Source: Candidatus Staskawiczbacteria bacterium (GTDB lineage: Bacteria > Patescibacteriota > Minisyncoccia > Minisyncoccales > Staskawiczbacteraceae). From it: a stretch of DNA of 64,000 bases. Location: the NCBI GenBank assembly GCA_026395175.1, contig JAPLZF010000015.1, forward strand, positions 21,066 through 85,065, given 5' to 3'. Under the pieces are notes generated by a model. It was not told the origin of the DNA, made no database searches, and worked only from the letters and a program-made list of their open reading frames with translations. This document shows, one piece after another, positions 1-64,000 of this stretch; within the stretch, counting starts at the first letter, position 1, and each line of letters starts with the position of its first letter. Made by a program: the position numbers and the translations under genes.

Positions 1-536
1 TAATTGAATGGCCCGTCAAATTCATTTCTATAATCAGGTGCGCCCCTCTCAATAAACGCAGGATGAGTTATCAAATAAACAAACGTACCGTCTTCCTTAA
101 GCACCCTATGAATTTCTTTAAAAGCTTGCTGCATCTCTCCTTTAGTTGGAGACATCATAAATACCAAATTTGCCATAGCCTTGTCTATCGACCCGTCTGG
201 TAAAAAAGACAACGTATTGTCTGGATTCGCCTGATATTCTACGCGTGAATCCGGGTCGGCCGCTCTAGCTAGATCAATCATCGATGGCGCTTTATCCACG
301 CCAATCACTTTTGCAGCACCCATTTGCTCTATCTTTCTCGCAAACCGACCGTTGCCGCAGCCATAATCTAAAATGGTCCTTCCCTCGACTTCTCCCATGC
401 CTCTTACTATTGCGGGAAAATTAATTGCTTCATTTGTTATATCTGCCGCCTCAAAATAGCTTTCGACGGTCTCGTTCCATTTTGCGCCCCTTCCTTCATC
501 GCCACTCTGTTCCGCTGGTTGTTCAAATTTTTTCAT
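1..536 (-). CDS. Class I SAM-dependent methyltransferase (C-terminal end lies outside window)
   Basis: Own minus-strand translation from the ATG at 534-536: MKKFEQPAEQSGDEGRGAKWNETVESYFEAADITNEAINFPAIVRGMGEVEGRTILDYGCGNGRFARKIEQMGAAKVIGVDKAPSMIDLAR... LDYGCGNG is the GxGxG SAM-binding motif I. The ORF runs off the window edge, so it is missing from the ORF track. Confidence 0.7.
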   Translation of the reverse strand, partial: MKKFEQPAEQSGDEGRGAKWNETVESYFEAADITNEAINFPAIVRGMGEVEGRTILDYGCGNGRFARKIEQMGAAKVIGVDKAPSMIDLARAADPDSRVEYQANPDNTLSFLPDGSIDKAMANLVFMMSPTKGEMQQAFKEIHRVLKEDGTFVYLITHPAFIERGAPDYRNEFDGPFN

Positions 537-553
537 TTTACTTTTTTAAATAT

Positions 554-1093
554 TTAGTCTTGAGAACCAAAAACCATTTGCACCGAAGAGTTAGTCTGCT
601 CCAAAGTATCTACATTAAATAATTGAGTTCCTTCCGTTTTAGTATATAACTCCTGTATAATCGGCGTCAATAATTGGACTTTTTGCGCTAACTTGCCTCC
701 TTCAATTTCTATCAGAAGTTCTCTTGTCGAAGATATATAAGGAGATCCTAACTGCTGGGATATGGCGCCTATAATATTATTTAATTTACTGTAAAGAACA
801 CCTAGCCGCCTGGCTATTTCTTCCTTATCTTCAATTAGGTTTTGATCAAATATTGCAGAATAAATAATTTTGTTTACCTGCGTATAATAATTGACGGATA
901 GTCGGTCTCCTTCATCATTCTCCCAAATAAACTCTTCAGAGTCCTTTTTTGCTTGAGGCATCCTTTTATACCCGTCGGGCGCCATTAAGACATCTAATCC
1001 CGAGGCAACATCAACAGGAAAATGTTCTGTTTTAACATCTTTTCCAAAGCCTATTCTAAATCGATTTTTTAGATTTTCTTTTATATTTGGCAT
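554..1093 (-). CDS. Hypothetical protein
   Basis: 179-aa ORF packed 17 nt upstream of the methyltransferase start. No motif recognised. Confidence 0.4.
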   Translation of the reverse strand: MPNIKENLKNRFRIGFGKDVKTEHFPVDVASGLDVLMAPDGYKRMPQAKKDSEEFIWENDEGDRLSVNYYTQVNKIIYSAIFDQNLIEDKEEIARRLGVLYSKLNNIIGAISQQLGSPYISSTRELLIEIEGGKLAQKVQLLTPIIQELYTKTEGTQLFNVDTLEQTNSSVQMVFGSQD

Positions 1094-1187
1094 ATATTTA
1101 TACTATAATAGAGTTTTGATTAGTATGCAATATGAGGTGGCGGCCTGCCTCTTGCAAACAAGAATCCCCTATGTTAATTTTAGTGTG

Positions 1188-1264
1188 GGGTAGGTAGCTC
1201 AAATTCTAGATACAGAGCGTCGGGCATTTCCCGGAGATTGTGGGTTCCAATCCCACCCTACCCC
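1188..1264 (+). tRNA. tRNA-like element with a non-canonical anticodon arm (possible degenerate tRNA or att-site remnant)
   Basis: Acceptor GGGTAGG/CCTACCC is a perfect 7 bp. T-arm is GTGGG-TTCCAAT-CCCAC. D stem is GCTC/GAGC but its loop is 14 nt. The anticodon-arm region TCGGG-CATTT-CCCGG folds with only a 5-nt loop, with no U33 and no readable anticodon. Confidence 0.4.
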
Positions 1265-1285
1265 ATCCTTTTTTAACAGATAACC

Positions 1286-1316
1286 AAAAGCGGTCTTTTT
1301 TGCAAGGCCGCTTTTT
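1286..1316. terminator. Bidirectional rho-independent terminator candidate
   Basis: Stem GCGGTC...GGCCGC flanked by an A-run upstream and a T-run downstream. It lies between the tRNA-like element (+) and the stop of the aminotransferase gene (-). Confidence 0.5.
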
Positions 1317-1348
1317 ATTAGTTAAATTTTAGTTTGCAAAACATTAAA

Positions 1349-2530
1349 CTATAAACATTTTTCCAATATATCCAATCCTTTTGCCACGGTTTTTCGATCA
1401 ATGTTCAATGCGGGAAATAAAACAAATATTTTATTATTAAGTTGGGAGAACAAAACGCCATTTTTTTGAGCTTTGGCTACAATCTTGTTTGCATACCCCA
1501 ACTGATCAAACTCAACTCCTATTGCCAATCCTTTTGCACGAATTTTAGCAGGAAACTTAAATTTCATTTGCGAAAGACGCTCAACAAAAAATTTACTCAT
1601 TTCGTTTGTATTTTTCTCTAGTTGCTTTTTGTGCTTCATAATATACTTAATATTTACTATCGCAGCTTCGGTGCTCAATGGATACCAACCGTAAGTCGAA
1701 TAAAAACTAAAATCAAACTCCATTGATTTTGCAACTTCTTCTGTTGTAATTGTTGCACCCAACCCGCCATATCCGCCAGTAATACTTTTTGCAAGACACA
1801 TAATATCTGGCTCTATCCCAAAATGTTCAGAGGCAAAAAGTTTTCCGGTCCGACCGAAACCAGTAGCGACTTCATCCATAATTAGTAGCGTGCCGTATTT
1901 CCTACATAAAAATTGGATGCGACTCATAAATTCTTTTGTGGGAATTTCCACGCCTAAACTACAAATTATGGGCTCCATGATGAGTGCGGCGATATCGCTT
2001 TGCTTCAATAACTCTTCGATTTGATCTGCCGCTTTCCCATCAAGCGGTGCTTTAATCTTGTGGCAGTCAGGCAAGAGATTCTTGTACCATCCACGAAAAT
2101 CAGAAGATCCGACACTCATCGCGCCAATTGAGTGCCCGTGATAGCTTCCCTCAATTGAAATAAACTTATACCTTTTCGTGTGCGACATTGCCGCTTGGAG
2201 TGCAATTTCTACCGCCTCAGTTCCGCCGGTAGCACGGAAACTTTTTTGCAATTTTCCCGGTGTAATTTTTGCTAAAAGTTCCGCTAATTCCACCCATGAT
2301 TTATATAGATATTCAGGCCTTACATAGTCAGGACCCTTATATTGACTAATTTTCTTTTTAATTTCTTTATTCCCCCATCCAATATTTCCAACACACCAAC
2401 CCATTAAAAAATCTACGTATTTCTTGCCCTTGGAATCAAATAAAAAATACCCTTCGGATTTTACGATTTCTAAATCCTCCGGCGGCAAATCTCGGGCAAG
2501 GAATTTTAAGTCTGTCTTTTTAGTCTTCAT
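1349..2530 (-). CDS. Class III pyridoxal-phosphate aminotransferase (BioA/ArgD/GSA-type)
   Basis: 393 aa. Contains DEVATGFGRTGKLFA and the PLP-lysine region CLAKSITGG, typical of class III aminotransferases. Substrate cannot be assigned from the sequence alone. Confidence 0.85.
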   Translation of the reverse strand: MKTKKTDLKFLARDLPPEDLEIVKSEGYFLFDSKGKKYVDFLMGWCVGNIGWGNKEIKKKISQYKGPDYVRPEYLYKSWVELAELLAKITPGKLQKSFRATGGTEAVEIALQAAMSHTKRYKFISIEGSYHGHSIGAMSVGSSDFRGWYKNLLPDCHKIKAPLDGKAADQIEELLKQSDIAALIMEPIICSLGVEIPTKEFMSRIQFLCRKYGTLLIMDEVATGFGRTGKLFASEHFGIEPDIMCLAKSITGGYGGLGATITTEEVAKSMEFDFSFYSTYGWYPLSTEAAIVNIKYIMKHKKQLEKNTNEMSKFFVERLSQMKFKFPAKIRAKGLAIGVEFDQLGYANKIVAKAQKNGVLFSQLNNKIFVLFPALNIDRKTVAKGLDILEKCL

Positions 2531-2695
2531 GATCTATTTTTTAATTTATTTTGCACCTTTTTAAACAAAAAAACAAGTTTATGCGGCCCGCACCCTCCAC
2601 CCTCCACATTTCTCTTGTAGACCAGCAAATACCCGTCTTTCCCTCAAACCCTTCACAAAACCCTTAAAAATTGCTCGAAGGCCGCTTGGGGCAGC

Positions 2696-3613
2696 CTACT
2701 TTCCCATTACTCTGCGGTAGATTTTTTGCAATGCCGGAGCGAATAGCTCCGTGTAAATCTTGCTACTGTCCACGCTGTTGTGGCCCATGAATTGTGCGAT
2801 CATTAAATCGTCGACTTCATTTTCCGCCAGCACTCTGCCAAACTTGTGCCTCAACGAGTGCGCGTTGAACGTGCTTTTCAACCCGGCTTGCTTGCTGTAT
2901 TTTCTCAACACCTCGCCTATTGCATCTATACTGCAACGCCTTGCTTCTGTCCCCTCTCCACAGACGCCGCCACGAACCGAGATAAACAATGCCTCTTTAT
3001 CTTCAATAGTTAGGTGCTCCAAAATTTTCTCTCGCTTTTTTAGCCACGTATTTAAATAGACTATTGTTGCTTCTCTAAAAAATATATTTCTAAATGGACT
3101 GGTCTTTGTGTGTTTTTCTGTTTTTATTGTTATGCGTTTGGTTTGGATATCAACATCTTGCACGTTCAGCGATAAAATCTCATTCAATCTCGCGCCGCTA
3201 TCATACAGCAAGCCAAGGATTGCCCGGTTCCTAATATGGTTGTGTCCGAATTTTGGAATGACATTTATAACTTTATAATAATCGCTTTCAGTTGCCACGC
3301 GTGGCATTACCCTTTCCGATTTTATCTTTGGCACAAGGGCCGGGTTTTCAACCTTCAGTCCCTTTAGCTGCCAGAAGTTCAGAAGATGCTTTATGGCCAA
3401 CGCCTGCTTTTCGCGAGTGCTGGCACTGTGGTTGAACACATAGCTTAAGTTCAGATATTCGCTAATATCTCTTTCTGTTACCTTCTCAATGTCTTTATTC
3501 TTCAAAAAGATTGCAAAATTGACCAACTGCCAGTGGTAATGGTACACCGTATTACCTTTTACTTGCGGTGATTTCCACCTTGTGAAGTCATTTATTGCAT
3601 CTTTTAGTTTCAT
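2696..3613 (-). CDS. Tyrosine-type site-specific recombinase/integrase (XerC/D-like)
   Basis: 305 aa. Has the N-terminal SAM-like domain and catalytic-region motifs ARLNEIL, HSLRHKFG and GHNSVDSSKIY (the R..HxxR..Y signature). Confidence 0.85.
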   Translation of the reverse strand: MKLKDAINDFTRWKSPQVKGNTVYHYHWQLVNFAIFLKNKDIEKVTERDISEYLNLSYVFNHSASTREKQALAIKHLLNFWQLKGLKVENPALVPKIKSERVMPRVATESDYYKVINVIPKFGHNHIRNRAILGLLYDSGARLNEILSLNVQDVDIQTKRITIKTEKHTKTSPFRNIFFREATIVYLNTWLKKREKILEHLTIEDKEALFISVRGGVCGEGTEARRCSIDAIGEVLRKYSKQAGLKSTFNAHSLRHKFGRVLAENEVDDLMIAQFMGHNSVDSSKIYTELFAPALQKIYRRVMGK

Positions 3614-3867
3614 AAAATAAAAACCGCCAGCTTTGACAGCGGCGGCGAAATTAATTTACTAATTTGAATCTTTTCCCAATCTTCTAAAAAGAAGCAGAAC
3701 TCCTCTAAGCAGCCACGTTGGCTGCTAATTCCATGCCAGATTTTTATATCTAATAACATAAACCACAAACGCCACTGGTTACAACGAGTGGCGCCATGGC
3801 GATTCCAGCCGGTTGCCCGACCGGGCGTATGCCGTTAGCTAACGGCAAGAGGAATTTACCCCTCTCA
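3614..3867 (-). ncRNA. Candidate structured leader or ncRNA between a promoter and an integrase-proximal terminator
   Basis: GC-rich with no ORF of 60 aa or more. Minus-strand reading shows serial hairpins: AGAGG/CCTCT, GCCGTT-AGCT-AACGGC, CCGGT/ACCGG, CGCCACT/AGTGGCG, AGCAGCCA/TGGCTGCT. It ends with CCGCC..GGCGG plus TTTTTATTTT right before the integrase ATG. Confidence 0.3.
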
Positions 3868-3873
3868 CCGCCT

Positions 3874-3900
3874 ATTATACCACTTTTGTAACCGTGTCAA
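3874..3900 (-). promoter_or_regulatory. Sigma70-like promoter (TTGACA-N15-TGgTATAAT) reading toward the integrase
   Basis: Minus strand reads GTTGACACGGTTACAAAAGTGGTATAATAGG. The -35 is at 3895-3900 and the -10 at 3874-3879, with an extended TG. Confidence 0.45.
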
Positions 3901-4073
3901 CGAAGTTTTGCGCTTCATGGCACGCCCTTGCGGGAAATGGTGAATTATTGATTAATTTTCTCCTATGCCTCATATTGCCAGACCCTGTTGAGGAAGTCAA
4001 GCCCAGTCGCTCCCTGCAATAAAAAACCCGTTGAAGTTATCTCGGGGTTACGCGAGCGATGTAAATCGCTTTG

Positions 4074-4973
4074 TTATTTCTTGCGACGAAAGAACAGCCC
4101 GCCAGCTGTCACGGCGCCAATCATCATGGCCATCGTTGACGGTTCAGGGACGGTGTAAATAAAACCGTGTCCATTTTGAAACCCTGCATCACCATATTGA
4201 CCAACGATATTGTCGCCAGATATGCCATATGCGGCTGTCCACATTGCTCCTGGCGCGTTAAGGGTGGTCCAATCAGTTCCATCATAAAGGCAACCGTGGT
4301 AGCCAGAAAGATCCATGTAGAAACCAACCACGTTCTTACCATCAACGCCGAATAGGAGTGTGCCACCGGAATGTCCCGGCATATCAAGATTTTCCCAAGT
4401 TGTCCCGTCGTAGAGGAAACCGTGATCGCCATTGGGGCCACCCGATTCCCATCCGACCATGTTGTTGCCGGAAATTCCTCGTAGGTATGTGTTAGTCGCC
4501 CCAGGATAATCAAGAGTGGCCCAGCTCGTTCCATCGTAGAAAAAACCGTGACTGTAGTTTCCAGAAACATCGGTATAAGTTCCGACGATGTTGTTACCGG
4601 AAACTCCATTCGGCGATAAGTTATACGCACCGGGCATATTAAGGGTAGTCCAGGTTGTCCCGTTGTAGAGAAAACCGTGCCAGTTACCGGTAGAACTGTC
4701 GTGGTACTGACCAACGATATTGTTGCCGTTTATACCCAGTCCGTCATCACTGATACCATTTGCACCGGGCATATTAAAGGTAGCCCAGGTTGTCCCGTTG
4801 TAGAGAAAACCAAGACCGGCAGGAGAAGACCAACCAACAACATTGCTACCAGAAATGCCCCTCGGGAAAGTGTAACTCTCTCCAGGCATATCGATGGTAG
4901 TCCAAGTTTCCGCCATCGCACTGCTCACGCAAACAGACATCGCCACCAAACAAACCGCAATCAACCGTTTCAT
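4074..4973 (-). CDS. PEP-CTERM-anchored secreted protein with HAF-like extracellular repeats
   Basis: Likely start is MKRLIAVCLVAMSVCVSSAMA (signal peptide), preceded by GAAAGGAG. It has about 8 tandem ~45-aa repeats of the form G(I/V)SGNNIVG..(D)..G..HGFLYDGTTWTTLN.PGA. The C-terminus VPEPSTMAMMIGAVTAGGLFFRRKK has the PEP motif, a TM helix and a basic tail. G+C is visibly higher than in the flanks. Confidence 0.75.
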   Translation of the reverse strand: MKRLIAVCLVAMSVCVSSAMAETWTTIDMPGESYTFPRGISGSNVVGWSSPAGLGFLYNGTTWATFNMPGANGISDDGLGINGNNIVGQYHDSSTGNWHGFLYNGTTWTTLNMPGAYNLSPNGVSGNNIVGTYTDVSGNYSHGFFYDGTSWATLDYPGATNTYLRGISGNNMVGWESGGPNGDHGFLYDGTTWENLDMPGHSGGTLLFGVDGKNVVGFYMDLSGYHGCLYDGTDWTTLNAPGAMWTAAYGISGDNIVGQYGDAGFQNGHGFIYTVPEPSTMAMMIGAVTAGGLFFRRKK

Positions 4974-5097
4974 CGCTATTCTCCTTTCAAAGTTCACTTT
5001 CCACGATTCCCTCGTGAATTGGGTTACCGAAATTGGTAATACTTATCATTACCATAATTGCCTAATTATGTCAACGCAAGCGAAACCGCCTCAAAAA

Positions 5098-6072
5098 TCA
5101 AGCCACCGTAGCCACTTCTTTAAGATTATTATACAACTTTAATCTGGCAGATAAATCGTTCTCTTGCTTGCCTAAATTTTTACAATAATCCTCAGCCAGT
5201 TTTAAAAATCTGTTCAAACCGTATCTTTTTATTATTATAATTTCGAACAAGGTTAGGGTGTAAGAAACAACGAAAGAAAGATTATGACTAAACCCTTTTA
5301 TTTTATCATCTGGAGCATCGGTGATAAAAATTTCAACATCTTTGTAATTAGATTTTATTCTTAGCCTATATAAAAAATCCAAAATTGTTGTATACCCGGG
5401 ATCGTAATCCTTTTTTAATTTTTTCGCCATACCTAATTCTTTTTGCTTTTTATTTGTTTTTTGCGGCTTAAAATCTTCTATCATATTAATATGTTCAGCC
5501 TTTAAACAAGTAGAAATCATATCAACGGATCTAACTCCGCCACGACTTAAACTATTCACGAGTTTAACGTCGATAGGAAAATTGATAGGAGAAAATTCGT
5601 GCCTCAGCGTACCCTTATAGGCAAAAGACCATGGTTCAATCACGCCAATTTTCTCTACCAAAAAAGTGTTTAATTTCTTTATGCAACCGCTATGAGATTC
5701 TTGTGTTGATTTATCAATTAAAAATCCTAATGCTTCTCCGACTGAATACACAGCATAATAAGATTGTATGGGCTTCCAATGATTATTTATTTTTAATAGC
5801 TCTATATTTTCGTTATCGTTCATACTTGATAAAAATTCTGTATTCCACCCAATATATAAAAATCTTTTTATTATGTTTTCATCAATACTGCCTGATAATT
5901 TATTAATAACTAATTTTTCCCATAAAAAATTTACAAACTGATCCTTGCCGCCATATTTTCCTTCAATGAATCTCCTAAAACACTTAAAATAATTTTGGTA
6001 AACATCAAACTTAATTTCTGGTTCAGTCGACGGCACACCAAATTCTTTATAGTTATAAGTTATCGTATTCAT
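5098..6072 (-). CDS. Hypothetical protein (possible YaaC/Abi-like helical protein; unassigned)
   Basis: 324-aa soluble ORF next to the R-M locus. The only weak cue is the LYRLRIKSNYKD segment. No confident motif. Confidence 0.4.
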   Translation of the reverse strand: MNTITYNYKEFGVPSTEPEIKFDVYQNYFKCFRRFIEGKYGGKDQFVNFLWEKLVINKLSGSIDENIIKRFLYIGWNTEFLSSMNDNENIELLKINNHWKPIQSYYAVYSVGEALGFLIDKSTQESHSGCIKKLNTFLVEKIGVIEPWSFAYKGTLRHEFSPINFPIDVKLVNSLSRGGVRSVDMISTCLKAEHINMIEDFKPQKTNKKQKELGMAKKLKKDYDPGYTTILDFLYRLRIKSNYKDVEIFITDAPDDKIKGFSHNLSFVVSYTLTLFEIIIIKRYGLNRFLKLAEDYCKNLGKQENDLSARLKLYNNLKEVATVA

Positions 6073-6086
6073 TATTCTGTTTTATA

Positions 6087-6917
6087 TCACCAGCAGATAT
6101 TAACGTTTGTTTTAATTTGTTTTTGCAGATACGCTTCGGCGTCATATATGCCGCCAACCTGGTCGATCAGTCCATTGTCTTTTGCCATTTGGCCGGGCAT
6201 TGCGGCTCCATTGGCCAATGCAGTAACTTTGGCTGTATCCAAGTGTCTATTTTCAGAAACGTATTTGATAAAATCGTCGTAGCTGATTTTTAAATTTCTC
6301 ATAAACATCTGCTGAGCTTCTGGAGTCAGGGGTGCGTCCGGGTTGCCGGCATCCTTAAACTGCCCTTCGTTTAATTGGTAAAAAGTTAACCCGTCGTTTG
6401 TGTTTTTATCATAATTCCCGACATAAGACATTGTAACTCCTATGTCGCCAACGTCCGACTCGGCCGCGGCGATAATGTGCTTAGCGCCCGTTGAAGCCAA
6501 ATAAGCCGCTGAATCCCCTTCCTGCCTGATCAAAGCCACTGTGGGCTTGCTTGAATGCTTCAGGGCCTCCATTATCTCCCATCCGGCAACCGGCTGACCC
6601 CCGTTTGAATCCACCTCTAATAGTATCGCCTTTATTGAATTATCCTTATTAGCCTTTTCAATCGCTGCAGTTATTTCTTCCGATGATGAAATGTCCTTGC
6701 TTGATTGCCCAGTACTGTCGCTTGCATAATTTCGGTAAGTGTATAAATTTCCCTGGAGCTTGATCCCTTTAACGTTGCAGCTGCCAATGGCCGGTAAAAT
6801 GTGCAATTGGCTATATAAAAAATATAATTGAATTAAAAAAACTGTGGCCAGCAAGCCGAGCCCAATAAAATAAACCTTCTTGTCTGTTAATATCTTTATT
6901 ATTTTTTCTTTATTCAT
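6087..6917 (-). CDS. sppA: Signal peptide peptidase SppA-type serine protease (S49 family, 36K type)
   Basis: N-terminal TM helix followed by a ClpP/crotonase-like core: ILLEVDSNGGQPVAGWEI...VALIRQEGDSAAYLASTGAKHIIAAAESDVGDIGV. Confidence 0.75.
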   Translation of the reverse strand: MNKEKIIKILTDKKVYFIGLGLLATVFLIQLYFLYSQLHILPAIGSCNVKGIKLQGNLYTYRNYASDSTGQSSKDISSSEEITAAIEKANKDNSIKAILLEVDSNGGQPVAGWEIMEALKHSSKPTVALIRQEGDSAAYLASTGAKHIIAAAESDVGDIGVTMSYVGNYDKNTNDGLTFYQLNEGQFKDAGNPDAPLTPEAQQMFMRNLKISYDDFIKYVSENRHLDTAKVTALANGAAMPGQMAKDNGLIDQVGGIYDAEAYLQKQIKTNVNICW

Positions 6918-6959
6918 TTATTAAATTATTTCTTAATTAATTTTTTAATAAAAAATCAG

Positions 6960-7430
6960 TCATACTTCAGGAATAATATCTTTTGGCAAGACAGATTTTT
7001 GTAATTCCTTAAGCCTATCTAACGGAATCATTTTAGCACCAGTCCGGTCGATTTTTAAATTATTTAATGCCTCCCAAACGCGTTGAATGTCTCCATTATA
7101 AATAGATTTGTATTCGCCACTTTCTCGGTCAATTTGAAATACCATTAATAAGCCATCTGCAAAACCATCTTCTGGCGGTTCCTTTAGGTACGTGCCATCT
7201 CCACTGGTTGCTTTTATCTGCACATTTCTGCCGTTATAAGTGCCGTCCCAATCATGACGACCCACATCATGTAATTCGATCTGATAAAAAACTCCTGCTA
7301 TCACTTCTCCAATGTCGCCAACCATTCGACCATCCGGAGTAAATTTACGCATTCCGCCAGAAAGCTTAGACAGGTCTCTACAAGAATGAAATACATTTTT
7401 TACTGCAGATGTAAATTCTGCCTTTTCCAT
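6960..7430 (-). CDS. Small PD-(D/E)xK-like nuclease-fold candidate downstream of res
   Basis: 156 aa, 18 nt downstream of the res stop. The GDIGEVIAG....VQIKAT spacing resembles a D..(E/Q)xK restriction-endonuclease-like core. Tentative. Confidence 0.4.
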   Translation of the reverse strand: MEKAEFTSAVKNVFHSCRDLSKLSGGMRKFTPDGRMVGDIGEVIAGVFYQIELHDVGRHDWDGTYNGRNVQIKATSGDGTYLKEPPEDGFADGLLMVFQIDRESGEYKSIYNGDIQRVWEALNNLKIDRTGAKMIPLDRLKELQKSVLPKDIIPEV

Positions 7431-7448
7431 AATATTATTTTTTATTCA

Positions 7449-10433
7449 TTAATTAATTTTTCTAAATAAATCACCTAGTTTCAACACGCTTCTATTTTCC
7501 AGCCAACTTATATCTTTTTTATCAAGTTGTGGGTTCTCTTGAATGAACAAATATCGCCATTCTTCTTTATTAGGGTCAGCTTCGGTAAGCATTGAGGCAT
7601 ATTTTTCTCCGCGTTCTTTCTTGGCTTTATCTCTATCATCCATCCTGCCCTTTACCTCAATTATATAATTTACAATCCTTCCACCTTCGTCGGTTTTTGC
7701 AATAAAATCTGGAAAATAATTTACATAAAATCCTTGCCACAAATATTCAAAGTTATAGCCAACGCCCTGCTGGTGATTATATAGCCACCCCGTAATATCT
7801 TCACATCCATCCAAAAGTTGTGCAACTCTTAATTCATCGTTGTTTCCCATACATTGTTTGTCGAATCCAGATTTTTCAGGATTTTCTAAAACATTTTCAA
7901 AAATTGCTTGATACGGCTCGACTCCTCGGCTTTCTTTTATTTCGTACTTATCAGTTGCTGGTTTTTCATGGGAACGCAAACTATTGATAAACTTAATCAA
8001 TTCCTGCTTAACCAAGGCCATCACATCATCATTGAAAACATTCTTTTTTACAATTTTATCTGTTTTCTCATCAACAAAATCAAGACGTAATGACATACCA
8101 ATTGGTAAAGCAAACGCTTTTTTCTCTAAAAATCTTTTTACCACATCTAAAACACGCAACTTATCAGAATATGATAAACGCAACTCGTTCAAAATTGGCT
8201 TAACATAACCAGAAATCAATAATCTATCTAAACCAAAGTAGCTTGATGATTGTTCAAATTCAAACTCAAGCCCTTTTTCAATATCCTTTTCAAACTGCGT
8301 TTTAATTTTTAGTTTATCAGCTGATTCTATCCACTTAAATTTTTTCGATAATTCTGGCAAATCAGATTCTTTAAAATTGTCGTGCCAGGTTTTAATATTT
8401 TCCACGAGGCCCAGAAATTTTACCATTCTAACATTTCTTTTTTTTCTTTCTTCAACGTCAGACAAAGGATTTACAACTGTATAAACCGCCGGTTCTTTTT
8501 CTCCAGCATCCACTTCGTCCATAATGTCATCGATCTCGTCGATGATGGCCTTAAAAGAAGGATGTTCAATGATATATAAATTTTCTGGTTTAGAAGAAAA
8601 CGCACCATCATCATCCATTTCTGGTTGATGCATTTTTCTTAAACCACGTCCCAAAGTTTGTTCTGCCAGTGTTCTTGAGTCACATGGCCGAAGGGGGACA
8701 ATTGTTTTAACGTTTCTCACATCCCAGCCTTCTTTAAGCATCAACACGGCCACAATAACATTGTAAGGGTTTTCAATGGATTCACCTTTTAATTGCGGAT
8801 CCTCAATATAATCCTTATCTATCGAGTGAACCAATTTTCTGATTTTCTCCCAATCCTTATCATTGTTTAATTCTTTTTGGCCGATATGAATTTGGATAAC
8901 AGTTGATTTTCCATTTTTAACAAAAAGCGTTTTCTTTGTCTCTACATCGTAAAATCCTTTTACGGGAAGATTATCATTTTCTAAATCTTTTCCTTCATCA
9001 TCAATTTCCTGATATTTCAAATAATTAAATATCTGTGTGGCTTCCTTTTTGTCATTACACAATATAAAAAGTATTTGCTTGCGCTTATCTCCCTCGTCAT
9101 CAAATAACTTTTGGTTTTCCTGCCATCGCTTTATACCCGTACGCAATAAATTTTCGTACATCTCCCAAGCGCATAATTTCTCTTTATTGATTATGCCTCG
9201 CGTTTCTTCACCCTCGTATACTTTTACTTTTTCTAGTTTTGGCATTTTAATAATGCCGTCCTTCTTCGCCTCTCCAAGAGAATATAAGTCAACTGTATGC
9301 TTAAATAAATCCATCCAACGAAATCTTATTTCTTCTTTATCTTTTTTTGTCCCTTTATGAGATCCTTTCTCTTCAAAAAGGGTAGCCGATAAATCAACCT
9401 GTAACGCAACGCCACATAAATCATCCACGTTTCTGATGGAACGGATCCAGCCAAGCTCTTCTTTTATCTGTTCTTCTTTAACGCCGATCTCTTTTAAATT
9501 TTTAATTTTCTTTTCGTATTCCTTGTGCTTTTCTTCATCGTGAACATGATGGGCTTCATCATTGATAATTAAAACATTTTTTGAATTTTTGAAAGAATCT
9601 ACGAGTGTACGCTTTTGATTTTCTAACTTTTTGGGCATCGCTGATTCAAAAAGCGACAATTCTTTGGCTAACTTTTGTGTTTTTACCTCAGAATCATTAT
9701 TTTCTGATTCGCGATAAAGTTTGTGAATGTTTGTTACTACAAGCGCGCCTTCTTCCGATTTCAGTTCGCTTGGCACGGTTGCTGGTGAATATACTTTTAA
9801 ATTCCAACATCTATCCAGTTCTTTCGGAATAATTGGATCGCTGTGAAAAATGTCCGGTCTGTCATCAGACGGCGCAAAATCTTCTAATAATCTATCTAAT
9901 ACAAAAAGATTCGGCGCAATGAGTAAAAAATGTTTTCCTATGCCTAAATGTTTCTCACCTTCAATTGCCGCGTTCAAATAACTCCAAGCAAAAATTAAAC
10001 TCATAATTTTTGTTTTACCCGAACCAGTTGCCAGTTGTGCGCCGAGTTTCGTCCACGAATCGCGTTGCGGAGTAATCATATCTATCCCAATTATTTTAGA
10101 AATGTCCTCGCGCCTGCGAATACCGCATACCTCATAAAGATAAATAAATGTCTCTATCGTCCGTCTTTGATGTGGCCAATATTTAAAACGAAAACTTTTT
10201 CCGTCTTTTCCTTTTAATTCATGCGGAAAAGACCGAAACCAATGGCGTAAAAGCAATTCCGTTGTTTCCGATATTTCTTTTTCAAATGACAATACCGGCT
10301 TATATTTTGCTGGTTCTTTAGGATATGGCACTTTAGCGCTTTGTAACGGAAATCCGCGCCACGCATCTACGCGTTCGCGGATTTTTTGGATAACTATTTT
10401 CTGCGGAGGTAATTTTTTGTCCTGCTCACTCAT
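7449..10433 (-). CDS. res: Type III restriction enzyme, Res subunit (SF2 helicase plus C-terminal endonuclease)
   Basis: 994 aa. Walker A is LATGSGKT and the DEAH box is IINDEAHHV. Helicase motif VI is QTLGRGLR. The C-terminal PD..EVK nuclease motif is FPDFIAK...YIIEVKG. It starts 1 nt after mod. Confidence 0.85.
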   Translation of the reverse strand: MSEQDKKLPPQKIVIQKIRERVDAWRGFPLQSAKVPYPKEPAKYKPVLSFEKEISETTELLLRHWFRSFPHELKGKDGKSFRFKYWPHQRRTIETFIYLYEVCGIRRREDISKIIGIDMITPQRDSWTKLGAQLATGSGKTKIMSLIFAWSYLNAAIEGEKHLGIGKHFLLIAPNLFVLDRLLEDFAPSDDRPDIFHSDPIIPKELDRCWNLKVYSPATVPSELKSEEGALVVTNIHKLYRESENNDSEVKTQKLAKELSLFESAMPKKLENQKRTLVDSFKNSKNVLIINDEAHHVHDEEKHKEYEKKIKNLKEIGVKEEQIKEELGWIRSIRNVDDLCGVALQVDLSATLFEEKGSHKGTKKDKEEIRFRWMDLFKHTVDLYSLGEAKKDGIIKMPKLEKVKVYEGEETRGIINKEKLCAWEMYENLLRTGIKRWQENQKLFDDEGDKRKQILFILCNDKKEATQIFNYLKYQEIDDEGKDLENDNLPVKGFYDVETKKTLFVKNGKSTVIQIHIGQKELNNDKDWEKIRKLVHSIDKDYIEDPQLKGESIENPYNVIVAVLMLKEGWDVRNVKTIVPLRPCDSRTLAEQTLGRGLRKMHQPEMDDDGAFSSKPENLYIIEHPSFKAIIDEIDDIMDEVDAGEKEPAVYTVVNPLSDVEERKKRNVRMVKFLGLVENIKTWHDNFKESDLPELSKKFKWIESADKLKIKTQFEKDIEKGLEFEFEQSSSYFGLDRLLISGYVKPILNELRLSYSDKLRVLDVVKRFLEKKAFALPIGMSLRLDFVDEKTDKIVKKNVFNDDVMALVKQELIKFINSLRSHEKPATDKYEIKESRGVEPYQAIFENVLENPEKSGFDKQCMGNNDELRVAQLLDGCEDITGWLYNHQQGVGYNFEYLWQGFYVNYFPDFIAKTDEGGRIVNYIIEVKGRMDDRDKAKKERGEKYASMLTEADPNKEEWRYLFIQENPQLDKKDISWLENRSVLKLGDLFRKIN

Positions 10434-10434
10434 A

Positions 10435-12534
10435 TTATTTTTTAATAACTACTTTTGTTGTTACAATCCCATCGTTTCCAAAAACATCCGTTACTTTGAC
10501 GGCTATTGTATATTCACCAGCTTTTTCGTATGTATGAAATGCTTTAAATACCAAATCTTCAACCATCTTCTTGCCATTTCTTTTTCTAAACGATTGCCAT
10601 TCGTTTTCAAACACAAATTCTTTTAAATTATCTTTTAAACTTTCGTAATCCCAATCCACCGCCCAAAAATCCACAAAACTTTGCCAACTTTTTTCTTTCT
10701 CTAACCATTTTTTAAGTTCATTTCGACGTTCCGGATTCTGACTTTCTAAAAAACTTTCCGCATCAACTTCCAATCCGGCAAGCTCTATCATCGCTTCTTT
10801 GCTGTCATTAACTTTGTGGATTTTTACTGTAAGCGGTGAGAAAAATGCGATATTAGGCATTTCGCTTATCTTTTCTGGATTTTTAACTCCGCTCTTGATA
10901 AATTCTAATCTCTTTTTTACTTCATCAATGGCGCTGGCCGGTATGATCCGCGCCGTAACCTGTACGCCATATTTTTCTTTGGCTTTCTCTATCGCATTGT
11001 TCAGGTGCGCGGTAAAATCCGCCGAAAGCACATAACACTTTTTAAAATCTGTGTCTTTTACTTCTTTAGCAATTGCGTCTATCTGTTCACCGACAATCGG
11101 CGCCGACAAAGGTCCGACATGAATCCAGCTTCCGCGTTTTTTTCCGTGTAGAAGTTTAGAGTATGGTGCATATTCTCCGCCAAAAAGTTCAATAATTGCT
11201 TGCCGATATGAGTCGGCTTGCGCGCCAACTTGCACTGCATCCCATTTTACTCCACGCTGATAATAACCCATGTTCTCTACCGTAAACGGCCTGACTTTAT
11301 AAACGCCGGTGTTCTTTTCCGGTTTTGACTGACCGTTAAGCTCAATTAATCTTTTTCGCGCTGTATGAATAGCAAATTTTGAATTATCAATACCAATCCA
11401 TGTACATTTTAATTCTTCTGCCAATTGCTCTGCGACCACACATGTAGTTCCTGAGCCAATAAATGCATCTAAAATAATACCATTCTGGGGGCATGACACT
11501 TTGATTATTCTTCTTAATAATTCGAGAGGTTTTTGAGTGGGATAACCGGAGAATTCATCATAAGCAAAACTTTCTCGAATGATAGGGATATCATCCCAAA
11601 TATCTTTAATTAAACTACCCTTATTGAAATCTACTGCCACATCATCGCCCTTTGGATCTTTCCCATTTTCTTTAGTAAATCTCTGAGTAGCTTTTCGTAA
11701 TTCTGAAAGTTCATTATTTTCTTTAAGAGTTTTAAATAAAATTTGATTATTTTCGTTTATATATTTTCCAAATCTACCACGCACAGATTCTGTTATACCT
11801 TCTTTTCTTGCCTGAATATATGGATCATTAGTTTTTGAATAGAACAAAATATCTGCATGATATTTAACATAACTTCCTTTAGCCCCAGTTAGACCTTTTC
11901 CACCATACGTCCAGATTATGTTATTAACAAAATTTGAGTAGTCAAATATTTCATCCATAAGAACTTTAATATAATGCGAGGTGTGCCAATCTAAATGCAC
12001 ATAAATTGAGCCCGTAGGTGATAGAAGTTCTTTCATTAATTCCAACCGTTCGCGCATCATTTGAAGAAATGAATCCAGTCCGTTTTGCCAAGTGTCTTTG
12101 TAGGCAATAGTTTCAATAATCGTTGGCTCTTTTACTGACATCACGCCCTCTTCCTCATCTACTTCAATATCAATAGTGTTTTGTGTCACAAAATCATCTT
12201 GCACCATAAACGGCGGATCAATGTATATGAGGTCAATTTTGTTACGATACTTATACTCACCACTCACCGGATCTTTTTCATCTAGTAAAGTTTTCAGCGC
12301 CACAAGATTATCATTAGTCCAAATCAGCCGATTTTTTGGAAAGTCAGCCGACTTGGTAATTTTTTTCTGTAACTCACCTTTGGCAAAAAGTGTATCCTCG
12401 TCTTTTTTCTCTGCCTTTGACGGATACACGATTTCAATTACTTGCGTCGGTACCGCCTCCACTAACGTTTTCTTATCCATCCCGTCATAGGCCAGTATCG
12501 GCTTCTTCTTTTTTAATTCAATTTCTTTTTTCAT
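10435..12534 (-). CDS. mod: Type III R-M Mod subunit (beta-class N6/N4 DNA methyltransferase) with a C-terminal PKD-like domain
   Basis: 699 aa. Motif IV (IYIDPPF) precedes motif I (DAFIGSGTT), which is the beta-class order. The C-terminal ~90 aa read WDWDY...FHTYEKAGEYTIAVKVTDVFGNDGIVTTKVVI, a PKD-type signature. Confidence 0.85.
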   Translation of the reverse strand: MKKEIELKKKKPILAYDGMDKKTLVEAVPTQVIEIVYPSKAEKKDEDTLFAKGELQKKITKSADFPKNRLIWTNDNLVALKTLLDEKDPVSGEYKYRNKIDLIYIDPPFMVQDDFVTQNTIDIEVDEEEGVMSVKEPTIIETIAYKDTWQNGLDSFLQMMRERLELMKELLSPTGSIYVHLDWHTSHYIKVLMDEIFDYSNFVNNIIWTYGGKGLTGAKGSYVKYHADILFYSKTNDPYIQARKEGITESVRGRFGKYINENNQILFKTLKENNELSELRKATQRFTKENGKDPKGDDVAVDFNKGSLIKDIWDDIPIIRESFAYDEFSGYPTQKPLELLRRIIKVSCPQNGIILDAFIGSGTTCVVAEQLAEELKCTWIGIDNSKFAIHTARKRLIELNGQSKPEKNTGVYKVRPFTVENMGYYQRGVKWDAVQVGAQADSYRQAIIELFGGEYAPYSKLLHGKKRGSWIHVGPLSAPIVGEQIDAIAKEVKDTDFKKCYVLSADFTAHLNNAIEKAKEKYGVQVTARIIPASAIDEVKKRLEFIKSGVKNPEKISEMPNIAFFSPLTVKIHKVNDSKEAMIELAGLEVDAESFLESQNPERRNELKKWLEKEKSWQSFVDFWAVDWDYESLKDNLKEFVFENEWQSFRKRNGKKMVEDLVFKAFHTYEKAGEYTIAVKVTDVFGNDGIVTTKVVIKK

Positions 12535-12632
12535 ATTTTTAATTTATTTAACCACAAATCAGACATTTTTTCAAATTTCTAAAACAAAAATGCCGGTACA
12601 TTTAAGCCGGTTGTTTTTGTTAAAAATTATCG

Positions 12633-13016
12633 TTAAGCTAAAATTTTCTCACCGCTTTCTTCCCGAACTTTTATGTCGTCCTTATTCAAAAAATTAACAT
12701 GCACGACCGGAGCGACTAATTCCGGATCTTCTGCTTGTCTTGGTGGGCCGTCTATGTAATTCCAAATCTGTTTTATCATTTGTTCGTTGCCATCGACTAC
12801 GGCCTGTTTTAAAATTCTATTAATCAAGAGCTCTAAATATGACTTCTGCTGGCCCTCCGGAATCTCCTGCAGTTTCTTTTTTATTTCCGCTGTAATCGAA
12901 ACTGACCCGGATGGCCTGCCGTTTGGGTTGCCCGACTGGCCTTTCTTAAAAAGCCACGGTTTTATCTGTTTTTCATCTGTTATATCAGTTGTTTTTATCG
13001 AATTTGACTGCTCCAT
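12633..13016 (-). CDS. Phage-associated small protein (DUF5681-like, GQSGNPNGRP motif)
   Basis: 127 aa. FKKGQSGNPNGRPSGS is the hallmark stretch I associate with DUF5681 proteins found near phage terminase or replication modules. Confidence 0.5.
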   Translation of the reverse strand: MEQSNSIKTTDITDEKQIKPWLFKKGQSGNPNGRPSGSVSITAEIKKKLQEIPEGQQKSYLELLINRILKQAVVDGNEQMIKQIWNYIDGPPRQAEDPELVAPVVHVNFLNKDDIKVREESGEKILA

Positions 13017-13083
13017 AGATTTACCCCACTCGACACCAGATCTCTTGTCTAGGGCCCTTGTGGTTGCTCAAAATCCCCGTATT

Positions 13084-14502
13084 TTATGCTTTTTTGGCCT
13101 TTATGCCCGTAAACCTCTCAAACCTCGCTAATATCACCTCCGCATATAATGGCGACAATTCAATCGCTCGACACTTTCTTTTCATTATTTCGCTGGCTAT
13201 TATTGTTGATCCCGATCCGCCGAAGGGTTCCATAACTATTCCATTTCTTGGAGAAAGTATTTTAACGTATGGCACGAGCACCGGAATTGGCTTTGTGCCG
13301 AAAATCAAATTCTGTCCGGACTGAGAAGCTGAATCTGTTGCGTGCGTTACGTGGTCGCCCATCACCCAAAATTTTGTACCCTTGTCTTTATTCCAATCCG
13401 GTTTTCCCTGTTTTGCATAAAGCGATACCTCGTAAGTGTCGATTAACTTCTGTGCTTTGTTTTCCAAATATTCTCTGAATCCATCTTCGTCAATTTCGTT
13501 ATTTACTCCATCACCGGCAACCGGAGCAACATCAAATCTGTTGAAGAATTTGTATTTTGCCGAGAAGCCCTGTGTTCGGTTTGGCGTGTGCCAGATTACC
13601 ATGTTTTGGATTGCCCAATACTTTCCTATGGCTCCCCAAAGGTCGGGAGTGTTTCTCCAGTTCTCGAATACCATGACATTTGAGCCTTTTTCATTTTTGA
13701 ATTGGTTTGCTATTGAAAGCCATTCGTCAAATTCAGGAACGCCGCCGGCTTGCACAACACCTTCGTATTTTCTGTTGCCCTTGTAGCCGAATCCCTTTCC
13801 TTCCCTGTCTGTTTCGCCAACGCTTTCGTATTCCCTTTCAGCTTTTATTTTCCAACCGTCTTTTGTTTTCACTTTTCTGACTCTTTTTTTACAGTAGGCC
13901 AGCCGATACGGCGGATCTGTGAACATAAAATCAAATCTTTCGTTGCCCAGTAATTTTTTCCACGCTTTCGTATCCGTTGCATTGCCCACGACCAGCTTAT
14001 GCTCGCCTAACTGCCACAAATCTCCAGGCTTTACTCCATGAAGTTTTTGTATCGCTTTTTCTGTTTCTTTTGCCAAGTCAAAATCATCTGCTTTTTCCAG
14101 TCCGAAAATATTGTCCAACTCATTTTCATTGAAGCCAAACTCTTTTAACAAATCTTCGTCGAAGTTGGCCAGCTCGTCAAAATTCCATTCGCCCGTGTTT
14201 TTATTGCTTCTCAGATTGTATTCCTTAAATTCCGCCTCGGTTAATTTTCTGTTTGGCACGCGAACATCAATCTCCTCCTGACCACGGCCGAGCAACTGCA
14301 TAATCTTTAATCGCTGATGGCCGGCAATAATTTTGTTGTCTGTGTCGATTGCCGGAATCTCGACTAAATCAAATTTTGAAACGCTCTTTTTCAAATCCTC
14401 CAGTTGCTTGTCGTTCATGATCCTAGGATTGCCTTCAAAAGGCACAAGATCCTTCACTTTTCTTTTCTCTGTATGCCAAGCTAATTTTTTTGTTGTTTTC
14501 AT
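13084..14502 (-). CDS. ParB-like nuclease domain fused to an N6/N4 DNA methyltransferase (phage-type orphan MTase)
   Basis: 472 aa. The N-terminus has a ParB/Srx fold motif (NPRIMNDKQLEDLKKSV...IAGHQRL). It is followed by FTDPPY (motif IV) and a C-terminal EPFGGSGST (motif I). Confidence 0.8.
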   Translation of the reverse strand: MKTTKKLAWHTEKRKVKDLVPFEGNPRIMNDKQLEDLKKSVSKFDLVEIPAIDTDNKIIAGHQRLKIMQLLGRGQEEIDVRVPNRKLTEAEFKEYNLRSNKNTGEWNFDELANFDEDLLKEFGFNENELDNIFGLEKADDFDLAKETEKAIQKLHGVKPGDLWQLGEHKLVVGNATDTKAWKKLLGNERFDFMFTDPPYRLAYCKKRVRKVKTKDGWKIKAEREYESVGETDREGKGFGYKGNRKYEGVVQAGGVPEFDEWLSIANQFKNEKGSNVMVFENWRNTPDLWGAIGKYWAIQNMVIWHTPNRTQGFSAKYKFFNRFDVAPVAGDGVNNEIDEDGFREYLENKAQKLIDTYEVSLYAKQGKPDWNKDKGTKFWVMGDHVTHATDSASQSGQNLIFGTKPIPVLVPYVKILSPRNGIVMEPFGGSGSTIIASEIMKRKCRAIELSPLYAEVILARFERFTGIKAKKA

Positions 14503-14504
14503 AT

Positions 14505-14648
14505 TTAATCTTTTTTAGCCAATAGCCTCGTTAATGTTAAAACTATGGCGCCGGCAAAAGCAACAGCCCAGATGTAATCGACCACCCAGCCGAGGCAGTA
14601 AAAGAAAGCAAAAAAAGCATTTGTTAAAATTTCATTTGTTGTAATCAT
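14505..14648 (-). CDS. Small hydrophobic protein (47 aa)
   Basis: Own translation: MITTNEILTNAFFAFFYCLGWVVDYIWAVAFAGAIVLTLTRLLAKKD. The start overlaps the upstream stop as ATGA, and the gene ends 3 nt before the ParB-MTase ATG. Confidence 0.3.
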   Translation of the reverse strand: MITTNEILTNAFFAFFYCLGWVVDYIWAVAFAGAIVLTLTRLLAKKD

Positions 14649-14803
14649 AAGTCAGAGGGCTTTGAGGGATAATCTTTCCGGCGAAACCAGAAGATGATTG
14701 CGTCCTCAATACCTGTAAAAAGTAAGAATAGAGCATGAAAAAGAAAGGGGTAAAAAAATACCATCCCTAAAAACTCACTGACACTGGAATTTAAAAAAGT
14801 CAT
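14645..14803 (-). CDS. Small hydrophobic protein (52 aa)
   Basis: Own translation: MTFLNSSVSEFLGMVFFYPFLFHALFLLFTGIEDAIIFWFRRKDYPSKPSDL. ATGA overlaps at both ends. Confidence 0.3.
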   Translation of the reverse strand: MTFLNSSVSEFLGMVFFYPFLFHALFLLFTGIEDAIIFWFRRKDYPSKPSDL

Positions 14804-15069
14804 ATCTTTTGGTCGCTGTCTTGCTTATTGAAATTCCAAAGGAATTTTACAACAAGCCCGACAAAGAAAATTAGTAAAAAGGTTAAAATCAAAACTTGCC
14901 CGTAATCTAACTGCTTTGAAATCCAGAATGTTCCTGCTCCTGTTATTTGCTCTGTTGCCCCACCGGTTCCTATCGATCCGTCACAGGTCATCTGCGTAAA
15001 AGCAAACGGGTCGTTTTTGCCCGGCGGATTTCCTAAATAATTTACTGGCTGTGAAAGTGTGCAATTCAT
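14800..15069 (-). CDS. Small membrane-anchored protein (89 aa, C-terminal TM)
   Basis: ORF track. The TM segment is VLILTFLLIFFVGLVVKFLW. It is part of the ATGA-coupled chain. Confidence 0.35.
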   Translation of the reverse strand: MNCTLSQPVNYLGNPPGKNDPFAFTQMTCDGSIGTGGATEQITGAGTFWISKQLDYGQVLILTFLLIFFVGLVVKFLWNFNKQDSDQKI

Positions 15070-15152
15070 TGTATTATTGAAATGAAAAAAATGAATAATA
15101 TTATCGCGGCTGATAGTCCGTCAATGAAACCAACAAAAAATTCGTAAGTCAT
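15066..15152 (-). CDS. Mini-ORF (28 aa, hydrophobic)
   Basis: Own translation: MTYEFFVGFIDGLSAAIILFIFFISIIQ. ATGA-coupled on both sides. Very short, so speculative. Confidence 0.2.
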   Translation of the reverse strand: MTYEFFVGFIDGLSAAIILFIFFISIIQ

Positions 15153-15316
15153 TTGAATTTTTGAGAGTGTCCTCGTTTTTTTAATGTTAAGTCTATGATC
15201 ACGTATTTTCCTTTGCGGTAATCAACAAAGTACTTCCTTTCATCCGACTGCCCCATTTTGAACCTACGCTTGCCATTTTTCAATCGTCTGTCAAAGAATG
15301 TGCGAAAGCTTTTCAT
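15149..15316 (-). CDS. Small basic protein (55 aa)
   Basis: Own translation: MKSFRTFFDRRLKNGKRRFKMGQSDERKYFVDYRKGKYVIIDLTLKKRGHSQKFK. ATGA-coupled to the next ORF. Confidence 0.3.
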   Translation of the reverse strand: MKSFRTFFDRRLKNGKRRFKMGQSDERKYFVDYRKGKYVIIDLTLKKRGHSQKFK

Positions 15317-15330
15317 AAGTCAAGGCGAAA

Positions 15331-15594
15331 TCACAATTTTTTCGTAATTTGATATTTTGGTCGACCTTTTTTCTGCAAAAATTTGTCTAGTGTTTCATTG
15401 GCTCGCGTTGCTGCGATCCTCAGTTTTTCCTCTTCAGTAACCAATCCCATGGCCAGGGCTTTGTCCAAACCCTCTAATTCTTTTTTCTTAAATAAATTAA
15501 ATAATTTCATGGCGTCATCTTTGTTTGTTATTGGTATGTGTATCATGTTCTTTTTTCTGTTTTTTCGCGCGACCTTTAAACTTTTCCCAGGCAT
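15331..15594 (-). CDS. Small lysine-rich helical protein (87 aa)
   Basis: ORF track. A competing 58-aa ORF (MSNRNQPRVYWDENRQCYYITFFEDTKCDEIVDAWEKF..., 15515-15691) overlaps it in another frame, so only one of the two may be real. Confidence 0.3.
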   Translation of the reverse strand: MPGKSLKVARKNRKKNMIHIPITNKDDAMKLFNLFKKKELEGLDKALAMGLVTEEEKLRIAATRANETLDKFLQKKGRPKYQITKKL

Positions 15595-16046
15595 CTACTA
15601 TCTCATCACATTTCGTGTCCTCAAAAAATGTGATGTAGTAGCACTGCCTATTCTCGTCCCAATAAACTCTTGGTTGATTTCTGTTTGACATATTTTTTAT
15701 TTTTTTAATTTTTTTGCCGGATTTTTCTACTATTCTTGTTTTTTTGAAAAACCCCGAATAATATAAATCCCTTTGTCCTGCTTAAACAGGTCTTCCGCGA
15801 GCGTTGAGTTTTTGAAAACTCGCCCGCAGAAGTCCCTAAATCCCTTTGCTCGCGACCCATTCAGCGCGCGAGAACTGGCTAATTTTGGCTTGATTTAACT
15901 TGAAAACTATACTATGATAGTCCGAAAGCCGTCCCGAATGACCACAAGAGGCGGCTTTTCTTTTACATTGCAAAAATCAATTTAACTTCCAACAATGTCT
16001 GTCTGCCGTGTAATTTCTATCTTCACTCACGGCTCGCAGAATTCTC

Positions 16047-16136
16047 TTTCGGCTAGTTGTCGGCGGGCTTGAATGCCCGTTTTTTGCGTCCTCGTGGGAC
16101 AATATCGGGCAAAGCCGCGCCGACAACTAGCCGAAA
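16047..16136. repeat. Perfect 19-bp inverted repeat with a 52-nt spacer
   Basis: TTTCGGCTAGTTGTCGGCG (16047-16065) pairs with CGCCGACAACTAGCCGAAA (16118-16136). The right arm covers the stop codon of the 388-aa gene. The spacer contains the inner hairpin GGGCTTGAATGCCC. Confidence 0.8.
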
Positions 16137-17293
16137 AACGGAATGAACTTGAATATCGTTCTAATTATGAAAATCCCTAACATCACGATTATTAGGAACT
16201 CAAAAAACTGGATTAAGGGAAATCCTCCAAAAAAGATGTTGATTTTATCTAGGTATGCCTGCGTTGTCGGGAAGATAAGGCCGATCTGGTTGCCCTTTGC
16301 GTAAGATGTATCGGCATTGAAATATCTGAGTGTTTGATTCGCGAATTCGTAGGCGTTGGTAAATATGGGTTCAAAAAATCCTTCTATTGAGTCGGCGAAA
16401 TCAGAAGGGGCGGAATATCCGCCTGCGGAGTTTTGCGTGTACCAAGTGTTCCAATTGGTAAAATTATAAGGTTCGGAATTACCGGAAATATTGGCAATTA
16501 AGGCGTATGTCGGGCTGGGCGTTAAATCTACATAAGTGTTAGCGTCTTGCTCTTGCTCGGCTGCTAAATCCCAAGTTCCGTTTTCCGTAATGCCAAACGA
16601 GGAAAAAGGTATAGAAAAGTTGCCGCTTGAACCCGATAAAGTTATTGAATAAACATTTGAATTAAATCCATTGTTTGGATTTCTTAATTTAATGTGTAAA
16701 TATCCATATCCATAAAACCCTTGTGTAAGCGCGGCATAACTGCCGACAATGTTTGTGTTGTTGCTTGTAATAGTAGTGCCACTTGCAGGCGTAGATATAG
16801 TGAGTGTCGGCGATGTAGGCGGCAAAGAGCAGTCGCCCATATGTGCCGTTGTGCCGTCCCAGTAAAAAATGCAGTAAGACGGCGTCCAATTATTGTATTG
16901 CGGACAACCAGGAGCATTTGCGAGAACATAATTACCCGTAGGTTGCCCTGCTAATTCTGTGTGCATTGCTACGTGTTGTCCGCACCTGCCTTGAAAGTTT
17001 TCGTAATAACCATTTAACCCGCTGACATAATCCAAAGACGGCTGATTATGCGAGGGATAATATCCTTGAAAAAAAGCATATAAAGCAGTGTATGTGCAGT
17101 CCGAACCACCACTGGCAGGAACGAAAACATCACCTGAAAAATATGCCGCGAAAGAGCCAGAAACCGACGCCCCATACATTTGAGGATAATAAAGATAATA
17201 TGTTGTGGCGGCGTGGGAAACGCCGGCTACCGAAAAAGAAACACAACAAAGGGTGAATATAGCGATCAGTTTTAGTGTTTTAGTGACTGTCAT
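16127..17293 (-). CDS. Secreted Cys-containing protein with a C-terminal membrane anchor (g3p-like architecture)
   Basis: 388 aa. Signal peptide is MTVTKTLKLIAIFTLCCVSFSVAGVSHA. The N-terminal half contains Cys, with S/T/N/G-rich segments. The C-terminal hydrophobic anchor is FLIIVMLGIFIIRTIFKFIPFFG. Confidence 0.5.
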   Translation of the reverse strand: MTVTKTLKLIAIFTLCCVSFSVAGVSHAATTYYLYYPQMYGASVSGSFAAYFSGDVFVPASGGSDCTYTALYAFFQGYYPSHNQPSLDYVSGLNGYYENFQGRCGQHVAMHTELAGQPTGNYVLANAPGCPQYNNWTPSYCIFYWDGTTAHMGDCSLPPTSPTLTISTPASGTTITSNNTNIVGSYAALTQGFYGYGYLHIKLRNPNNGFNSNVYSITLSGSSGNFSIPFSSFGITENGTWDLAAEQEQDANTYVDLTPSPTYALIANISGNSEPYNFTNWNTWYTQNSAGGYSAPSDFADSIEGFFEPIFTNAYEFANQTLRYFNADTSYAKGNQIGLIFPTTQAYLDKINIFFGGFPLIQFFEFLIIVMLGIFIIRTIFKFIPFFG

Positions 17294-17295
17294 AG

Positions 17296-17598
17296 TTAAA
17301 AATCAACGAGGCGGCGGAATATAAAAATTAAAATCATTATTGCTAGTCCGGCACCGCATGCGTACTCAATAACCGAGAAATATGGAATTGCGTTAAACAC
17401 TGCCATTATGTTGTTGGGAAAAACCCAGCTCACAGCAGTTGCCGGCGGAGTGCTTGCTATACCGTCAAAAAAGCCCTTTGCGAAATTAAAGAGCCCTGTC
17501 AGCGGCGCGAACAAGTATCCAAACAAAGATCCGATATTTGAAAAAATATATCGGGCTACATTGAAGCAGTCAAAGGCAATATGCAATATATCGTCCAT
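17296..17598 (-). CDS. Polytopic small membrane protein (100 aa; g6p-like size and hydrophobicity)
   Basis: ORF track. It has 2-3 hydrophobic segments and stops 3 nt before the 388-aa gene start. Confidence 0.45.
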   Translation of the reverse strand: MDDILHIAFDCFNVARYIFSNIGSLFGYLFAPLTGLFNFAKGFFDGIASTPPATAVSWVFPNNIMAVFNAIPYFSVIEYACGAGLAIMILIFIFRRLVDF

Positions 17599-17604
17599 GG
17601 GTTT

Positions 17605-17760
17605 TTAATGTCCTCTTATCGCAGAAACTATGGCGTAGAAAACAATCAGCCCAATGCCTATGCCGATGATTATCGTGAGTAGCGGAGTTAAATCAGTAAT
17701 CAAACCCGTGATGTTCGACATCATGGTGTTTGTCATATCGGAAGTCCAAGTTAAAAACAT
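17605..17760 (-). CDS. Coat-protein-like small hydrophobic protein, paralog 3 (51 aa)
   Basis: Own translation: MFLTWTSDMTNTMMSNITGLITDLTPLLTIIIGIGIGLIVFYAIVSAIRGH. It shares the pattern N(I/V)(T/S)G.I.DL.P.LTI..G..IG with the 17777-17950 ORF. Below the ORF-track length cutoff. Confidence 0.45.
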   Translation of the reverse strand: MFLTWTSDMTNTMMSNITGLITDLTPLLTIIIGIGIGLIVFYAIVSAIRGH

Positions 17761-17776
17761 AGAAGTATAATTTTAA

Positions 17777-17950
17777 TCATTGTGGCCGGTCATGTCGCCA
17801 ACTGATAACTGCGGAAATCACTGCCTCTAGAATAAAAAATCCGATTACGACGCCAAGCAATATCGTCAAAAAAGGCCATAGATCATTAATGATCCCGCTG
17901 ATGTTTGCCGTGACATTGCTGAAAGCCGTTGTTGGTAGCGAAACAATCAT
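17777..17950 (-). CDS. Coat-protein-like small hydrophobic protein, paralog 2 (57 aa)
   Basis: Start moved to MIVSLPTTAFSNVTANISGIINDLWPFLTILLGVVIGFFILEAVISAVISWRHDRPQ. The upstream 15 codons in the ORF track only translate a GC hairpin. Confidence 0.45.
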   Translation of the reverse strand: MIVSLPTTAFSNVTANISGIINDLWPFLTILLGVVIGFFILEAVISAVISWRHDRPQ

Positions 17951-17964
17951 AGTTTGTTGCCGGC

Positions 17965-17992
17965 GCCGGGCCCGCCTCTCAACGGGCCCGGC
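17965..17992 (-). terminator. Strong GC hairpin just after the first coat-like gene
   Basis: GCCGGGCCCG-cctctcaa-CGGGCCCGGC, a perfect 10-bp stem, lies between the stop at 18005 and the next start at 17950. No U-run follows, so it may act as an attenuator or processing site instead. Confidence 0.4.
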
Positions 17993-18004
17993 CACCGTTC
18001 GCTT

Positions 18005-18238
18005 TTAGTGTTTAGGAATCAAAGCGATAACCTTGCGGATAATATAGAAGCCCATTGGGATACCGATTGCCAAGGCAACCAACACCCAGACATCTGTCAT
18101 TATCTGGCTGGCGTTTCCAGTCAAATCCGCAACTGCGGTTGAGGGCAGAGTGATTAACTCACCGGCCGCAAAGGTTGAAAGGGCTAACCCAAACAAACCT
18201 GTTGCGACTGCACCTGCACCGACCGCAAACTTTTTCAT
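18005..18238 (-). CDS. Major-coat-protein-like small protein, paralog 1 (signal peptide plus ~53-aa mature part)
   Basis: From the internal Met: MKKFAVGAGAVATGLFGLALSTFA / AGELITLPSTAVADLTGNASQIMTDVWVLVALAIGIPMGFYIIRKVIALIPKH. This gives a signal peptide, an amphipathic N-terminus, one TM and a basic C-terminus, like the inovirus g8p layout. Confidence 0.5.
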   Translation of the reverse strand: MKKFAVGAGAVATGLFGLALSTFAAGELITLPSTAVADLTGNASQIMTDVWVLVALAIGIPMGFYIIRKVIALIPKH

Positions 18239-18320
18239 TGTGGAAAACATTAAACTACGAGGACAATGATTTTTAATTTTTCGACCTTTATACAACAAAA
18301 ATTTGTTGTTACTTTGTGGT

Positions 18321-18354
18321 AAAACAAAAGTCCGATGTCTTGCGACATCGGACT
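18321..18354 (-). terminator. Rho-independent terminator of gap
   Basis: Perfect 11-bp stem AGTCCGATGTC-ttgc-GACATCGGACT, followed on the minus strand by TTTTGTTTT, 24 nt after the gap stop. Confidence 0.75.
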
Positions 18355-18377
18355 AATACACTTTTATTTTTTTTGGC

Positions 18378-19379
18378 CTAGAGTTTCTTACCCACGAACT
18401 CTGCAAATTCAGCCAATCGACAACTGTACCCCCATTCATTGTCGTACCAGCCAACAACTTTCACCAGGTTGTCTTTTACCATTGTTTCCTCAACGTCAAC
18501 AATAGACGAATAAGTGTCTCCCTTAAAATCCATTGAAACCAACGGCTCTTCTTCAACCCGCAAAATTCCTTTGAAATTTTTTGATGAGGCTGCTTTTCTA
18601 AATGCTTCGTTTACTTCATCTTTTGTTGTTGGTTTTTTTACTTCAACAATTAAATCTAACAAAGAAACAACTGGGGTTGGAACACGCACTGCAATTCCAT
18701 CAAGCTTTCCGTTTAATTCCGGAATCATTTTGCCAATTGCTTTTGCCGCCCCGGTTGAAGTTGGAATTATGTTTAACGCGGCAGCCCTGGCACGCCTTAA
18801 ATCTTTATGTGGCAGGTCAAGAATTTTTTGGTCGTTTGTATAGCTGTGAACTGTTGTCATAAATCCTTTTTCAATGGAAAATGCATCGTTTAAAACCTTG
18901 GCAATTGGAGCCAGGCAATTTGTGGTGCAGGAACCCATGTCCATTATATCATTTTTTGCAGGGTCAAATGTGTCTGCGTTAACTCCCAAAACAAACCCAG
19001 GCAAATCTTTGCAGGGAGCCGAAACAATAACTTTTTTTGCTCCGGCTTTAATGTGTTTTCTGGCTCCGGAGTCGTCTGTAAATAATCCTGTGCACTCTAA
19101 AACAATATCAACTCCCATTTTTGCCCATGGCAATTTTTCAGGGTCTTTTTCTGCCAAAACCAAAAATTTATTTTTTCCAACTGAAATAGAATTCTCGTCT
19201 GCAAAAATTTCTTTTCCGTAATTTCCGTAGTTTGAGTCGTATTTTAAAAGATGAGCCAGAGTTTTATTGTCTGTCAAATCATTTATTGCCACAACTTCCA
19301 AATTATATTTTCCAAAATCAATAATTTTGAAAACTTGCCGGCCAATTCGGCCAAAACCATTTATTGCAACTTTTGTCAT
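18378..19379 (-). CDS. gap: Glyceraldehyde-3-phosphate dehydrogenase, type I
   Basis: 333 aa. Contains INGFGRIGR (NAD binding) and the active-site SCTTNCLAP, with a [10 protein letters not shown]-terminus. Confidence 0.95.
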
Positions 19380-19388
19380 ACTTTTGAT

Positions 19389-19455
19389 TTACCCAGTTAA
19401 ATAATTTTGCCCTGCAAAATTAAAATCTTCTGGATTTTATTTAACAGGGTGAATT
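19389..19455. repeat. Nested-palindrome repeat, copy 1 (between the gap start and the grx stop)
   Basis: TTTACCCAGTTAAAT-AATTTTGCCCTGCAAAATT-AAAATCTTCTGGATTTT-ATTTAACAGGGTGAAT. This is terminal inverted repeats enclosing two hairpins. The right end encodes the grx C-terminus ...IHPVK plus its stop. Confidence 0.8.
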
Positions 19456-19676
19456 TTTAATAATTTATCTATTTTTTCTTTATCAAAACCAATTATAATT
19501 TCTCCGTCTATGTCAACAACCGGCACTCCCATTTGGCCGGAATCTTTTATCATTTTTTGCAATTGTTTTTCATCTTTCGATATGTCAATATCCTCGAATT
19601 CAATATTGTTTTTTTTGAAATATCCTTTCAAAGTTTTGCAATAAACACAGGTTGGTGTGGAGTATATTTTGTTCAT
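19437..19676 (-). CDS. Glutaredoxin/NrdH-like small redoxin
   Basis: 79 aa. Has the CVYC (CxxC) motif in MNKIYSTPTCVYCKTLK and a GVPVV motif typical of the glutaredoxin fold. Confidence 0.8.
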   Translation of the reverse strand: MNKIYSTPTCVYCKTLKGYFKKNNIEFEDIDISKDEKQLQKMIKDSGQMGVPVVDIDGEIIIGFDKEKIDKLLKIHPVK

Positions 19677-19677
19677 A

Positions 19678-20754
19678 TTATTGGGCAGGAGCGCAGTTGG
19701 CGCCGGTAGAGCCGGAATTTCCCGAGGCCGAACCAGATGAGCTGTACATTGCCGAAAAAGATGATGCAGCTGCGGTTGTGTTTAATTTTGTGGAGCAGAA
19801 GCTTGGTTTTGTTGTAAAACCGGCGCACGCCATTGATTTGACTCCGTCTGAAGACCTGCCTCCATAACCTGTTTCGTCAATTACAACTCCGTTTAAAATT
19901 AAAGTTGGCGAACCCTGAACATCATATTTTGTCGCCAAAGCAAAATCTTTTTGGGCATAAGCTATTCCTTTGCTCGGGTCTGAAGCGCAGGAATTTAATT
20001 TTGCTGAATCCACACCGGTGGAAGTTTCGCATCCTGCCGTGTCCCCTGTTTTCATTTGGCAGGAAACATAATTCCAATATTTTGCCGGCTGTTCTTCCCT
20101 AATGCAAATTTGCCTTAAATTTTCTGTTGCCTCTGCATCGCCGTGCATTGAAACCAACTTGTTGCCGGAAACAGAACCAATATATCTGACTTTTATATAT
20201 TGAGCCAAAGCCGGTAAATTTTTGACTGCATCAGCCATTGCTCTCTGCATTTGCAGGCCATAAGGGCATCGCGCCACAACAAAGGCTTCCAGCATTGGAT
20301 TTGCTGTTTTTGTAACAGACGCGGTTGGCTGGTTTGAGCCCGTGTCTGTGTTTGCGCTTGCATTTTCTGATGTAGAGGCGCTAGTTTTTTTTGGGCTCAT
20401 ATCAAAAGCCTGCGGAAATAATAATTTTCCATCTTTTGTGGCGTATGAATCAAATTCTGTTGTTCCAATTTTTATTTTTACTTTAACCAATCCCGATGCT
20501 TCGGAAACACTTACCAATGAAGCCGGCGTTGCTGCCAACTGATTGTCATTGATATATTTTATGGCTTGTTCCCCAATTTGTTTGTCTGAATAACCAAAAA
20601 TGCTTGAAATAGAAAAGCTGTGATTTTGATTGGCATAAATCAATCCACCGGTTATTATAATTGCAATTATTGCGATACAGACAAGAATAGTATTCCTATT
20701 CATTTTTTTCAGCTTGTTTATCAGCGAGCTGAATATGTTTTTAAAATTATACAT
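19678..20754 (-). CDS. Membrane-anchored DsbA-like thioredoxin-fold protein
   Basis: 358 aa. N-terminal TM, S/T-rich linker, then a DsbA-like region: VVARCPYGLQ...QGSPTLILNG. It has a single-Cys CPYG rather than CxxC, so the activity is uncertain. Confidence 0.55.
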   Translation of the reverse strand: MYNFKNIFSSLINKLKKMNRNTILVCIAIIAIIITGGLIYANQNHSFSISSIFGYSDKQIGEQAIKYINDNQLAATPASLVSVSEASGLVKVKIKIGTTEFDSYATKDGKLLFPQAFDMSPKKTSASTSENASANTDTGSNQPTASVTKTANPMLEAFVVARCPYGLQMQRAMADAVKNLPALAQYIKVRYIGSVSGNKLVSMHGDAEATENLRQICIREEQPAKYWNYVSCQMKTGDTAGCETSTGVDSAKLNSCASDPSKGIAYAQKDFALATKYDVQGSPTLILNGVVIDETGYGGRSSDGVKSMACAGFTTKPSFCSTKLNTTAAASSFSAMYSSSGSASGNSGSTGANCAPAQ

Positions 20755-20808
20755 ATTTTTTATTTTAATAATATTTTAATAATAGTTTATTATATTACAT
20801 TATAATTT

Positions 20809-21405
20809 TTATGCAAACTTTGTATATTTATTTCCGTCAAAATCATATTTAATCAAAGCGCCAAAGGGCAATTCCAAGTCAATAATTTTTTCGTCATCAA
20901 TACCTTCGGCATATTTTACAATTGCCCGCAAACTGTTATGACTGGCAACAACTAAAATATTTTTTCCGGCTTTCAAATCTTTTTCAATGTATTCCTTAAA
21001 AAATGGGACTGCTCTTTTATACACATTTTCCAAAGATTCTCCCCCCGGCGGAGCCACATTCCAGCTTCTTCTCCACAAATGTACTTTTTCCTCACCATAT
21101 TTTTCAATTGTTTCCTCTTTATTCAAGCCCTGCAACTCACCATAATTTCTTTCGTCCAGCGCTTTATCAATAACTATCGGTAAATCTTTTGCGCCTAAAT
21201 TATTTAAAATCAACGAAACGGTTTCCTTATTTCTAATCAACGGCGAAGTATAAATTTTATCTATTTTTTCGCCAGACAATTTTTCGGCAATTCTTTTGGC
21301 ACTCTCAATTCCCTCCTCGCACAACGGCACATCTGTCCAGCCAGTAAATCTATTTTCTAGGTTCCACTGCGATTTTAAATGCCTTAATAAAAATAATTTT
21401 GCCAT
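20809..21405 (-). CDS. gpmA: Histidine-phosphatase family protein, 2,3-BPG-dependent phosphoglycerate-mutase-like
   Basis: 198 aa. LLRHLKSQWNLENRFTGWTDVPL matches the dPGM RHGxSxWN..NRFTGW motif, and a second His region SHNSLRA is present. It is shorter than typical GpmA. Confidence 0.75.
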   Translation of the reverse strand: MAKLFLLRHLKSQWNLENRFTGWTDVPLCEEGIESAKRIAEKLSGEKIDKIYTSPLIRNKETVSLILNNLGAKDLPIVIDKALDERNYGELQGLNKEETIEKYGEEKVHLWRRSWNVAPPGGESLENVYKRAVPFFKEYIEKDLKAGKNILVVASHNSLRAIVKYAEGIDDEKIIDLELPFGALIKYDFDGNKYTKFA

Positions 21406-21415
21406 ATAAAATGTA

Positions 21416-21505
21416 GCGAGGCAATAAACTTTTTGTAGGCCCAGGTCGACTTGCCCGAAGAGGCAAAGCGAGTTCCTGCTTGCCGAAAAAAGTTTGTTGT
21501 CGAGC
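21416..21505. repeat. GC-richer imperfect palindromic intergenic element
   Basis: Outer arms are GCGAGGCAATAAACTTTTT and AAAAAAGTTTGTTGTCGAGCG (imperfect). Inner hairpins are TTGCC-cgaaga-GGCAA and GGCAAAGC..GCTTGCC. It fills the eno-gpmA spacer. Confidence 0.5.
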
Positions 21506-21507
21506 GA

Positions 21508-22734
21508 TTATTTAAGTTCTTTTTCTATTTCTAATAATCTTTGATATTTTACCATTCTTTCTTCTTTTGCAGGAGAACCGGCCTTCAAAAAGTCTGCCCC
21601 CAACCCAACTGCCAAGTCTGCAATAAAATTGTCCATAGTCTCACCACTGCGATGCGATACAATTGTTTTCCATCCATAAGATTTTGCTAAATTACAAGCC
21701 TCTATTGTTTCAGAAACCGTCCCAATTTGATTTAATTTTAAAATAACTCCATTGCAAGCCAATTTATTATGCGCCTCTTTTATTCTTTTAATATTTGTTG
21801 TTGTCAGGTCGTCTCCAACAATAGTAATTTTTTCGCCTAATTGTCGCACAATAGATTCAAAACCTTGCCAATCTTCTTGTGAAAATGGATCTTCAATGGA
21901 AATTATGTCAAATCTTTTTACTAAATCCTCATAAAATTCCAAAAGTTCTGTTCTTGCCAATTCCCTGCCGTCTATTTTATATTTTCCATCCTTATAAAAT
22001 TCCGAAGCCGCGCAATCTAAAGCAAATTTTACATCTGTTTCGCCATCAACTGCATTTTTCAACAAATAAAGCGCTTGTTCAATGTTTGAAATTGGAGGAG
22101 CAAATCCCCCTTCATCTCCCAAATCCAAATTTTCTTTTCCAAAATTTTTCTCAATATTTTCTTTTAAATTATTAAATATTTTGTTGCACGAAATCAAACT
22201 TTCTGCAAAAGAATTTTTATCAGGAATAACCATAAATTCCTGAATTGCCAATTTGTCCACCCCTCGACTGTCGCTCGGGGTCCTTCGGACATGCGCCCCG
22301 CCATTCAAAATATTAAACATCGCCATCGGAAGTCGGTGGGACGTCCGACGTCCCACCGCTAACTCTGAAATGTGTTGATATAAGGGAATTTTTTTAGAGG
22401 CGGCACCCGCTCGGCAAACTGCCAAAGAAACAGCTAAAATTGCATTGGCTCCCAGCTTTGACTTGTTTTCAGTTCCGTCTAATTCAATTAAAAGGTTGTC
22501 TATTGCCTTTTGATTTAATACGTCCTGGCCCTTTAATTTTGGTGCAATAATTTCATTTACGTTTTTAATTGCCTGCTGAACTTCAACAACAGCTGCTTCA
22601 TTTACTCCAGTAGAAGCACCACTTGGCACAGAATCAACAAATATTCCCTTATCTGTTTCCAGCTCAACTTCAATAGTCGGATTCCCTCGTGAATCCTTAA
22701 TCTCCCTCGCAACTATGCTTTTTATTTTACTCAT
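21508..22734 (-). CDS. eno: Enolase (phosphopyruvate hydratase)
   Basis: 408 aa. Contains AREIKDSRGNPTIEVE, SGASTG, DDLTTTN, SHRSGET and LLEIE. It also carries two GC-rich palindromic in-frame segments (see findings). Confidence 0.95.
   Translation of the reverse strand: MSKIKSIVAREIKDSRGNPTIEVELETDKGIFVDSVPSGASTGVNEAAVVEVQQAIKNVNEIIAPKLKGQDVLNQKAIDNLLIELDGTENKSKLGANAILAVSLAVCRAGAASKKIPLYQHISELAVGRRTSHRLPMAMFNILNGGAHVRRTPSDSRGVDKLAIQEFMVIPDKNSFAESLISCNKIFNNLKENIEKNFGKENLDLGDEGGFAPPISNIEQALYLLKNAVDGETDVKFALDCAASEFYKDGKYKIDGRELARTELLEFYEDLVKRFDIISIEDPFSQEDWQGFESIVRQLGEKITIVGDDLTTTNIKRIKEAHNKLACNGVILKLNQIGTVSETIEACNLAKSYGWKTIVSHRSGETMDNFIADLAVGLGADFLKAGSPAKEERMVKYQRLLEIEKELK
22258..22303. repeat. 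GC-rich in-frame insert in eno (encodes ..HVRRTPSDSRGVD..)
   Basis: CCACCCCTCGACTGTCGCTCGGGGTCCTTCGGACATGCGCCCCGCC. E. coli enolase reads GGEHADNNVDIQEF here, so this copy is about 9 aa longer. Confidence 0.6.
22335..22359. repeat. Perfect 12-1-12 palindrome inside eno (encodes ..GRRTSHRL..)
   Basis: CGGTGGGACGTC-C-GACGTCCCACCG. It is GC-rich in an AT-rich gene and lies in a variable enolase loop. Confidence 0.7.
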
Positions 22735-23687
22735 TTGCTATTACTATTTAATTTTCGCAAATAATCGTAGGCGGCAAGAGCGGTTTTACATCCTTCGCCG
22801 GCTGCCGTAACAATTTGTTTGTATGGTCCGGAATTATTGTCGCCGGCGGCAAAAAGTCCCGGGGTTTTTGTGGCAAATGTTTCATTTTCAACAACAATTT
22901 CATCTCTTTTTGTAAAATCAACCAATCCTTTCGCCAAAGCTGTGGCTGGCTGGTGTCCAATTTCTATAAAAACTCCTTCTACTTGCAGAGTTTTTACCTG
23001 CCCTGAGCCTGTCGAAGGGTCTTTTGAAACATTGTCTTCGTAAACCAGCGAGTTTACAAAATTTTCTCCCTTAATTTCTTTTACAACAGCATTTGTAATA
23101 ATTTCAATTTTGCCGGATTCTTTGGCGTCTTTTTGATTTATTTCATCTGCTTTTATATCCGGTCCAAATTCTAAAACATAAATTTTTGTAGCGTAATTTG
23201 TCATAAATAAAGCAGCTTCCATCCCAGCGTTTCCTCCGCCAATTACTGCTATTGTTTTATTTCTAAATATTGGACCGTCGCAAGTAACGCAATAACTTAT
23301 TCCTTTGCCTATAAATTCTTTTTCGCCAACAGCTTCCAACGGCCTTGGATCCACTCCTGTTGCAATAATAACAGACTTACTTTCAAGTTTTTCATTATCC
23401 GTAGTTATAATTGTAAAAATGTCGTTGTTTTTTTCTATTTTTTCTGCCTCTGAAAATTTTACTTCAACAGATTCTTGTTTTTCTAAATGTTCAACAAATT
23501 TATCTATAAGCTCCATTCCAGAGATTCTTTCAAAACCCGGATAATTGCAAACTTCTGTGGCTTTTTTTGCCGTTTGCCCGCCAAACTCTTTTGTGATTAA
23601 AAGCGTTTTCATTTTTTGACGGCCGGCATAAATTCCGGCTGTAATTCCAGCCGGTCCGCCTCCAATAATAATCAGGTCGTAAATCAT
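22731..23687 (-). CDS. trxB: Thioredoxin-disulfide reductase
   Basis: 318 aa. Contains IIGGGPAG, the redox-active CVTCDG and VIGGGNAGMEAA (NADPH site). It overlaps the eno start by 4 nt. Confidence 0.9.
   Translation of the reverse strand: MIYDLIIIGGGPAGITAGIYAGRQKMKTLLITKEFGGQTAKKATEVCNYPGFERISGMELIDKFVEHLEKQESVEVKFSEAEKIEKNNDIFTIITTDNEKLESKSVIIATGVDPRPLEAVGEKEFIGKGISYCVTCDGPIFRNKTIAVIGGGNAGMEAALFMTNYATKIYVLEFGPDIKADEINQKDAKESGKIEIITNAVVKEIKGENFVNSLVYEDNVSKDPSTGSGQVKTLQVEGVFIEIGHQPATALAKGLVDFTKRDEIVVENETFATKTPGLFAAGDNNSGPYKQIVTAAGEGCKTALAAYDYLRKLNSNSK
22996..23021. repeat. Short GC-rich repeat, copy in trxB (encodes DPSTGSGQV)
   Basis: Plus strand is ACCTGCCCTGAGCCTGTCGAAGGGTC. The coding sense is CCCTTCGACAGGCTCAGGGCAGGTAAAA. 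Confidence 0.7.
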
Positions 23688-24562
23688 TTTATGGTTTTTA
23701 AGTATTCTTTTAATTCTTTGTTAAATCTTGGGTCTTTCAACGCCAGAAAGAAAAAAGATTTTAACCATTTCAATTTATCTCCGCATTCCAGCCACTCGCC
23801 TTTCAATTCGCATCCGTAAATTGTTTTTCCTTCCAGAAGCATTTTGTCAAAAACTTCAGCCAAAATTATTTCTCCTTTTTTAGACGGAGTCGCTTTTTTC
23901 AAATATTTAAAAACTTCCGGAGTTAAAAAAAATTTTAAAACAAATAACAAATTATACGGAATTTACGAAGGCTCGGGCTTTTCTATAATTTTTTTGATTT
24001 TGTATAAATTATTGGCAATTTTTTCAACAGCAACAACTCCATAAGCCGGCACTTTTTCCCTTGGCAATTGTTTTAAAGCCAGCACCGGAGCATTGCAAGT
24101 CTTGAAAACATTTATAAGCTGGGCAATTGCAGGCTCTTCTGCATAAACAACGTCATCTCCAAAAGAAACAGCAACGGGCTCTCCATTTGTCTGTTTTGCT
24201 GCCTGCAAAAGGGCATGACCGTCGCCAAGCGGTTCTTTCTGCACGGCATAAGAAAAAGTAATTCCGGCAAACATTTCTTCAAGGTCTTTCAATTCTTTCA
24301 GGGCATTGTCTCTTTTTCTTTTTACCAGTAATTTTTCAAGCTCGGGAGATTTCTTAAAATAATTCTGAATATTTTTCTGCCCGGGACTGACAACAAAAAT
24401 TACTTCCTTAATTCCGGACTTTTTAACTTCTTCCAAAATATATTGGATGACCGGCTTGTCAACCAAAGGAAAAAAATCCTTAGGCACGGCCCGCGACAGC
24501 GGCAAAAACCTGGTGCCTAATCCCGCAACCGGAATAATAACTTTTTTTATATCTTCTGACAT
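23684..24562 (-). pseudogene. galU: UTP-glucose-1-phosphate uridylyltransferase (GalU-type) interrupted by one in-frame TAA
   Basis: The N-terminal part (23963-24562) carries PVAGLGTRFLP and VEKP-type IIEKPEPS. TAA at 23963-23965 is in the same frame as the C-terminal part (23684-23950; LTPEVF...GEI.LAEV...ECGDKLKW). Read-through gives EKPEPS*IPYNLLFVLKFFLTPEVF. Confidence 0.7.
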
Positions 24563-24574
24563 AATTTTTAATTG

Positions 24575-26305
24575 TTAACTTTTAAATTTAACTTTTCTTA
24601 AAAACGCTGGTATTTCCCATTCTTTTTCCTGCGCCAATCTCTTTTTTTCTAAAAGTTCTTCGGCTTCTTTGATTTCCAAACCGCTTCTCCTTATTGTTTT
24701 TTTAATTGAAGATGATGCTTCAACAACATCTAGTCTTCTTTGTTCTAAAACCGGAATACCCGGAGAGCGCTCGGGAACAGGAACCTCAAACACAGGAATA
24801 ATGGAAACCTGCTTTTCCTTCTTTTTTACCGACTTTTTATTTTTTACCCGTTCGACTCCGCTCAGGGCAGGTTTTTTCGCTTTTGGTTTTGCTTCTTTTT
24901 TGATTATTTTTTCAACAGGCTCTGGCTTAACTAATTTTGCGGGTTCTATTTTCTCCTCAATTATTTTTTCTTCGGCTTGCCCGCCGGTCATCAAAATTGT
25001 GGTTTTTATTTTGTTTTTCAGCTTTGAATCTTTTGAAATTCCAAAAATAATTTTTGCTTTAGGATTTTGGTTAGATATGTGGCTGCTGATTTTTTCCACT
25101 TCAAACATTGAAAGATTTTCAGAACCCACAATATTGAACAAAATCTTTTCCGCTTTCAAATTGCTGTTCTGCAAAAGAGGATTTTTAAAAATATTTTCGC
25201 AGGTTTTTTCCACTCTGTTTTTGCCTTGCTGTTCAATGGTGTTTAAAAATGCCGAATTTCCCCTGCCTTTTAAAATTGTCCGCAAATCGGCAAAATCAAT
25301 ATTTATAATTCCCGGATTGTAAATTAGGTCTATTAAGCTTTCCAAAGATTCAATCAGGCTTTTATTGACGGTTGAAAAAGCATTTGTAATTGGCGTTGAT
25401 TCGTCAATAATTTTAAAAATTTTCTCATTGGGAATCACCAGAGAAACATTTAACGATTGGCGTAAAGATTTTAAGGCATTCAAAGCTATGCGCTGTTTGT
25501 TTTTGCCTTCAAATTTAAATGGCATTGTAAATATGCCAAAAGTAATTCCGCCAAAATCTTTTGCGGCTTCCGCAAAAACCTGCGTGGCTCCAGAGCCCAA
25601 TCCTCCTCCCAAAGAAGCCACAAAAATTATTATGTCTTGGTTTTCAAAAAATGCGCCAATTTTTTCTTTGGCCGACTCGGCCGCTTGTTTTGCCAGCTCA
25701 ACATTAACTCCGGTTCCCAAGCCGTGAGTCATTTCCTCGCCAAACCAGAAATATTTTATTCCGGATTTCTTTTTTAATGCCCGAATGTCGGTGTCGGCAA
25801 TAACAAAAGTTGCCTTTTCCAAGGACCTGCCAATTTCAGAAACAATTGAGCCACCTCCCCCGCCAATTCCAATAACTTTAATTTTTGCCTTAAACAAAGA
25901 CTCTGCCGGAAACTCTGTTATTTGAGGTTTTGGAGAGGCTTTTCTTGCCCTGTTAAATAATTTCGGCTTTGCCGAAATTCCCGCTTTGCGGGATTTAACA
26001 GGGTGAACTTTTTTAATAATTAACTTTTTTACAAGTTTTTTTGTTTTTACAGGCTTACGCTTTACTATTTTTTTTATTATCTTTTTAGGTTTTACAGCCT
26101 TTTTTATTGCCTTTCTTGCCCTGTTAAATAATTTCGGCTTTGCCGAAATTCCCGCTTTGCGGGATTTAACAGGGTGAACTTTTTTGACAATTTTTTTCTT
26201 ATTTAAAATCTTCCTGCGTTTTGCGGGCTTCTTTTTTTTTATTATATTTTTTTTCCCTCGCCTCGCCGAAGCTTTACGCGAAGGCGGGTTCTTTTTCTTT
26301 GGCAT
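24575..26305 (-). CDS. ftsZ: Cell division GTPase FtsZ with a long lysine-rich repeat-containing N-terminal extension
   Basis: Tubulin/FtsZ motifs are VIGIGGGGGSIV and ASLGGGLGSGATQV. The preferred start is MPKKKNPP (26305), which has a TATAAT 6 nt upstream. The ORF track extends to 26344. Confidence 0.9.
   Translation of the reverse strand: MPKKKNPPSRKASARRGKKNIIKKKKPAKRRKILNKKKIVKKVHPVKSRKAGISAKPKLFNRARKAIKKAVKPKKIIKKIVKRKPVKTKKLVKKLIIKKVHPVKSRKAGISAKPKLFNRARKASPKPQITEFPAESLFKAKIKVIGIGGGGGSIVSEIGRSLEKATFVIADTDIRALKKKSGIKYFWFGEEMTHGLGTGVNVELAKQAAESAKEKIGAFFENQDIIIFVASLGGGLGSGATQVFAEAAKDFGGITFGIFTMPFKFEGKNKQRIALNALKSLRQSLNVSLVIPNEKIFKIIDESTPITNAFSTVNKSLIESLESLIDLIYNPGIINIDFADLRTILKGRGNSAFLNTIEQQGKNRVEKTCENIFKNPLLQNSNLKAEKILFNIVGSENLSMFEVEKISSHISNQNPKAKIIFGISKDSKLKNKIKTTILMTGGQAEEKIIEEKIEPAKLVKPEPVEKIIKKEAKPKAKKPALSGVERVKNKKSVKKKEKQVSIIPVFEVPVPERSPGIPVLEQRRLDVVEASSSIKKTIRRSGLEIKEAEELLEKKRLAQEKEWEIPAFLRKVKFKS
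25944..26008. repeat. Nested-palindrome repeat, copy 2 (inside ftsZ coding sequence)
   Basis: CTTGCCCTGTTAAAT-AATTTCGGCTTTGCCGAAATT-CCCGCTTTGCGGG-ATTTAACAGGGTGAAC. It is translated in frame as VHPVKSRKAGISAKPKLFNRARKA. Confidence 0.85.
26115..26179. repeat. Nested-palindrome repeat, copy 3 (inside ftsZ, 171 nt from copy 2)
   Basis: The 65 nt are identical to copy 2. A 171-nt (57-codon) tandem duplication keeps the frame. Confidence 0.85.
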
Positions 26306-26472
26306 TATATTATTATATGTTAACTGCTTATAAAATAAAATCAAGAGTTGACAAAAATTATAAAAAAAAGAGGCCAGCTAATGCGTGATGCACCAACTGA
26401 CCTTTATGTTTCTTATCGGCTCAGAGAGCCATTTAGACGAAGGGTTGCATTGCCTTCATCAATTTGTCCCAG

Positions 26473-27048
26473 TCATCCTTGGGTTTCCATGACACGTTGC
26501 CTCGGGCAATGTCGTCGGCAACCGCCGGGTCGTCTGAGGTTAATCAGCTCCTCTGTTGTTGAAAAATTGTTGCAGACATCCTCCACAATGGCATAGCGCA
26601 AACCTTTTTCCACGCTATGCCTGCCGAAAACCAGCTTCGACTTCTCGCGGGCACTTTCTGTTGCCAGCGCAGTAACTTTCTTCTCGGCCTTAATCACATT
26701 GTTGTCCGTAATCATACCCAATGCGGTTGCCAAGGAATATCCGCCAATTGGCGCTCCGCAGAGAACATCAATATCTGCGATATCGATAATACTTTCGGCC
26801 TTCGTTGCCAGGCATCGCGCGAAAAACAGCAAAACATTGGGATGGATTTCGGCCATGGCAAAGTTTGCGTAAGTTTCGCCAACCCATTGCAATTGCAGTC
26901 CATTTGGCCCTTGATACTTGCCGGCATAACCAACCAGCGGGCCCATTCGTTCTCCGGTTCCTTCACTGATTGGACAGTCATAAAACCCGCCACACCGGCG
27001 CAGAGTTTCAAGGTGTCTTTCCTCCGCGATTTCGACATGTCTTATCAT
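26473..27048 (-). CDS. Type I phosphoribosyltransferase, OPRTase (PyrE)-like; possible frameshift near the 3' end
   Basis: 191 aa with a PRPP-binding loop YAIVEDVCNNFSTT. The tail PGGCRRHCPRQRVMETQG looks out of frame. The +1 frame from ~26520 reads AVADDIARGNVSWKPKDDWDKLMKAMQPFV and stops at 26433. Visibly GC-rich. Confidence 0.65.
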   Translation of the reverse strand: MIRHVEIAEERHLETLRRCGGFYDCPISEGTGERMGPLVGYAGKYQGPNGLQLQWVGETYANFAMAEIHPNVLLFFARCLATKAESIIDIADIDVLCGAPIGGYSLATALGMITDNNVIKAEKKVTALATESAREKSKLVFGRHSVEKGLRYAIVEDVCNNFSTTEELINLRRPGGCRRHCPRQRVMETQG

Positions 27049-27086
27049 AATCGTGTTTTCCTTTCTTGGTTATGGTTGTCGAATAT

Positions 27087-27860
27087 TTAAGACAGAGCTG
27101 CTTGTATTTCGTCGGCGATACGTTTCGCCGCATCGACCGGCGAACCCACCGACTCGGGCGGTTTAGTGATGGGCCGCCCAATGACAAGATAATCCGCGCC
27201 TGCTTTGATAGCTTCCCCAGGAGTCATAACGCGCTTCTGATCGTCTGTGGAAGCCCATTCCGGCCGAACGCCAGGTGTGACTATCAGCAGGTCGTCAAGT
27301 TCGTGGTTCTCACGCAGAAGAACCAGTTCCTGCGGCGAGCAGATGATGCCGCTTGCACCCGCCTTCTTGAGCATCTTGGCAAAATATAACACTTTCTTGC
27401 CAGGCACGTCCCCGAAGATTGAATCGCGGCATTCTTCCTCGCCTATGGAGGTCAATACGGTGACGCCCAAGACTTGAGAAAGGCCACGGTTGGCGACTGC
27501 CGCCTCGATTGCCTTCAATCCGGCCGACGCGTGCACATTGAAAAACTTGACGCCCATGCTCGACACCGCTAGCGAGGCTTTACCGACTGTGTTGGGAATA
27601 TCCGCGAGCTTTGTATCCAGAAACTCGTGCGCGCCGCTGATACTCTTCATCAAATTTCGGAAAAAGCGCAGTGCCCCAATGGCGTCTGCGTTCTCTTCCA
27701 CCAACAAGCTGGCCATGATGGAGTATATTAGCTCCAACCCTATCTTGAACATTCCCACGTGTCCCGTGAGCTTGTCCACTAGCTTCTGTGCCTCTTGCGC
27801 GCTTGAAACATCAAGCGGCAGGATAATCCTATCTTTTGGATCCACATCCTTCTGTCTCAT
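27087..27860 (-). CDS. pyrF: Orotidine-5'-phosphate decarboxylase
   Basis: 257 aa. Contains ILPLDV, FKIGLEL, DTKLADIPNTV and LVIGRPI, which are OMPdecase motifs. The strong SD TAAGGAGGAG sits 6 nt upstream. Visibly GC-rich. Confidence 0.85.
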   Translation of the reverse strand: MRQKDVDPKDRIILPLDVSSAQEAQKLVDKLTGHVGMFKIGLELIYSIMASLLVEENADAIGALRFFRNLMKSISGAHEFLDTKLADIPNTVGKASLAVSSMGVKFFNVHASAGLKAIEAAVANRGLSQVLGVTVLTSIGEEECRDSIFGDVPGKKVLYFAKMLKKAGASGIICSPQELVLLRENHELDDLLIVTPGVRPEWASTDDQKRVMTPGEAIKAGADYLVIGRPITKPPESVGSPVDAAKRIADEIQAALS

Positions 27861-27944
27861 GAAAACTCCTCCTTAAATGTGAACGAACTGCTAGTCAGCG
27901 CGCGGGGAACCCCACGCTACAAACTGACCTTTTAATTACTTTAA

Positions 27945-27970
27945 CAAAAAAAAACGAGCTGTCAACTCGT
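27945..27970 (-). terminator. Rho-independent terminator after the response-regulator gene
   Basis: The minus strand reads ACGAG-ttgacag-CTCGT followed by T9. Confidence 0.55.
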
Positions 27971-27997
27971 TTTGAAATTTTTGCGCGCTTTTCTATT

Positions 27998-28381
27998 TTA
28001 TGCCTTTACGCCCAGCCTTTCTTTTACTATGCCGACAATTTGGTCAATGTGCAAATCGGACTTTATAATGTAATCTGTTTCTTTCACTATTTCCACCGCT
28101 TCGCCAATATGCCCGGCGTCTTTTAAATTAGTCAAAAATATAATATGCAAGTTGATGCCTTTTTCCTTCAGCTTTTTTGCCATTGTTATGCCGTCCATTT
28201 TGGGCAGTAAAATATCTAAAAGAACCAAATCTGGCTTCTCTTCTTCAGCCATTTTTAATCCTTCTTCGCCGTCTTGGGCAAAAACCACAAAAAATCCTTC
28301 TTTGTCAAAACTCTGCCTGAGAATCCAAAGGAATTCTTTGTCGTCTTCCACAATTAATATTTTTTTGTTTGATTTCTCCAT
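27998..28381 (-). CDS. Single-domain response regulator (CheY-like receiver)
   Basis: 127 aa. Has KILIVEDD, the phospho-acceptor context DLVLLDILLPKMDG, and a conserved Lys region. No output domain. Confidence 0.85.
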   Translation of the reverse strand: MEKSNKKILIVEDDKEFLWILRQSFDKEGFFVVFAQDGEEGLKMAEEEKPDLVLLDILLPKMDGITMAKKLKEKGINLHIIFLTNLKDAGHIGEAVEIVKETDYIIKSDLHIDQIVGIVKERLGVKA

Positions 28382-28446
28382 ATTACTTTATTTTATACCC
28401 ACAAACGCAAGAATACCAGTCAAGCTCCATAAGTTATGCACAGGCG

Positions 28447-30066
28447 CTAATTCCTTGGCAATTCTATGTAAAAAGTCGAGCCCTTGCCTTCGCCTGCAGA
28501 TTCCACCCAAATTTTTCCGTTGTGCGCCTTGATAATCTGGCTGGCAAGATATAAGCCAATTCCCCTGCCCATGGTAAAACTTTTTTTAGATTCAGATGTT
28601 CTTTCAAAAATATTGTCAAAAAGTTTTGGCAGTCTTTCTTTTGAAATGCCCATTCCGGTATCTTTAATTTCAATTTTCACTTTTTGGCTTTCAACTTTCA
28701 AACTCATTGCCACTTCTCCTTTTTCGGTATATTTTACCGCGTTGTCAAAAATATTAACCAAAGCCGCTTTCAATTTTGACTCGTCGGCTCTTATAATGCA
28801 ATCCCCTTCGGGCTTTTCCAATTTCAAATGAATTCCTTTTGCTTCTGCTTCAAGTTTTATGTCTCCGACAACTTCTTCCAAAATTGGCGGCAAATTAACG
28901 CCGTCTTTCAAAGAAATCACCTGCTTGCCCAGCTGGAATTGCGTAACATCTAAAAAATCATTTACCATTTTAATCAGGCTGGTTGTGGACGCCTCAAATT
29001 TTTCTATAACCTCTCTGATTTTTGGCGGCACTTTGCCAAACGCCCCGCTCAACAGCAAATCGGAATACCCGCGCATTGAAGTAAGCGGAGTCCTCAAATG
29101 ATGCTGAATTGTCATCAAAAACTGGTTTTTAACATTGTCCAGCTCCGCCAACTCCGCATTGGCCTTTTTCTCAACATCATACGCCCGCTTAATCTCCTCC
29201 GCCATCTTCTCCATTTTCTCTTTCTGCTCAACTTCTTTTATAACACTGCGAATAAGCAACACCCCAAAAAACACCACAAAAAATAAAATAACTCCATTAA
29301 ATATAATATCTTGAAATGTTACTGACCAAAAAGTTCTTGCCATTAATACTAACCATAATGCAAAAGTTAATAATTCTGTAGCAATTATACGAACATTGAA
29401 AAGGTGGTGTTTGGTTATTGCATATCCTGTAAAACCGACAAAGAATATAAAACAGGGGGCATCAAGCAATGTAAAACTATAGATATTAAAAAAGATTGGC
29501 ATTATCAAGCTAAAAACTGTTGCAAAACCAGAATACAGAAGCATCCCGCACAAGATATAATTTAATTGAGTTCTTCTCGAAAAATCAGATACTTTTTCAG
29601 CTGCTCTCTGATTGTAATAAATTAGCCATGCAAAAAAAACAATGTAGCTCGCAAGATAAAAAGTGTATATCATGAAAAGCGGGCCGAGTGTTCCTTCATA
29701 ACCCAACATAGATAATCCTCTTATTTCTTTTACTATCAAACCATCCATAAAAGCAATTACGAAAAAAATTAAACCCGATCCAAAAAATAAAAAATAAAGC
29801 CATTTCTTAATATGAAAATTACAAATTTCAAATATCCAAAGACTCGCTGCAAGTGGTATCAAAACAGCAAATGCATAAGAACATCTTAAAATAAACAATG
29901 CTGGGAAAAATCTAAATATAAAATCAAAAAAAATCTGCACAGAAACTACAAGACAAAATATTCCAAAATAAATATTAAGTTTTGCCTTGGGATTGCTTCT
30001 CCATACTAATATGCCAATTAATGAGTTTAACACTCCCGACAAAAATATAATCCAATCTACATTCAT
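28447..30066 (-). CDS. Sensor histidine kinase with a multi-TM N-terminal sensor
   Basis: 539 aa with about 7 TM helices. The H-box is FLMTIQHHLRTPLTSM, the N-box is NIFDNAVKYT, and the G-boxes are DTGMGI and GRGIGL. Confidence 0.85.
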   Translation of the reverse strand: MNVDWIIFLSGVLNSLIGILVWRSNPKAKLNIYFGIFCLVVSVQIFFDFIFRFFPALFILRCSYAFAVLIPLAASLWIFEICNFHIKKWLYFLFFGSGLIFFVIAFMDGLIVKEIRGLSMLGYEGTLGPLFMIYTFYLASYIVFFAWLIYYNQRAAEKVSDFSRRTQLNYILCGMLLYSGFATVFSLIMPIFFNIYSFTLLDAPCFIFFVGFTGYAITKHHLFNVRIIATELLTFALWLVLMARTFWSVTFQDIIFNGVILFFVVFFGVLLIRSVIKEVEQKEKMEKMAEEIKRAYDVEKKANAELAELDNVKNQFLMTIQHHLRTPLTSMRGYSDLLLSGAFGKVPPKIREVIEKFEASTTSLIKMVNDFLDVTQFQLGKQVISLKDGVNLPPILEEVVGDIKLEAEAKGIHLKLEKPEGDCIIRADESKLKAALVNIFDNAVKYTEKGEVAMSLKVESQKVKIEIKDTGMGISKERLPKLFDNIFERTSESKKSFTMGRGIGLYLASQIIKAHNGKIWVESAGEGKGSTFYIELPRN

Positions 30067-30070
30067 AAAT

Positions 30071-31135
30071 TTATATTGATGTTATTGATAAAAAATTTTT
30101 ATATAAAATATTTGAAATAATATTTTCTTTTTGTTCTCCATTTCTAACACTTTCCAAGGCCAAATAAATAAAAGCTAAATTGTATGCTATCCTATTATAT
30201 AGTGCATCTGATCCAAATACAATTTTTTGACTGGGAATAAATTGCAAAGTATTTCTTATGAAAGATGGTGAAACGCCTGCTGTATCAAAATAAATATTAT
30301 TAAACTTTTTAGCAATTATCTTCATCAACTTATAATCAGGATTTATAATTCCAAAGTGACCTAAATGTGCTATTACTATCGGAATATTATAATTCTCAAA
30401 AAGTTCGCTTTTACCATTGATATCGCAAAAATTTCTGAGCATGGCATTCATACGACTTCTAGGAATGTTTCCTTTATACTTTGGATCGGTAAAATCTGTG
30501 TAAAGAGAAACGCCGCCATGGAATAAAAGATATAAATGTTCTTTCTCTGCAAATTTATATATGTGATGTAATTTTTCTCCTAATTCTGGTGAATTTTGGC
30601 TTGGCTGTGGTTTAAAGTTTTGTAAATTTGGATGAAGTTTTATCCCGACAATTTTATATTTTTCTTTAATATTTGTTAAATAATTATCAATTTCTTCTGT
30701 TCTAATATTATGGATATCGACAGACCCTAATGCAATTAATCTATCTGATAAAAATTTTTCTCCTATTATTTCTGTTGGAAGCCAAGGAGCCACAGGTAGC
30801 ATCACAGCAGAATCTACAAATGATAAATCCATTTCATCTAAAATTCTCTTCTCTGCAATGCTCATACAATTATTTTTAATTATTTTATTTATCTCTTTGG
30901 GTAATAATTTATAAAATAATTTTGAACCAACTTGAGCTATCTTGCCATAATTAAATTTTTCGAGGACGCCAGGAACCAGATAATCTGCTTTTGCATATTC
31001 ATTTTTTACATCTGTATAATGAACAACTCCCATTACATCCAAAGGATGGACGTGCGTATCTATGATTCGTAAGCCTGTATTTTTTTTCAGCTCTGAAATC
31101 TTCGAAAGAATTGAAACAACCTTCTGTTTATTCAT
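30071..31135 (-). CDS. Amidohydrolase-family metal-dependent hydrolase (TIM barrel)
   Basis: Has IDTHVHP near the N-terminus and later His/Asp positions (FHGG, AHLGH, GSDA). The start was moved to MNKQKVV (31135), which has TGGTATAAT 6 nt upstream. The 32 upstream codons in the ORF track translate a promoter and repeat. Confidence 0.6.
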   Translation of the reverse strand: MNKQKVVSILSKISELKKNTGLRIIDTHVHPLDVMGVVHYTDVKNEYAKADYLVPGVLEKFNYGKIAQVGSKLFYKLLPKEINKIIKNNCMSIAEKRILDEMDLSFVDSAVMLPVAPWLPTEIIGEKFLSDRLIALGSVDIHNIRTEEIDNYLTNIKEKYKIVGIKLHPNLQNFKPQPSQNSPELGEKLHHIYKFAEKEHLYLLFHGGVSLYTDFTDPKYKGNIPRSRMNAMLRNFCDINGKSELFENYNIPIVIAHLGHFGIINPDYKLMKIIAKKFNNIYFDTAGVSPSFIRNTLQFIPSQKIVFGSDALYNRIAYNLAFIYLALESVRNGEQKENIISNILYKNFLSITSI

Positions 31136-31185
31136 TTTTCTATTATACCACAAAAATAAAAACGGGACACAACCAAAAACCCGAC

Positions 31186-31210
31186 CAACTCGGGTTAATT
31201 GGTTAGAAAT
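31186..31210. repeat. 25-nt conserved box, copy 1 (upstream of the amidohydrolase promoter)
   Basis: CAACTCGGGTTAATTGGTTAGAAAT is identical to 40565-40589. Confidence 0.8.
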
Positions 31211-31329
31211 GATGGCTGTCCTAATTTTCATTTTCTTGACCCCATTTTCTGCAAAAGCAAACCTCTTCTTATAGGCGATGAAGATGATAAAATTATCTTT
31301 TTCATTATAATATTAAAATTATTATTTTT

Positions 31330-31902
31330 TTAAGGACATGTATCTACGTCTTTAAGTCTAGGATATAGAATAACATCTCTAATATTATCTCTACATAGAC
31401 TCCATGTTATAAAACGCTCTATCCCTAAACCGAAACCAGATGTTGTTTGATAGTTTGGAATTTTTCTTAAATTTATATACCACTCGTAAGGCTTACGATC
31501 TATTTTTTGTCTTGATAGCGAATCTATCATTTCTTTAGCATTGTCTTGTCTTTGCCCTGATCCGACAACTTCCCCGCCAAAAGAATTTTTTATTATCGGA
31601 GGAAAAATAAGATCGGCGTTTATGGTTTTATTAAAATCTAAGGGATCCGGCTTCTGATAAAATGCCACTGTATCGCGATCATATTTTTTAATCCAAAAAG
31701 GCGCCTTGAAATTAAAAATTTCTGCTGGTTTAACTCCAGGACAATTTATAAGTCTTAACAATTTTTTTGTTGAAACTGAAAATAGCATGGTTATACCTTT
31801 ACCCCTATATTCAGACGGAACATCAATAACAAAATCTCTCAATCTAATTTTCTCCCGTATCTTGTAATTGATAGAACTCTCGTCGATTGATAATTCTTTC
31901 AT
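31330..31902 (-). CDS. Truncated class II aaRS-like protein (AsnRS/AspRS C-terminal catalytic part only)
   Basis: 190 aa. GGEVVGSGQRQDN...YEWYINLRK...TSGFGLGIERFITW...NIRDVILYPR matches the motif 3 region of AsnRS/AspRS. There is no anticodon-binding domain and no motif 1 or 2. Confidence 0.6.
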   Translation of the reverse strand: MKELSIDESSINYKIREKIRLRDFVIDVPSEYRGKGITMLFSVSTKKLLRLINCPGVKPAEIFNFKAPFWIKKYDRDTVAFYQKPDPLDFNKTINADLIFPPIIKNSFGGEVVGSGQRQDNAKEMIDSLSRQKIDRKPYEWYINLRKIPNYQTTSGFGLGIERFITWSLCRDNIRDVILYPRLKDVDTCP

Positions 31903-31952
31903 TTTTTTATTATACCATAAACTATCACAAAACAGCTCCTGACCCGTTTATA

Positions 31953-32453
31953 TTAATGAATCTGGGGCCGCTGAGCCTCAAATACTTTTTTATCGTAATT
32001 CCACCCCACCGTTATATCATCTGAAACACCTTTCCCATTATCAGTAAGAAGATACAAAACAAAATTATCACTTTTGATACTGACAAATTTATATCCGTAA
32101 AACTTATCTTTCACTATTTCCTGATCTTTACCTTTGGTGTTGAAAAAACCATCGCTATTTATTTTGTAAATGACGATTTTTTTTCCATCTACTTCCTTCG
32201 TTATATACAACGAAGTAAATACATCTTTATTAAGATAAGTTACATACGCATCTCCAAGAATTGAACCGTCTGGAGTTTTAAGCGTGCTTACTAGAGTTAT
32301 ATCGCTTTTATTAAAAGTTATTTTTTTATGCGTATCGATGCGTTGGACCAAATAAAGCAAAGCAGTAATAACAATTAAAGCTACTACTAATATGGAAATA
32401 AATTTAATTATTGTTTTAGTCATATAAGTTATCATTGAGTGATTTTTTGCCAA
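31953..32453 (-). CDS. Membrane-anchored immunity-protein candidate for the NlpC/P60 toxin
   Basis: 166 aa with an N-terminal TM. It lies immediately downstream of, and overlapping, the orphan Rhs-CT gene. No motif recognised. Confidence 0.4.
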   Translation of the reverse strand: MAKNHSMITYMTKTIIKFISILVVALIVITALLYLVQRIDTHKKITFNKSDITLVSTLKTPDGSILGDAYVTYLNKDVFTSLYITKEVDGKKIVIYKINSDGFFNTKGKDQEIVKDKFYGYKFVSIKSDNFVLYLLTDNGKGVSDDITVGWNYDKKVFEAQRPQIH

Positions 32454-33445
32454 TCTAATTGTCTGTGATAGATAGATCCTCCTTGTTTGTAAGTGTAATC
32501 ATCTTGGTAATTGGTTGGAGTTAATAGCACTCCTGTATCGGGATTTAATGGATTAACCATTGAACCATTGCCAACATTAGTTGTTACGTGATCTATTCTA
32601 CCATCTGAGGTGTAATCATAAAATGTCACCGTGCCCCTACTCCTACTATCTGATGAAACTGAATAATTTCTATATAAGTCATCCGCACCGCGATCTCCAA
32701 AGTTCGGATTTGCACTTTGTCTAATACCATAGATAACTGCCCCAGAACAATCAACAGAATCAGGTCCGTTGGCTCCCCACACATAAGGTTTTCCAACAAG
32801 TTTCTCTTCAATTGCAGCATATTTGCCATTATAATATTGTGTCGTTTGGATTTTTGGCGACTGATGAGATGAATAAGAAGGTTGTGCAATTGATATACTA
32901 CTTGGACTCTTATTTTGCAAATGGTTCGGAGATATACTGCCATCGCCTCCGCCAATTACAGTTGACAGTAATGATTTCCACGCAGATACAAGAGAACTAA
33001 TAATAGAAACCAACGATGATGCTCGACCACTCGGATCACTCCGATTGATAGGGTTGTCATTCGCGTATGAGTAACTATTCAAAGCTTGCGGGTTTGCCAA
33101 AAGCGTTTGCTGGTCTTGTCCAGTAAGTTGTTTTATTTGATTTTCATCGCCAATCGCGAGAGCGACCGGGTCTTCGCTTGTGAATCTTGCCAGCGCGGAG
33201 TTGTAGTATCTTGCGTTGAGGTAATTTAATCCTGTGTCGGCGTCAAACTCCTGTCCAATGTATTTCCTCTGCTCTGAAAAGGCAGAGGACCCTGAGCCCG
33301 TCGAAGGGTGCGTATCAATTCTAATTGCTCCAAATGGGAAGTAATCTAAAGTTTCAGCAATAGTGCCGGCGGAGTCGGTCATCACGCTGGATGAGTTAAG
33401 ATTTTCTGCGTGGTTATAATATATTTTAGCATTAATTCCTATCAT
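32432..33445 (-). CDS. Orphan Rhs C-terminal cassette: Rhs core end plus NlpC/P60 peptidoglycan hydrolase toxin domain
   Basis: AKIYYN..LNSSSVMTDSAG...DYFPFG...QRKYIGQEFDADTGLNYLNARYYNSALARF.SEDP parallels the main Rhs. The C-terminus GKPYVWGANGPDSVDCSGAVIYG has the NlpC/P60 catalytic Cys. The start is set to MIGIN (33445), 6 nt after TGGTATAAT. Confidence 0.75.
   Translation of the reverse strand: MIGINAKIYYNHAENLNSSSVMTDSAGTIAETLDYFPFGAIRIDTHPSTGSGSSAFSEQRKYIGQEFDADTGLNYLNARYYNSALARFTSEDPVALAIGDENQIKQLTGQDQQTLLANPQALNSYSYANDNPINRSDPSGRASSLVSIISSLVSAWKSLLSTVIGGGDGSISPNHLQNKSPSSISIAQPSYSSHQSPKIQTTQYYNGKYAAIEEKLVGKPYVWGANGPDSVDCSGAVIYGIRQSANPNFGDRGADDLYRNYSVSSDSRSRGTVTFYDYTSDGRIDHVTTNVGNGSMVNPLNPDTGVLLTPTNYQDDYTYKQGGSIYHRQLDWQKITQ
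33193..33266. repeat. 74-bp segment identical to 34721-34794 (Rhs core-end recombination substrate)
   Basis: AATCTTGCCAGCGCGGAGTTGTAGTATCTTGCGTTGAGGTAATTTAATCCTGTGTCGGCGTCAAACTCCTGTCC occurs in both copies, and the flanks are homologous but diverged. Confidence 0.85.
33288..33310. repeat. Short GC-rich repeat, copy in the orphan Rhs cassette (encodes HPSTGSGS)
   Basis: GGACCCTGAGCCCGTCGAAGGGTG. It is absent from the paralogous position of the main Rhs, which reads DNKTSSFTEQRKY. Confidence 0.7.
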
Positions 33446-33489
33446 AAAACAATTATACCACACAGCGACTAATTATCACAAAAAGGCTC

Positions 33490-33951
33490 CTACCCCCTTT
33501 TATGACTTTTTTCATTTCTATTTTGCTTGTATATTTGATTTAATTGGTAATCATCCAGATTTTTTATTTCTTCAAGGATTTTTTCTATCCTTTCTTTGTA
33601 TTGTTCGGGAAATGCAACAATAAAAGTTTGTATTAAATCTTTATCTTTAGTGTACGGATTTGAATGAGAGATATCATTAAGTATTTTCAACAATATAAGC
33701 ACGTCTTTATCTCCAAGGTTAGGGACGTCTTCATGATAAATAACAAAATGTTTATTTGATAACCAGCTAAAATCCGATAACAATTCATCGAAATAATCCC
33801 AATTATCACAAAAATTTCCAGGAAATTTAAAAACATCTGCATAGCTCTGTAATAGCTCTTTTTTAGAAGCTATGCCGGTGGGAATAATACCCACATAGGC
33901 ATCTGGATTTTTATTGAAATCTTCAAGTTTTCCGAATTTAATGTTTACCAT
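33490..33951 (-). CDS. Barstar-like RNase inhibitor (immunity protein)
   Basis: 153 aa directly downstream of the Rhs toxin. FCDNWDYFDELLSD resembles the barstar NLDALWDCLTG helix region. Confidence 0.65.
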   Translation of the reverse strand: MVNIKFGKLEDFNKNPDAYVGIIPTGIASKKELLQSYADVFKFPGNFCDNWDYFDELLSDFSWLSNKHFVIYHEDVPNLGDKDVLILLKILNDISHSNPYTKDKDLIQTFIVAFPEQYKERIEKILEEIKNLDDYQLNQIYKQNRNEKSHKRG

Positions 33952-33955
33952 ATAT

Positions 33956-36900
33956 TTAGCGTTTAATTGTAGTTATACTTTGGTAATGGTCTGATGTATA
34001 ATACATATCGCCGTTTTTAGTGCCCACTAACATTCTTTCTGCTGTATTGGATGGTGCTCCAGAATTATTTACCGGATATTCTAAATATTGATTCCCGTTA
34101 TTGTAATTTAATTGTGAATGACCTTCGGCATTTCGATAAAATTCAGTTAATCCTGTGTTTTTATTAATTTTAGGTCCTATCTTTCCAGATTCTATCGCGT
34201 CAACAGTCGGCTGAAGATTAACCTTGCCTTGATATATACTCTTTCCAAACTGTTTTACGCTAGTGTCTATTTCTAAACTATTCTCTGCCGACAATGTCTT
34301 ACCTAACCCGCCTAATAATTTAGCTGTTGTTCCAGCTCCAATCCATCCACCCAACATTTCTCCAGAATTGTAATCAAACTGGTCTTTACTAATCTTCCCA
34401 GAAACACAATCTTGATAGTTTTTATATGATCCATAAACTGTCGCCGCACCTGCCATAGAAACCACGCCCACTCCAATACCTGTAGCAATTGCAGCAGGAA
34501 TCTCTATTGGTAAGGCTGTGATAGCACCAGCAACTAATACAGTTACAGCACCTGCATACACAACACCCCTTGCAGATCCTTGCACAAAAGTTTTCCAGCT
34601 TTGTCCTGTCGGATCGCTTAATGTTATCGGGTTGTTGCGTGAATAGCTGTAATAATTGAGTTGTTGCGGGTCGGCGAGAAACTTTTCGGGGTTGTCTCGT
34701 GATGCTGAATCTTCGGAGATAAATCTTGCCAGCGCGGAGTTGTAGTATCTTGCGTTGAGGTAATTTAATCCTGTGTCGGCGTCAAACTCCTGTCCGATGT
34801 ATTTTCTCTGTTCTGTGAAAGAACTTGTTTTGTTGTCTATGCGGATTGCGCCGAATGGGAAATAATCCATTGTTTCTGCCAGCGCACCAGCCGAGTCAGT
34901 CATCACGCTGGAAGAATTGAGCGAGTCGGTTGCGTTGTAGTAAATCTTGGCAACTGCTCCTGTTCCATTTATTGTAGCAATATTTTGGTTATTTGCAAAG
35001 ATGTGCTTTACAATAGATGTTGGGTTTTGGGTGGTTGGTGTTAGATATGAAGCGTTATAGTTTTGTGTTGGGTAATATGTCGAGCTCGCAAGCGAAGATC
35101 CTAAACCTGGCGAAGGATTAGTTGTAATTTTAATTCTCTGGCCGTTTGCGTCGTAGGCGTAAGTTGTGGTTGTGTTGGCAGAAATGTTTGTGGCAGAAAC
35201 AAGCCGGTTGTTGTAATCATAAGTGTACGAATTTATTCCGTCGCTTGTGATATTTCCATTTTGGTCGTACTGAAAATTATTAGTTCCCGGGTCGCCGATG
35301 GTAAAAGTTTTTGGCGAATTAGAAAGCAAAAAGTTTGCTCCGCCGGCGGAATCTATGCCGTAAATGTAAATCGTGTGCGGTTTGCCGTCTTGGTATTTTG
35401 CCGGAATTGAATAAATAAAGCGGTGGTTTCCGGTGTAAGCCGGAAAAACTTTTGTAACATCTGGGCTTGCGGTGTTGGCGGAAACTCGAGAAAGAAATGT
35501 TCCTGTTCCTATTGCGCCGTCTATGTAAATATCAACAGAAATTGATGTGTTTGGAACATCTGGGTCGGCTGTCCAGCCATAAGCTATCCAGCCGGCATAA
35601 GTGGTGCTCATAACGCCGTCAATGTATCCAACAGGAACGCGGTTTGAAGCCAAAATTATTTTGGCAATCGGCTCGGCAGATTTGCCGACCACAACTGTTT
35701 GCGAATTAGTTTTGGTTGCAGAAGTTTTTGTGACAGCGTCTGGATTTGCGTAAGAAGAACCTGCGTTATTTAAATTTCCTTTGTAATCGTAAGTTGTTGT
35801 TGTGTCGTTTAATTTTTGAGACAGCATATTTCCCAAAGCGTCGTAAGTAAAACTCTGAGTGTATGCTTGCTGGCCCGAGGCAACATTTGTTGCAGTTGAC
35901 GAAAGCAAGCGATACAAATCGTCATAAGTGTAAGCAACTGTCTTTTTAGAATCAGTGGCTGAATTGTCAACAAACTGAATAATATTGCCTACGTTGTCAT
36001 AGATATAAGCAAGATTTTGCAGTTGCGTTCCTGTGGCGGTGTTTGTAATTTTGTTTGCCAGCCGGTAAAGCTTTGCAGAATCGTAAGTGTTGGTGGAAAT
36101 TGCGCCATTGGCAAAACTTTCTGTAGTAATTTGCTCAAGCGGCGAATAATCAAAGTTTGAGATTACATTAGCAAACGCTGTGTCAGTTGATTCTTTTTTT
36201 TGTATCTGGTCAAGAAGACCGGCTGGATTGTAAATGTTTTTAATTTGCGAATTGTCAGGATTTATAATTAAAATTTGGTTTCCTTGGCGGTCAAAATTGT
36301 ACTGGGTTATGAAAGTTTTTGTGTCAATTATTTTTGTGTCTTTGGTTATGTTTCCCAAAGATGAATATTCATATTGCTCGGTTTGCTGAGCAGAAACGCT
36401 TTTGCACAAAAGTCCTTTTCCGTTTGGACAAGCGTCGTAAATAAAAGTTGCCTCCACGCCGGCTTTGCCGGCATAATCTTCGCTGGTTTTTCTGTTTAGA
36501 GCGTCAAAATTATAATTAATTGTCTGATTTTTCGCGTCAGTCAAACTGATTAAATTTCCAACATTGTCATAAGTGTAATTCCAAACACCAAAAACAGAAT
36601 CCGTAGGATTGTGCAAATCTTCTGCGATTAATTTTCTGTCCAAACCGTCGTAAGAAAAATTTCTGACATTTCCCAAAGCATCTGTGATGTTGATTAAGTC
36701 AGAAAGGCCGTTATACGAATAATAAGTGGAATAAATATTTGAAGCATTGTGTTCGCCAACTTGAATTAAATTCCCATAAGCGTCTTCATAAAAGTCTTTT
36801 GTTTTTCCGTTGGCATCGGTAACGGAAGTTTTCCAATTGTTGTAAGCTGTGATTGTCGCGCCAACAGAATTTATTGATGACACGGCGCGGTTTAATGCAT

Positions 36901-39900
36901 CATATGCGTAGCTTGTGTAAAGCGTAAAATCTTGGGTTGGCAAAGTCCTGCCAAAGCTGTTTGAAAAATATGGCAAAGATTCTTTCTGCAATTGTCCAAG
37001 ATTATTGTAAATATAATCTTTTGTCTCAAAATTATTATTCTCCGCAGATTTTTTTGTTTGGATAATTCTGCCTAATCCATCGTAATAATTATAACTATTA
37101 ACAGCCGTAGAAGAATCTAAATAATCAGTTTGCTGAACGCTCAAAGCACCAGAAGTGTCGGTGTAAATATAAAATGTTTTTTGAACCAATGTTGCCGGAT
37201 TTGCTTGGTCGGGCTGTTCTGTTTTTAAAATTCTTCCGAAGCCGTCGTAAGTGTTTTTAAAAACATTTCCGTTGGCATCTGTGGTTTGCGCAATTTTTCC
37301 GTTGGCGTAATTGTAAATATATTGCGTTGTCTGGCTTAAAGCATTGGTAATTATTGCCGGATAAAGATTATAGCTGTCGTAAGAAAAATTAGTTGCGTTT
37401 CCATTGGCATCTTTGCTTTGAGAAACAAGCCCATAATTATTGTAAACTTTTTGCGAGCTGGCGTAATTTGAATTATTTATCCAATCCTCTTCTTTTGTCT
37501 GGTTTCCCAAACTGACGCTGCCCAATGGCAGATTGTCGTAATAATATCGGCTTTCTTTGATTTTATTATTATTTTGTCCGCTGACAATTATGCCAGACGG
37601 ATAACCAACAACATTGCCACCGGCAGCGTAACTGATGTTAGTGATATATTTGTCATTGCCAACATCTGTGAAGCTTCCGTCATTATTTGCCAAAACTTGT
37701 CCCCATTCTATTTTTTGAGTTTGGTTGCCGTTGCTATTGTCATAGCTATAACTTTCTGTTTTGTCTTTGTGATTTATTGTTCCGTCATAATCTTCTTTTG
37801 TTGCTTGAATTAATTTTGCAAATCCGGCGCTGCCTGCCAAGTTATAACTATCCCATTTGTTTATATTCACCTGATAAAGTTTGCCGGAATTGTCATATTG
37901 CTCTGTCCTGTAAGCTTTTCCTATTTTAAAATAATTGTCCTGATATTGCCCGCGGGATGAATCGTTTCCTGAGCCGGTATTGTAAAAAGTTTTTGTCACA
38001 TTTTGCGCGCTATCAATTTGGTCTATTTCCGCAAAACCGGCAAGATTCCTGTCGAAAGGCCCTTTGTAATAATATGTCCCGCCAAAATACTGGTAATTTT
38101 CCGAAGAAACAATATTATTTACAGGATCTGTGGCATTAATTTTAGAAACAGTTTGAACCGACAAAGGCAATTTTGGATTGGGCAAATTGCCCAAACTATT
38201 GTTGTAAAGAGTTGACGGGGCATAAGAAATATTTATTGTTTCTCCGGTGTTTAACGTAATTGAATTCAACAAGTCATTGCCGGCTGGACTGAGAACCAAG
38301 TTGCTTGTTTGCTGAAAATATATTTCATTAGGGTTGTCGCCGGAAAAATTTCCGAGCGCAAATAATTTGCCGGCGTATGCGCTGCCTCCAACAGAAAAAT
38401 TATAAGGCAAGCTGACATCAAAAGGCTCAGCCCAGCCTTTGCCTGTGTTTAGAAATACTCTTTGAGCTGTAACCGTTTGGCCTGGCAGCGGCTGATATGG
38501 AATGCTGTCAACAACTTGCGTGTTGCTTGTGGCTTGAACCAAATCCACCAAGCCGTCGCCGTTGTAATCAATTACCCTTACTCCGAGTTCATGATTGCCA
38601 CCATAACCGGCGCCTTGGATATAATCACGAAATGAAAATAATGTTGGCGGAGCATAGTTGTCGCTTAAATAAAAATTTCCCAAACCGTCGCCCAGCCAAG
38701 TTTTTTGGACAGTTTCGTCATATGGATAATTATTTACTTCCTGATACTGATATTGCCCAATTTCATGATAACTGGCAATTATATCCAAAATTCCATCGCC
38801 ATTTACATCTGTGGAAATTATTCCGGCTACCGAATTGCCGTCTGCGTTTGGAAAATAAATTTTGTTGGATCCGGTTGAATTATAAGTGTATTCCGGCGGA
38901 CTATAACTTTTTTTCACAAAACTACTGCCGGTGTTTGAATAGTAAGCAGAATCTACGCTGGTGCCGGCAAAAAAATCCGGCAAGCCGTCGCCATTTATAT
39001 CAAAAAAATTAGCGTTGGGAAAAGATCCGTTAGTGCAAATTGAACCAATGCCGGGAATTTTAAACTGCCACGAAAAATCTTGGTTCCAGCCCGAACCTGT
39101 ATTTATAAATATTGCCGGTCCTTGGCAAGGAATAATTAAATCCGGCAAGCCGTCGCCGTTTATATCTGTAAAAAAATGAGTTGTTTGTAGAAAAGATGGA
39201 GAAGCAGAAACAAATATTGCCGGCGGCTGGTAAGATGGAGATTCTGTCCATCCGTTTTTTCCATTATTCAAGTAAGCTTTCTGCAGGACAAAACCGGACG
39301 ATGAATAAGAAATTAAAACATCGGTTAATCCGTCGCCGTTTAAATCCGCAAATTCGGCGTAGTCGGAAAATTGCTTAATGTCTGAAGGCAAGTCATAAGT
39401 TGTTTTGCCCGCGTATAAATCATTGGCATAATTAAAACTTGTTTTTGGCTTTGCAATTATATTCCCGCCGGCGGTTTTTCCTGATTCTGTTATGCTTTGA
39501 AGAATTGAACGGCTGCCGTTGCTTCCTGTCTCATAAGCTAAATCATATTTATTAACCCAATTTCCGCTTGCAGAAGCTGTTATTTGGCTTATGCGATAAT
39601 TAGTTGTTGCCAAAAATCCAGCGCCGTAGCTTGCGGTGTTGTCGGCTCTTGCCTCGGTTGCAAAACTAACTTCAAAAATTCCGCCGGTGTTTCCGTTGCC
39701 GGTGTATCTTATTGCCAAAGGATAAATTTGACCCGCGTCTTTAAAATAAGAATAAGAAATATAATTATTGTTGGCGTCTCTCACTTCCTGCAGCATCCAT
39801 TTGTAAACATTGCCAGGATTTTGCGGGTCGTTTTGCTGAGACGCGCTGTTATAACCAAACTTGTATTGCGTGCCGTCTTTGGCAACCACCAGCCATTGAT

Positions 39901-40510
39901 TGTTTGAAAAAGTATATTTGTTAAAACTGCCGTTTTCTGTTCTGGCAACAAAAGATGAACTATCAACAGTTGAAAGTTCACCGTCAAGCGAAGAATAAAA
40001 ATAATTTGAACTATACAGCGAATCTGTTCCGGTTTTATTCAACCGCTGAATATAAGGAATGTTCAGCTCCCAACCGTAGCCAAAAATGCCGGCTTGCTCA
40101 TTTTGACTGCTGTTATACGACAATGCAATATCGGGCTGTAAATTATTCCTGCCCGGAGGAATGGAAATTGGATAACTATAATTCAAAGCTCCTGTGTTTT
40201 TGTCTATTTCCGGCAGTTTTTGAGTCATCGAAGAAACAGAAGCTGGCGGTTGCGCTGGATTGCTCTGGTCTAAAGCTTTGCTCTCTGCAGTTTGGTCGGA
40301 CGGCGTAACTGCTTGGATGTTACTTTGCAAAGCATCGGCTGGCACCCCATCAGCCATCGGCGTGGTTGTGTCTAATGCCGGCACCGGCAAGACTGGCGTA
40401 TCTGAAGTGTCAGAAACAAAAACATCGTCTGATGTTTCGGCAAACGCAGGGGCAATTGGCGTTATTAAAAATGCAAAGATTAAAAAAGTTGCTGTAATCT
40501 TATAAGCCAT
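33956..40510 (-). CDS. Rhs/YD-repeat polymorphic toxin (SpvB-like N-terminus, FG-GAP/VCBS repeats, YD shell, barnase-like RNase C-terminus)
   Basis: The start is set to MAYKITATFLIFAFLITPIAPAFA (signal peptide). The SpvB-like motif is ALNYSYPISIPPGRNNLQPDIALSYNS..GYGWELN. There are four D.NGDG(L)(T/P/V)D repeats and dozens of YD repeats (Y.YD..G). The core end is DYFPFG..RYYNSALARF. A hydrophobic pre-toxin segment follows. The C-terminus FYRNAEGHS..YLEYPV..ERMLVG..GDMYYTSDHYQSITTIKR parallels barnase ..FSNREGKLP..WREADI..DRILYS..LIYKTTDHYQTFTKIR. Confidence 0.9.
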   Translation of the reverse strand: MAYKITATFLIFAFLITPIAPAFAETSDDVFVSDTSDTPVLPVPALDTTTPMADGVPADALQSNIQAVTPSDQTAESKALDQSNPAQPPASVSSMTQKLPEIDKNTGALNYSYPISIPPGRNNLQPDIALSYNSSQNEQAGIFGYGWELNIPYIQRLNKTGTDSLYSSNYFYSSLDGELSTVDSSSFVARTENGSFNKYTFSNNQWLVVAKDGTQYKFGYNSASQQNDPQNPGNVYKWMLQEVRDANNNYISYSYFKDAGQIYPLAIRYTGNGNTGGIFEVSFATEARADNTASYGAGFLATTNYRISQITASASGNWVNKYDLAYETGSNGSRSILQSITESGKTAGGNIIAKPKTSFNYANDLYAGKTTYDLPSDIKQFSDYAEFADLNGDGLTDVLISYSSSGFVLQKAYLNNGKNGWTESPSYQPPAIFVSASPSFLQTTHFFTDINGDGLPDLIIPCQGPAIFINTGSGWNQDFSWQFKIPGIGSICTNGSFPNANFFDINGDGLPDFFAGTSVDSAYYSNTGSSFVKKSYSPPEYTYNSTGSNKIYFPNADGNSVAGIISTDVNGDGILDIIASYHEIGQYQYQEVNNYPYDETVQKTWLGDGLGNFYLSDNYAPPTLFSFRDYIQGAGYGGNHELGVRVIDYNGDGLVDLVQATSNTQVVDSIPYQPLPGQTVTAQRVFLNTGKGWAEPFDVSLPYNFSVGGSAYAGKLFALGNFSGDNPNEIYFQQTSNLVLSPAGNDLLNSITLNTGETINISYAPSTLYNNSLGNLPNPKLPLSVQTVSKINATDPVNNIVSSENYQYFGGTYYYKGPFDRNLAGFAEIDQIDSAQNVTKTFYNTGSGNDSSRGQYQDNYFKIGKAYRTEQYDNSGKLYQVNINKWDSYNLAGSAGFAKLIQATKEDYDGTINHKDKTESYSYDNSNGNQTQKIEWGQVLANNDGSFTDVGNDKYITNISYAAGGNVVGYPSGIIVSGQNNNKIKESRYYYDNLPLGSVSLGNQTKEEDWINNSNYASSQKVYNNYGLVSQSKDANGNATNFSYDSYNLYPAIITNALSQTTQYIYNYANGKIAQTTDANGNVFKNTYDGFGRILKTEQPDQANPATLVQKTFYIYTDTSGALSVQQTDYLDSSTAVNSYNYYDGLGRIIQTKKSAENNNFETKDYIYNNLGQLQKESLPYFSNSFGRTLPTQDFTLYTSYAYDALNRAVSSINSVGATITAYNNWKTSVTDANGKTKDFYEDAYGNLIQVGEHNASNIYSTYYSYNGLSDLINITDALGNVRNFSYDGLDRKLIAEDLHNPTDSVFGVWNYTYDNVGNLISLTDAKNQTINYNFDALNRKTSEDYAGKAGVEATFIYDACPNGKGLLCKSVSAQQTEQYEYSSLGNITKDTKIIDTKTFITQYNFDRQGNQILIINPDNSQIKNIYNPAGLLDQIQKKESTDTAFANVISNFDYSPLEQITTESFANGAISTNTYDSAKLYRLANKITNTATGTQLQNLAYIYDNVGNIIQFVDNSATDSKKTVAYTYDDLYRLLSSTATNVASGQQAYTQSFTYDALGNMLSQKLNDTTTTYDYKGNLNNAGSSYANPDAVTKTSATKTNSQTVVVGKSAEPIAKIILASNRVPVGYIDGVMSTTYAGWIAYGWTADPDVPNTSISVDIYIDGAIGTGTFLSRVSANTASPDVTKVFPAYTGNHRFIYSIPAKYQDGKPHTIYIYGIDSAGGANFLLSNSPKTFTIGDPGTNNFQYDQNGNITSDGINSYTYDYNNRLVSATNISANTTTTYAYDANGQRIKITTNPSPGLGSSLASSTYYPTQNYNASYLTPTTQNPTSIVKHIFANNQNIATINGTGAVAKIYYNATDSLNSSSVMTDSAGALAETMDYFPFGAIRIDNKTSSFTEQRKYIGQEFDADTGLNYLNARYYNSALARFISEDSASRDNPEKFLADPQQLNYYSYSRNNPITLSDPTGQSWKTFVQGSARGVVYAGAVTVLVAGAITALPIEIPAAIATGIGVGVVSMAGAATVYGSYKNYQDCVSGKISKDQFDYNSGEMLGGWIGAGTTAKLLGGLGKTLSAENSLEIDTSVKQFGKSIYQGKVNLQPTVDAIESGKIGPKINKNTGLTEFYRNAEGHSQLNYNNGNQYLEYPVNNSGAPSNTAERMLVGTKNGDMYYTSDHYQSITTIKR
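34721..34794. repeat. 74-bp segment identical to 33193-33266
   Basis: See 33193-33266. Confidence 0.85.
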
Positions 40511-40517
40511 ATGTTTG

Positions 40518-40546
40518 ATAATGGCACAATCGTCTTGCAATGTCAA
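40518..40546 (-). promoter_or_regulatory. Promoter of the large Rhs gene (TTGACA-N17-CATTAT), apparently leaderless
   Basis: The minus strand reads TTGACATTGCAAGACGATTGTGCCATTATCAAACATATG. The -10 ends 7 nt before the ATG at 40510. Confidence 0.5.
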
Positions 40547-40564
40547 ATATTTTAAAAAACCTCT

Positions 40565-40589
40565 CAACTCGGGTTAATTGGTTAGAAAT
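40565..40589. repeat. 25-nt conserved box, copy 2 (upstream of the Rhs promoter)
   Basis: CAACTCGGGTTAATTGGTTAGAAAT is identical to 31186-31210. Confidence 0.8.
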
Positions 40590-40612
40590 TACGCATGACT
40601 ATATTTACGCTT

Positions 40613-41155
40613 CTATTTTATATTACAACTTTCAACTTGGGCTGTTTTTATGTCCTCGTTTGTTTGAGTAATTTTAATGCTATCAAGCATTCTTTTAATA
40701 AGAGTTTCTTGGGCTGAGGAAAAATAAAGAAAATTATAGTATGCAAACCTGACTATACGATTACCCATAGGAATATCATAAAAATCAACTGACTTATAAT
40801 CTCCAGAACCATTAAGATGATTAATGCTGGCGTTATAACCGTTAAAAGTAGTATCTGACCAATCAGGTTCTAAGGGATCCAAATAAGAAAAACCTACGCT
40901 AAAAAAATTATTTTTATCACTCATTTTTATCTTCATCGACAGTTCATTTTTGGTAGAAGTGTTTATAAATGAATTAGGATAATACACCTGGAACATCGCA
41001 TTTCCGCTTTTTACTTGTAGACAATTAGATAATTTTTCTTGTTGCTGGATAACAGGATTTTTTTTATGTTGAGGAAAAAAAATAAACAAACATCCTACAA
41101 ATAATAACATTGCCACTATTAAAAATAAAAATCTAAATATTTTTTGGTCAAGCAT
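40613..41155 (-). CDS. Membrane-anchored immunity-protein candidate for the CHAP toxin
   Basis: 180 aa with an N-terminal TM (FLFLIVAMLLFVGCLFIFF). It starts 7 nt after the stop of the Rhs-CHAP gene. Confidence 0.4.
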   Translation of the reverse strand: MLDQKIFRFLFLIVAMLLFVGCLFIFFPQHKKNPVIQQQEKLSNCLQVKSGNAMFQVYYPNSFINTSTKNELSMKIKMSDKNNFFSVGFSYLDPLEPDWSDTTFNGYNASINHLNGSGDYKSVDFYDIPMGNRIVRFAYYNFLYFSSAQETLIKRMLDSIKITQTNEDIKTAQVESCNIK

Positions 41156-41162
41156 ATATTCT

Positions 41163-42509
41163 TTATTTACTAATTGATTTTTTTGGTTGCAGAGCGCCTA
41201 AGCCGGGCCAATTAAAAGTCGCCGGAATGGATTGCTGGCTCGAGTAGCGGGTCCAAGAATCAACGTGAATTGGGCTATTTTTTGAACGGTCAGAAACAGT
41301 GTAACCACCATCTTTGTTTTGAGTAAAATTTTGAGCGAACAATGCCTTATCAGGTCTTGCATTCTGTTCTAATGTATAAATTGTCCCGCCATTATTATAC
41401 GCATTAGCTACCACTTCTACAATTGTTCCCACATGACCATAGCTCTGGTCATCGCTTGTCCATGTCATAAGGTCATTTTCTTGAGGCAACACAGAACTGC
41501 CATTTTTATAAACCGCCATCGAACCGGAATTTTTATTATTCTCCATCACTCTATTGACTTCCTTTTGATTGCCATAATTAATTGCACCCTCTTTTCCTAT
41601 TCCAGAAATGTTTATATCATATTGAGCCTTATAAAATTTTTGAACAAAAGTAGTACATTGCTGAAAATTATTTTCATCAAGAGGTCCGTATTCTCCACGG
41701 CTATTTACGTTCACACCTCTATAACTGGCTATTGCTTCCCCATAACTATAACCATAAATCCCTCCTAATGGTAAATACGGCTGTATTTCTGAAACTTTCT
41801 TGCCACTTGGATCGCTCAAAGTTATTGGATTATTCTGAGCGTAGCTATAAAGATTCAGCTGTTGCGGGTCGGCAAGGAACTTTTCAGGGTTATCTCTTGA
41901 TACTGGGTCTTCTGACAAAAACTTTGCTATACTGCTATTGTAATACCTTGCATTGAGATAGTCCAACCCTGTGGATGAATCGAAGTCCTGACCGAGGAAT
42001 TTCTTTTGTTGCGGGTTTTGACCTGTTGCTGTGTTGTCTAATCTGATTTGCCCGAAAGGAAAATAGTCAATTGTTTCTGCGGGTTTGTTGTCTATCGATA
42101 GAACATTTGTAATACTGCCTTGGTGGTCTGTTAAGACCGGCTGGAGAACAGCTGTTTGACCGGTTCCGCTGATTGTGGCAACCAATGTTCCGTTGGCATT
42201 AACATACTTTGTGATTTTTTCTGGAGATTTGTTGCCTTTGGAGTCGGTTGTATATGAAACGCTGTAATCTTTTGAGGGGTAATAGGTGGTTTCCGAACTG
42301 CCATCTGAATTTTGGACAACCATTTTTATTCGCTGACCTTGCGGGTCGTATGAGTAAGTTGTGACTGCGCCGGTGGATGTGTTTGTGGCAGAGGTAAGGC
42401 GATTGTTATAGTCATAGGTGTAAGTGGTGGCGAGCGCGGGCGCTATTGGCTGCAATGCAAAAATGAGAGCAAACGCCGCCACAATCATTTTGCGCAAAAC
42501 TTTACCCAT
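41163..42509 (-). CDS. Short secreted Rhs-repeat protein with a C-terminal CHAP amidase/peptidase toxin domain
   Basis: 448 aa with a signal peptide. YTYDYNNRLTSATN..YSYDPQGQRIK are YD repeats. The core end is DYFPFG...RYYNSSIAKFLSEDP. The CHAP-like Cys is in QQCTTFVQKFY and the His in YGHVGTIVEV. Confidence 0.75.
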   Translation of the reverse strand: MGKVLRKMIVAAFALIFALQPIAPALATTYTYDYNNRLTSATNTSTGAVTTYSYDPQGQRIKMVVQNSDGSSETTYYPSKDYSVSYTTDSKGNKSPEKITKYVNANGTLVATISGTGQTAVLQPVLTDHQGSITNVLSIDNKPAETIDYFPFGQIRLDNTATGQNPQQKKFLGQDFDSSTGLDYLNARYYNSSIAKFLSEDPVSRDNPEKFLADPQQLNLYSYAQNNPITLSDPSGKKVSEIQPYLPLGGIYGYSYGEAIASYRGVNVNSRGEYGPLDENNFQQCTTFVQKFYKAQYDINISGIGKEGAINYGNQKEVNRVMENNKNSGSMAVYKNGSSVLPQENDLMTWTSDDQSYGHVGTIVEVVANAYNNGGTIYTLEQNARPDKALFAQNFTQNKDGGYTVSDRSKNSPIHVDSWTRYSSQQSIPATFNWPGLGALQPKKSISK

Positions 42510-42556
42510 ATGTTTTTACCCTGTCAAACTCGATAACTAAAATTATTTTTTATACC

Positions 42557-43771
42557 TTAAAATTTAATTTTCTTCCTGATTTCTACAAGTGTATCAACTA
42601 AATAATCTATTTGTTCAAAAGTGTGGTCGCAGGTTAAAGTTGTTCTCAGCCTTGCTTGTTTTTGAGGAACAGCCGGCCATCGGGCTGCCGGAATAAATAT
42701 ATTTCTTTCCAGCAATAAGTTGCTCGCTTGCATTGCTTTTTTTTCGTCTCCGATAATAATTGGCATTATTTGAGTGTTGGAAGCGCCTGTATTAAAATTC
42801 AATTCTTTTAATTTGCCCCTCAAATATTCGGCGTTCTCAAGCAATTTTTTCCTGCGCCAAGGCTCTTTTTCCGCAATTTCAATGGCTTTTATTAACCCGT
42901 AAACAACCGGCGGAGCAATGGGAGCTGTAAAAATAAAAGAATCTGAAGCAATTTTTAAATAATCAATTAATATTTTTCTTCCCACAATAAATCCGCCGAC
43001 TCCGCCAAATGATTTTGTAAAAGTTCCCATGACAACGTCAACTTTGTTTTCAAGTCCAAAATAATCTTCCAATCCCCTGCCATTTTTTCCCAGAATTCCG
43101 GTTGCATGCGCGTCATCTAAATATACCAGCGCATTGTATTTTTTTGCCAAGTCCAAAATATCAGGCAAAGGCGCAGTATCACCGTCCATGCTGAAAACTC
43201 CGTCGGTAACTATCATTTTTCTGGCTTTAACCGGATATTTGCTTAATTTATTTTTCAAGTCGCCAACATCAGTATGTTTATAAATTTCTTTTTGAGCTCC
43301 GGAAAGCCTAATCCCGGCTATAATGCTTGCATGGTTATATTCATCGCTGAATATAATAGTATCTTTTTCCCTTTCAATTTTTCCGCCCAAAAGACTTTTT
43401 ATCGAAGGCTTAAAAACATTTGCTATTGCCGGTATGGCGCCGGAATTAGCCATATACCCGGACACAAAAGATATTCCAGCCTCGCGATGTTTGAATTCGG
43501 CTATCTTTTTTTCCAATTGCTGATGTATTTCAATATTGCCGGTAAGCAATCTGGCGCTTCCATTTCCAATTCCCCATTTTTTTACGCCTTCAACAGCGGC
43601 CGCCACCACTCTTTCGTCATGCATTAGGCCAAGATAATTGTTTGTGGCAAACAATAAAACTTTTTTACCATTTACAATGGTTTCTGGAGCATGTGGAGAC
43701 GACACCACCGGCGACTCCGGATAAAGGCCGAACTTTTTTATATAATTTAACGCTTTTTCTATTCTTTTCAT
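42557..43771 (-). CDS. Alpha-oxoamine synthase family PLP enzyme (BioF/KBL/serine-palmitoyltransferase-like)
   Basis: 404 aa. Contains NNYLGL, DEYNHASII, SMDGD, DDAHATG and the PLP lysine in GTFTKSFG. Confidence 0.85.
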   Translation of the reverse strand: MKRIEKALNYIKKFGLYPESPVVSSPHAPETIVNGKKVLLFATNNYLGLMHDERVVAAAVEGVKKWGIGNGSARLLTGNIEIHQQLEKKIAEFKHREAGISFVSGYMANSGAIPAIANVFKPSIKSLLGGKIEREKDTIIFSDEYNHASIIAGIRLSGAQKEIYKHTDVGDLKNKLSKYPVKARKMIVTDGVFSMDGDTAPLPDILDLAKKYNALVYLDDAHATGILGKNGRGLEDYFGLENKVDVVMGTFTKSFGGVGGFIVGRKILIDYLKIASDSFIFTAPIAPPVVYGLIKAIEIAEKEPWRRKKLLENAEYLRGKLKELNFNTGASNTQIMPIIIGDEKKAMQASNLLLERNIFIPAARWPAVPQKQARLRTTLTCDHTFEQIDYLVDTLVEIRKKIKF

Positions 43772-43784
43772 TTTATTTTATTTT

Positions 43785-46745
43785 TTAATAGCTCCAGCTC
43801 AAATCGCCTTTATTCGTCGTAATTTTGATAATTTTCAGACCGCTTAATGATTTTAATATTTTGCCTGAGGAATCCTTGCCAATCAAGCTTGTATTTTTGC
43901 CGTCATAAACCGCTAAAACATTATATTCTTTCTTGGATTTTGCATATTGGGAAAGCATTTTCAAATTTTTATTTTTATCATAAAGCCACAAAAATGCCAT
44001 TTGGTTTTTGCTGATGTCAACGGAAACTCCATTATATTTTATTGCCTTAATTTCAGCCGACATTAAAATTTTTCGGTTTTTGCTTTTCAAATCAATTTCT
44101 GTTGTGTTGCCGGCATGATCTGTCAAAATAATCACGTCGTCTTTGTCAGAAATTGAATCAGAACTTTCCGCCGGGTAAAATTTTAAATCTTTTATGCCTG
44201 GGTCAAATTGGATTACTGCTTCCGGCGCTGTTTTATCTATTGTAAAAGTTATGGTTTTTTCCTGTTCGTTATTTCCCGCCTTGTCGGTTGAAAAAAATAT
44301 TATTGAGTGTTTTCCTTCTTTTGAAACTGGAATTACGGCTGTGTCGTCGGATATTTTCTGCCAACCTGCGTCATCCAAATTATATTCCATATCCAAAACG
44401 CCCGAAGAATCATCTGTTGCTTTGATATTTGCATTGACATTACTTCTATAAAAACCGGGCTGGCCAATTGCGCCGGTTAAAGTTGCTGTTGAAACCGGCG
44501 GCAATAAATCTTCAGAGGCAGAACTATCAAGAGTTGCCGACGGCAAAATAATTTCAGGCGAATTATTTAAAGAAAGCGTTGTTGAGTTGTCGGCAGGGCT
44601 GATATTAATTTGGCCTTCAAGCTCTGCTGTAACCGACAAGTTGCTGAATACTTCTGTTTTTGCAATTTGGCTGTTGCTTATATCCTGATTTTTTATTGTG
44701 AAAGTTCCTGCGCCTGTTCCCTGCAAATTTATGTTGTAAACTTGACCGTTATCCTGCGGAAGATAAACAAATTTGTGTTCGCCTAAAATTTCAAAATCGG
44801 CATTTGGAATTTCGTTTATAATGCTTCCGTCGTCTGCCAAGCCTAATTTATTTCCATTTTGGTCTGTCACAAAAATATTTACCGGGCTAAAAACAGAAAT
44901 TGCTTTTCCATTTAAACCGCACTTTAAAACATCCTGAGTTATCAAATCCTGGCCATTGTCTTGGCTTGTCGGAAGATTACTGCCGGAAACTAAATTTACA
45001 ATTTCCTGACGAATTCCATTTTCGCTTGGCATTTTTCCGTGGTCGGAAACCAAAGCATAATATTTATTATTCTGGTTAATTGGCAAATTTGTAGCGCTTT
45101 CCAAAGGAACTGTGTTGTCGCCGGGAACCAAAGGCAAAGCTCCATATTGCAAGCTATAACTTGTTTCCTCGCCTCCAAACATATTTTTGTCTTTTCTTTC
45201 CACAACTTGCGCCAAAGTTCCTGCCCTGCATCCGTCTATGGCATAAAGCTCAACTCCAGCTGTTCTTAAATCGTAATTGTCAAAATTTTGCGTATGCAAA
45301 TTTTCAGCATTGGCAAGCCCCAAAGCGTTTAAAGAATGCTCGCCGGTTAAAAAACTTTCCGATTCTTCATAATTCAAATCTTTTTCTGAATAAGTTAAAT
45401 TGTAAATGTCCTGATTTATTGTTTTTATAAAACTGCCTTTTTCGCTATAATATTGCCGGCTGGGAAGCAAGTCGTAGCTGGCGGGCATGTTTGCAGAAAT
45501 CTTTTTTATTTCCTGGTCGTTCAGCCCCAAAACTCCAAAATTGTCTCCCTGCAATAAAACTTTTACTGCTTTTGGAGCGCCGGTATTCGGCACGCCCACA
45601 AAAACAGCTTTTCCAATGTGATTATCTGTTGGATTATCCATTGCATATTTTTTGACAATCAAACCGCCCATGCTGTGGGCAACAACATCAACTTTGTCGC
45701 TACCGGTCTGTGCCATAATATCCTGAATTTTTGTCGCCAGCAAATCTGCATTAGTTTTTCCATCGGCAAATTTTCCTGACACCCCATACCGCCAATCATA
45801 AGGAAAAGTAAACAAATTTTCATTCTCTGCATATCCCTGCCCCTTAAATTCATTAATAAGCCCATCTGTGTAATCATAGTTAACTAAGCCGAAAGCAGTT
45901 TCTATTTTTTTAATAACATCACTCGCATAAACTCCATTATCCGCTGATGTTAAATCTTGGTTAAATCCTAGCGGATCCATAAAATTATCGCCAATATTTG
46001 TTAACATTCTTTCTATATCTAGCCATAATAATTCATCCCCATTTTTCATTTCTGTTCCAACTAATCCCGGCACAATCAAAACCGGATTTTTTGTTTTAAC
46101 ATTAATTAAATTTTCTTGTATGGCATCAAAATAAGCAACCCCGTCTGTAACGCTCATCCTTACAGTGTTCAGTCCTGTTGTCCAATTGGCCATTCCAGAA
46201 ACCCAGCTTGTCCATGCTCCGCCATTAATATTATATCTGACTTTATGGTCAGAGCTTCTCCATTGTATTTGCAGAGCATACCAAGAATCTGAAGAAAACC
46301 CTGGTCCAAAATTAACATACGAAGCGCTGTCGCCGTTAAAATATCTGAAAAAACTTAAATTATTCTTCATAGACGCCACAACAACAGCGCCCTCTTTCAG
46401 CTGGACTTCCACTTGAGGATTGGTGGTTCCTCCAACAACTCTCCGCATATAAATAGTAATTAATCCATTATTCAAAGTTTTGCCGGATTTTTCTGCGAAA
46501 AAAGAACCCGGGTAGGGTTCGTATATTTTCATAGCTTTTGTCCCTTCAAAAACGGTATAATTTTCAACTATCACATTCGGCGAACTGGCATACCATGAAC
46601 CCTGCCCTTTCAAAGACCCATTATTAATGTAATCATTGAAATTATCAGTAAATATGGTTGCCGCATCGGCGCTGTTGCAAAAAATAAAAAATCCAAAAAA
46701 ACTGAATATTATTACGCCAATAAAAATTCCAATTTTATTTTTCAT
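43785..46745 (-). CDS. Large secreted alpha/beta-hydrolase lipase (LCAT/PGAP1-like) with an N-terminal LamG-like domain and C-terminal Ig-like domains
   Basis: 986 aa with a signal/TM at the N-terminus. PVLIVPGLVGTEM is an LCAT-type start, and the nucleophile elbow is VDVVAHSMGGLIV. The C-terminal beta-rich region is unassigned. Confidence 0.6.
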   Translation of the reverse strand: MKNKIGIFIGVIIFSFFGFFIFCNSADAATIFTDNFNDYINNGSLKGQGSWYASSPNVIVENYTVFEGTKAMKIYEPYPGSFFAEKSGKTLNNGLITIYMRRVVGGTTNPQVEVQLKEGAVVVASMKNNLSFFRYFNGDSASYVNFGPGFSSDSWYALQIQWRSSDHKVRYNINGGAWTSWVSGMANWTTGLNTVRMSVTDGVAYFDAIQENLINVKTKNPVLIVPGLVGTEMKNGDELLWLDIERMLTNIGDNFMDPLGFNQDLTSADNGVYASDVIKKIETAFGLVNYDYTDGLINEFKGQGYAENENLFTFPYDWRYGVSGKFADGKTNADLLATKIQDIMAQTGSDKVDVVAHSMGGLIVKKYAMDNPTDNHIGKAVFVGVPNTGAPKAVKVLLQGDNFGVLGLNDQEIKKISANMPASYDLLPSRQYYSEKGSFIKTINQDIYNLTYSEKDLNYEESESFLTGEHSLNALGLANAENLHTQNFDNYDLRTAGVELYAIDGCRAGTLAQVVERKDKNMFGGEETSYSLQYGALPLVPGDNTVPLESATNLPINQNNKYYALVSDHGKMPSENGIRQEIVNLVSGSNLPTSQDNGQDLITQDVLKCGLNGKAISVFSPVNIFVTDQNGNKLGLADDGSIINEIPNADFEILGEHKFVYLPQDNGQVYNINLQGTGAGTFTIKNQDISNSQIAKTEVFSNLSVTAELEGQINISPADNSTTLSLNNSPEIILPSATLDSSASEDLLPPVSTATLTGAIGQPGFYRSNVNANIKATDDSSGVLDMEYNLDDAGWQKISDDTAVIPVSKEGKHSIIFFSTDKAGNNEQEKTITFTIDKTAPEAVIQFDPGIKDLKFYPAESSDSISDKDDVIILTDHAGNTTEIDLKSKNRKILMSAEIKAIKYNGVSVDISKNQMAFLWLYDKNKNLKMLSQYAKSKKEYNVLAVYDGKNTSLIGKDSSGKILKSLSGLKIIKITTNKGDLSWSY

Positions 46746-46752
46746 AAAAATT

Positions 46753-47091
46753 TTAGAAAAAGTTAATTCGGCTCATCGAATATGATAAACATAAACTTAA
46801 TACCAACACTAACAATATTATCACCAATACTATATCTAAAGCATATTTTAATATAGTATTAATTTTTGCATCTTTTTTGTTTAGCAAATAAATAATCCCC
46901 GAAATACCAATAATTTCTATAATAATCACCAAGAAAGCTATCATCGGTTCGTCAGTAAAATATTTTATATTTTTATAAATTGGTAAAAAAGATATTTTAA
47001 ATATTTTTATGAGATTACCCCATAAAATTTCTGGGACGGCAAACATTGCCATAAAAATCCAAAGCCATATTTTTTGTATTTTTGTCATCAT
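46753..47091 (-). CDS. Small polytopic membrane protein
   Basis: 112 aa with 3 hydrophobic segments. Confidence 0.35.
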   Translation of the reverse strand: MMTKIQKIWLWIFMAMFAVPEILWGNLIKIFKISFLPIYKNIKYFTDEPMIAFLVIIIEIIGISGIIYLLNKKDAKINTILKYALDIVLVIILLVLVLSLCLSYSMSRINFF

Positions 47092-47160
47092 ATTTTTAAC
47101 TTCGCTTATTCCAATATTCTCAAGAACACTGGAATATCCAAAGTGCGATTAATTTTAATA

Positions 47161-47511
47161 TTATTCTTTATATTGTTCTCTTATTTTAGACCAACAAAAA
47201 ATAATTATACAGGATAAAATATACAGATAAATAATTTCAAAAAAACCAAATACAAAAATCCAAACGTTGCCTTCTTGTAAAAAATTAAAATGCTTTAGAA
47301 TAGGAGCGAACATACTTAAGAAAAAATAAACGGGTCCGACTAAAATAATGATAAAAAGCACTGACCCAGATGAACCATTACATCCCCAACTAAACATACA
47401 ATCCATGACAAATGAAAGATACCAAAATATTGTAATTATAGTAGAAATTAATAAAATAATAGCAAAAATAATCTTTTTCTTTGAAGGCGTTAAAATTTCT
47501 AATATATTCAT
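47161..47511 (-). CDS. Small polytopic membrane protein
   Basis: 116 aa with 3-4 hydrophobic segments. Confidence 0.35.
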   Translation of the reverse strand: MNILEILTPSKKKIIFAIILLISTIITIFWYLSFVMDCMFSWGCNGSSGSVLFIIILVGPVYFFLSMFAPILKHFNFLQEGNVWIFVFGFFEIIYLYILSCIIIFCWSKIREQYKE

Positions 47512-47575
47512 ATTGTTTAATTATACACCTTCTCATCTAAACAAAAAACCTTGTCAAACTTTTGGCTGTGGATAA

Positions 47576-47611
47576 CTTTCGGTTTTCTTTCGGTTTTTAT
47601 ATTGTTATAAT
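47576..47611 (+). promoter_or_regulatory. Promoter region of the LexA-Dam gene: tandem 11-nt direct repeats over the -35, then TATAAT
   Basis: CTTTCGGTTTT occurs twice (47576-47586 and 47587-47597). TATAAT is at 47606-47611, 27 nt before the ATG. TATTG-N11-CAATA brackets the -10. Confidence 0.4.
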
Positions 47612-47638
47612 AAAGCAATAAAAATAATTTTCAAAGAA

Positions 47639-49180
47639 ATGCTAACAAAAAAACAAACCCAAACATTAGACTATATCAAAAAATACATAGAAGAAAAAAA
47701 CTATTCCCCCACGCTTGAAGAGATAAGAGACAATTTTGGTCTCTCCTCGGTTTCCACCATACACGAACACGTGCAAACTCTTAAAGAAAAGGGATATTTA
47801 GAAAAAATAGAAAATCAACCAAGGTCAATCGAATTATCCCAAAACAAAAAATTTGAATTGTTAGAAATCCCTCTGCTTGGGATTATCGCTGCCGGACAAC
47901 CCATAGAGGCGATTGAAATTCCAGAAGAAACAATAACTATACCAAAAAATGACGTTGGAAAATTTGGAAAATTTTATGCCTTGAAAGTTCGAGGAGACAG
48001 CATGATAGACGAAGGAATTTTCGACGGCGATATAGTTGTGCTCAGAGAACAAAAAATTGCTGAAGACGGCCAAACCGTTGTTGCAATTATTGACGACAAC
48101 CAAGCAACGCTTAAAAAAATATATCGGGAGAAAAATAAATTTCGTTTGCAACCGGCAAATCAAAATCTTTTACCATTTTTCAGAACTAATGTGGAAATTC
48201 GCGGTGTAGTTGTAAAAGTTATACGAAACCTTGAAATCAACAGAGAAAATACACTAGAAAACAGGAAAAAAGTATTTTTAGAAAGAATAAGAAGCAAAAA
48301 TCCAGACAGTTCTAATAAATACAAAAGAGTCGTTGAATCGCCGATAAGATACGCTGGCGGAAAAAGTTTAGGAGTTGGATTTGTTGCAGAACTTTTACCA
48401 GATAATATAAATAGGATAATATCGCCATTTTTTGGCGGAGGATCAATTGAAATCGCTTTCAACAAATATCTTGGACTAGAGGTTGTCGGATATGATATTT
48501 TTGATATTTTGGTCAATTATTGGAATATCCAAATAAACAAGCCAAAAGCATTATTCAAAAGATTGTCAGAATTAGAGCCAAACGAAAAAACCTACAAAGA
48601 TATAAAAGAAAGATTGAAAAAACATTGGAAGAAAGAAAAAAAGATGGCTCCGATGGACTTAGCTGTTCATTATTATTTTAATCATAATCTATCATATGGC
48701 CCTGGATTTTTAGGCTGGCCATCTAGTATTTACCTTAAAAAAGAACGATATGAAACAACCATTGAGAAAGTCCGCGATTTTTCTGTTAACAATTTTGAAG
48801 TTAAATGCGCCAGCTTTGAAGAAGCTTTTGAAAAATACCCAAATGATTTTTTCTATTGCGACCCGCCATATTTGCTGGGCCATGACTCAAAAATGTTTAG
48901 AGGAATTTATCCAATGAGAAATATTCCTGTCCATCATAATGGATTTCCTCACGAAAAATTATTAGATTTACTAAAAAAACACAAAGGTGGCTTTGTGCTT
49001 TCTTACAACAATTGCCAAACTATAAGAGATTGGTATAAAGATTACAAACATTATTTCCCAACGTGGCAATATACAATGGGACAAGGAGAAACTAGAATAG
49101 GTAAAAACAGGATAGAAAACGGAGACAACCACATAAAACATTCCCACGAAATAATTATCTTCTGCCCTCCAGCAATTTAA
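47639..49180 (+). CDS. Fusion protein: full-length LexA (wHTH plus S24 self-cleaving domain) joined to a Dam-family (D12 class) N6-adenine DNA methyltransferase
   Basis: One uninterrupted 513-aa ORF. The LexA part has LTKKQ..LDYIKKYI..SPTLEEI, the cleavage site IIAAGQP, the catalytic Ser in VRGDSM, the Lys in QATLKKI, and ends ..RGVVVKVIRNL. A basic linker of about 35 aa follows. The MTase part has SPIRYAGGK, PFFGGGS (motif I) and FYCDPPY (motif IV). Confidence 0.85.
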   Translation: MLTKKQTQTLDYIKKYIEEKNYSPTLEEIRDNFGLSSVSTIHEHVQTLKEKGYLEKIENQPRSIELSQNKKFELLEIPLLGIIAAGQPIEAIEIPEETITIPKNDVGKFGKFYALKVRGDSMIDEGIFDGDIVVLREQKIAEDGQTVVAIIDDNQATLKKIYREKNKFRLQPANQNLLPFFRTNVEIRGVVVKVIRNLEINRENTLENRKKVFLERIRSKNPDSSNKYKRVVESPIRYAGGKSLGVGFVAELLPDNINRIISPFFGGGSIEIAFNKYLGLEVVGYDIFDILVNYWNIQINKPKALFKRLSELEPNEKTYKDIKERLKKHWKKEKKMAPMDLAVHYYFNHNLSYGPGFLGWPSSIYLKKERYETTIEKVRDFSVNNFEVKCASFEEAFEKYPNDFFYCDPPYLLGHDSKMFRGIYPMRNIPVHHNGFPHEKLLDLLKKHKGGFVLSYNNCQTIRDWYKDYKHYFPTWQYTMGQGETRIGKNRIENGDNHIKHSHEIIIFCPPAI

Positions 49181-49776
49181 ACTTTTTTAGATTTTTTCTT
49201 AGCTTTTTTAGCATTTTGAACACGATATTTTTCATAACTTTTCCGGACCCATTCTGGCCAACGATAACCGGCTCCCCTCCCTCTGCTTTGGAAATGCCAA
49301 TCTGGATATTTATGTTCAACAGAAAAATAGTCCTCATTACATTTTTCTTCCATCTCTTTATATGCGACAACAAATCCTTTTTCACTCCCAAAAAGTCCTT
49401 TGATTTCTGTTTTTATTTCTTTTGAAACTATCACATAAAATTCTACCTTTTTACCTTCGTCAAGTTCTTTTTTAATAAGAAGATGGATACCGAAACTTCT
49501 GATGCTTGGACCACCTTGCATAGCTCCTTGATAAAAATTCATGGTAGATTTTATTCCCCCTTTTCCTTGAGATCCCCCAATTTTCTTTATTATCTTATTA
49601 ATTACAATAATGTATACAAATCCAACTCTTTTTCTTAAAATTTTATTATCTAATTTTTGTCCATTTTCATCGAAAATATTTTCGATATAATTAAATTTAA
49701 TAAAATTTTTAGGATGTATCGGCTCTAAAACAACATCTGCAACCTTAAAACACGTTTTGACTTCTTTAATATTCAT
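49177..49776 (-). CDS. GIY-YIG/T5orf172-like nuclease candidate, convergent with the LexA-Dam gene
   Basis: 199 aa. RVGFVYIIVINKIIKKIGGSQ fits G-(I/V)-Y ..~10.. (Y/K)-I-G. An acidic cluster (KEMEEKCNEDY) lies downstream, and the C-terminal tail is basic. The stop overlaps the LexA-Dam stop region by 4 nt. Confidence 0.45.
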   Translation of the reverse strand: MNIKEVKTCFKVADVVLEPIHPKNFIKFNYIENIFDENGQKLDNKILRKRVGFVYIIVINKIIKKIGGSQGKGGIKSTMNFYQGAMQGGPSIRSFGIHLLIKKELDEGKKVEFYVIVSKEIKTEIKGLFGSEKGFVVAYKEMEEKCNEDYFSVEHKYPDWHFQSRGRGAGYRWPEWVRKSYEKYRVQNAKKAKKKSKKV

Positions 49777-49793
49777 AAATTTATAAATTAATA

Positions 49794-51530
49794 TTAGTTA
49801 TACATCGATTCGATGGATTTTTTGTAGTGGGTTTCAATAATGTGCCTGCGGAATTTTAAAGTGGCTGTGAGCTCTTCCCTTTCCTGTGAAAATTCCTGCG
49901 GCAAAAGCCTGAAATTTCTTATTTTTTCAAAATCGTGCAAGTTAGGATTTATTTTTTCATCAATTCTTTTCTGAAAAATATCCAGCAGAACACGGCTTTT
50001 TATCAGCTTGTCGTGTTCCTGCAAAGACAAATTATTCTGCTTGAAATACATTTCAATTTCCTGCCAGTCGGGAACAATCAAAGCGGAAATAAATTTTCTG
50101 CTGTTTCCAATAATTATTGCCTGAGAAATAAAGCGGTCGTTATTCAACAAATTTTCAACGGGCTCGGGCCAAACATTTTTGCCTCCGGAAGTCACAATCA
50201 TTTCCTTTGCCCTGCCGATTATTGTCAAAAACCCCTGCTTGTCGATAAAGCCCAAGTCGCCGGTGCAAAACCATCCTTCTTTGTCAAAACATATTTTTGC
50301 CTCATTTTTTCCTCTGAAATATTCCTGAAAAACATTCGGGCCTTTCACCAAAATTTCCTTGTCGTCAGCAATTTTAACTTTTACGCCGGGAATTATCTTG
50401 CCCACCGTGCCAAATTTAAAATCAAATTCCCGGTTTGTGGAAATTACCGGCGAAGTTTCCGTCAAGCCATATCCTTCCAAAATCATAATTCCAATTTTTG
50501 AAAAAAATCCGGCGATGTTCTCGTTCAAAGACGCTCCGCCAGAAATGGCAAGCCGAAGTTTTCCGCCCAATTGACGCCTTACTTTTTTGAAAACCGCAAA
50601 ATCGGCTATTTTGTATCTTAATGTGTTTTTTTTCTGCTTTAACGCCCATTTGAAAATTCTTTTTTGGAAATCAGGCGAGCTGTTTATCTTGTCCCAAATA
50701 GCATCATGGAATTTTTCAAAAACGCGCGGAACCGAAATAATCACAGTCGGCTTCACTTCTTTCAAGTTAGCCGGCAGTTGTTTTGTATTTTCCGCGTAGG
50801 CTATTGTGGCGCCGTAACATATTGGCACATAATAGCCAATTGTCCTTTCCAAAACATGCGACAACGGCAGAAAAGACAAAAAAACATCATTTTCCTTCAC
50901 CGGAACAATTTCATTTATCGCCTCCACGTTGCTCAAAAAATTTCTGTGCGACAAAATTACGCCTTTGGGTTTTCCGGTGGTGCCGGAGGTATAAATAATC
51001 GAACAGCAGTCATCGGGGTCCAAAAATATTTTTTCAAATTTGTTATTTTGATTCTGGGAAAATATGGCTTTCCAGCTGATGACTTTACCGGTTAAATTTT
51101 CTTTTTGCGTGGCAGACAAGCTTTCCATAATAATAATTTTTTCAAGATGCTTTAAATATTTCTGCCCCAATAATACTTTGTTTAGAAGCTCGCTGTTTGA
51201 AACAATGAGAATTTTTGCCCGAGAATGGTTCAAAACATTACAAACCGCTTTCGGAGTAAAAGTTGCATGCAGGGGCACAACAACAGCTCCAACCGCCATA
51301 ATCGACAAGTCAGAAATTGCCCACTCGGACCTGTTCTCCGATAAAATTGCCACCCTGTCGCCCTTGTTCACTCCGAGAGCTGAAAGGCACGAACTGAAAA
51401 TTTCCACTTTTTTTGAAACTTCTTTGTAGGCAATCGGAAAATAAACTCCCTGTTTTTTGTATAAAAAAGCCGGCTTGTTGGGATGCTTTTCTGCGGTTTC
51501 AAAAAAAACTTCGGGAATTGCCTTATACAT
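49794..51530 (-). CDS. Long-chain fatty acid-CoA ligase (AMP-forming, ANL superfamily)
   Basis: The AMP-binding motif is IIYTSGTTGKPKGV, with later GYGLTE and GDLG motifs. The start is moved to MYKAIPEVFFE (51530) to remove the overlap with the upstream gene. Confidence 0.85.
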   Translation of the reverse strand: MYKAIPEVFFETAEKHPNKPAFLYKKQGVYFPIAYKEVSKKVEIFSSCLSALGVNKGDRVAILSENRSEWAISDLSIMAVGAVVVPLHATFTPKAVCNVLNHSRAKILIVSNSELLNKVLLGQKYLKHLEKIIIMESLSATQKENLTGKVISWKAIFSQNQNNKFEKIFLDPDDCCSIIYTSGTTGKPKGVILSHRNFLSNVEAINEIVPVKENDVFLSFLPLSHVLERTIGYYVPICYGATIAYAENTKQLPANLKEVKPTVIISVPRVFEKFHDAIWDKINSSPDFQKRIFKWALKQKKNTLRYKIADFAVFKKVRRQLGGKLRLAISGGASLNENIAGFFSKIGIMILEGYGLTETSPVISTNREFDFKFGTVGKIIPGVKVKIADDKEILVKGPNVFQEYFRGKNEAKICFDKEGWFCTGDLGFIDKQGFLTIIGRAKEMIVTSGGKNVWPEPVENLLNNDRFISQAIIIGNSRKFISALIVPDWQEIEMYFKQNNLSLQEHDKLIKSRVLLDIFQKRIDEKINPNLHDFEKIRNFRLLPQEFSQEREELTATLKFRRHIIETHYKKSIESMYN

Positions 51531-51534
51531 AAAT

Positions 51535-52329
51535 TTAATGCTTAGAATATTTTTCAACCTCGCCGATAAAATCAAATATTTTTTTGAACAATTCCAATCT
51601 GTGCTCGTCGACGGTCATTACATGATAATGGCTTTGAAGCCAATAAATTTTTTTGAAGGAAGAATCCAAATGCTCATAAATATATGTTGCGCTTTTGGGA
51701 TGGATTACCGGGTCGGAATCTGAATGAGCCACAAGCGCCGGAATTTTTATTTTATTCAAATTGGGAATTGTTTCGTTTTTTACAAAGCTGAAAAACTGGC
51801 GCAAATTTTTGCTGGGAATCACAGGATAAGTCACCTCATCCATCATGTCAATATAATCTGTTTTATAAACCCGGGGCGGCTTGTGATAATATTTTTTAAA
51901 CAATCCATAAGTGTAAAGCCTGCAAAGCAAAAACTTTTGATATCTTAAAAAAATCGGCGCGCCCAAAGTTATAATTCCTTCCTGCTCGTTGCCAGTTTTT
52001 TTTATCAGCCAAAATCCCAAATTAGAGCCGAAAGAATCTCCTATTATAAAAATTTTTTCAGATATTTTTTTCAGTTCCAGATAAGCGTCCATGGCAGATT
52101 TGGTCCAATCTTTTGGCGAAGATTTCATAAAATCTTCCGGAGAAGTTCCATGTCCGGCTATTAAGGGAGCCAGCACATTGAATCCCCTGTCGGCCATAAA
52201 AACGCTCAATTCCCTGAATTCAGCCGGAGTGCTGGAAAATCCGTGGAGCATTAAAACTCCTGTTTTTGATTTTTTATTTATAAAAATTTCTTCTGCTCCT
52301 TTCATTTTTGATTTTTTATATAATTTCAA
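51535..52329 (-). CDS. Alpha/beta hydrolase (carboxylesterase/monoacylglycerol-lipase-like)
   Basis: 264 aa. HGF is the oxyanion region, the nucleophile elbow is GDSFGS, and a C-terminal His lies in SHYHVMT. Confidence 0.75.
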   Translation of the reverse strand: MKLYKKSKMKGAEEIFINKKSKTGVLMLHGFSSTPAEFRELSVFMADRGFNVLAPLIAGHGTSPEDFMKSSPKDWTKSAMDAYLELKKISEKIFIIGDSFGSNLGFWLIKKTGNEQEGIITLGAPIFLRYQKFLLCRLYTYGLFKKYYHKPPRVYKTDYIDMMDEVTYPVIPSKNLRQFFSFVKNETIPNLNKIKIPALVAHSDSDPVIHPKSATYIYEHLDSSFKKIYWLQSHYHVMTVDEHRLELFKKIFDFIGEVEKYSKH

Positions 52330-52534
52330 TTATTTTATTTCTGGAAGAATATCCGGAAACAATTTTAATTTTTGAAGATGCTGTTTTAAAATATACTGCC
52401 AAAGCATTCCTTATTGCCTCATTTGCTTTTCCTTTAAGCGGCGGTTCTTTTACAGACACCACATAATTATTTTCATCTATTTTTTCAACTTTTTCCTCTC
52501 TAGCGCATGGTTTTGCTTTAACAAATATTTTCAT
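52316..52534 (-). CDS. DUF167 (YggU-like) small protein
   Basis: MKIFVKAKPCAREEKVEKID...VSVKEPPLKGKANEAIRNALAVYF is the YggU-family pattern. An internal Met was chosen as the start. Confidence 0.65.
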   Translation of the reverse strand: MKIFVKAKPCAREEKVEKIDENNYVVSVKEPPLKGKANEAIRNALAVYFKTASSKIKIVSGYSSRNKIIEII

Positions 52535-52550
52535 AGTTTGTTGCCGAGCG

Positions 52551-53849
52551 TTAAACAATAACAGCTTCTCCTTCGCCAATTAAAGCGACTTCCCTGCCCT
52601 GCACCAAAATTGCCTGGCCGTCTGTTAAAATTTTCAATTTTTTTGCCCTTTTTCTTGGATTTTTTATCTGCTGTTTTATAGTTTCTGCATTTTCCGGCTG
52701 GTAGTGGACAAAAATATCAAACCCTACAAGATTTAATCCTTTCAAATTTTTCAAGCCAACCATATTTTTATCCCCGTTTTTCCAACCGGCTGTTTTTATT
52801 GTTTTGCCCGCCACTATGCTTCCAGCTGACGCGCCAATATAAACCTTGCCCCATTTCAATAATTTTCTTATCACTTTTTCAAAATTGCATTCCCGCATTG
52901 ATTTTAATAAATAAAAAGTATTGCCTCCTTCAACAAAAATAATATCTTTCAGTTCCAGCAATTTCATAACTTCTGATTCTGTTTTTCCGTCAATGTCCAC
53001 TTCCTCAACATTGAAACCCAATTCGTCCCGCATAATATTCCAATCTTTTTTCAAATAATCCAAATTTTCTTCCGGCTTTGCGGCGGTTGTAATGAAAGCA
53101 ACAGTCACGTCGTAAGCTGGCTTCTGCAATAATTTTATTATCTCATTTTTCATTTGCATTCCGTTGGAAGTCAAAAGCAGAGTTTTTGCCATATTATGCC
53201 TTACAATTCCTTTAATCAGCCCAACTAAATAATAAATCAAAGCCAAAAATATCAATAATGCTCCAATTGCCGCAACTCCGCCAATTCCGAAAGGCGTAAG
53301 AAAAAATTGCAAAACAGATGTTTTGAAAAATGATATTTTTAATAATGGCAATTGCCAATAAATATTCAAAATAGACAAAGCATCAAAAGATTCTGTTTTG
53401 CCGACAGCCAAAACATATTTGCCAGAATTATTTTTTGAAAAAACTTCTATTTTATATTTTCCTGCCGGCAATTTTTCATCAAGCTCCGGGCCTTTCAAAT
53501 AATAATCTCTGCCGAACGGCTCATAAAATTCCTGCCATGCAAATGAGTTTCCGTCTAGAGAAAATATTTTTTTATCCTGGCTGTCAAAAACATCCGCAAA
53601 ATATCTAGAGTCTTTGTTTTCAGGATTGGGAACCAAAAGATTTATGTATAAATCAAAATCTTTACTGGAATCAATAAAATAATCTCGCGGTTGCCCTTTT
53701 AACTCATCATAAAATGCCTGAGAAATTTCTGGATTATTTATTTTTACATCTCCTGACTGCAAATAAATAATTCTCGGCTGATGAGCCGAAACGTTCCCAG
53801 CTGTTGCTAAAAACAAAAAAATTACGAGGAAAAAAATTAGTTTTTTCAT
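52551..53849 (-). CDS. Membrane protein: secreted N-terminal domain, TM helices, and a cytoplasmic S51 (peptidase E-like) domain
   Basis: 432 aa with a signal peptide. The N-terminal domain is unassigned (AHQPRIIYL...). There are 2 TM helices. The C-terminus has FVEGGNTFYLL and YIGASAGS, which are peptidase E/S51 motifs. Confidence 0.55.
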   Translation of the reverse strand: MKKLIFFLVIFLFLATAGNVSAHQPRIIYLQSGDVKINNPEISQAFYDELKGQPRDYFIDSSKDFDLYINLLVPNPENKDSRYFADVFDSQDKKIFSLDGNSFAWQEFYEPFGRDYYLKGPELDEKLPAGKYKIEVFSKNNSGKYVLAVGKTESFDALSILNIYWQLPLLKISFFKTSVLQFFLTPFGIGGVAAIGALLIFLALIYYLVGLIKGIVRHNMAKTLLLTSNGMQMKNEIIKLLQKPAYDVTVAFITTAAKPEENLDYLKKDWNIMRDELGFNVEEVDIDGKTESEVMKLLELKDIIFVEGGNTFYLLKSMRECNFEKVIRKLLKWGKVYIGASAGSIVAGKTIKTAGWKNGDKNMVGLKNLKGLNLVGFDIFVHYQPENAETIKQQIKNPRKRAKKLKILTDGQAILVQGREVALIGEGEAVIV

Positions 53850-53853
53850 TGAA

Positions 53854-54639
53854 CTATCTTTTATGGCTACAGCTACAAGCTCCGCAATCCATGCCGCATT
53901 CGCAACAATGGAAGCAAAGATACGGACGGCATTCGCATTTATCTTTTTGGCTCATTTGCCTGTGACATTTTTTGCACGTTACAGCAATTTTTGCTTCGTT
54001 TTTTATTGCTTCTCTTAAGCTTTCTTCCTCTTCCAACAACACAGCATTTTTGTCATTTTTATAAATCGGGCCGTGGCCCGGAATAATCCAGTCTGCCATT
54101 TTCATAACCATTTCCCTGCTTTCCTTTAATCTTTCAGGATTTGAAGCGAAAGCGTCATCGCGCGGGTCTCTGGGATAATTCTCTTTCCAAAAAACATCTC
54201 CGCAAATTGCGACAACTCCGGGGTGCCTGCTTTCGGGCTCAGTAGTAACCAAAAGCGTAATTCCGGTGTAATCGTGTCCGGGAGTGTGCAAAATCTGTAT
54301 GTTACTTGTAAATTTTTCAGGCCAAGCATCAACAGTCTGTTTATTCCACAAACCGAAATATTCCAAAGTTTTGGCATGGGGAAACATCCCAATATTCCTA
54401 TAATGGTCTATGTGCGAATGCGTAATGCAAACAACATTAACATCTTGGACTGTTAAATTTTCTTTTTTTAAAGCGTCAACTAAAATCTGCTGGTTATCCA
54501 AAACTCCGGGGTCAACCACCATCACAATATCGCCGTCGCGAACTAATGAAATAGTGGGCCTGGTTTTTTCTTCGCCCATTCCAATTACAGAATCAGCGTT
54601 GGTATAGCCTTCAATTAAAATTTTAACTTCTGCCGCCAT
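53854..54639 (-). CDS. Metallo-beta-lactamase-fold hydrolase with a Cys-rich C-terminal tail
   Basis: HSHIDHYRN is the HxHxDH motif. A later His lies in TPGHDY, with a later Asp region in CGDVF. The last ~40 aa are TCKKCHRQMSQKDKCECRPYLCFHCCECGMDCGACSCSHKR (14 Cys). Confidence 0.8.
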   Translation of the reverse strand: MAAEVKILIEGYTNADSVIGMGEEKTRPTISLVRDGDIVMVVDPGVLDNQQILVDALKKENLTVQDVNVVCITHSHIDHYRNIGMFPHAKTLEYFGLWNKQTVDAWPEKFTSNIQILHTPGHDYTGITLLVTTEPESRHPGVVAICGDVFWKENYPRDPRDDAFASNPERLKESREMVMKMADWIIPGHGPIYKNDKNAVLLEEEESLREAIKNEAKIAVTCKKCHRQMSQKDKCECRPYLCFHCCECGMDCGACSCSHKR

Positions 54640-54651
54640 ATTTTTTTCATA

Positions 54652-55200
54652 TTAAATATTTGCTATCCAAATGAAATAATTTAAAATTCCGGCGAACGAA
54701 ACCCACAGAATATATGGAAGCAACAAATAAGCCGCGGTTTTAGAAACTCTGTAAAAATTAATAATCGTATAAATTATTGCAACCCAAAGCATCAGCAGTT
54801 CAAAAAAAGCAACTCCGGGCGAATGCATTCCAAAAAATATTACTGACCACAAAATATTAAGGACAAGCTGAACCGCAAAAATTATAATAATGTTTGCTTT
54901 CTGCCACTTGCCTGATAAAAATTTTTGCGACAATTTATTCCATGGCTTTCTGCCTTTAAAATTAATTTTGTTATTCACAAGAAACCTTTCAGACCAGACC
55001 AGATACAGAGAAATTCCCATTAAAACAAATATAACCGTCCACACCGGGCCGAAAATCCAATTTGGCGGGTTAAACCCCGGCTTATTCAAACTTTGGTACC
55101 AATTGTTTATTTCGGGCGTTGTAAAACCGGCTCCGACAGCTCCGGCCAATTCGCAAATAATTATACTTACTAAAAATTTGTATAAATTATTGTATTTCAT
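54652..55200 (-). CDS. tspO: TspO/MBR tryptophan-rich sensory protein
   Basis: 182 aa with 5 TM helices. It is Trp-rich, with motifs W(Y)QSLNKP.FNPPNWIFGPVWTVIF and ..LLPYILWVSFA. Confidence 0.85.
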   Translation of the reverse strand: MKYNNLYKFLVSIIICELAGAVGAGFTTPEINNWYQSLNKPGFNPPNWIFGPVWTVIFVLMGISLYLVWSERFLVNNKINFKGRKPWNKLSQKFLSGKWQKANIIIIFAVQLVLNILWSVIFFGMHSPGVAFFELLMLWVAIIYTIINFYRVSKTAAYLLLPYILWVSFAGILNYFIWIANI

Positions 55201-55228
55201 TTTATTATTTGCAGCAGTTCGATAATTC

Positions 55229-55606
55229 TCACTGCTTGCAGTCTTGCGGACACTCTTTTAAAGTTTCCGGACAGATGCAGCTTAAATTATTAGCATCGCA
55301 GTTTGGATCTGTTTTTTGGCAGACGCCGTCTCCGCATTTATCCACACAAATGCTTAACGAGCCTCCCCCGTTTTCTCCCTGAGCTTGTATTTGAACCTGC
55401 GGAGCAGAAATTATTGCATTATCTTGACCGGCAGAACTATTTTCTGGCGTTTGTTCTGTCTGCGTTTGCGCTCCGCCTGCAGAATTCTGCGTTTTAATTC
55501 CAGAATTGCCGGTATATTTATAAATTGCAAAACCAGCCAATAAAATAACAACAACCAATGCAATCAAAATTATCAAAACTTTTTTATCTAATTTAGAGAA
55601 TATCAT
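55229..55606 (-). CDS. Small secreted or anchored Cys-rich protein
   Basis: 125 aa with an N-terminal TM/signal and a low-complexity Q/A/G linker. The C-terminal 8-Cys module is CVDKCGDGVCQ..DPNCD..LSCICP..CPQDC. Upstream is the promoter TAGACA-N17-TATAAT (55641-55646 and 55618-55623). Confidence 0.4.
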   Translation of the reverse strand: MIFSKLDKKVLIILIALVVVILLAGFAIYKYTGNSGIKTQNSAGGAQTQTEQTPENSSAGQDNAIISAPQVQIQAQGENGGGSLSICVDKCGDGVCQKTDPNCDANNLSCICPETLKECPQDCKQ

Positions 55607-55646
55607 ATTTTTTATTTATTATAAGCCAAAATTTATTTTATGTCTA

Positions 55647-55711
55647 TTCACCCTGTCAAATAATTTTGCCAAAGTCAAAATTAGCGCAAAGCGCTATTTG
55701 ACAGGGTAAAC
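55647..55711. repeat. Nested-palindrome repeat, copy 4 (overlaps the metK stop)
   Basis: TTCACCCTGTCAAAT-AATTTTGCCAAAGTCAAAATT-AGCGCAAAGCGCT-ATTTGACAGGGTAAAC. The right end supplies the metK C-terminus ..VYPVK and its stop. Confidence 0.8.
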
Positions 55712-56752
55712 TTTTTCCCATGGAAGATTTTCTTTTCCAAAATGACCGTATGCCGAGGTCTGCAAATATATGGGTTTTCGCAGGTCTAATCTTTCAATTA
55801 TTGCTTGAGGCTTGAAATCAAAATTCTTTTTTACAATTTCAGACAAATCTTCTCCTTTTTCATTTTGCGCGGAAACCATTAAAGGTTCTGCCCTGCCAAT
55901 TGCATAAGCCACAGAAACCAGACATTGTTTGGCAAATCCGTTTGCCACCAAATTTTTTGCCACAAACCTTGCCATATAAGCTGCAGACCTATCAACTTTG
56001 CTTGGGTCTTTTCCGGAAAATGCGCCACCACCGTGAGGAATCAGCCCGCAATAGGTATCAACCATAATTTTTCTGCCGGTTAACCCTGCATCTGCTTCAA
56101 AACCGTCGGCGCCAATTACAAACCTGCCGGTGGGGTTTACTAAAATTTCTATATCAGAAATATCTCCAATAATCGGTTTTATCAGTTTTTCCGTCAGAGT
56201 ATTTTTTATTTCTTCGTTGCTCACAGAATCGGCATGCTGGGTGCTAATTAAAACAGTTTTTATTTTGTCCTCAAAAACAGTAATTTGCGTTTTGCCGTCC
56301 GGTTTTATCCACTTAACCTCCCCGCTTTTTCTTAAATTTTCCAAACCTTTTGCCAACGCATGGACTTTTACAATTGAAACCGGTAAAAATTCCGGAGTTT
56401 CGTCGGTGGCGTATCCATACATAATTCCCTGGTCGCCTGCTCCGCCCGTATCAACACCCATGGCAATATCCGTTGACTGCTTGATAATTCCAATTGTTGT
56501 CACAAAATCCTGTTCAAACCCAATATCTTTATAAACTTTTTTTACAATTCCCTCTGCATTAAATTCTGCTTTTGTTGTCACTTCTCCGCCAATAATCAGC
56601 ATCCCATGATTTCCAAATGTTTCAATGCCGGCTCTTGTATTTGGGTCTTGCCTCAAGCACTCGTCTAATATGGCGTCTGAAAATTGGTCGCACATTTTAT
56701 CCGGATGTCCGGATGTTACGCTTTCTACTGTGTACGTTTTTGGTGTAAACAT
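55694..56752 (-). CDS. metK: S-adenosylmethionine synthetase
   Basis: 352 aa. Contains SGHPDKMCDQ, GAGDQG, DTYCG..HGGGAFSGKDPSKVDRSAAY. It is somewhat short compared with the ~385-aa typical MetK. Confidence 0.9.
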   Translation of the reverse strand: MFTPKTYTVESVTSGHPDKMCDQFSDAILDECLRQDPNTRAGIETFGNHGMLIIGGEVTTKAEFNAEGIVKKVYKDIGFEQDFVTTIGIIKQSTDIAMGVDTGGAGDQGIMYGYATDETPEFLPVSIVKVHALAKGLENLRKSGEVKWIKPDGKTQITVFEDKIKTVLISTQHADSVSNEEIKNTLTEKLIKPIIGDISDIEILVNPTGRFVIGADGFEADAGLTGRKIMVDTYCGLIPHGGGAFSGKDPSKVDRSAAYMARFVAKNLVANGFAKQCLVSVAYAIGRAEPLMVSAQNEKGEDLSEIVKKNFDFKPQAIIERLDLRKPIYLQTSAYGHFGKENLPWEKVYPVK

Positions 56753-56776
56753 TTTTTTTATTTTTAATAATACTTG

Positions 56777-56848
56777 TGGGCGCGGAAGGAATCGGACCTT
56801 CGACCTCTGTCTTATCAGGACAGCGTTCTACCACTGAACTACGCGCCC
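56777..56848 (-). tRNA. tRNA-Ile (anticodon GAU)
   Basis: The minus strand reads GGGCGCG-TA-GTTC-AGTGGTA-GAAC-G-CTGTC-CTGATAA-GACAG-AGGTC-GAAGG-TCCGATT-CCTTC-CGCGCCC-A. This is a canonical cloverleaf with anticodon loop CU-GAU-AA. CCA is not encoded. Confidence 0.9.
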
Positions 56849-56894
56849 ATATTATTTAAGATTTTACCAAAAAAATCGACACATTGCAAATGCA

Positions 56895-57333
56895 AACAAA
56901 AAAAGAAGCGGGTCTGTATTTGGTTTCAGACCCGCCTATGAGATGTGTTTTCGGGACATAACCAGCCTAAGCTGGTTGGCTAGCAAGACCGCCCGTTGCT
57001 GTCGGCCTCCTGTTTCTTTTTGGCATTACAGGCTGTCGCTGTCATCTCTTTGCGGGATATCGTCCCGTGGCGAAAAAAAGTGGAAAAGAGCAAAACGGAA
57101 CAGTTGGCAGAGGAGATTTGTATGCAAGGTTGTTCGGCACCAGAGAACTGGGGGAGGCTCTCTATACCTCGCACGCATTTACCTATCCCGCGATAGGCTC
57201 GTAGGGCATTGCACCCTAACGAAATCTCACAATCGAAGCTGGACGATTACACTATGATACGTACAGAGCATTCTCCTCGCGTAATAGATTATGCTGCTGT
57301 GCGTTGTGGGAGTGCTCTGCCAACTGTCCGAAT
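56895..57333 (-). ncRNA. Unclassified GC-rich structured RNA candidate (~380-nt core plus terminator)
   Basis: It has its own promoter (57340-57368) and terminator (GCGGGTCTG..CAGACCCGC plus T-run, 56895-56935). The 5' UUCGGAC (57326-57332) can pair with 3' GUCCCGAA (56950-56957). A perfect 13-bp long-range helix joins 57315-57327 and 57100-57112. There are several local hairpins, such as AACCAGC-uuag-GCUGGUU. No convincing ORF or SD is present. Confidence 0.45.
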
Positions 57334-57339
57334 GGTTTG

Positions 57340-57368
57340 ATGATAGCAAAGTTAACAGATTATGTCAA
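57340..57368 (-). promoter_or_regulatory. Promoter TTGACA-N17-TATCAT directly after the gatA stop
   Basis: The minus strand reads CTATTGACATAATCTGTTAACTTTGCTATCATCAAACC. Confidence 0.5.
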
Positions 57369-57371
57369 TAG

Positions 57372-58799
57372 TTACGACTCCATCTGCGAGGCTATGCTCA
57401 ATATCTTGTTTTCCTGAAAATGATTTCCGATAATCTGCAAACCAACCGGTAAGCCACCGACTTTTCCGGCTGGCAAAGACAATGCCGGCAAACCTGCCAA
57501 GTTTACAGAAATTGTATAAATATCCATTAAATAGTTTGCCAAAGGATCATCTGTTTTCTCTCCAATTTTAATTGCCGGCACCGGTGAAACCGGGCAAAAT
57601 ATTAAATCTACCTTTTCAAAGGCTTTTGCAAAATCCTGTTTTATCAATTGCCTGACCTCCTGAGCTTTTTTATAATATGCGTCATAATATCCGGACGACA
57701 AAGCATAAGTTCCAATAAGAATTCTTCTTTTGACTTCAGGACCTAATCCTTTCCCTCTGCTTTTTAAATAAACATCTAATAAGTTACCATCTTGTTCTGA
57801 CAATCCATATCTTATTCCATCGAACCTGGCCAAGTTAGCTGAAGCTTCGCAGGGAACTATAATATAATAACAAGCCAAAGCAAATTCTGCATTGGGCAAA
57901 CTTATTTCTTTAATTTCAGCCCCGGCTTCTTTTGCTTTTTTAATTGCATCTTTTACTATTTTTTCAACTTCCGGGTCCAATCCTTTTACCTGTCCTGAGC
58001 CGTGTCGAAGGGCAAAATATTCTTTTGGAACTCCAATTTTTAAACCTTTTAAATTTATGTCAGATTCCTCGAATTTATAATCAACAGAAGTTGCATCTTT
58101 TGAATCTTTTCCACAAATTGCTTCAAAAATAATTTTGCAATCCTCAACATTTTTTGCCATCGGTCCAATTTGGTCTAAAGATGATGCATGAGCAATTAGT
58201 CCATACCTTGAAACCGCTCCATAGGTTGGTTTTAAGCCCACAATACCGCAATTAGAAGATGGCATCCTAATTGAGCCTCCTGTATCAGATCCTAAGGCAT
58301 AGCAGGCCTCATTTGCCGCCACAGCAGCTCCAGGGCCCGAAGAACTGCCTCCGGCAACTCTTGTCTTGTCGTGCGGATTTTTTGTTGCGCCAAATGCAGA
58401 ATTTTCTCCGCTTCCTCCCATTGTAAATTCATCTGTATTTCCTTTTCCTAAAATCACAGCTCCCGCTTCCTTTAATTTTTTTACAACAGTTGCATCATAC
58501 GGGGCTACATAATTTTCTAAAATTTTTGAGGCTGCTGTACATTTTTGCCCTTCAACCATTATTGCATCTTTTATTGCGCAAGGAATTCCGCAAAGAATTG
58601 AAAATTCTCCTGTTTTTATTTTTTCATCAGCTTTTCTTGCTTCTTCTAACGCTAAATCCTCTGTAATTGACAAATAAGCATTCAAATCGCTTTTCTTAAT
58701 TTTTTCCAAATAAGCCTTTGTCAAATCAACAGAAGTAAAATCTTTATTTTTTAATCCCTCGTGCGCCTGTTTAATTGTAAGTTCGGTTAAATCCTGCAT
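57372..58799 (-). CDS. gatA: Glutamyl-tRNA(Gln)/aspartyl-tRNA(Asn) amidotransferase subunit A
   Basis: 475 aa. The amidase signature is GGSSSGPGAAVA..GSDTGGSIR. It overlaps the gatC stop by 1 nt. Confidence 0.9.
   Translation of the reverse strand: MQDLTELTIKQAHEGLKNKDFTSVDLTKAYLEKIKKSDLNAYLSITEDLALEEARKADEKIKTGEFSILCGIPCAIKDAIMVEGQKCTAASKILENYVAPYDATVVKKLKEAGAVILGKGNTDEFTMGGSGENSAFGATKNPHDKTRVAGGSSSGPGAAVAANEACYALGSDTGGSIRMPSSNCGIVGLKPTYGAVSRYGLIAHASSLDQIGPMAKNVEDCKIIFEAICGKDSKDATSVDYKFEESDINLKGLKIGVPKEYFALRHGSGQVKGLDPEVEKIVKDAIKKAKEAGAEIKEISLPNAEFALACYYIIVPCEASANLARFDGIRYGLSEQDGNLLDVYLKSRGKGLGPEVKRRILIGTYALSSGYYDAYYKKAQEVRQLIKQDFAKAFEKVDLIFCPVSPVPAIKIGEKTDDPLANYLMDIYTISVNLAGLPALSLPAGKVGGLPVGLQIIGNHFQENKILSIASQMES
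57988..58013. repeat. Short GC-rich repeat, copy in gatA (encodes ALRHGSGQV)
   Basis: Plus strand is ACCTGTCCTGAGCCGTGTCGAAGGGC. The coding sense is GCCCTTCGACACGGCTCAGGACAGGTAAAA. Confidence 0.7.
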
Positions 58800-59089
58800 T
58801 ATAAAATAGTTTTAACTTTAATGTAGCCGTCTTTTTTATCCGGCGATGCTTCAATTATTCCACTAGCAATATCACTTCTCTCTACTTCGTCCTTTCGCAA
58901 ACCGCCACTACACGTTTTTTGCTCGAGCAAAATTTGTGCAGTTTCCGGTTTTGGAGCCTTCTTAAGCAAATCAAAATAATCCAAAATTGCCGACAGGTCT
59001 TTCTGCATTTTTTCTATTTCATTTTCAGTCAATTCAAGACGTGCTAGCTTCGCGATGTGCTCAACCTCCTGTTTAGATATCATAATCAA
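58799..59089 (-). CDS. gatC: Amidotransferase subunit C
   Basis: 96 aa. VEHIAKLARLELTENEIEKMQKDLSAILDYFDLL is the classic GatC N-terminus. Confidence 0.8.
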   Translation of the reverse strand: MIMISKQEVEHIAKLARLELTENEIEKMQKDLSAILDYFDLLKKAPKPETAQILLEQKTCSGGLRKDEVERSDIASGIIEASPDKKDGYIKVKTIL

Positions 59090-59100
59090 TTTTGCTATAT

Positions 59101-59170
59101 GTTCACCCGGTCAAATAAAATCCTTCGGATTTTAATTTTGGCAAAGCCAAAATTATTTGACTGGGTAGAC
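59101..59170. repeat. Nested-palindrome repeat, copy 5 (upstream of gatC)
   Basis: GTTCACCCGGTCAAAT-AAAATCCTTCGGATTTT-AATTTTGGCAAAGCCAAAATT-ATTTGACTGGGTAGAC. The hairpin order is inverted relative to copy 4. Confidence 0.8.
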
Positions 59171-59225
59171 CTCTTCTTTAGAAATCATTAAATTATAATA
59201 ACAGATTTTTTTGCCAATGAAAAGA

Positions 59226-59254
59226 TTGACATAAACAATTTTATATCCTATTAT
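59226..59254 (+). promoter_or_regulatory. Plus-strand promoter TTGACA-N17-TATTAT reading into the GC-rich cassette
   Basis: TTGACATAAACAATTTTATATCCTATTAT. The -35 is at 59226-59231 and the -10 at 59249-59254. Confidence 0.5.
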
Positions 59255-59334
59255 TATTTATCACGAAGTTTTAACCGAACCTTCACAACTGGGCGCTACT
59301 GCCCTGCGAAAGCTAAACGTAGCAGGAGGAACAT

Positions 59335-59616
59335 ATGGACGACAAGCCGTACATTCCAAATTGGATGAAGAAGTACATGCCGGGCTTTTGCATGGCAACG
59401 ATAATCCTTGGCGCTGTAACAGTGTGTTGCCTTGTCGGCGTAATGGAGTACCAGATGAGCCAGCCAAGCGGGCTTCGACAGATGCCTCCGGTGTGGCTTC
59501 TGTGCATGTGCGGGGTCGCATTACTCTTCGCTATGGTTACCCTAACCGCCATTGCATTCTGCGAGTTTCGCCGGTACAAGATGCGGGACACGACATCCAC
59601 AAACGCTTCTCTGTGA
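59335..59616 (+). CDS. Small two-TM membrane protein (93 aa) in the GC-rich cassette
   Basis: AGGAGG lies 5 nt upstream of the ATG. Two hydrophobic helices (FCMATIILGAVTVCCLVGV and VWLLCMCGVALLFAMVTLTAIAF) have basic flanks. Confidence 0.45.
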   Translation: MDDKPYIPNWMKKYMPGFCMATIILGAVTVCCLVGVMEYQMSQPSGLRQMPPVWLLCMCGVALLFAMVTLTAIAFCEFRRYKMRDTTSTNASL

Positions 59617-59660
59617 ATTTAACCCGTCGTGAGGTTAGCGGCACAACAAAGGAGACAAGG

Positions 59661-59849
59661 ATGAAGCAAAAGCATCAACACACGCTCAAAGACGGAAAAG
59701 GGCAACGTTCATGCGGGGTAACACTTTGCGGTAATATAAACCCCAGCGTCACGGTCCGGTGTAATCTGACACAAAAACACCATGGTCCATGTCGGAATAC
59801 TCTTTACCCCGAAGCCGGAACGTGGACAAACAGGAGATATCCTGACTGA
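59661..59849 (+). CDS. Small Cys/His-rich protein (62 aa) in the GC-rich cassette
   Basis: AAGGAG lies 7 nt upstream. The protein is MKQKHQHTLKDGKGQRSCGVTLCGNINPSVTVRCNLTQKHHGPCRN..., whose C..C / C..C spacing suggests a zinc ribbon. It is the internal start of ORF-track entry 59361-59849. Confidence 0.35.
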   Translation: MKQKHQHTLKDGKGQRSCGVTLCGNINPSVTVRCNLTQKHHGPCRNTLYPEAGTWTNRRYPD

Positions 59850-59879
59850 CATCGGGTTCTCGCTTCGGCGAGGACAATA

Positions 59880-59921
59880 GGCTGTCGTGCGAATTCATTT
59901 TCGCTCGACGGCTCTTTTTTT
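59880..59921 (+). terminator. Rho-independent terminator closing the GC-rich cassette
   Basis: Imperfect stem GGCTGTCGTGCGAA..TTCGCTCGACGGCTC followed by T7. Confidence 0.5.
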
Positions 59922-60027
59922 GCATTTTTTCAAGTTAACATTATATTAACCTAATTTCTTTTGGTTATCATATGATAACCAAATAAAAATATCCCGCGAA
60001 ACGGGATACCTTATTATTTAAAATTGG

Positions 60028-61101
60028 CTATGTGTAGGCTTCGCCTTCTTCGTCTTTAGACATTACTTCTGCCAAGGTTTCAATATTCTCCAACGCAATG
60101 CCAGCTCCCCTTACAACCGATGTCAAAGGGTCGTCAATTATTTTGCACGGCATTTTTGTTTCTTTAGAAATTAAAACATCAAGTCCTCGCAATAAACTGC
60201 CTCCGCCCGCTAAATAAATTCCGTTTGTCATCACGTCTGCCAATAATTCCGGCGGAGTTTCTTCAATTGTTACTTTAATTGCCGCAATAATTTGCTTTAC
60301 CGAGCGGTCTAAAGCGCGTTGCACGTCATCATTAAAAATTACAACTTCTTCGGGCAGGCCTGTCACCAAATTCCTGCCACGCATTGCCATTTCATTTTTT
60401 TCTTTCAAAGGCATTGCCGAGCCAATATTTATTTTAATCAATTCTGCGGTTCTTTCACCAATCAAAAGTTTATATTCTTTTTGCGCAAATTGTATAATAT
60501 CATCATTTAATTTATCTCCGGCAATTCTCAAACTGCGAAATGCCACAATTCCTCCCAAAGAAATGACAGCTACTTCTGTTGTGCCTCCGCCAATGTCAAC
60601 AATAAAATTTCCTCCGGCATCCTGAATTGCTAATTTTGCTCCAATTGCAGAAGCCAAAGGTTCTTCAATCAAAAAAACGGTTCTGGCTCCGGCATTTTTT
60701 GCCGCGTCTCTGACTGCCTTTCTTTCAACTTCTGTAACTCCGCAAGGGATTCCAATAATTACTCTTGGCATATTGGCAATTCCAAATATTTTTTTAGCGG
60801 AAGCTGCTGCTTTTTCAATAAAATATTTCAGCATTTGCTCGGTTACTTCAAAGTCAGAAATGACTCCATTAACCAACGGCCTTGTAGCAGAAATATAACT
60901 CGGTGTTTTGCCCACCATTTTTTTGGCTTCCTCTCCAATAGCCAAAATTTGGCCTGTTTTATTATTTACAGCCACCACCGACGGCTCGTTTATAATTATT
61001 CCCCTGTCTTTTACATAAACCAAAGAATTTGCAGTGCCCAAATCAATTGCCATGTCCACAGACAAAAATGAAAAAATCTTGTTTAATGTTCTTCTCGGCA
61101 T
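60028..61101 (-). CDS. mreB: Rod-shape-determining actin homolog MreB
   Basis: 357 aa. Contains AIDLGTANSLVYV, VIGIPCGVTEVERKA, DIGGGTTEVAVISLGG and YLAGGGSLLRGLD. Confidence 0.9.
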   Translation of the reverse strand: MPRRTLNKIFSFLSVDMAIDLGTANSLVYVKDRGIIINEPSVVAVNNKTGQILAIGEEAKKMVGKTPSYISATRPLVNGVISDFEVTEQMLKYFIEKAAASAKKIFGIANMPRVIIGIPCGVTEVERKAVRDAAKNAGARTVFLIEEPLASAIGAKLAIQDAGGNFIVDIGGGTTEVAVISLGGIVAFRSLRIAGDKLNDDIIQFAQKEYKLLIGERTAELIKINIGSAMPLKEKNEMAMRGRNLVTGLPEEVVIFNDDVQRALDRSVKQIIAAIKVTIEETPPELLADVMTNGIYLAGGGSLLRGLDVLISKETKMPCKIIDDPLTSVVRGAGIALENIETLAEVMSKDEEGEAYT

Positions 61102-62339
61102 TATTTTAATGTTTTTATTAAATCTTTAATTTTGACTAACTTCACTGCACTCTTGCTCCTTTCTTTCAACTCAACTGAATTTTTCGCCAATGTTTTTTCT
61201 GAAATGACAACTCTATATGGAATTCCAATCAAGTCGGCTTCTGCAAATTTTTCTCCGGCCGACTTGTCCTGCCTATCATCATATAATACTTGAATATTAT
61301 TTTTTTGCAATTCTTGATAAATTTTTTCAGCTGTGGTTTTAACTTTCCCCTCGCCAATAGAAATCAAATGAACTAAAAATGGAGCAACATCTTTTGGCCA
61401 AATGATTCCTTTGTCATCATGGCCTGCCTCAACAATACCAGCCATTGCCCTGCCCAATCCAATTCCATAGCATCCCATTATTACAGATTTTTCTGTTCCG
61501 TCTTTATCGCGAAATTTTAAATCAAAAGGAGCTGAATATTTTGTTCCCAGCTTAAAAATATTCCCCACTTCAACTGCTTTTTTCTCTTCAAAATTATTGG
61601 AGCCACATTTTGGACAAGCTAAAGTTTCTGCTTTTATTTCTTTATTAACCGCTGTTTTACATTTTTGGCAAATATAAATTGTGTCTTCTCCGACGTCTGT
61701 AACCATTTGGAATTCATGAGAATATTTAGAAAATGTTCCGCCGGAAGCTAATGTCAAATAAGTTTGTTTTCCAATTCCCAATTCTTTAAATACATTAAAG
61801 TAAACTTTTATCATTTTATCATAATATTTGTCTAAATCCTCCTGGCTTGTGTGAAAAGAATACAAATCCTTCATCAAAAATTCTCTTGTTCTTAAAAGCC
61901 CCGACTTTGCCCTTAATTCATTCCTGAATTTATTCTGAATTTGAAAAACATAAATTGGCAAATCTTTATATGATAAAATAACTTTTTTAACCAAAGGAGA
62001 AACAATTTCCTCGTGTGTTGCCGCCAAAGCAATATCTTTGTCGCCTGCTCCTTTCAACTTAAAAAGTATGTCTAAGTCTGTCCACCTTCCGCTTTTTTCC
62101 CAATTTTCTTTTGGATTTAAAGAAGGCATTAAAATTTCTTGTCCGCCGGCAGACTCCATATTTTTCCTAATTATATTTTCAATATTTTTTAAAACTTTAA
62201 ATCCCAAAGGCAAAAAGCTGTAAACCCCAGCCATAAGCTGGTCTATAAATCCAGCTCTCGTTAGTAGATCGTGTGAAATAGATTCCACATCAGAGGACTT
62301 TTCTTTAATTGTTTTATAAAAAAGTTTTGATTGAAGCAT
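61101..62339 (-). CDS. proS: Prolyl-tRNA synthetase, short form lacking the INS editing domain, with a Cys4 insert
   Basis: 412 aa. The bacterial-type N-terminus is MLQSKLFYKTIKE...SHDLLTRAGFIDQL. Motif 2 is the FRNELR region. CQKCK...CPKCGS sits where INS would be. A class II anticodon-binding C-terminus is present. Confidence 0.85.
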   Translation of the reverse strand: MLQSKLFYKTIKEKSSDVESISHDLLTRAGFIDQLMAGVYSFLPLGFKVLKNIENIIRKNMESAGGQEILMPSLNPKENWEKSGRWTDLDILFKLKGAGDKDIALAATHEEIVSPLVKKVILSYKDLPIYVFQIQNKFRNELRAKSGLLRTREFLMKDLYSFHTSQEDLDKYYDKMIKVYFNVFKELGIGKQTYLTLASGGTFSKYSHEFQMVTDVGEDTIYICQKCKTAVNKEIKAETLACPKCGSNNFEEKKAVEVGNIFKLGTKYSAPFDLKFRDKDGTEKSVIMGCYGIGLGRAMAGIVEAGHDDKGIIWPKDVAPFLVHLISIGEGKVKTTAEKIYQELQKNNIQVLYDDRQDKSAGEKFAEADLIGIPYRVVISEKTLAKNSVELKERSKSAVKLVKIKDLIKTLK

Positions 62340-62350
62340 ATTTTTAAAAA

Positions 62351-62887
62351 TTAATTTTTATTTTCCTCGGCTAGTTTCTTTAATGATTCTTCAATTTCTA
62401 TTGAATATTTCGGCTTTCTAGGTTTGTATTTAGATATAATCCAAACACCAAACAGCCTAAGCAAATAAATCAAAAGTAATGAGGAAATAAAAAGAAAAGC
62501 TGGTCCAAACTGCCCGCTGAATAATAATGCCAAAATTGCGGTAAAAAATACTCCTAGGCCCATAAATAAAACTCCGACAAATATACCAATTAATCCCCAC
62601 AAAGAGTATGTGATATAAAAACATTCAAACCAAAGTAGTGCACCACCAATAAATGTGCCAATAATAATACCATTGCCAGTAAAATTTCTAAATCGAGGAA
62701 TTATAGATAAAAATATCAATAACCAAACTATGCCCCAAACGAAAGATGACACATTTTCTAAAAATGGATAAATAATTTCAAATAATTTAGCTCCTCCGAT
62801 AATTAGTAATCCAAAACCGATGATTACCAAAATAAAAACACCTATTCCCAATATACTGTATAACGAATCTTTAATTTTGTTTATCAT
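62351..62887 (-). CDS. Polytopic membrane protein
   Basis: 178 aa with 5 hydrophobic segments and a charged C-terminal tail. Confidence 0.4.
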   Translation of the reverse strand: MINKIKDSLYSILGIGVFILVIIGFGLLIIGGAKLFEIIYPFLENVSSFVWGIVWLLIFLSIIPRFRNFTGNGIIIGTFIGGALLWFECFYITYSLWGLIGIFVGVLFMGLGVFFTAILALLFSGQFGPAFLFISSLLLIYLLRLFGVWIISKYKPRKPKYSIEIEESLKKLAEENKN

Positions 62888-63182
62888 ATTTTTTAAATAA
62901 AAATATTAAAAATAAAATAGCAGAAACAATATCGATTAGTTGCCATGTATTTTTTTGAAGATAAAAAGGAATTATTGGATTGAATAAAACTGCCATTATA
63001 CCAAAAATCCACACCTCATTATTCTTTTTATCTTTATAGGCGTTGTAAGCCGTGTAACCAGCGACTATCATAACAACCCACCTTAATAATTGATAATAAC
63101 TGTAAGGATTATTAGCCAATGCTCCAAAAAGAAATACTATTGCTATAATTTTAAACCAATTTTGTTTTATAAAATTTTTCAT
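62871..63182 (-). CDS. Small membrane protein
   Basis: 103 aa with 3 TM helices and a YYQLLRWVVMIVAG motif. Confidence 0.4.
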   Translation of the reverse strand: MKNFIKQNWFKIIAIVFLFGALANNPYSYYQLLRWVVMIVAGYTAYNAYKDKKNNEVWIFGIMAVLFNPIIPFYLQKNTWQLIDIVSAILFLIFLFKKYDKQN

Positions 63183-63187
63183 AAATT

Positions 63188-63439
63188 TTAAAATTTTATT
63201 TTGAAAGGATTAACTGTTCCTTTCTTGCCTGTAAATGGATTTATATTTCCCTTTGTGGAAAAATTATCAAATTTAGTTTTATTCGGAGTTGTTTTGTAAT
63301 GGGGCATGACATATGTTCCTGTGCTTTTCCTCACATATCCCCTCACTCTTGCAATTCTAGCATCAGCAAAACCAGAAATGCCCAAAAGCAAAACTAATGA
63401 AATTAAAATCGTTGTTATTATTTTAAAATATTTTTTCAT
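63188..63439 (-). CDS. Small secreted basic protein
   Basis: 83 aa with a signal peptide (ILISLVLLLGISGFADA), then a K/R/T/P-rich part. Confidence 0.35.
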   Translation of the reverse strand: MKKYFKIITTILISLVLLLGISGFADARIARVRGYVRKSTGTYVMPHYKTTPNKTKFDNFSTKGNINPFTGKKGTVNPFKIKF

Positions 63440-63468
63440 AATTTATTTTTGATTATTTATGTTTTTTA

Positions 63469-63747
63469 CTATTCCAATGTTCTCAAGAACTTAAGAATAG
63501 CCAATCCCCTAATAGTAATTTTATGACGCACCAAATGACCTTCGTAACGTTTTATGACAAACCCCGCTGTCGCCAACCTTTTAATATGCTCGGATATGGT
63601 TTTAAAATTAACATCTAATTTTTTAGAAATAGATTCCAGCGATAATTCAGGATTTGCTTTTAGCAATTCTAAAATCTCAATGCGACGATGGTTTGCAACG
63701 CCCTTTACAATTCTTTCCAGTTGATAATAACTTTTATCTGTGGTCAT
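63469..63747 (-). CDS. ArsR/SmtB-family winged-helix transcriptional regulator
   Basis: 92 aa. VANHRRIEILELLKANPELSLESISKKLDVNFKTISEHIKRL is the ArsR HTH pattern. Confidence 0.75.
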   Translation of the reverse strand: MTTDKSYYQLERIVKGVANHRRIEILELLKANPELSLESISKKLDVNFKTISEHIKRLATAGFVIKRYEGHLVRHKITIRGLAILKFLRTLE

Positions 63748-63832
63748 AAAATTATTATATTATTATATCACACCAAATACTTATTCCAAACTTCTTGAGA
63801 ACTTTGGAATAGCATGTCCCTCTTTGTTTTTT

Positions 63833-64000
63833 TTACTTTTGTAATGATGATTTTAAAAAGTCTGTAAAACGCGGAATGTCGAATTTTATTGTAATAAAAA
63901 GCGACAAACAAATTAATATTGCAAAAAATACCAGTGTAATCCCCTGCTCAACTTTTACCGAAACAGGTTTGCCTTTTATTTTTTCAATCAACAAAAAAAC
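63833..64000 (-). CDS. C-terminal end of a membrane protein (N-terminus outside window)
   Basis: Own translation: VFLLIEKIKGKPVSVKVEQGITLVFFAILICLSLFITIKFDIPRFTDFLKSSLQK, then stop. Open to the window edge. Confidence 0.3.
   Translation of the reverse strand, partial: VFLLIEKIKGKPVSVKVEQGITLVFFAILICLSLFITIKFDIPRFTDFLKSSLQK

Follow-up and report, generated by a model that had tools for sequence, protein, structure and literature searches.

In filamentous phages of the Ff type, genes follow the order gVII-gIX-gVIII-gIII/gVI, and to our knowledge a pI/Zot ATPase and a replication initiator (Rep) are defining features of every known inovirus. RS1 and TLC of Vibrio cholerae are small inovirus-related satellites or IMEX without morphogenesis genes, which depend on helpers and integrate site-specifically. 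Sense/antisense RNA control typifies plasmids and not phages; ColE1-type plasmids use an RNA II primer and an RNA I countertranscript. We know of no virus or plasmid group with ~4-kb circles that encode filamentous-phage-type coats and neither a replication nor an assembly enzyme.

The window analyzed here (a 64,000-nucleotide stretch of a Candidatus Staskawiczbacteria contig) carries an integrative element of ~15.8 kb at ~2538–18301, with features on the minus strand unless stated otherwise. The block singled out as phage-derived in a preliminary description of the sequence corresponds to its conserved core, comprising coat-like genes, p100, p388, a structured non-coding region and seven small ORFs. 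These are followed on the 3' side by a ParB-methyltransferase, a DUF5681 protein, variable cargo (here Type III R-M) and a tyrosine integrase. The gene order is kept in >40 relatives or independent loci in Patescibacteria, with insertion sites behind GAPDH, behind rplK and at other places in the genomes. The block has a sharp left end after GAPDH in the window and in L007, L009/L012, L024, L031, L043, L048 and L049, and after rplK in L001/L002, L005, L014 and L077, and is found in tandem behind another element in L003 and L008, in the latter case beside a tailed prophage with a related integrase.

According to a left-junction alignment, the sequence is host-specific up to the intrinsic terminator of the host GAPDH gene (18329–18354, terminator scan), and the element starts just downstream of it. 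The left end, an attL-like repeat at 18270–18301 (left-junction alignment and repeat scoring), is conserved in nine loci after GAPDH or rplK and includes the palindrome AACAACAAATTTTTGTTGT (18292–18310), which is confined to integrated family members, and the conserved leader AAAGGTCG. Its direct-repeat counterpart, an attR-like repeat at 2538–2571, lies just upstream of a host aminotransferase gene. The two form an imperfect 33-nt direct repeat with a Smith-Waterman (SW) score of 35, compared to a maximum of 25 in shuffles (0/1000), and 25/27 nt of the attR-like repeat match the sequence just after the integrase of L012. A conserved right-end module (2696–4005), consisting of ~390 bp and the integrase (2696–3613; PF00589 at 8e-30), shares 88.7% DNA identity with L012 13059–14368, and the similarity ends at the integrase stop codon; the integrases of L011, L015 and L024 are 92–95% identical. 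The full extent of the element, the integrase and the att-like repeats were absent from the preliminary description, which had proposed a comparison with related genomes to define the borders. Judged from these sequence features, the element is mobile and not part of the core chromosome.

The core opens with c77 (18005–18238), a type A, g8p-like coat-like protein assigned by PHROG and PDB profile matches, having the Sec signal peptide, single TM and basic tail (RKVIALIPKH) originally described; its mechanical ORF has a possible TTG start at 18298. Direct reading likewise recovered the G+C hairpin that lies between c77 and c57 (17965–17992), a perfect 10-bp stem (GCCGGGCCCG/CGGGCCCGGC) with an 8-nt loop. 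The two reported signal-less paralogs are also present. The 57-aa c57 (17777–17950; ORF reading and family alignment) is an extra copy limited, among the loci compared, to the window element and L009/L012, and the 51-aa c51 (17605–17760; family alignment) is a type B protein of Pf3-coat-like layout with the pattern …ITDLTPLLTIIIGIGIGLIV…AIRGH. All three proteins are alignable as a single family, and dN/dS is 0.10–0.17 for c77 and 0.05–0.20 for c51. When a profile of the family was compared to 177,635 PDB sequences, the top two matches were inovirus coat proteins, namely 1IFK (E 0.0055) and the fd/M13 g8p (1NH4, E 0.11), in register over ~40 residues; a reversed-sequence control gave a best E of 0.13, to transporters, and no coat match. 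The HMM search suggested earlier returned PHROG 1646, "major coat protein", as the top family (7/22 coat-like members, best E 1.7e-4; c77 itself E 0.017–0.023), and no pI/Zot or Rep in the window ORFs scanned. A tblastn search with c77 against all phage records gave only five weak matches, including If1 gene VIII. The profile matches support a resemblance of the coat-like paralogs to inovirus major coat proteins that goes further than general shape; in absolute terms the similarity is weak, and with short TM proteins composition can mislead. In L066, a globular domain is fused to a coat-like anchor.

The 100-aa polytopic p100 (17296–17598; alignment of family members) occupies a g6p-like position, is present in all family members (dN/dS 0.05–0.22) and showed no g6p likeness in sequence (PDB and PHROG searches) or in fold. 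The secreted p388 (16127–17293) had been likened to g3p; its signal peptide and C-terminal TM were borne out, whereas no g3p similarity was found in sequence or fold searches. Its N-terminal domain is variable; in the structure prediction called for at the outset (AF2, pLDDT 75.6), this is followed by an Ig-like domain at ~160–270 (pLDDT >90) and a helical C-terminus (80–92) with a helical hairpin at 298–354 and a TM helix at 360–383, with generic Ig/FN3 fold matches only. The C-terminal domain and anchor are conserved, and most of the 51 homologs with identity below ~80% are alike only across the C-terminal ~60%. One circle-derived contig (L072) carries two different p388 N-domains.

The seven small ORFs (14505–15691, defined by order and dN/dS) encode the soluble basic proteins s58 (15515–15691), s71 (15331–15546) and s55 (15149–15316) and the small membrane proteins s28 (15066–15152), s89 (14800–15069), s52 (14645–14803) and s47 (14505–14648). 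Their order is kept in >30 loci, and the last five are joined by four ATGA overlaps, as first noted; the gap to the ParB-methyltransferase is 2 nt rather than the 3 nt given then. Apart from s55 (0.26–0.49 at dS 0.14–0.58), dN/dS is 0.03–0.35 for the small ORFs and about 0.03–0.25 across core genes, the smallest of 28 aa, at dS 0.5 to >2. Recurrence in >40 independent loci together with low dN/dS makes this a pattern beyond chance. The substitution patterns indicate that the listed genes, including the ORFs of 28–52 aa, are real, intact and under purifying selection.

Between p388 and the small ORFs lies the non-coding region of ~430 nt whose hairpins had been pointed out; it spans 435 nt (15692–16126), and alignments reveal a conserved structure with covariation. 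A long hairpin (~16050–16131) comes directly after p388, five helices form a 5' domain (15885–16046) that holds the invariant 19-mer GAGTGAAGATAGAAATTAC (16010–16028), and the 3' domain contains a GGUCUUYC…GRAAGACC hairpin. Covariation involves 32 pairs, 17 with compensatory change; pairing was 94.8%, compared to 80% in shuffles (0/500) and 35–46% when slid, and Alifold gave -90.2 kcal/mol for the forward strand versus -77.3 for the reverse. No Rfam family was matched. The covariance model matched circles outside its training set and did not detect the structured 5' domain in the circle clades L063, L065 and L069; family-wide, the region measures 430–850 nt, and structure is demonstrable in some clades. 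A promoter scan found a sigma-70-like antisense promoter (TTGATT-17-TATGAT, 15890–15918, plus strand), whose -35 box corresponds to the invariant TCAAGCC motif read as its reverse complement. The promoter's position and quality are conserved across 15 distinct variants: 87% have a -10 box scoring ≥4/6 and 53% one scoring ≥5/6, where shuffles reach 22% and 3.6%, respectively. Sense promoters were predicted in L035 and L047. A terminator-like hairpin with a T-run on the antisense strand (16062–16089, plus strand; terminator scan), confined to the window's variant type and missing from short-hairpin variants, is a possible end of a ~200-nt countertranscript. By analogy, the region with its antisense promoter resembles plasmid control regions, which counts against an inovirus-like reading. 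The likeness to ColE1 would lie in small Rep-less circles, in a sigma-70 promoter with a long structured RNA region behind it, and in a convergent antisense promoter positioned so that it would transcribe three stem-loops; in contrast to ColE1, the sense transcript would continue into protein genes, and there is no sequence or Rfam similarity.

The ParB-like nuclease domain fused to an N6/N4 DNA methyltransferase (13084–14502; PF01555, PHROG 498 at 2.9e-65, PADLOC) starts 2 nt past the stop codon of the last small ORF and is 90–95% identical between elements at the amino-acid level (dN/dS 0.03). As no cognate nuclease adjoins it, the enzyme appears orphan-like. The DUF5681-like gene reported downstream was confirmed (12633–13016; PF18932 at 3e-11) and holds the position of a small terminase subunit: in two Patescibacteria prophages (L018, L019), distant homologs of the methyltransferase immediately precede TerS, TerL and portal, TerS being the next gene. 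The pair is a separate add-on module, which heads tailed-phage packaging operons in distant relatives. Like the ParB-methyltransferases of phage packaging and plasmid leading regions, the enzyme is orphan and adjoins a TerS-position gene, and would be placed for early protection of incoming DNA; unlike those, it sits on a coat-gene mini-element, and the genes behind it are exchangeable R-M cargo rather than those for terminase and head. The cargo (4006–12534; Pfam, PHROG, PADLOC) comprises Type III R-M mod (10435–12534) and res (7449–10433), DUF6998 (6960–7430), a membrane S49 peptidase (6087–6917), a 324-aa protein without assigned family (5098–6072) and a PEP-CTERM repeat protein (4074–4997); in other family members this position is taken by different R-M or defence genes.

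The membrane-protein genes, small ORFs and non-coding region also occur alone, as circular contigs of 3.8–4.3 kb from independent samples, with all genes on one strand, the coat genes directly after s47 and the ParB-methyltransferase missing. The contig ends overlap by 127 bp in L047, 127 bp in L063 and 141 bp in L069; L064, L070 and L071, assembled independently from other samples, are circular permutations with 99.6–100% identity, and L073 and L074 are probably further ones. For dozens of coat clusters, the longest contig measures 3.7–4.9 kb. The core is a self-contained unit that exists alone as circles. In the circles no Rep, ATPase or integrase, no gene with a Pfam match, no Walker A motif in any real ORF and no conserved antisense ORF were found. 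A Walker-A scan of the window's core found no P-loop protein, and Pfam/PHROG searches of core, cargo and 20 large ORFs elsewhere (mostly ≥250 aa) found no Zot/pI, Rep or P-loop protein, in line with the initial remark that Zot/pI ATPase and HUH Rep are absent. The preliminary description had overlooked the circles, the separate ParB-methyltransferase/DUF5681 module and the antisense promoter.

The element shares with Inoviridae/Tubulavirales (Ff, If1, IKe, Pf3) small coat-type proteins with acidic N-terminus, one TM and basic C-terminus, with and without signal peptides and with profile similarity to If1/fd g8p, as well as small hydrophobic ORFs ahead of the coat gene, in a hydrophobic ORFs–coat–tip-type order paralleling that of Ff. 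Further parallels are a polytopic ~100-aa protein, a secreted protein that varies at its head and is anchored at its C-terminus, and a small circular genome with one coding strand, a hairpin-rich large intergenic region and integrated forms. It differs in lacking a pI/Zot ATPase, Rep and a recognisable ssDNA-binding protein, in the lack of g3p or g6p homology, in the sense/antisense promoter pair, in its Patescibacteria hosts, and in an integrated form with R-M cargo and ParB-methyltransferase. Since pI/Zot and Rep are absent, it falls outside the inoviruses. Like RS1 and TLC it is small and site-specifically integrating, and presumably inovirus-related and helper-dependent; those satellites keep replication or regulation genes and no structural ones, whereas the element shows the reverse, with structural-type genes only.

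We favor, at about even odds, the core of an intact integrative element, i.e. an inovirus-like or plasmid-like mini-element dependent on host or helper functions; both a satellite inovirus and an appendage module, as suggested initially, are possible. Weighing against the favored reading are the missing pI/Zot ATPase and replication initiator, the lack of g6p or g3p likeness in p100 and p388, the weakness of the coat similarity, the near absence of the family from IMG/VR and the three circle clades in which the structured 5' domain was not detected. A non-viral plasmid or integrative element, whose membrane proteins and adhesin form a surface appendage or attachment complex (e.g. for partner binding) that benefits the episymbiotic host, and which transfers by natural transformation or other elements, seems unlikely. 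The plasmid-like promoter architecture, the missing virion-assembly motor and Rep, the adhesin-like p388 with its Ig-like domain and variable tip, the L066 fusion and the near absence of the family from IMG/VR, where the sole match adjoins a tailed prophage, would all suit it. However, a 4-kb replicon coding only an envelope or filament module and no maintenance would be expected of a selfish, particle-forming element more than of such a plasmid; the likeness to inovirus coats is specific, and there is neither an appendage ATPase nor a prepilin-type signal, c77 having an ordinary Sec signal and the others none. We regard as rather improbable a pleomorphic membrane-vesicle virus or plasmid-vesicle akin to Pleolipoviridae or Plasmaviridae, with p388 as spike or fusion protein and small TM proteins as internal proteins around a naked circular genome. 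Small circles, many small membrane proteins alongside a type-I p388 with variable head and conserved stalk (helical hairpin and TM), integrase-bearing integrated copies reminiscent of pleolipovirus-like proviruses, and CPR hosts without an outer membrane speak for it; yet no PHROG match to pleolipovirus or plasmavirus proteins and no common protein families were found, the NTPase conserved in pleolipoviruses is missing, the genome is half that of the smallest pleolipovirus, and the small proteins best match inovirus coats, their acidic-TM-basic layout suiting a helical DNA sheath.

It is very doubtful that the integrated form lives as a satellite on a tailed Patescibacteria phage, with ParB-methyltransferase and DUF5681 redirecting the helper terminase to package the island and with the membrane block as an accessory (e.g. 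for exclusion or lysis control). The packaging-gene neighborhoods of L018 and L019, weak holin-family PHROG matches of 4/22 coat-like proteins and the L008 tandem point this way, but the membrane block is autonomous as circles without either gene and is therefore core, not accessory; moreover, capsid-remodelling and satellite-typical replication genes are missing, and DUF5681 is without demonstrated TerS activity. A decaying prophage remnant, as once suggested, or ordinary conserved chromosomal genes would fit the missing replication and assembly enzymes and the position amid housekeeping genes; this is refuted by intact genes under strong purifying selection, varied insertion sites with sharp ends, free circles and a large, diverse family.

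The core of the mini-element combines 2–3 coat-like single-TM proteins, p100, p388 as a type-I membrane protein whose N-terminal domain is swappable, four small membrane proteins, 2–3 small basic proteins and the non-coding region. In the window copy, the last small ORF is separated from the coat genes by an added second module, consisting of orphan ParB-methyltransferase, DUF5681, exchangeable R-M cargo, integrase and att repeats. The coat-like proteins may be homologs or close analogs of inovirus g8p and, with p100 and p388, would build an extracellular filament or filament-like particle, with p388 as its receptor-binding tip. As no Rep or pI/Zot motor is encoded, replication and export would have to draw on host or helper functions. 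With its sense and antisense promoters, the structured region may be a ColE1- or ssi-like cis site for replication and copy control, and possibly also for packaging. The methyltransferase would protect incoming DNA, the R-M cargo would stabilise the integrated form, and the filament would carry the element from cell to cell. The small mobile elements of Patescibacteria (CPR) to which this one belongs make up a large family that is unannotated: p388 falls into at least 357 clusters at 50% identity, and the coat proteins into at least 230.

Upstream of the block, on the same minus strand as its genes, lie the host GAPDH gene (18378–19379) and its terminator (18329–18354). The block itself opens with a 77-aa protein carrying a signal peptide, one TM segment and a basic tail (c77; 18005–18238) and a perfect 10-bp G+C hairpin (17965–17992), followed by two paralogs, 57 and 51 aa long, that lack a signal peptide, by a polytopic 100-aa protein (p100), by a secreted protein of 388 aa anchored at its C-terminus (p388), by an ORF-free stretch of 435 nt, and by seven small ORFs, the last five of which overlap at ATGA. 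The gene for an N6/N4 methyltransferase with a ParB domain begins 2 nt past the last small ORF (s47), with a DUF5681 gene after it. Every feature listed in the preliminary description of this region could be located, and the methyltransferase and DUF5681 assignments were confirmed using Pfam and PHROGs. Searches of all core and cargo proteins against Pfam, PHROG and PADLOC gave nothing but weak coat and holin matches for the membrane block. The same genes were found in the same order in more than 40 loci, which were retrieved by protein homology, by genome scanning or by a match to a conserved 19-mer. Pairwise comparisons with eight relatives gave dN/dS values of 0.03–0.25 per gene at dS from 0.5 to >2, including the ORFs of 28, 47, 51 and 52 aa, the exception being the 55-aa ORF (dN/dS 0.26–0.49, dS 0.14–0.58). 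The earlier reading of the block as a remnant is thereby refuted: the genes are real, intact and under purifying selection.

The coat-like paralogs are of two types, type A (…AVADLTG.A…TD.W.L.ALAIGIP.GFY.IRKVI.L…), in which the signal peptide is present or absent, and type B (…ITDL.PLL.IIIG.G.GLIV…AIRGH). When a profile of 22 family members was compared to all PDB sequences, the best two matches were inovirus major coat proteins (1IFK, E 0.0055; fd/M13 g8p, E 0.11), both aligned in register over ~40 residues; a reversed-sequence profile used as control reached E 0.13 at best, with transporter segments, and matched no coat protein. Among PHROG families, phrog_1646 ('major coat protein') ranked first, with matches from 7 of the 22 members and a best E of 1.7e-4, and a tblastn search with c77 against 50,697 phage records returned five weak matches, If1 gene VIII among them. 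This weak similarity, modest but specific as evidence, suggests that the small paralogs are g8p-like and that the element has major coats of the inovirus type. One small relative (L066, a 3.8-kb contig whose circular form is not established) encodes at 60–602 a 180-aa protein composed of a signal peptide, a Cys-containing globular domain of ~120 aa and a typical coat-like C-terminus, which looks like a natural 'display' on a coat protein.

For p100 and p388, no sequence or fold match to g6p and g3p was found, their profiles gave nothing relevant in the PDB, and p388 had no tblastn match among the phage records. Their architectures nevertheless fit adsorption/tip proteins, a group in which g3p and g6p have diverged beyond recognition between inovirus groups. 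A p388 model based on a 102-sequence alignment (pLDDT 75.6) shows a variable head, an Ig-like sandwich predicted with confidence, a hairpin of helices and a TM helix. Foldseek searches with two p388 models returned Ig/FN3-type matches only, without f1 pIII among them. The p388 head is swapped between otherwise similar elements, as expected for a receptor-binding protein.

Decisive for the nature of the core was a divergent relative (L047), a 4,280-bp contig with an exact terminal overlap of 127 bp that holds the small ORFs, the coat-like genes, p100, a p388 homolog and the structured non-coding region, and nothing else. Further p388 homologs were found on contigs of 3.8–4.4 kb, two of them with terminal overlaps of 127 bp (L063) and 141 bp (L069), and circles with such overlaps measure 3849, 4109 and 4153 bp, all genes being on one strand. 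The same circle sequences recovered from other samples and assemblers are circular permutations of each other (99.6–100% identity), and the mutually rotated gene orders of two further contigs (L073 and L074) make circular permutation probable there too. The circle genes had no Pfam matches, no Walker A motif in any real ORF and no conserved antisense ORF, and their proteins do not exceed 142 aa except for p388 and one coat-fusion protein. In the circles s47 runs directly into the coat genes. Thus, the window element is such a circle, opened at the junction of s47 with the coat genes to take in a module of methyltransferase, DUF5681, cargo and integrase. Clustering places the coat proteins of the family in at least 230 groups at 90% identity, of which dozens have a longest contig of 3.7–4.9 kb, and p388 in at least 357 groups at 50% identity. 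One contig exceeding a single unit (L072, 6036 bp) carries two p100–p388 sets whose p388 N-terminal domains differ (365 and 456 aa); this points to a heterodimeric concatemer or, alternatively, to an assembly that passed through two strain variants.

Distant homologs of the ParB-methyltransferase (47–58% identity) in Patescibacteria prophages lie directly 5′ of the genes for both terminase subunits (small and large) and the portal, and judged by this gene order the ParB-methyltransferase and DUF5681 look like the leading part of a packaging operon of tailed phages that was recruited into the element. Other homologs adjoin replication genes or a serine recombinase. In one locus (L017, 1424–5313) the methyltransferase is followed by a short DUF5681 and then a large serine recombinase, and in a Nealsonbacteria prophage (L018, 4401–7584) two further proteins are encoded 5′ of it, one also ParB-like, the other a P-loop protein of 588 aa whose PHROG matches (terminase, FtsK and Zot-like) are weak. 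Host MAGs of the family are labelled Staskawiczbacteria and 'Saccharibacteria', and more distant methyltransferase homologs from which the block is absent occur in Nealsonbacteria and other Patescibacteria. A recent transfer, at one point deduced from methyltransferases sharing 93–95% identity, was withdrawn, since dS values of 1.2–2.0 indicate that this identity reflects constraint. Two contigs of MAG CAYOIH01 (L011 and L013) each carry a copy of the methyltransferase module, so this MAG may hold two elements.

The proposal that related genomes would define the borders of the block held up. In an alignment of upstream regions, host-specific sequence runs to the GAPDH or rplK terminator and is then replaced by a sharp shared left end, GTAACAACAAGTTTTTGTTGTAAAAGGTCG…, and the insertion sites vary: after GAPDH, after rplK, or in tandem arrays, preceded by a tailed prophage (L008) or by another family member (L003). 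A repeat finder detected no exact att repeats; gapped local alignment revealed an imperfect 33-nt direct repeat flanking the element (18270–18301 vs 2538–2571; Smith–Waterman score 35 vs a shuffle maximum of 25, 0/1000), the right copy of which matches the sequence 3′ of the integrase of a relative (L012) at 25 of 27 nt. Past the cargo follow a conserved segment of ~390 bp and a tyrosine integrase (PF00589), and window positions 2697–4005 are 88.7% identical to L012, with the similarity stopping at the integrase stop codon. From the flanking repeat and the conserved integrase end, the element therefore spans approximately 2538–18301 (15.8 kb), and has the features of a tyrosine-recombinase integrative element: an end-located integrase, flanking att-like repeats and variable insertion sites. 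The right end in L012 and L008 includes a remnant of the GAPDH 3′ end, which the window lacks. In L008 (1–8638; L010 and L078 cover the same region), the GAPDH 3′ end is occupied by a tailed prophage that carries a lysis cassette and a diversity-generating retroelement (RT, bAvd, Lcl_C-type target). A 21-codon GAPDH remnant is left immediately before the element, and the prophage and element integrases are 49% identical. Another Patescibacteria contig, with an element after rplK, has its host GyrB gene split by an intein (L005, 890–4519; Pfam Intein_splicing).

The cargo 3′ of DUF5681 differs in every element, being a Type III restriction-modification (R-M) system in the window and, in other family elements, AlwI-type R-M, EcoRI-methylase with GmrSD, Vsr with Dcm and an SMC-like ATPase, or MvaI R-M with AAA_15. 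The window cargo also includes a gene for a PEP-CTERM-anchored repeat protein (4074–4997, minus strand) with five repeats of ~126–135 nt and a G+C content of 0.50 vs ~0.38 in its surroundings, its sorting signal being unexpected in a Patescibacteria genome. Between this gene and the Type III R-M system (5098–7430, minus strand) lie genes for DUF6998, a membrane-anchored S49 peptidase and a 324-aa protein of no known family, all three without PADLOC matches. The latter two were considered as head protease and capsid and rejected, as the N-terminal TM of the peptidase is SppA-like and the 324-aa protein has no capsid match. Elsewhere in the window, 33956–40567 (minus strand) encodes a 2203-aa Rhs/Tc-type polymorphic toxin (SpvB, TcdB_midN, FG-GAP, RHS repeats and a C-terminal ribonuclease domain), with small ORFs 3′ of it that could be immunity genes and a second RHS protein (RHS-CHAP; 41163–42509, minus strand) upstream. 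The only large plus-strand gene of the window (47639–49180) encodes a single protein fusing a LexA DNA-binding domain, an S24 peptidase and a D12 (Dam-type) adenine methyltransferase.

In an 11-sequence alignment, the 5′ domain of the structured non-coding region folds into five helices with 32 predicted pairs, 17 of them with compensatory changes. Paired cells amounted to 94.8%, vs 80% in shuffles (0/500) and 35–46% with slid partners, and the gene strand was favoured by GU/GC alternations and alifold energies (−90.2 vs −77.3 kcal/mol). Loop sequences are invariant, e.g. a 17-nt loop within GAGTGAAGATAGAAATTAC. An invariant hairpin loop at 16010–16028 (minus strand) ends in AAATTAC, one base off the TA(A/G)TATTAC nonanucleotide nicked by the Reps of CRESS-DNA viruses and geminiviruses; the likeness may be accidental, or the loop may serve as nick site for a Rep provided in trans. 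Good sense sigma-70 promoters lie 40–90 nt 5′ of the first helix in two relatives (L035 and L047). Read on the antisense strand, the invariant TCAAGCC motif corresponds to a −35 box (TTGAYN), and 16–18 nt on, within an otherwise variable hairpin, lies a −10-like hexamer that scores at least 4/6 in 87% of 15 variants vs 22% of shuffles, and at least 5/6 in 53% vs 3.6%. A covariance model detected the 5′ domain in circles outside its training set (L072–L075, L066/L067) and not in three other circle clades, and Rfam gave no family at E ≤ 1 except two chance-level matches.

As to affiliation, the circles share the genome form of inoviruses (small, circular, genes on one strand), the window copy being integrated. 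The HMM searches proposed in the preliminary description yielded the weak PHROG 'major coat protein' match but no pI/Zot or Rep, and its statement that the Zot/pI ATPase and HUH Rep are lacking was borne out: Pfam and PHROG searches of the core, cargo, neighbouring genes and 20 large ORFs of the remaining window detected no pI/Zot or P-loop protein, and the same searches, with those for Walker A, found no replication initiator (HUH/Rep_trans or other) in window or circles. Inovirus membership thus fails on two defining features, pI and Rep, and the element may still work in an inovirus-like manner. For the integrated form, a tailed-phage satellite is an alternative. Of the features of PICI/P4-like satellites (an integrase, a replication module of their own and a packaging gene that hijacks a helper), the integrase is present, DUF5681 would, by analogy with L018 and L019, occupy the TerS position, and a replication module is absent; no helper is known. 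For a vesicle-type virus, which would accord with the small membrane proteins of the core, PHROG gave no match to spike or VP3-type proteins of Pleolipoviridae/Plasmaviridae, and their conserved NTPase is absent.

A further alternative is a plasmid encoding a surface appendage. ColE1-type plasmids, similarly without a Rep gene, have a structured sense RNA with a convergent antisense RNA, to which the covarying structure and the predicted promoters of the element may correspond. No homology to RNA I or RNA II was found in Rfam, and the 5.7-kb block had no match among PLSDB plasmids. The sense/antisense layout resembles plasmid copy-control regions and would also suit a single-strand origin or packaging site. 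IMG/VR scans with p388, p100 and the 19-mer retrieved a single provirus contig, which owes its viral classification to a tailed prophage beside it, and nothing comparable was found in the literature on inoviruses or small plasmids of Patescibacteria.

We conclude that the block belongs to an integrative element that is intact and widespread and has at its core an autonomous circular unit of ~4 kb. This unit encodes inovirus-type coats, further small membrane proteins and a protein resembling an adhesin, and no enzyme. The core would build a filament or particle for transmission, with replication and export presumably supplied by host or helper functions. Tentatively, and with more doubt than confidence, the circles and their integrated derivatives could be a new enzyme-free, 'structural-genes-only' class of replicon in the candidate phyla radiation (CPR), in which a host-replicated, antisense-RNA-controlled plasmid-style origin is combined with an inovirus-type set of coat, tip and membrane genes that would form a filament or particle for transmission, the element having neither a Rep nor an export ATPase of its own. 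If so, these elements would stand between plasmids and filamentous phages as members of neither, and their integrated forms would also shuttle R-M systems.

To our knowledge, CPR mobile elements and viruses are barely known. CPR plasmids have rarely been studied (PMC12023590). The family is widespread, with hundreds of protein clusters in many metagenomes and core membrane proteins outside any Pfam family, and is essentially absent from IMG/VR and PLSDB; as inovirus discovery relies on the pI ATPase, it breaks that marker-gene logic. A new candidate for a regulatory or origin RNA is provided by the conserved structured region and its antisense promoter. Should the circles produce particles, no filamentous-phage-like agent known would be smaller or more dependent on its host, and they would offer a route of gene flow, R-M systems included, in bacteria mostly without CRISPR; if they do not, they would represent a new type of plasmid encoding a surface filament or adhesin relevant to episymbiosis.

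Follow-up and report, generated by a model that had tools for sequence, protein, structure and literature searches.

Background

Rickettsia palindromic elements (RPEs), reportedly described by Ogata et al. in 2000, are said to insert in frame into protein-coding genes. They are about 100-150 bp long, are confined to Rickettsia and close relatives, and have family-specific consensus sequences. The T-shaped inverted terminal repeats of AAV and parvoviruses form telomeres of 125-145 nt in a virus with a linear ssDNA genome, serve hairpin-primed replication and are nicked by Rep. Integron attC sites are imperfect palindromes with the outer motifs RYYYAAC and GTTRRRY, recognised as folded single strands. 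REP/REPIN sequences are, according to those portions of the papers that were available, small non-autonomous palindromes mobilised by RAYT (Y1 HUH) proteins (PMC2817692, PMC3116915), and the accessible parts of two reviews cover the bacterial MITEs Correia/NEMIS, ERIC, BOX, RUP and Nezha (PMC2229807, PMC3184786).

The element treated here has no earlier description that could be found within the sources searchable. A sequence-only reading of the 64-kb stretch of DNA that we analysed ("the window") had inferred a mobile or structured palindromic element that enters coding sequence in the manner of RPEs, and our analysis supports this inference.

Copies and secondary structure

The window holds exactly five copies, 64-70 nt in length, all of them at the sites previously proposed:

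19388..19455, minus strand: C1, between grx and gap (54 bits, E 2.8e-13)
25944..26007, minus strand: C2, in frame in the N-terminal extension of ftsZ (85.9 bits)
26115..26178, minus strand: C3, second in-frame copy in ftsZ, identical in sequence to C2
55647..55710, minus strand: C4, at the 3' end of metK (85.7 bits)
59102..59169, plus strand: C5, 18 nt upstream of the gatC ATG (62.6 bits)

The gapped search pattern ACCCNGTYAAATN{20,50}ATTTRACNGGG matches these five copies only and has no match in 100 shuffles. When C1 and C5 are left out of its training set, a covariance model still finds both (E about 1e-13 and 1e-16), and no further copy was detected in the 64 kb at E<1 by covariance model with filters off. 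This density of 5 copies in 64 kb compares with 2 copies in 170 kb of the relatives.

The inserted unit is about 50-70 nt long. Its 15-nt inverted arms (TTYACCCNGTYAAAT / ATTTRACNGGGTRAA) enclose one short hairpin or, usually, two, as in each window copy, so that a single strand, DNA or RNA, folds as a T-shaped three-way junction. All five window copies form the outer stem and two hairpins with zero unpaired bases at the junction (RNA fold z -2.9 to -7.4, ssDNA fold z -5 to -8). The consensus letters given previously are slightly off (C1 has ACCCAGT, C2 and C3 GCCCTGT); the constant hairpin of C4 contains one mismatch. In C5 the order of the hairpins is the reverse of that in C1-C4.

The structure-preserving covariation of the hairpins, noted from the letters alone, is real both in the window and in the wider family. 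Within the window it comprises AGCGC/GCGCT, CCCGC/GCGGG and AAAATCC/GGATTTT in the hairpins and a T-A to C-G pair change in the outer stem. It is far stronger across 144 distinct sequences, where all four Watson-Crick types occur at 14 of the 14 inner pairs and the covariation score is reached by none of 500 shuffles. The inner hairpins have wholly different sequences, yet are about 97% paired, and standard pairs make up 95% of the pair cells. Exactly two hairpins without an unpaired junction base were found in 78 of 147 interiors, against none of 2940 shuffles. Since the matches were retrieved with the search pattern, there is some circularity in the conservation of the arm positions that it names; the flanking TTYA/TRAA and the interior architecture do not depend on the pattern. 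G.T wobbles are distributed 4:4 between sense and antisense strand without bias, the excess of inner G.U pairs is not significant (19 vs 10), and both hairpin orders occur relative to transcription. The symmetry indicated by these three observations lies at the DNA level, not in one functional RNA strand.

Insertion into genes

The clearest record of insertion comes from metK:

55694..56752, minus strand: metK (S-adenosylmethionine synthetase, 352 aa), whose final four codons and stop are contributed by C4
55633..55646, minus strand: ancestral metK tail with its stop codon, displaced and no longer translated, immediately downstream of C4: TAGACATAAAATAA (..V D I K *)

C4 provides YPVK and a TAG stop, so the protein ends EKVYPVK*, and the earlier statement that the element supplies this C-terminus (VYPVK*) is correct. 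The 14 nt of the displaced tail match the end of metK in the relative L121. Four relatives (L121, L122, L129 and L209) lack the element at this site, and metK orthologues end in VDIK, IKLS, KID or a longer unrelated tail. This comparison of empty and filled sites proves that C4 is inserted DNA.

In ftsZ, the element is translated:

24575..26305, minus strand: ftsZ (576 aa from ATG MPKKK), with a 145-aa lysine-rich N-terminal extension that hosts C2 and C3
25938..26192, minus strand: local duplication giving C2 and C3 (units 25938-26021 and 26109-26192)

The product is 100% identical to P0001, which NCBI names FtsZ, and contains VHPVKSRKAGISAKPKLFNRARKA twice, from C2 and C3, as had been read from the letters. 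An HPVK..FNR peptide occurs, at differing positions, in 8 of 120 FtsZ orthologues; the other 112 have no such segment. The lysine-rich N-terminal extension of the carriers is real, and the element sits within it. The two direct repeat units, 84 nt long, 96% identical and spaced 171 nt, take in about 10 nt of flank on either side of the element; C2 and C3 are products of local duplication and not independent insertions. The ftsZ copy in L209 differs from C2 at 2 of 64 positions, both in the outer tail, and at none of the 34 interior positions; the FtsZ proteins of the window and L209 are only about 65% identical despite these identical 34-nt interiors.

The remaining copies lie at grx and gatC:

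19437..19676, minus strand: grx (glutaredoxin, 79 aa), tail from C1; Pfam Glutaredoxin on syntenic orthologues
58799..59083, minus strand: gatC, functional start 18 nt downstream of C5
59170..59188, minus strand: remnant of the gatC start (ATGATTTCTAAAGAAGAGG = MISKEE), directly upstream of C5

On the minus strand the first arm of C1 forms the last grx codons and stop (ATT CAC CCT GTT AAA TAA); the product ends KIHPVK*, and C1 stops 9 nt short of the gap start codon. That the element encodes the HPVK* tail of grx is therefore right as a coding statement, while the choice between insertion and ancestral sequence stays ambiguous, since the tails of relatives read IGPTK*, INPSK* or INQ*. The remnant upstream of C5 corresponds to the genuine gatC start in relatives; C5 thus has about 20 nt of gatC 5' sequence on both sides. 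The mreB-gatC spacer is empty in five relatives and filled in the window and in L209, and the interior of the copy is flipped between these two.

Some copies seem old yet intact, namely the shared copy upstream of gatC and the ftsZ copies of the window and L209 with their identical interiors. Selection or gene conversion fits such copies as well as selfish spread does.

Exact TTGACA occurs, among the five window copies, in the arms of C4 only. The suggestion that copies could donate -35 boxes is weak, the others being without the exact hexamer. A better promoter-like site near C4 lies in the displaced native metK tail, and no element-borne promoter match was found in C1 or C5.

Distribution

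The element occurs in at least 120 genome stretches from many phyla of uncultivated bacteria. Among the matches listed, about half are from Patescibacteria, the others from WOR-3, Omnitrophota, Desulfobacterota, Bacteroidota and more; viral contigs yielded only 5 matches in 2.9 million. Attributing the element to one lineage was therefore far too narrow. The sequence-only reading had named two outcomes that would refute it, a lack of further copies and an ancestral origin of the protein segments. Neither is met, because many copies exist in other genomes and the orthologue comparisons identify the metK and FtsZ segments as insertions rather than ancestral protein sequence.

Copies in spacers often overwrite the last few codons of a gene, which then ends ..(H/Y)PVK*; RF2 carrying the element ends ..IHPVK*, and other hosts likewise end ..HPVK*. 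In-frame copies yield (H/Y)PVK-x(8-16)-FN(R/G)V, with read-through in L18, GatA, TIM, Pol I, KsgA, RmlD, a MalK-type ATPase and a class-I tRNA synthetase. One reading frame only is stop-free through both arms, and the first hairpin bases beside the 5' arm set stop (AAA TAA/AAA TAG) versus read-through (AAA TCC).

Copies with 0-1 differences are present at unrelated loci of one MAG (L038/L044/L077; L032/L098). The comparisons of loci show that copies recently multiplied within some genomes and that their insertion sites are scattered and lack target-site duplication. Persistence is mainly where little harm is done, in the tiny intergenic spacers of compact genomes and, in frame, in loops or disordered segments of proteins.

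Origin and mobility

We interpret the repeats as probably a family of palindromic DNA elements that are small, selfish and non-autonomous, are maintained by structure and resemble RPEs in behaviour. The conserved arms may be the recognition site of a trans-acting enzyme, which was not identified. Movement would then be expected as a folded single strand, like that of REP/REPIN mobilised by HUH/Y1 transposases and of the IS200/IS605 type, and not by DDE cut-and-paste. Inner pairing might be kept because foldable copies are selected, or automatically, if the palindrome serves as the template for its own correction. No transposase was found in the window, and in about 1.7 Mb of flanks the search for a mobilising gene gave a single Y1 gene beside the element, which the element itself disrupts. 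The one RAYT-like gene seen next to copies, in L111, carries four insertions of 50-56 nt compared with an intact homologue, and no element copies flank its intact homologues.

Alternatively, we have to consider a structured RNA or DNA module selected by the host, be it a stabiliser of mRNA 3' ends, an RNase processing site between cistrons or a protein-binding site. Three of the five window copies lie exactly at gene boundaries, many copies elsewhere hold a stop codon within the first arm, one copy in L076 supplies both ends of convergent genes, structure is retained across large evolutionary distances, and the apparently orthologous copies upstream of gatC and in ftsZ are intact. Nevertheless, such a module is unlikely. 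In close relatives the orthologous sites are mostly empty and have no substitute structure, and in L122 the grx copy has decayed and was not replaced. The lack of strand bias in the wobble pairs and the two hairpin orders likewise speak against it, as do copies within reading frames of unrelated proteins. On the sense strand there is no T-tract after the element, and the sole match of the terminator scans is one small inner hairpin of C4. Against Rfam, the window as a whole gave no match at gathering score; 59000-60000, a segment with C5 as its only copy, was also without a match at E<=10.

We give little credence to a recombination site, attC-like and folded or Xer/dif-like, at which a tyrosine recombinase inserts the element or inverts its interior, for example this one:

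2696-3613: Xer-like recombinase gene, in the window

The arm shares TGTTAAAT with what we take to be the XerD arm of dif, and its GTTAAAT and ATTTAAC agree with GTTRRRY and RYYYAAC, the core motifs of attC. A variable branched centre between conserved ends, the absent target duplication and the interior flip at one orthologous site would also suit such a site. Yet the two motifs stand in the reverse of attC order, GTCAAAT in C4 and C5 breaks the GTT core, and the flip is the only one among all locus pairs with similar flanks. Moreover, the copies are dispersed instead of forming a single dif locus, and have housekeeping-gene neighbours without cassette arrays or integron integrase context.

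A conventional MITE, i.e. a DDE insertion sequence shortened by deletion and bounded by 15-bp terminal inverted repeats, is hardly credible. The perfect terminal inverted repeats, small size, several copies per genome and subfamilies would agree with it, and so would the gene-end insertions that alter C-termini, as reported for other small bacterial repeats in the available parts of the reviews (PMC2229807, PMC3184786). However, target-site duplication was not found consistently at any offset in the flanks of 142 elements, nor in five filled-vs-empty comparisons; because the insertion boundaries are known only to within 1-3 nt, a 1-2 nt duplication or microhomology is not excluded. No longer element with the same ends appears among the loci, and the strong compensatory upkeep of the inner hairpins is unexpected for a decaying MITE.

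An ancestral origin of the HPVK tails and of the FtsZ segment as protein sequence, with palindromes by chance or as a by-product of coding, can be dismissed: xPxK tails are common in Grx orthologues and the two variable arm positions are third codon positions in the HPVK frame, but the orthologue comparisons already refute this for metK (differing tails, VDIK* codons surviving downstream of C4) and ftsZ (112 of 120 without the segment), the same element is intergenic and in unrelated proteins, and the search pattern finds no chance matches in shuffles.

Comparison with known systems

With attC sites the element shares short conserved outer motifs and a variable, at times branched centre; it differs in its reversed motif order, in copies within housekeeping genes, and in lacking cassettes, integrase context and extrahelical-base asymmetry. 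Bacterial MITEs, as far as the accessible parts of the sources describe them, are likewise small and multi-copy with terminal inverted repeats, change gene ends and can bring promoter-like hexamers. In contrast, our element is without target-site duplication or parent IS, has an interior conserved in structure and not in sequence, and carries the same arms across phyla.

REP/REPIN palindromes are, in the portions of the literature available, thought to act as folded single strands, with pairing kept while sequence drifts; many copies per genome are a further likeness, and our element shows no classical target duplication. By contrast, the present element has no GTAG-type head, its inner hairpins are unrelated and not an inverted REP doublet, it is not limited to extragenic space, and no element-flanked RAYT gene was found.

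AAV/parvovirus terminal repeats share the three-way junction, in which two small internal palindromes close a stem, and their flip/flop order and orientation has a counterpart here once, between the window and L209; our element is interspersed in bacterial chromosomes, and the resemblance is one of analogy only.

Like RPEs, the element encodes no gene and is a short palindromic repeat interspersed between genes or in frame within them, essential genes included, where it adds a short peptide in a tolerated region. The element differs from RPEs in its length of 50-75 nt, its T shape, and arms common across phyla around a hypervariable, covarying interior. The likeness is one of behaviour and implies no sequence relationship.

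Structure of the palindromic element

The element is a unit of 50-75 nt, in which terminal inverted repeats (ends TTYACCC../..GGGTRAA) enclose one hairpin or, more often, two. In the aligned flanks of 134 copies conservation runs four bases past the two-arm pattern used for retrieval and then ends; the arm is 15 nt long, with the consensus R-TTYA-CCCNGTYAAAT. Exactly two hairpins using all junction bases are formed by 78 of 147 interiors, and by none of 2940 shuffled interiors. Among 144 distinct sequences aligned to the covariance model, standard pairs fill 95% of the pair cells and the ten pairs of the outer stem are essentially invariant. The covariation of the hairpins, which the sequence-only reading had inferred, is borne out: all 14 inner pairs occur as the four Watson-Crick types with changes on both sides, a pattern matched in 0 of 500 shuffles. 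Conservation at the arm positions which the retrieval pattern names follows from the retrieval itself, and the 144 sequences were aligned by fitting them to the model. Neither the interior architecture nor the TTYA/TRAA flanks depend on the pattern. The two inner hairpins of the element differ from each other in sequence, both hairpin orders are found among copies, and adjacent copies may abut end to end (genome stretches L016, L022 and L087).

Related palindromes with variant arms were also seen in two stretches, at L209:9970-10077 (TAAACCCCGTTAGAAAA...TTTTCTAACGGGGTAAAC, with an interior of ~80 nt) and at L025:2455-2490 (CCCTGTTAGAT..ATCTAACGGGGTGAA). As far as sequence alone can indicate, they suggest a wider superfamily of arm variants.

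The window is from Candidatus Staskawiczbacteria (Parcubacteria, Patescibacteria/CPR), and its FtsZ is 100% identical to an NCBI protein so named on an 87.5-kb contig. The window has a G+C content of 33-43%, nearly all of its genes lie on the minus strand, and its gene order mreB-gatC-gatA-...-metK-...-ftsZ-...-grx-gap is common to relatives. All five copy positions proposed earlier were confirmed, namely C1 in the grx/gap spacer, C2 and C3 inside ftsZ, C4 at the 3' end of metK and C5 upstream of gatC. The gapped pattern matches at these five sites only and never in 100 shuffles. An unfiltered covariance model, trained on nine copies of equal length, of which two came from the window and seven from other genomes, recovered all five copies even though C1 and C5 had been left out of training, and gave no further match in the window below E=1. 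Each copy folds, as RNA and as ssDNA, into a three-way junction with an outer stem, two hairpins and no unpaired junction base. C2 is identical to C3 and both lie inside an 84-nt direct repeat, which indicates a single insertion followed by local duplication. The proposal that copies donate -35 boxes retains only weak support, and for C4 alone, which contains TTGACA; the motif is absent from the other copies. The stronger promoter-like site at C4 (TAGACA-17-TATAAT) is displaced native sequence rather than element, and promoter scans of C1 and C5 gave no match borne by the element.

Filled and empty insertion sites

The clearest comparison is that of metK. The window gene ends ..PWEKV-YPVK*, followed by the element and then by TAGACATAAAATAA; in the relative L121 the gene ends ..GAGAAAATTG TAGACATAAAATAA (..EKIVDIK*). 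The common TAGACATAAAATAA implies that the ancestral last codons and stop of metK survive, displaced behind C4. The site is likewise empty in L122, L129 and L209, and the metK tail is thus an insertion, as the sequence-only reading had supposed.

A long, variable, K/R-rich N-terminal extension is present in all 120 closest FtsZ orthologues, and its conserved MAKxKKK..PAKRRKVL motif at the start and EFPAESLFKAKIKVIG at the end show that it is genuinely coding. The predicted translation of Staskawiczbacteria ftsZ across the element includes VHPVKSRKAGISAKPKLFNR. The corresponding module, (H/Y)P(V/I)K-x11-FNR, is absent from most orthologues and occurs in 8 of the 120 at differing positions, which agrees with the insertion claimed for this gene. 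Other recurring peptide modules lie at varying positions in the Staskawiczbacteria extensions (orthologues P0002-P0119). One of them, NPPSRKASARRGKK, occupies codons 6-19 of the window ftsZ (26255-26300) and is encoded by a GC-rich imperfect hairpin; further ones are ILTGPSQSRRRRVWSGK, VIPAKAGIQKxSKxSGxPIxxGMTK, RLRAPRNDG, TLRHGSGQAKK and LRHVNLKK. Judged by their sequences only, these modules look like more repeat families translated in frame.

In five relatives the mreB-gatC spacer measures 20-40 nt and lacks the element; the window and L209 both have it filled, sharing the same junctions. The window carries some 20 nt of the gatC 5' end (ATGATTTCTAAAGAAGAGG) twice, at 59170-59188 as a mini-ORF remnant that runs into C5, and at 59065-59083, 18 nt past C5, as the functional start; L209:901-1020 has the same doubled arrangement. 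Neither the metK site nor the grx site shows a long duplication of this kind, and no transposition model that we considered explains it. In L133 the same spacer holds a different palindrome (5700-5740, GAGCGTGGGATT..AATCCCACACTC).

For grx the evidence is mixed. In the window the copy is intact and the tail reads IHPVK*, as had been noted, but xPxK-like tails also occur elsewhere: L122 ends in IGPTK* and retains a decayed remnant of the element with one hairpin left, while L209 ends in INPSK* without any element. In L121 the tail is INQ*.

Four further insertions, each of 50-56 nt, are evident in a RAYT-like gene of the Thermodesulfobacteriota contig L111 when it is compared with an intact homologue in close nucleotide alignment. 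No consistent direct repeat indicative of target-site duplication was detected at any offset or length in 142 copies, and none in the metK or the four L111 filled-versus-empty comparisons, in which the boundaries are uncertain by 1-3 nt.

Recruitment into coding sequence

A single reading frame passes through both arms without a stop (CAC CCT GTT AAA ... TTT AAC AGG GTG), and the hairpin beside the 5' arm determines what follows. Where this hairpin begins with A, AAA TAA or AAA TAG results and the host gene ends in ..HPVK*, as in grx and metK of the window, RF2 of L056 and roughly a dozen further genes; in L076 both genes of a convergent pair end within one copy. Where it begins with C, G or T, translation continues across the element and gives HPVKS..FN(R/G)V. 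Read-through hosts confirmed with Pfam are ribosomal protein L18, GatA, KsgA/RrnaAD, triosephosphate isomerase, DNA polymerase I, RmlD, a MalK-type ATPase and a class-I tRNA synthetase. By BLASTP of GatA from L008 against that of the window, the element is a loop insertion; the L008 protein also has a separate repeat-like insert of 19 aa at residues ~335-355 (NSGINPFGKLRVDGERSRT). The recruitment into coding sequence that had been likened to Rickettsia palindromic elements is therefore supported by the two in-frame ftsZ copies, the grx and metK tails and the in-frame copies in genes of other genomes.

Distribution and multiplication

A pattern scan of 185,579 species genomes found at least 120 genome stretches that carry the element, against a chance expectation of about ten matches in the whole collection (our own estimate under a uniform-composition model); some matches without interior structure may be chance matches. 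About half of the matches listed are Patescibacteria by record title, from many classes including Saccharibacteria, and the element is present in a complete 640-kb Nealsonbacteria chromosome (CP179888.1) and in a 949-kb Doudnabacteria genome (CAVYGQ010000001.1). Other hosts among the matches listed are WOR-3, Omnitrophota, Desulfobacterota/Thermodesulfobacteriota, Bacteroidota, Cloacimonadota, Calditrichota and others. One Desulfobacterota/Thermodesulfobacteriota match lies on a 4.1-Mb contig and cannot, for that reason, be a misbinned CPR fragment.

Within some genomes the copying is recent: near-identical copies (0-1 differences) occupy unrelated loci of the same MAG. Between relatives the density differs sharply, with 5 copies in the 64 kb of the window and 2 in 170 kb of related contigs. 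The collection of viral contigs yielded only 5 matches, which argues that the element is not phage-borne, and a BLAST search of PLSDB plasmids with the consensus element returned chance matches only.

In Desulfobacterales and WOR-3 the element is nested in larger repeats. T-shaped modules were seen inside repeats of ~230 nt in L019, L033 and L049 (Desulfobacterales and others) and in L017, L021, L025 and L036 (WOR-3); these host repeats have inverted ends of their own (..CTTCGTAAAAAG ... CTTTTTACGAA..). In WOR-3, direct repeats of AACCACAGA stand on either side of the module, whose interior does not form two hairpins.

Other features of the window

Apart from the element, the window holds several other features of note:

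47639-49180, plus strand: single ORF with LexA DNA-binding, S24 peptidase and D12-class N6-adenine DNA methyltransferase domains
33072-33273, 34611-34812 and 41809-42010: 200-nt repeated segments common to a 2203-aa protein and a 448-aa RHS/CHAP protein
31175-31227 and 40554-40606: direct repeat of 53 nt with 77% identity, one unit lying at the 5' end of each of two minus-strand genes

The LexA-S24-D12 fusion is an unusual combination and among the few plus-strand genes of the window. Alongside the 200-nt repeats, in a locus that also takes in 33490-33951, are an NlpC/P60 protein and a Barstar-like gene; the whole resembles a polymorphic-toxin locus that keeps spare toxin tips together with an immunity gene. 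The 53-nt repeat contains the hairpin AACCCGA..CTCGGGTT and could serve both genes as a leader or regulatory site.

Between mreB and gatC, at a site where relatives have a spacer of 20-40 nt, lies an inserted island of 600 nt (59300-59900), next to C5, with ~52% G+C in a genome of 36% G+C. It has no Pfam or Rfam match. A structured RNA was considered and rejected, as folding is not in excess (z -0.6 and -0.3) and no family matches. On its plus strand, against the direction of every neighbouring gene, are two small ORFs with Shine-Dalgarno sites, one of 93 aa with two hydrophobic segments and the other of ~62 aa and rich in cysteine; the island is probably a foreign mini-cassette. A cluster at 2696-14502 comprises a Xer-like tyrosine recombinase, type III restriction (Res), two DNA methylases, DUF6998 and DUF5681, and is possibly a mobile defence island.

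Propagation of the element and its consequences

The comparisons show that the element is inserted without target duplication and was copied recently, that it is strictly foldable and symmetric, and that no gene is linked to it in the loci examined. We infer that the element is non-autonomous, that recognition is through its arms, and that an unidentified trans-acting enzyme moves it in the form of a folded single strand. The interior would stay paired either because foldability is under selection or because the palindrome corrects itself by templating.

Two other explanations have to be weighed. The terminal inverted repeats are shared with MITEs of the DDE type, but these leave a target-site duplication of fixed length, which the element lacks, and no parent element was found in the loci searched. 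Against the reading as a single functional RNA strand speak wobble pairs without bias to the sense strand, the existence of both hairpin orders and orthologous sites that are mostly empty.

A search for the enzyme itself gave a single lead. In tblastn against all loci a Y1 protein matched only L111 and, weakly, L002; no Y1 gene was found in the window. The L111 gene (879-1810) is a RAYT-like Y1 transposase with the HUH motif HFH (..NPVRAGLVDRPEEYRWSS); within 500 nt it is interrupted by four copies of the element, and two of these isolate its catalytic-tyrosine segment between them. The DNA for its conserved LNPVR motif (AACCCTGTC) resembles the arm of the element, and one copy abuts it. Intact homologues are abundant, and in six genomic contexts none is flanked by the element. 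An association with RAYTs is thus unsupported, its only lead being a gene which the element has disrupted. Nor were arm pairs 0.5-3 kb apart, as in a long composite with the same ends, present in 120 genome loci (~0.9 Mb) and the window, a sample that does not cover whole genomes.

Further-reaching is the idea of an unrecognised pan-phylum class of bacterial mobile DNA, whose 15-nt arm would be conserved and whose T-shaped interior would be free-running, which would propagate as a folded single strand via a nicking or hairpin-resolving enzyme with flip/flop of the parvoviral type, and routinely remodel essential proteins of ultra-small bacteria (FtsZ, L18, tRNA synthetases, GatA); alternatively, the element would exploit a universal host factor that binds the arm. 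We offer this as speculation that we ourselves think unlikely to hold.

The genomes of Patescibacteria are tiny and tightly packed, and mobile DNA is usually regarded as scarce in them. A frequency of one copy per 10-30 kb in some of them points to ongoing remodelling of genome and proteome by selfish DNA, which rewrites C-termini and adds peptides of 15-25 residues to essential proteins. This explains recurrent '..HPVK' tails and 'HPVKS..FNRV' inserts otherwise taken as lineage-specific protein features; left unrecognised, they could mislead alignments, domain calls and the annotation of gene ends in MAGs. The strict three-way junction with free sequence is also a clean natural system for palindrome maintenance.

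Comparison with known systems

No described family accommodates the element in the sources searched. Rfam 15 at the gathering score gave only tRNA-Ile in the whole window and no match to the element, and a scan at E<=10 of 59000-60000, a stretch that has C5 as its only copy, left C5 unmatched. Full-text literature searches with the arm sequence returned chance primer matches only; in the open literature searched there was no report of palindromic or MITE elements of this sort in CPR, and a general search gave only reviews of REP, REPIN and MITE.

Integron attC sites carry RYYYAAC at the 5' and GTTRRRY at the 3' end and accompany gene cassettes and an integrase. In the element this order is reversed (GTTAAAT ... 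ATTTAAC), and its copies in the window instead neighbour grx/gap, ftsZ, metK and gatC. The only tyrosine recombinase of the window scores far below integron-integrase cutoffs. Despite the resemblance, membership in attC and dif/XerD is rejected on motif order, copy dispersion and gene context.

Elements derived from IS200/IS605 lack a target duplication, insert 3' of a fixed tetra- or pentanucleotide and have asymmetric left and right ends with similar hairpins. For the element no duplication is seen, its ends are symmetric and its two hairpins dissimilar. The TTY before ACCC could, from sequence, be a target preference; it is seen at insertion iv of L111 and missing at insertion iii.

The parvovirus terminal hairpin, a stem with two small palindromes that exists in flip and flop forms, makes a similar T-shaped three-way junction. 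It is, however, the end of a linear ssDNA replicon encoding a Rep nickase, while copies of the element are internal chromosomal sites. A flipped interior was found in one orthologous pair only, C5 and L209:920, with homologous flanks and an identity of 0.78 flipped against 0.54 unflipped; this could be an inversion between the arms or an independent insertion at a hot spot.

REP/REPIN-RAYT systems share the maintenance of hairpin pairing by compensatory change, but have a GTAG-type head and a single imperfect palindrome in inverted doublets, in place of TTYACCC ends and dissimilar hairpins. Repeats of the REP and MITE type are normally species-specific. Identical arms across Patescibacteria, WOR-3, Omnitrophota and Desulfobacterota are unusual for them and point to horizontal spread or a widely conserved recognising enzyme.

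Rickettsia palindromic elements, like the element, occur in frame in genes and in intergenic DNA, but they are ~100-150 bp long, confined to Rickettsiales and have a family consensus, as against 50-75 nt in Candidatus Staskawiczbacteria and non-Rickettsiales phyla. By analogy, the element may be said to behave as Rickettsia palindromic elements do and to be maintained structurally in the manner of REPINs, while its architecture, its size and its cross-phylum arms are different from those of both.

Follow-up and report, generated by a model that had tools for sequence, protein, structure and literature searches.

Short GC-rich repeat units inserted in frame in trxB, gatA and other genes of a Candidatus Staskawiczbacteria genome

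The DNA analysed here (the window, 64 kb) carries genes for enolase, TrxB, FtsZ and GatA, an orphan Rhs cassette and two further Rhs paralogues. A search of the window for the pattern CCCTTCGAC-N1-2-GGCTCAGG returned exactly three exact copies, in trxB, gatA and the orphan Rhs cassette, the same in-frame copies that the initial annotation had described, against a chance expectation of 0.00-0.01 matches in shuffles of the window. All three lie on the minus strand, i.e., in the coding sense of their host genes. With a fourth copy in ftsZ and a degenerate relative in enolase, the window holds five copies (density ~1 per 13 kb), and relatives show a density of ~1 per 12-15 kb. The features are as follows.

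22258..22284, minus strand: 27-nt GC-rich insertion in enolase (ORF 21508-22734), read RTPSDSRGV
22731..23687, minus strand: trxB ORF, 318 aa, host of a unit at residues 224-230
22998..23019, minus strand: repeat unit in trxB, CCCTTCGACAGGCTCAGGGCAG, net 21 nt (7 aa), read (D)PSTGSGQ(V)
23002-23019, minus strand: pattern match in trxB
24848..24871, plus strand: fourth copy, CCGTTCGACTCCGCTCAGGGCAGG, in ftsZ (ORF 24575-26344), antisense, read PALSGVER
32432..33463, minus strand: orphan Rhs cassette ORF, 343 aa, with a unit at residues 53-58
33291..33308, minus strand: repeat unit in the orphan Rhs C-terminal cassette, CCCTTCGACGGGCTCAGG, adding 18 nt (6 aa), read PSTGSG; the pattern match has the same coordinates
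34817..34840, minus strand: empty homologous site in the main Rhs gene (ORF 33956-40567), reading …IDNKTSSF…
42018..42041, minus strand: empty homologous site in the third Rhs-core paralogue (ORF 41163-42509)
57372..58799, minus strand: gatA ORF, 475 aa, host of a unit at residues 263-270
57990..58013, minus strand: repeat unit in gatA, GCCCTTCGACACGGCTCAGGACAG, exactly 24 nt (8 aa) between TATTTT and GTAAAAGG, read ALRHGSGQ
57994-58012, minus strand: pattern match in gatA

The unit extends beyond the motif first noted, to …GCTCAGG(G/A)CAGG, and its consensus is (GA/G)CCCTTCGAC-N2-3-GCTCAGG(G/A)CAGG, about 22-26 nt long; the net insertions of all window copies, including that in enolase, are 18-27 nt. 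The DNA and the peptides originally quoted across the units (DPSTGSGQVK in trxB, ALRHGSGQVK in gatA and HPSTGSGS in the orphan Rhs cassette) are exact in the window. The extra C reported in the gatA spacer is real (AC vs A) and shifts the upstream frame, so that the gatA copy reads a hybrid frame. The opposite strand of the unit does read PEPVEG, as do ORFs over tandem copies elsewhere. The inserted segment has a GC content of 67% vs 38% for the genome, stop codons are absent from five of the six frames of the unit, and all five window copies leave long ORFs intact. The enolase insertion is related to the unit but degenerate and antisense to it (CCCCTCGACTGTCGCTCGGGG on the plus strand), and the ftsZ copy is flanked as TTTTTTAC^…^TTTTT. 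The match at 24848 was considered as a tRNA T-arm and rejected, since ARAGORN and Rfam place the single tRNA of the window elsewhere and the copy has a GCAGG tail. At gathering score, Rfam families gave only a tRNA, both in the window and over 18 loci with full elements. A scan for GC-rich islands found 65 in the window vs about 24 in shuffles; it was unhelpful as a detector because most islands appear to be ordinary GC-rich codons.

Alignment shows that the segments are, as had been proposed, insertions and not conserved orthologue sequence. The 7-residue TrxB segment is present in 0 of the 119 TrxB homologues listed (77-84% identity), and the closest trxB orthologue has the empty site TCCAAAG^AAAATAAGACT in its DNA. 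At the gatA site of the window, four close orthologue DNAs without any insertion there give a clean empty site, TATTTT^GTAAAA; no other among the 120 GatA homologues listed has a unit of this family at that site, and 4/120 have a different GC-rich insertion. The 18 nt of the Rhs unit are missing at the homologous site in both Rhs paralogues of the window, the main one, whose lack of the segment had already been noted, reading …IRIDNKTSSFTEQRKY. The in-frame insertions in trxB, gatA, ftsZ and enolase are lacking in the orthologues.

The further proposal that repeat fragments are tolerated as loop insertions in essential enzymes is supported for TrxB and GatA, where structure predictions favour a loop position for the insertions of 7 and 8 residues; Rhs is not an essential enzyme. 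TrxB residues 224-230 are predicted to form a low-confidence loop between two strands. When GatA is aligned with solved GatA structures, an 8-residue gap matches residues 263-270, and these are predicted to fall between a strand and a helix; the GatA model is poor overall (pLDDT 51), hence only its local secondary structure and the alignment with solved structures were used.

Units of the family occur in GatA relatives at three sites (A, B and C) in scattered lineages, and the carriers of GatA insertions are dispersed over the tree. Site A holds the unit of the window or a different 21-mer, GCCATGCCTGCCGGCAGGCAG. Site B holds a sense unit in contigs L245 and L248; in L246 it holds a core that is inverted between the retained flanks G…CAG. 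Site C, of which P0186 is a carrier, reads HSTGSGQT and RSTSSGQV. In another contig, L247, native LPAGK codons are extended into a near-perfect 18-nt palindrome (CTGCCTGCC/GGCAGGCAA). A filled/empty pair with 95.8% DNA identity (L369 vs L370) differs by a 21-nt insertion at the gatA site of the window, and the inserted GCCATGCCTGCCGGCAGGCAG is a GC-rich element different from the unit of the window. There is no target-site duplication at this junction, nor at that of the window, TATTTT-(24 nt)-GTAAAA. These alignments show that Staskawiczbacteria have gained the unit and other GC-rich micro-elements repeatedly and recently, that identical codon boundaries are used in unrelated lineages, and that the junctions are clean, without target-site duplication.

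Database comparison shows that the segments belong to a repeat family of many phyla and viral contigs, the motif being one arm of that repeat. The expectation that other copies exist was borne out: contigs of genomes, of viruses and of metagenomes each yielded at least 120 loci, with non-random flanks. The 271 listed copies share 3' tails (GCGAAC in 33/271, [GA]CAGGC in 34/271), and 83/271 have an inverted partner within 200 nt, mostly in GC-rich hosts; in AT-rich contexts such a partner is found in only 2/55 non-redundant instances. In AT-rich genomes the unit is mainly solitary, ~24 nt long and often within long ORFs, and the GC islands of the 55 instances are most often 23-25 nt long (median 26 nt). 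Inside long ORFs of the AT-rich set, 22/24 instances are in sense and 2/24 in antisense orientation, and 18 of the 22 sense instances use the PST frame (e.g., PSTGSGQ). No relevant publication turned up when full texts were searched for the DNA and peptide strings of the unit, and keywords led only to general literature on REPs, RPEs and MITEs.

Folded as single-stranded DNA, four window units reach -1.0 to -2.3 kcal/mol (z 0.0 to +0.8 vs shuffles), and their terminal complementarity is 4-5 bp only (GCCCT/AGGGC). Folding thus found no stable stem-loop in the solitary unit better than in shuffled sequence; a REP-like hairpin was rejected on this ground, and a hairpin-recognising mechanism would lack its substrate. 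The GTAG/CTAC or CGTC/GACG tag is absent from all window units. About 190 kb of Staskawiczbacteria DNA contained no two-arm "master" element, and with only 2/55 partners the reading of the single arm as a collapsed two-arm hairpin was set aside as unproven. Such a collapse would fit L246 vs L245, which at a shared site differ by inversion of the core between unchanged flanks.

Pfam scans of 40 ORFs in the 64-kb window detected no Y1_Tnp, RAYT-like or other transposase, and the sole recombinase found in the window is a tyrosine integrase within a restriction-modification island. IS608 inserts 3' of TTAC without target duplication. The unit resembles IS200/IS605 elements and their non-autonomous derivatives in its junctions without target duplication and in having TTAC immediately 5' of the junction, on one strand, at 4-5 of about ten Staskawiczbacteria sites. 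TTAC abuts gatA site A (with two different elements), trxB, ftsZ and one intergenic L245 copy, but not the Rhs, enolase or L246 copies. The unit differs from these elements in lacking subterminal hairpins, in the absence of TnpA from the window, and in its flanks elsewhere, as GTAA adjoins it in only 3-4/119 copies in other AT-rich-context lineages. This frequency in an unbiased set speaks against TTAC as a general, IS608-like target, and TTAC is therefore retained only as a possible lineage-local preference.

The closest parallels come from other intragenic repeats. Rickettsia palindromic elements (RPEs) are repeats inserted in frame in unrelated housekeeping genes of a small AT-rich genome, where they are translated and apparently tolerated (PMC10969869, PMC3733652). 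The unit of the window likewise lies in frame in the housekeeping genes trxB, gatA, ftsZ and enolase, but RPE-1 type elements are palindromes of about 100-150 bp encoding 30-50 residues and confined to one genus, whereas the unit has ~24 nt (6-8 residues), forms no stable hairpin alone and is cross-phylum. Intragenic REPs of the GTAG/CGTC superfamilies are GC-rich units of 20-40 bp, single or dimeric, inside genes for known proteins (PMC3733652, Di Nocera et al. 2013). The likeness to REPs extends to GC-rich hosts, in which many units of our family are paired in inverted orientation; the differences are the missing GTAG/CGTC tag, a fold that is not significant, the lack of a RAYT nearby and the conservation of the sequence across phyla. 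MITEs are also small, non-coding, dispersed and at times intragenic in frame, but they measure 70-300 bp and have terminal inverted repeats and target duplications, none of which the unit has. Yeast mitochondrial DNA, which is very AT-rich, has mobile GC clusters, short units that a coding gene now and then tolerates; these clusters differ in being organellar, palindromic and of other sequence. DNA uptake sequences (USS/DUS) are species-specific motifs gained mainly by substitution at about 1 per kb, unlike the segments in the window, which are insertions, far sparser, of a motif present in many phyla.

The segments are probably copies of a short GC-rich dispersed repeat that inserted into pre-existing genes of this AT-rich candidate-phyla-radiation (CPR) bacterium and survived as harmless. 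We class the unit as an intragenic selfish repeat of the REP/RPE type, a variant with a single ~24-nt unit. It would be a non-autonomous selfish element akin to REPs or RPEs, of which a single arm is left, and the mobilising enzyme would be encoded elsewhere. Purifying selection would then filter the survivors by frame, orientation and loop position, and the usual orientation and frame encodes a flexible Pro/Ser/Thr/Gly-rich peptide, (D/N)PSTGSGQ. The copies would survive because their length keeps the frame, five of six frames are open, the positions in trxB and gatA are predicted loops and the peptide is flexible; the inserted peptide probably leaves the enzymes unaffected. Several observations speak against this explanation. 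The cross-phylum near-identity of the 24-nt unit is unlike host-specific REP/RAYT systems, the reuse of one codon boundary may reflect allele transfer by recombination or very strong selection instead of targeted insertion, and the one-frame bias cannot come from a DNA-level mechanism alone; the window without a transposase, the missing stable hairpin and the lack of a master element in about 190 kb are further points.

It is possible, though we think it unlikely, that the ~24-nt unit is itself the mobile entity and has repeatedly entered the same codon boundaries in CPR genes. It would then be the smallest mobile element described, and would imply an unrecognised insertion mechanism or a "loop cassette" acting at the peptide level.

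We are also doubtful that the segments are repair patches, i.e., that breaks or stalled forks in AT-rich tracts were healed by copying or capturing pieces of a GC-rich repeat, taken from other genomic copies or from DNA of GC-rich neighbours or hosts. The junctions without target duplication, the lack of an enzyme nearby and the A/T runs that form the insertion sites fit this origin. High-GC bacteria of many phyla carry the unit in abundance, so that it would be common in environmental DNA. Template switching would also make palindromic variants, and the palindrome of L247 resembles fold-back copying, as the inverted core of L246 between its kept flanks may do. Random capture, however, should leave varied ends, but the boundaries are sharp (CC(C)TTCGAC … CAGG) with the modal length given above over 55 contexts, and the same unit recurs at several sites in many lineages.

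We regard it as improbable that the unit persists by serving a function, be it as a peptide motif, (D/N)PSTGSGQ, that a modifying enzyme or protease recognises, or as a DNA or RNA signal in genes, for instance a site for uptake or binding. The strong sense bias inside long ORFs and the prevalence of one frame would agree with it, as would the persistence of a GC-rich unit in an AT-rich genome and the pilin genes in which the antisense reading …LS(Q/K)SKG directly precedes the FT(I/L)VELL cleavage-site motif. Against a function, close relatives lack the unit in every case examined, its hosts are mutually unrelated proteins, it is found in each of the three sense frames as well as antisense, and the gatA copy owes its hybrid frame to one extra base; the cross-phylum distribution argues against a species-specific uptake signal.

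An ancestral origin of the segments with deletion in the relatives, i.e., loss and not gain, is very improbable. Alignment alone cannot polarise an indel, and site A or site B is common to several GatA lineages, but loss would be needed in 119/120 listed TrxB lineages and in nearly all GatA lineages, each time leaving a perfect empty site; solved structures of distant phyla also lack the segment, and so GC-rich a segment would not last long in this genome. Chimeric joins or sequencing artefacts involving an abundant repeat of other community members are hardly credible: the genome was assembled from a metagenome, and GC-rich organisms that co-occur with it commonly carry the motif, but all five copies keep long ORFs, the trxB and ftsZ copies are recovered in an independent assembly from Logan (L243), comparable insertions are found in JGI, ENA, NCBI and Logan contigs, and the motif is present in isolate genomes.

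If the segments are copies of a dispersed repeat, even the most streamlined bacterial genomes have selfish DNA inside essential enzymes, and loops of CPR proteins can arise by repeat insertion rather than gradual change. The peptides PSTGSGQA, LRQAQGR, FDKLRAG, ALSLSKG and PEPVEG are repeat-derived and should be masked when sequences are aligned, phylogenies inferred or families built. Strains of 96-97% identity differ in filled and empty alleles, which could serve as a marker for population dynamics. The unit occurs with the flanking subtypes GCGAACGG, GTGAGCGG, GACCG and GCAGGC, and the peptides predicted to span inserted segments include …SKDPSTGSGQVK… and …EYFALRHGSGQVK….

Searching the window for the GC-rich pattern CCCTTCGAC-N-GGCTCAGG and its N2 variant returned exactly three matches, all on the - strand, where dinucleotide-preserving shuffles predict 0.00-0.01 by chance. 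These are the copies in trxB, gatA and an orphan Rhs cassette that the initial annotation had reported, and its quoted DNA and peptides were reproduced from the - strand reading. A tolerant search, with comparison to the related contig L241 for enolase, added two antisense copies, giving five per 64 kb:

23002-23019, - strand: unit in trxB (ORF 22731-23687), pattern match
24848-24871, + strand: unit copy CCGTTCGACTCCGCTCAGGGCAGG, antisense in ftsZ, tolerant search
33291-33308, - strand: unit in the orphan Rhs cassette (ORF 32432-33463), pattern match
57994-58012, - strand: unit in gatA (ORF 57372-58799), pattern match
Enolase ORF: 27-nt insertion, degenerate antisense relative of the unit, tolerant search and comparison with L241

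The units have 65-72% GC in a window of 38% GC; their density in relatives is about 1 per 12-15 kb, and contig L245 holds two intergenic copies. The - strand carries nearly all window genes, and across most of the window the GC skew is negative. TrxB matches, at 100% identity, an NCBI protein in a metagenome-assembled genome of Candidatus Staskawiczbacteria (Parcubacteria, candidate phyla radiation, CPR). No transposase came up in Pfam scans of 40 window ORFs; besides ordinary housekeeping genes, these showed an Rhs toxin locus that includes a Barstar-like immunity gene and, within a restriction-modification island, a single tyrosine integrase.

The trxB copy reads …SKDPSTGSGQVKTL… on the - strand, and the 119 closest TrxB homologues among those listed (77-84% identical) leave a seven-residue gap, NVSKE-------NKTLEVQG against NVSKDPSTGSGQVKTLQVEG in the window. 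The closest orthologue DNA, L241, has an empty site TCCAAAG^AAAATAAGACT, a net gain of 21 nt for the window. The AlphaFold model (mean pLDDT 70.5, below 50 at residues 223-227) predicts residues 224-230 in a loop, 219-229, between strands 211-218 and 230-235. Both the trxB insertion and the ftsZ copy are present in L243, an independent Logan assembly (run ERR15302190; 2,476 nt) spanning window positions 22657-25132 with 8 clustered mismatches. All 8 fall in a 37-nt stretch (L243 1168-1204, approximately window 23929-23965) near the 3' end of its nucleotidyl-transferase gene, the remainder being identical, and may mark a strain-level recombination patch.

In gatA, which reads …EYFALRHGSGQVKGLD… on the - strand, the first half of the unit is in another frame because the spacer is AC instead of A, the extra C described in the initial annotation. 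A codon alignment with five gatA orthologue DNAs, TAT TTT [GCC CTT CGA CAC GGC TCA GGA CAG] GTA AAA, delimits an insertion of exactly 24 nt; four of the five are uninterrupted, TAT/TAC TTT GT(G/T) (A/G)A(A/G). The GatA structure model is poor overall (pLDDT 51), and its predicted placement of residues 263-270 between strand 254-258 and helix 276-291 agrees with the eight-residue gap in solved GatA structures. Empty orthologous sites and predicted loops in both enzymes support the earlier proposal that fragments of a dispersed repeat are tolerated as loop insertions.

The orphan Rhs cassette reads …IDTHPSTGSGSSAF… on the - strand, and the 18 nt are absent at the homologous position from the main Rhs gene, as had been claimed, and from a third paralogue. 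After the main Rhs toxin gene come the Barstar-like immunity gene and then the orphan cassette, which has its own C-terminal domain (33490-33951 and 31953-33463). The ftsZ copy reads …KKPALSGVERVKNK…, while the enolase insertion gives HVRRTPSDSRGVDK against HAD---------NE in L241, whose enolase has a separate insertion read YPSASSGQV. The enolase ORF also holds a 21-nt near-perfect palindrome, GTGGGACGTCGGACGTCCCAC (22336-22356), in place of a short variable segment (AVGRRTSHR in the window, S--GQKPNI in L241).

The 18-mer pattern has at least 120 matches in species-representative genomes, in line with the genome-wide copies the initial annotation had anticipated, and at least 120 in viral contigs. 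The genome matches listed include Chloroflexota, Actinomycetota, Sphingomonadales, Cyanobacteria, Acidobacteriota, Planctomycetota and several CPR groups, finished isolate chromosomes among them. The six bases 3' of the core are GCGAAC in 33 and [GA]CAGGC in 34 of the 271 copies listed, flanks that show homology and not chance. Within 200 nt, 83/271 copies have an inverted partner (55 upstream, 28 downstream, copies with partners on both sides entering twice), and a direct copy within 200 nt of 51/271. The motif in GC-rich hosts therefore usually forms one arm of an element with inverted repeats, …CTGAGCCTGTCGAAGGGC–spacer–GCCCTTCGACAGGCTCAGGGCGAACGG. The sense frames encode PFDRLRAG, LRQAQGR and PSTGSGQ, and the antisense frames PALSLSKG, CPEPVEG (the PEPVEG peptide recognized earlier) and a stop codon. 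No Rfam family matches the unit, and no description of it came up when its DNA and peptide strings were sought in full-text literature. Three loci (L006, L054, L083) have a repeat tail …GGCTCAGGACGAACGG; the tail GGCTCAGGACGAACG of some members seems to match a stretch near the 5' end of many bacterial 16S rRNAs, just past the 27F primer site, which may be coincidence.

Metagenome contigs were scanned with a pattern requiring an A/T run some bases downstream and leaving the junctions free. Among the 119 matches listed, 55 non-redundant instances with local GC below 45% were analysed: the GC island has a median of 26 nt (mode 23-25 nt) with sharp boundaries, (GA/AA)(C/T)CC(C)TTCGAC … GCTCAGG(G/A)CAGG(C), and just 2/55 have an inverted partner. 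Twenty-four lie well within ORFs of at least 200 residues. Host ORFs judged by sequence motif resemble ABC ATPase, asparagine synthase, pseudouridine synthase, DnaJ, Mur ligase, YchF-like GTPase, aminoacyl-tRNA synthetase, CCA-adding enzyme and NUDIX hydrolase. Of the 24 copies, 22 are in coding sense, 18 of the 22 using the (D/N)PST… frame. Since a DNA-level process is blind to reading frame, the frame bias suggests that the encoded peptide is under selection; replication-strand bias could also account for the orientation bias. In two unrelated contigs (L028, L354), both with type IV pilin-like ORFs, the antisense unit supplies the last residues of the pilin leader peptide, …ALS(Q/K)SKG, immediately ahead of the FT(I/L)VELL motif.

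Among the 120 GatA homologues listed, unit-family insertions occupy three sites. Site A, after KEYF, carries the unit in the window, a different GC-rich 21-mer GCCATGCCTGCCGGCAGGCAG containing the palindrome GCCTGCCGGCAGGC in P0147, P0184 and P0200, and yet another insert in P0209. Site B (after …K-I) holds GCCCTTCGAC(TT/AC)(C/A)GCTCAGGGCAG in L245 and L248, and GCCCTGAGCAAAGCCGAAGGGCAG in L246, where the core is inverted and the G…CAG flanks are the same. At site C, close to the C-terminus, the inserted peptides are HSTGSGQT and RSTSSGQV. Carriers fall at scattered places on a neighbour-joining tree of GatA, where the two with a sense unit at site B are sisters and the two inverted ones, 77% identical, are distant. 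P0200 (filled at site A) and P0212 (empty) are 97% identical, and their DNAs (L369, L370; 95.8% identical) are set apart by a clean insertion of 21 nt at TATTTT^GTAAAAGG; this junction, of the different 21-mer and not the unit, shows neither target duplication nor deletion. Elsewhere in gatA, where L370 has GAAAAA, L369 carries a second GC-rich segment instead (net +27 nt). GC-rich micro-insertions have therefore been gained recently and repeatedly, with reuse of identical codon boundaries.

In L247 gatA, the native conserved LPAGK codons are extended to a near-perfect 18-nt palindrome CTGCCTGCC|GGCAGGCAA encoding LPAGRQVCQDG (locus ~11340-11375), which looks like a fold-back/template-switch inverted duplication creating a GC-rich palindrome de novo. 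Other recurring peptides from GC-rich micro-insertions in CPR proteins are AQGGPA(S/A)GW, PPAGG, MPAGRQ/LPAGRQ and SAEASA/EASAKE, from GatA/TrxB homologues and metagenome loci (e.g., P0185, P0234, P0219, P0229, P0021, P0095, L328, L352, L119), often several families in a single protein; the phenomenon is therefore broader than one motif.

A defined unit has thus inserted into A/T-rich targets without target duplication, in both orientations and with reuse of sites, the survivors being biased by frame and orientation. The unit is probably non-autonomous selfish DNA, and selection would remove copies that break frame or land outside loops; repair capture is a less likely origin of the copies. 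The unit alone forms a hairpin no better than shuffles (z ~0), and ~190 kb of Staskawiczbacteria DNA contains no two-arm copy. On one strand, TTAC directly abuts the 5' side of the junction for both elements of gatA site A, for trxB, for ftsZ and for one intergenic copy of L245; this holds for only 3-4 of the 119 copies listed from other AT-rich lineages. Insertion 3' of TTAC is the target rule of IS608. The inverted copy of L246 may reflect in-situ inversion between its GCCCT/AGGGC ends or, alternatively, collapse of a two-arm ancestor via those repeats.

Among documented phenomena, the unit comes closest to the Rickettsia palindromic elements inserted in frame and to intragenic REPs of the GTAG/CGTC superfamilies, which like it are dispersed repeats tolerated within functional genes (PMC10969869; PMC3733652). 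Unlike the former (100-150 bp), the unit has 24 nt; unlike REPs, it has neither a stable palindrome nor a GTAG or CGTC tag. It also lacks the terminal repeats and target duplication of MITEs, and, in contrast to uptake sequences, is neither species-specific nor substitution-derived. The unit stands out for its unusually small size, its solitary form, its conservation across phyla and its recurrence at fixed sites of CPR genes, some of them housekeeping genes.

A second dispersed repeat of ~65-70 nt, in the window and in L241, has a Y-shaped fold with two internal hairpins inside an outer stem TTCACCCTGTTAAAT…ATTTAACAGGGTGAA:

25941-26010 and 26112-26181: within the ftsZ ORF (24575-26344)
55644-55713, 19385-19456, 59099-59172, and L241 5879-5948: intergenic or at a gene's 3' end

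The hairpin sequences vary among copies with pairing retained (RNA fold z-scores -7.1, -5.1, -3.0 and -6.6). The repeat has no Rfam match, nor its exact pattern a match in viral contigs. The Lys-rich N-terminal extension of FtsZ includes two copies translated in frame, giving VHPVKSRKAGISAKPKLFNRARKA twice. The sole long + strand gene (47639-49180), in a 31% GC stretch, encodes a fusion of a LexA DNA-binding domain, S24 peptidase and Dam-type N6-adenine methyltransferase. Positions 2696-14502, encoding the tyrosine integrase, a DUF6998 protein, a ResIII helicase, two N6/N4 DNA methylases and a DUF5681 protein, are probably an integrated island.
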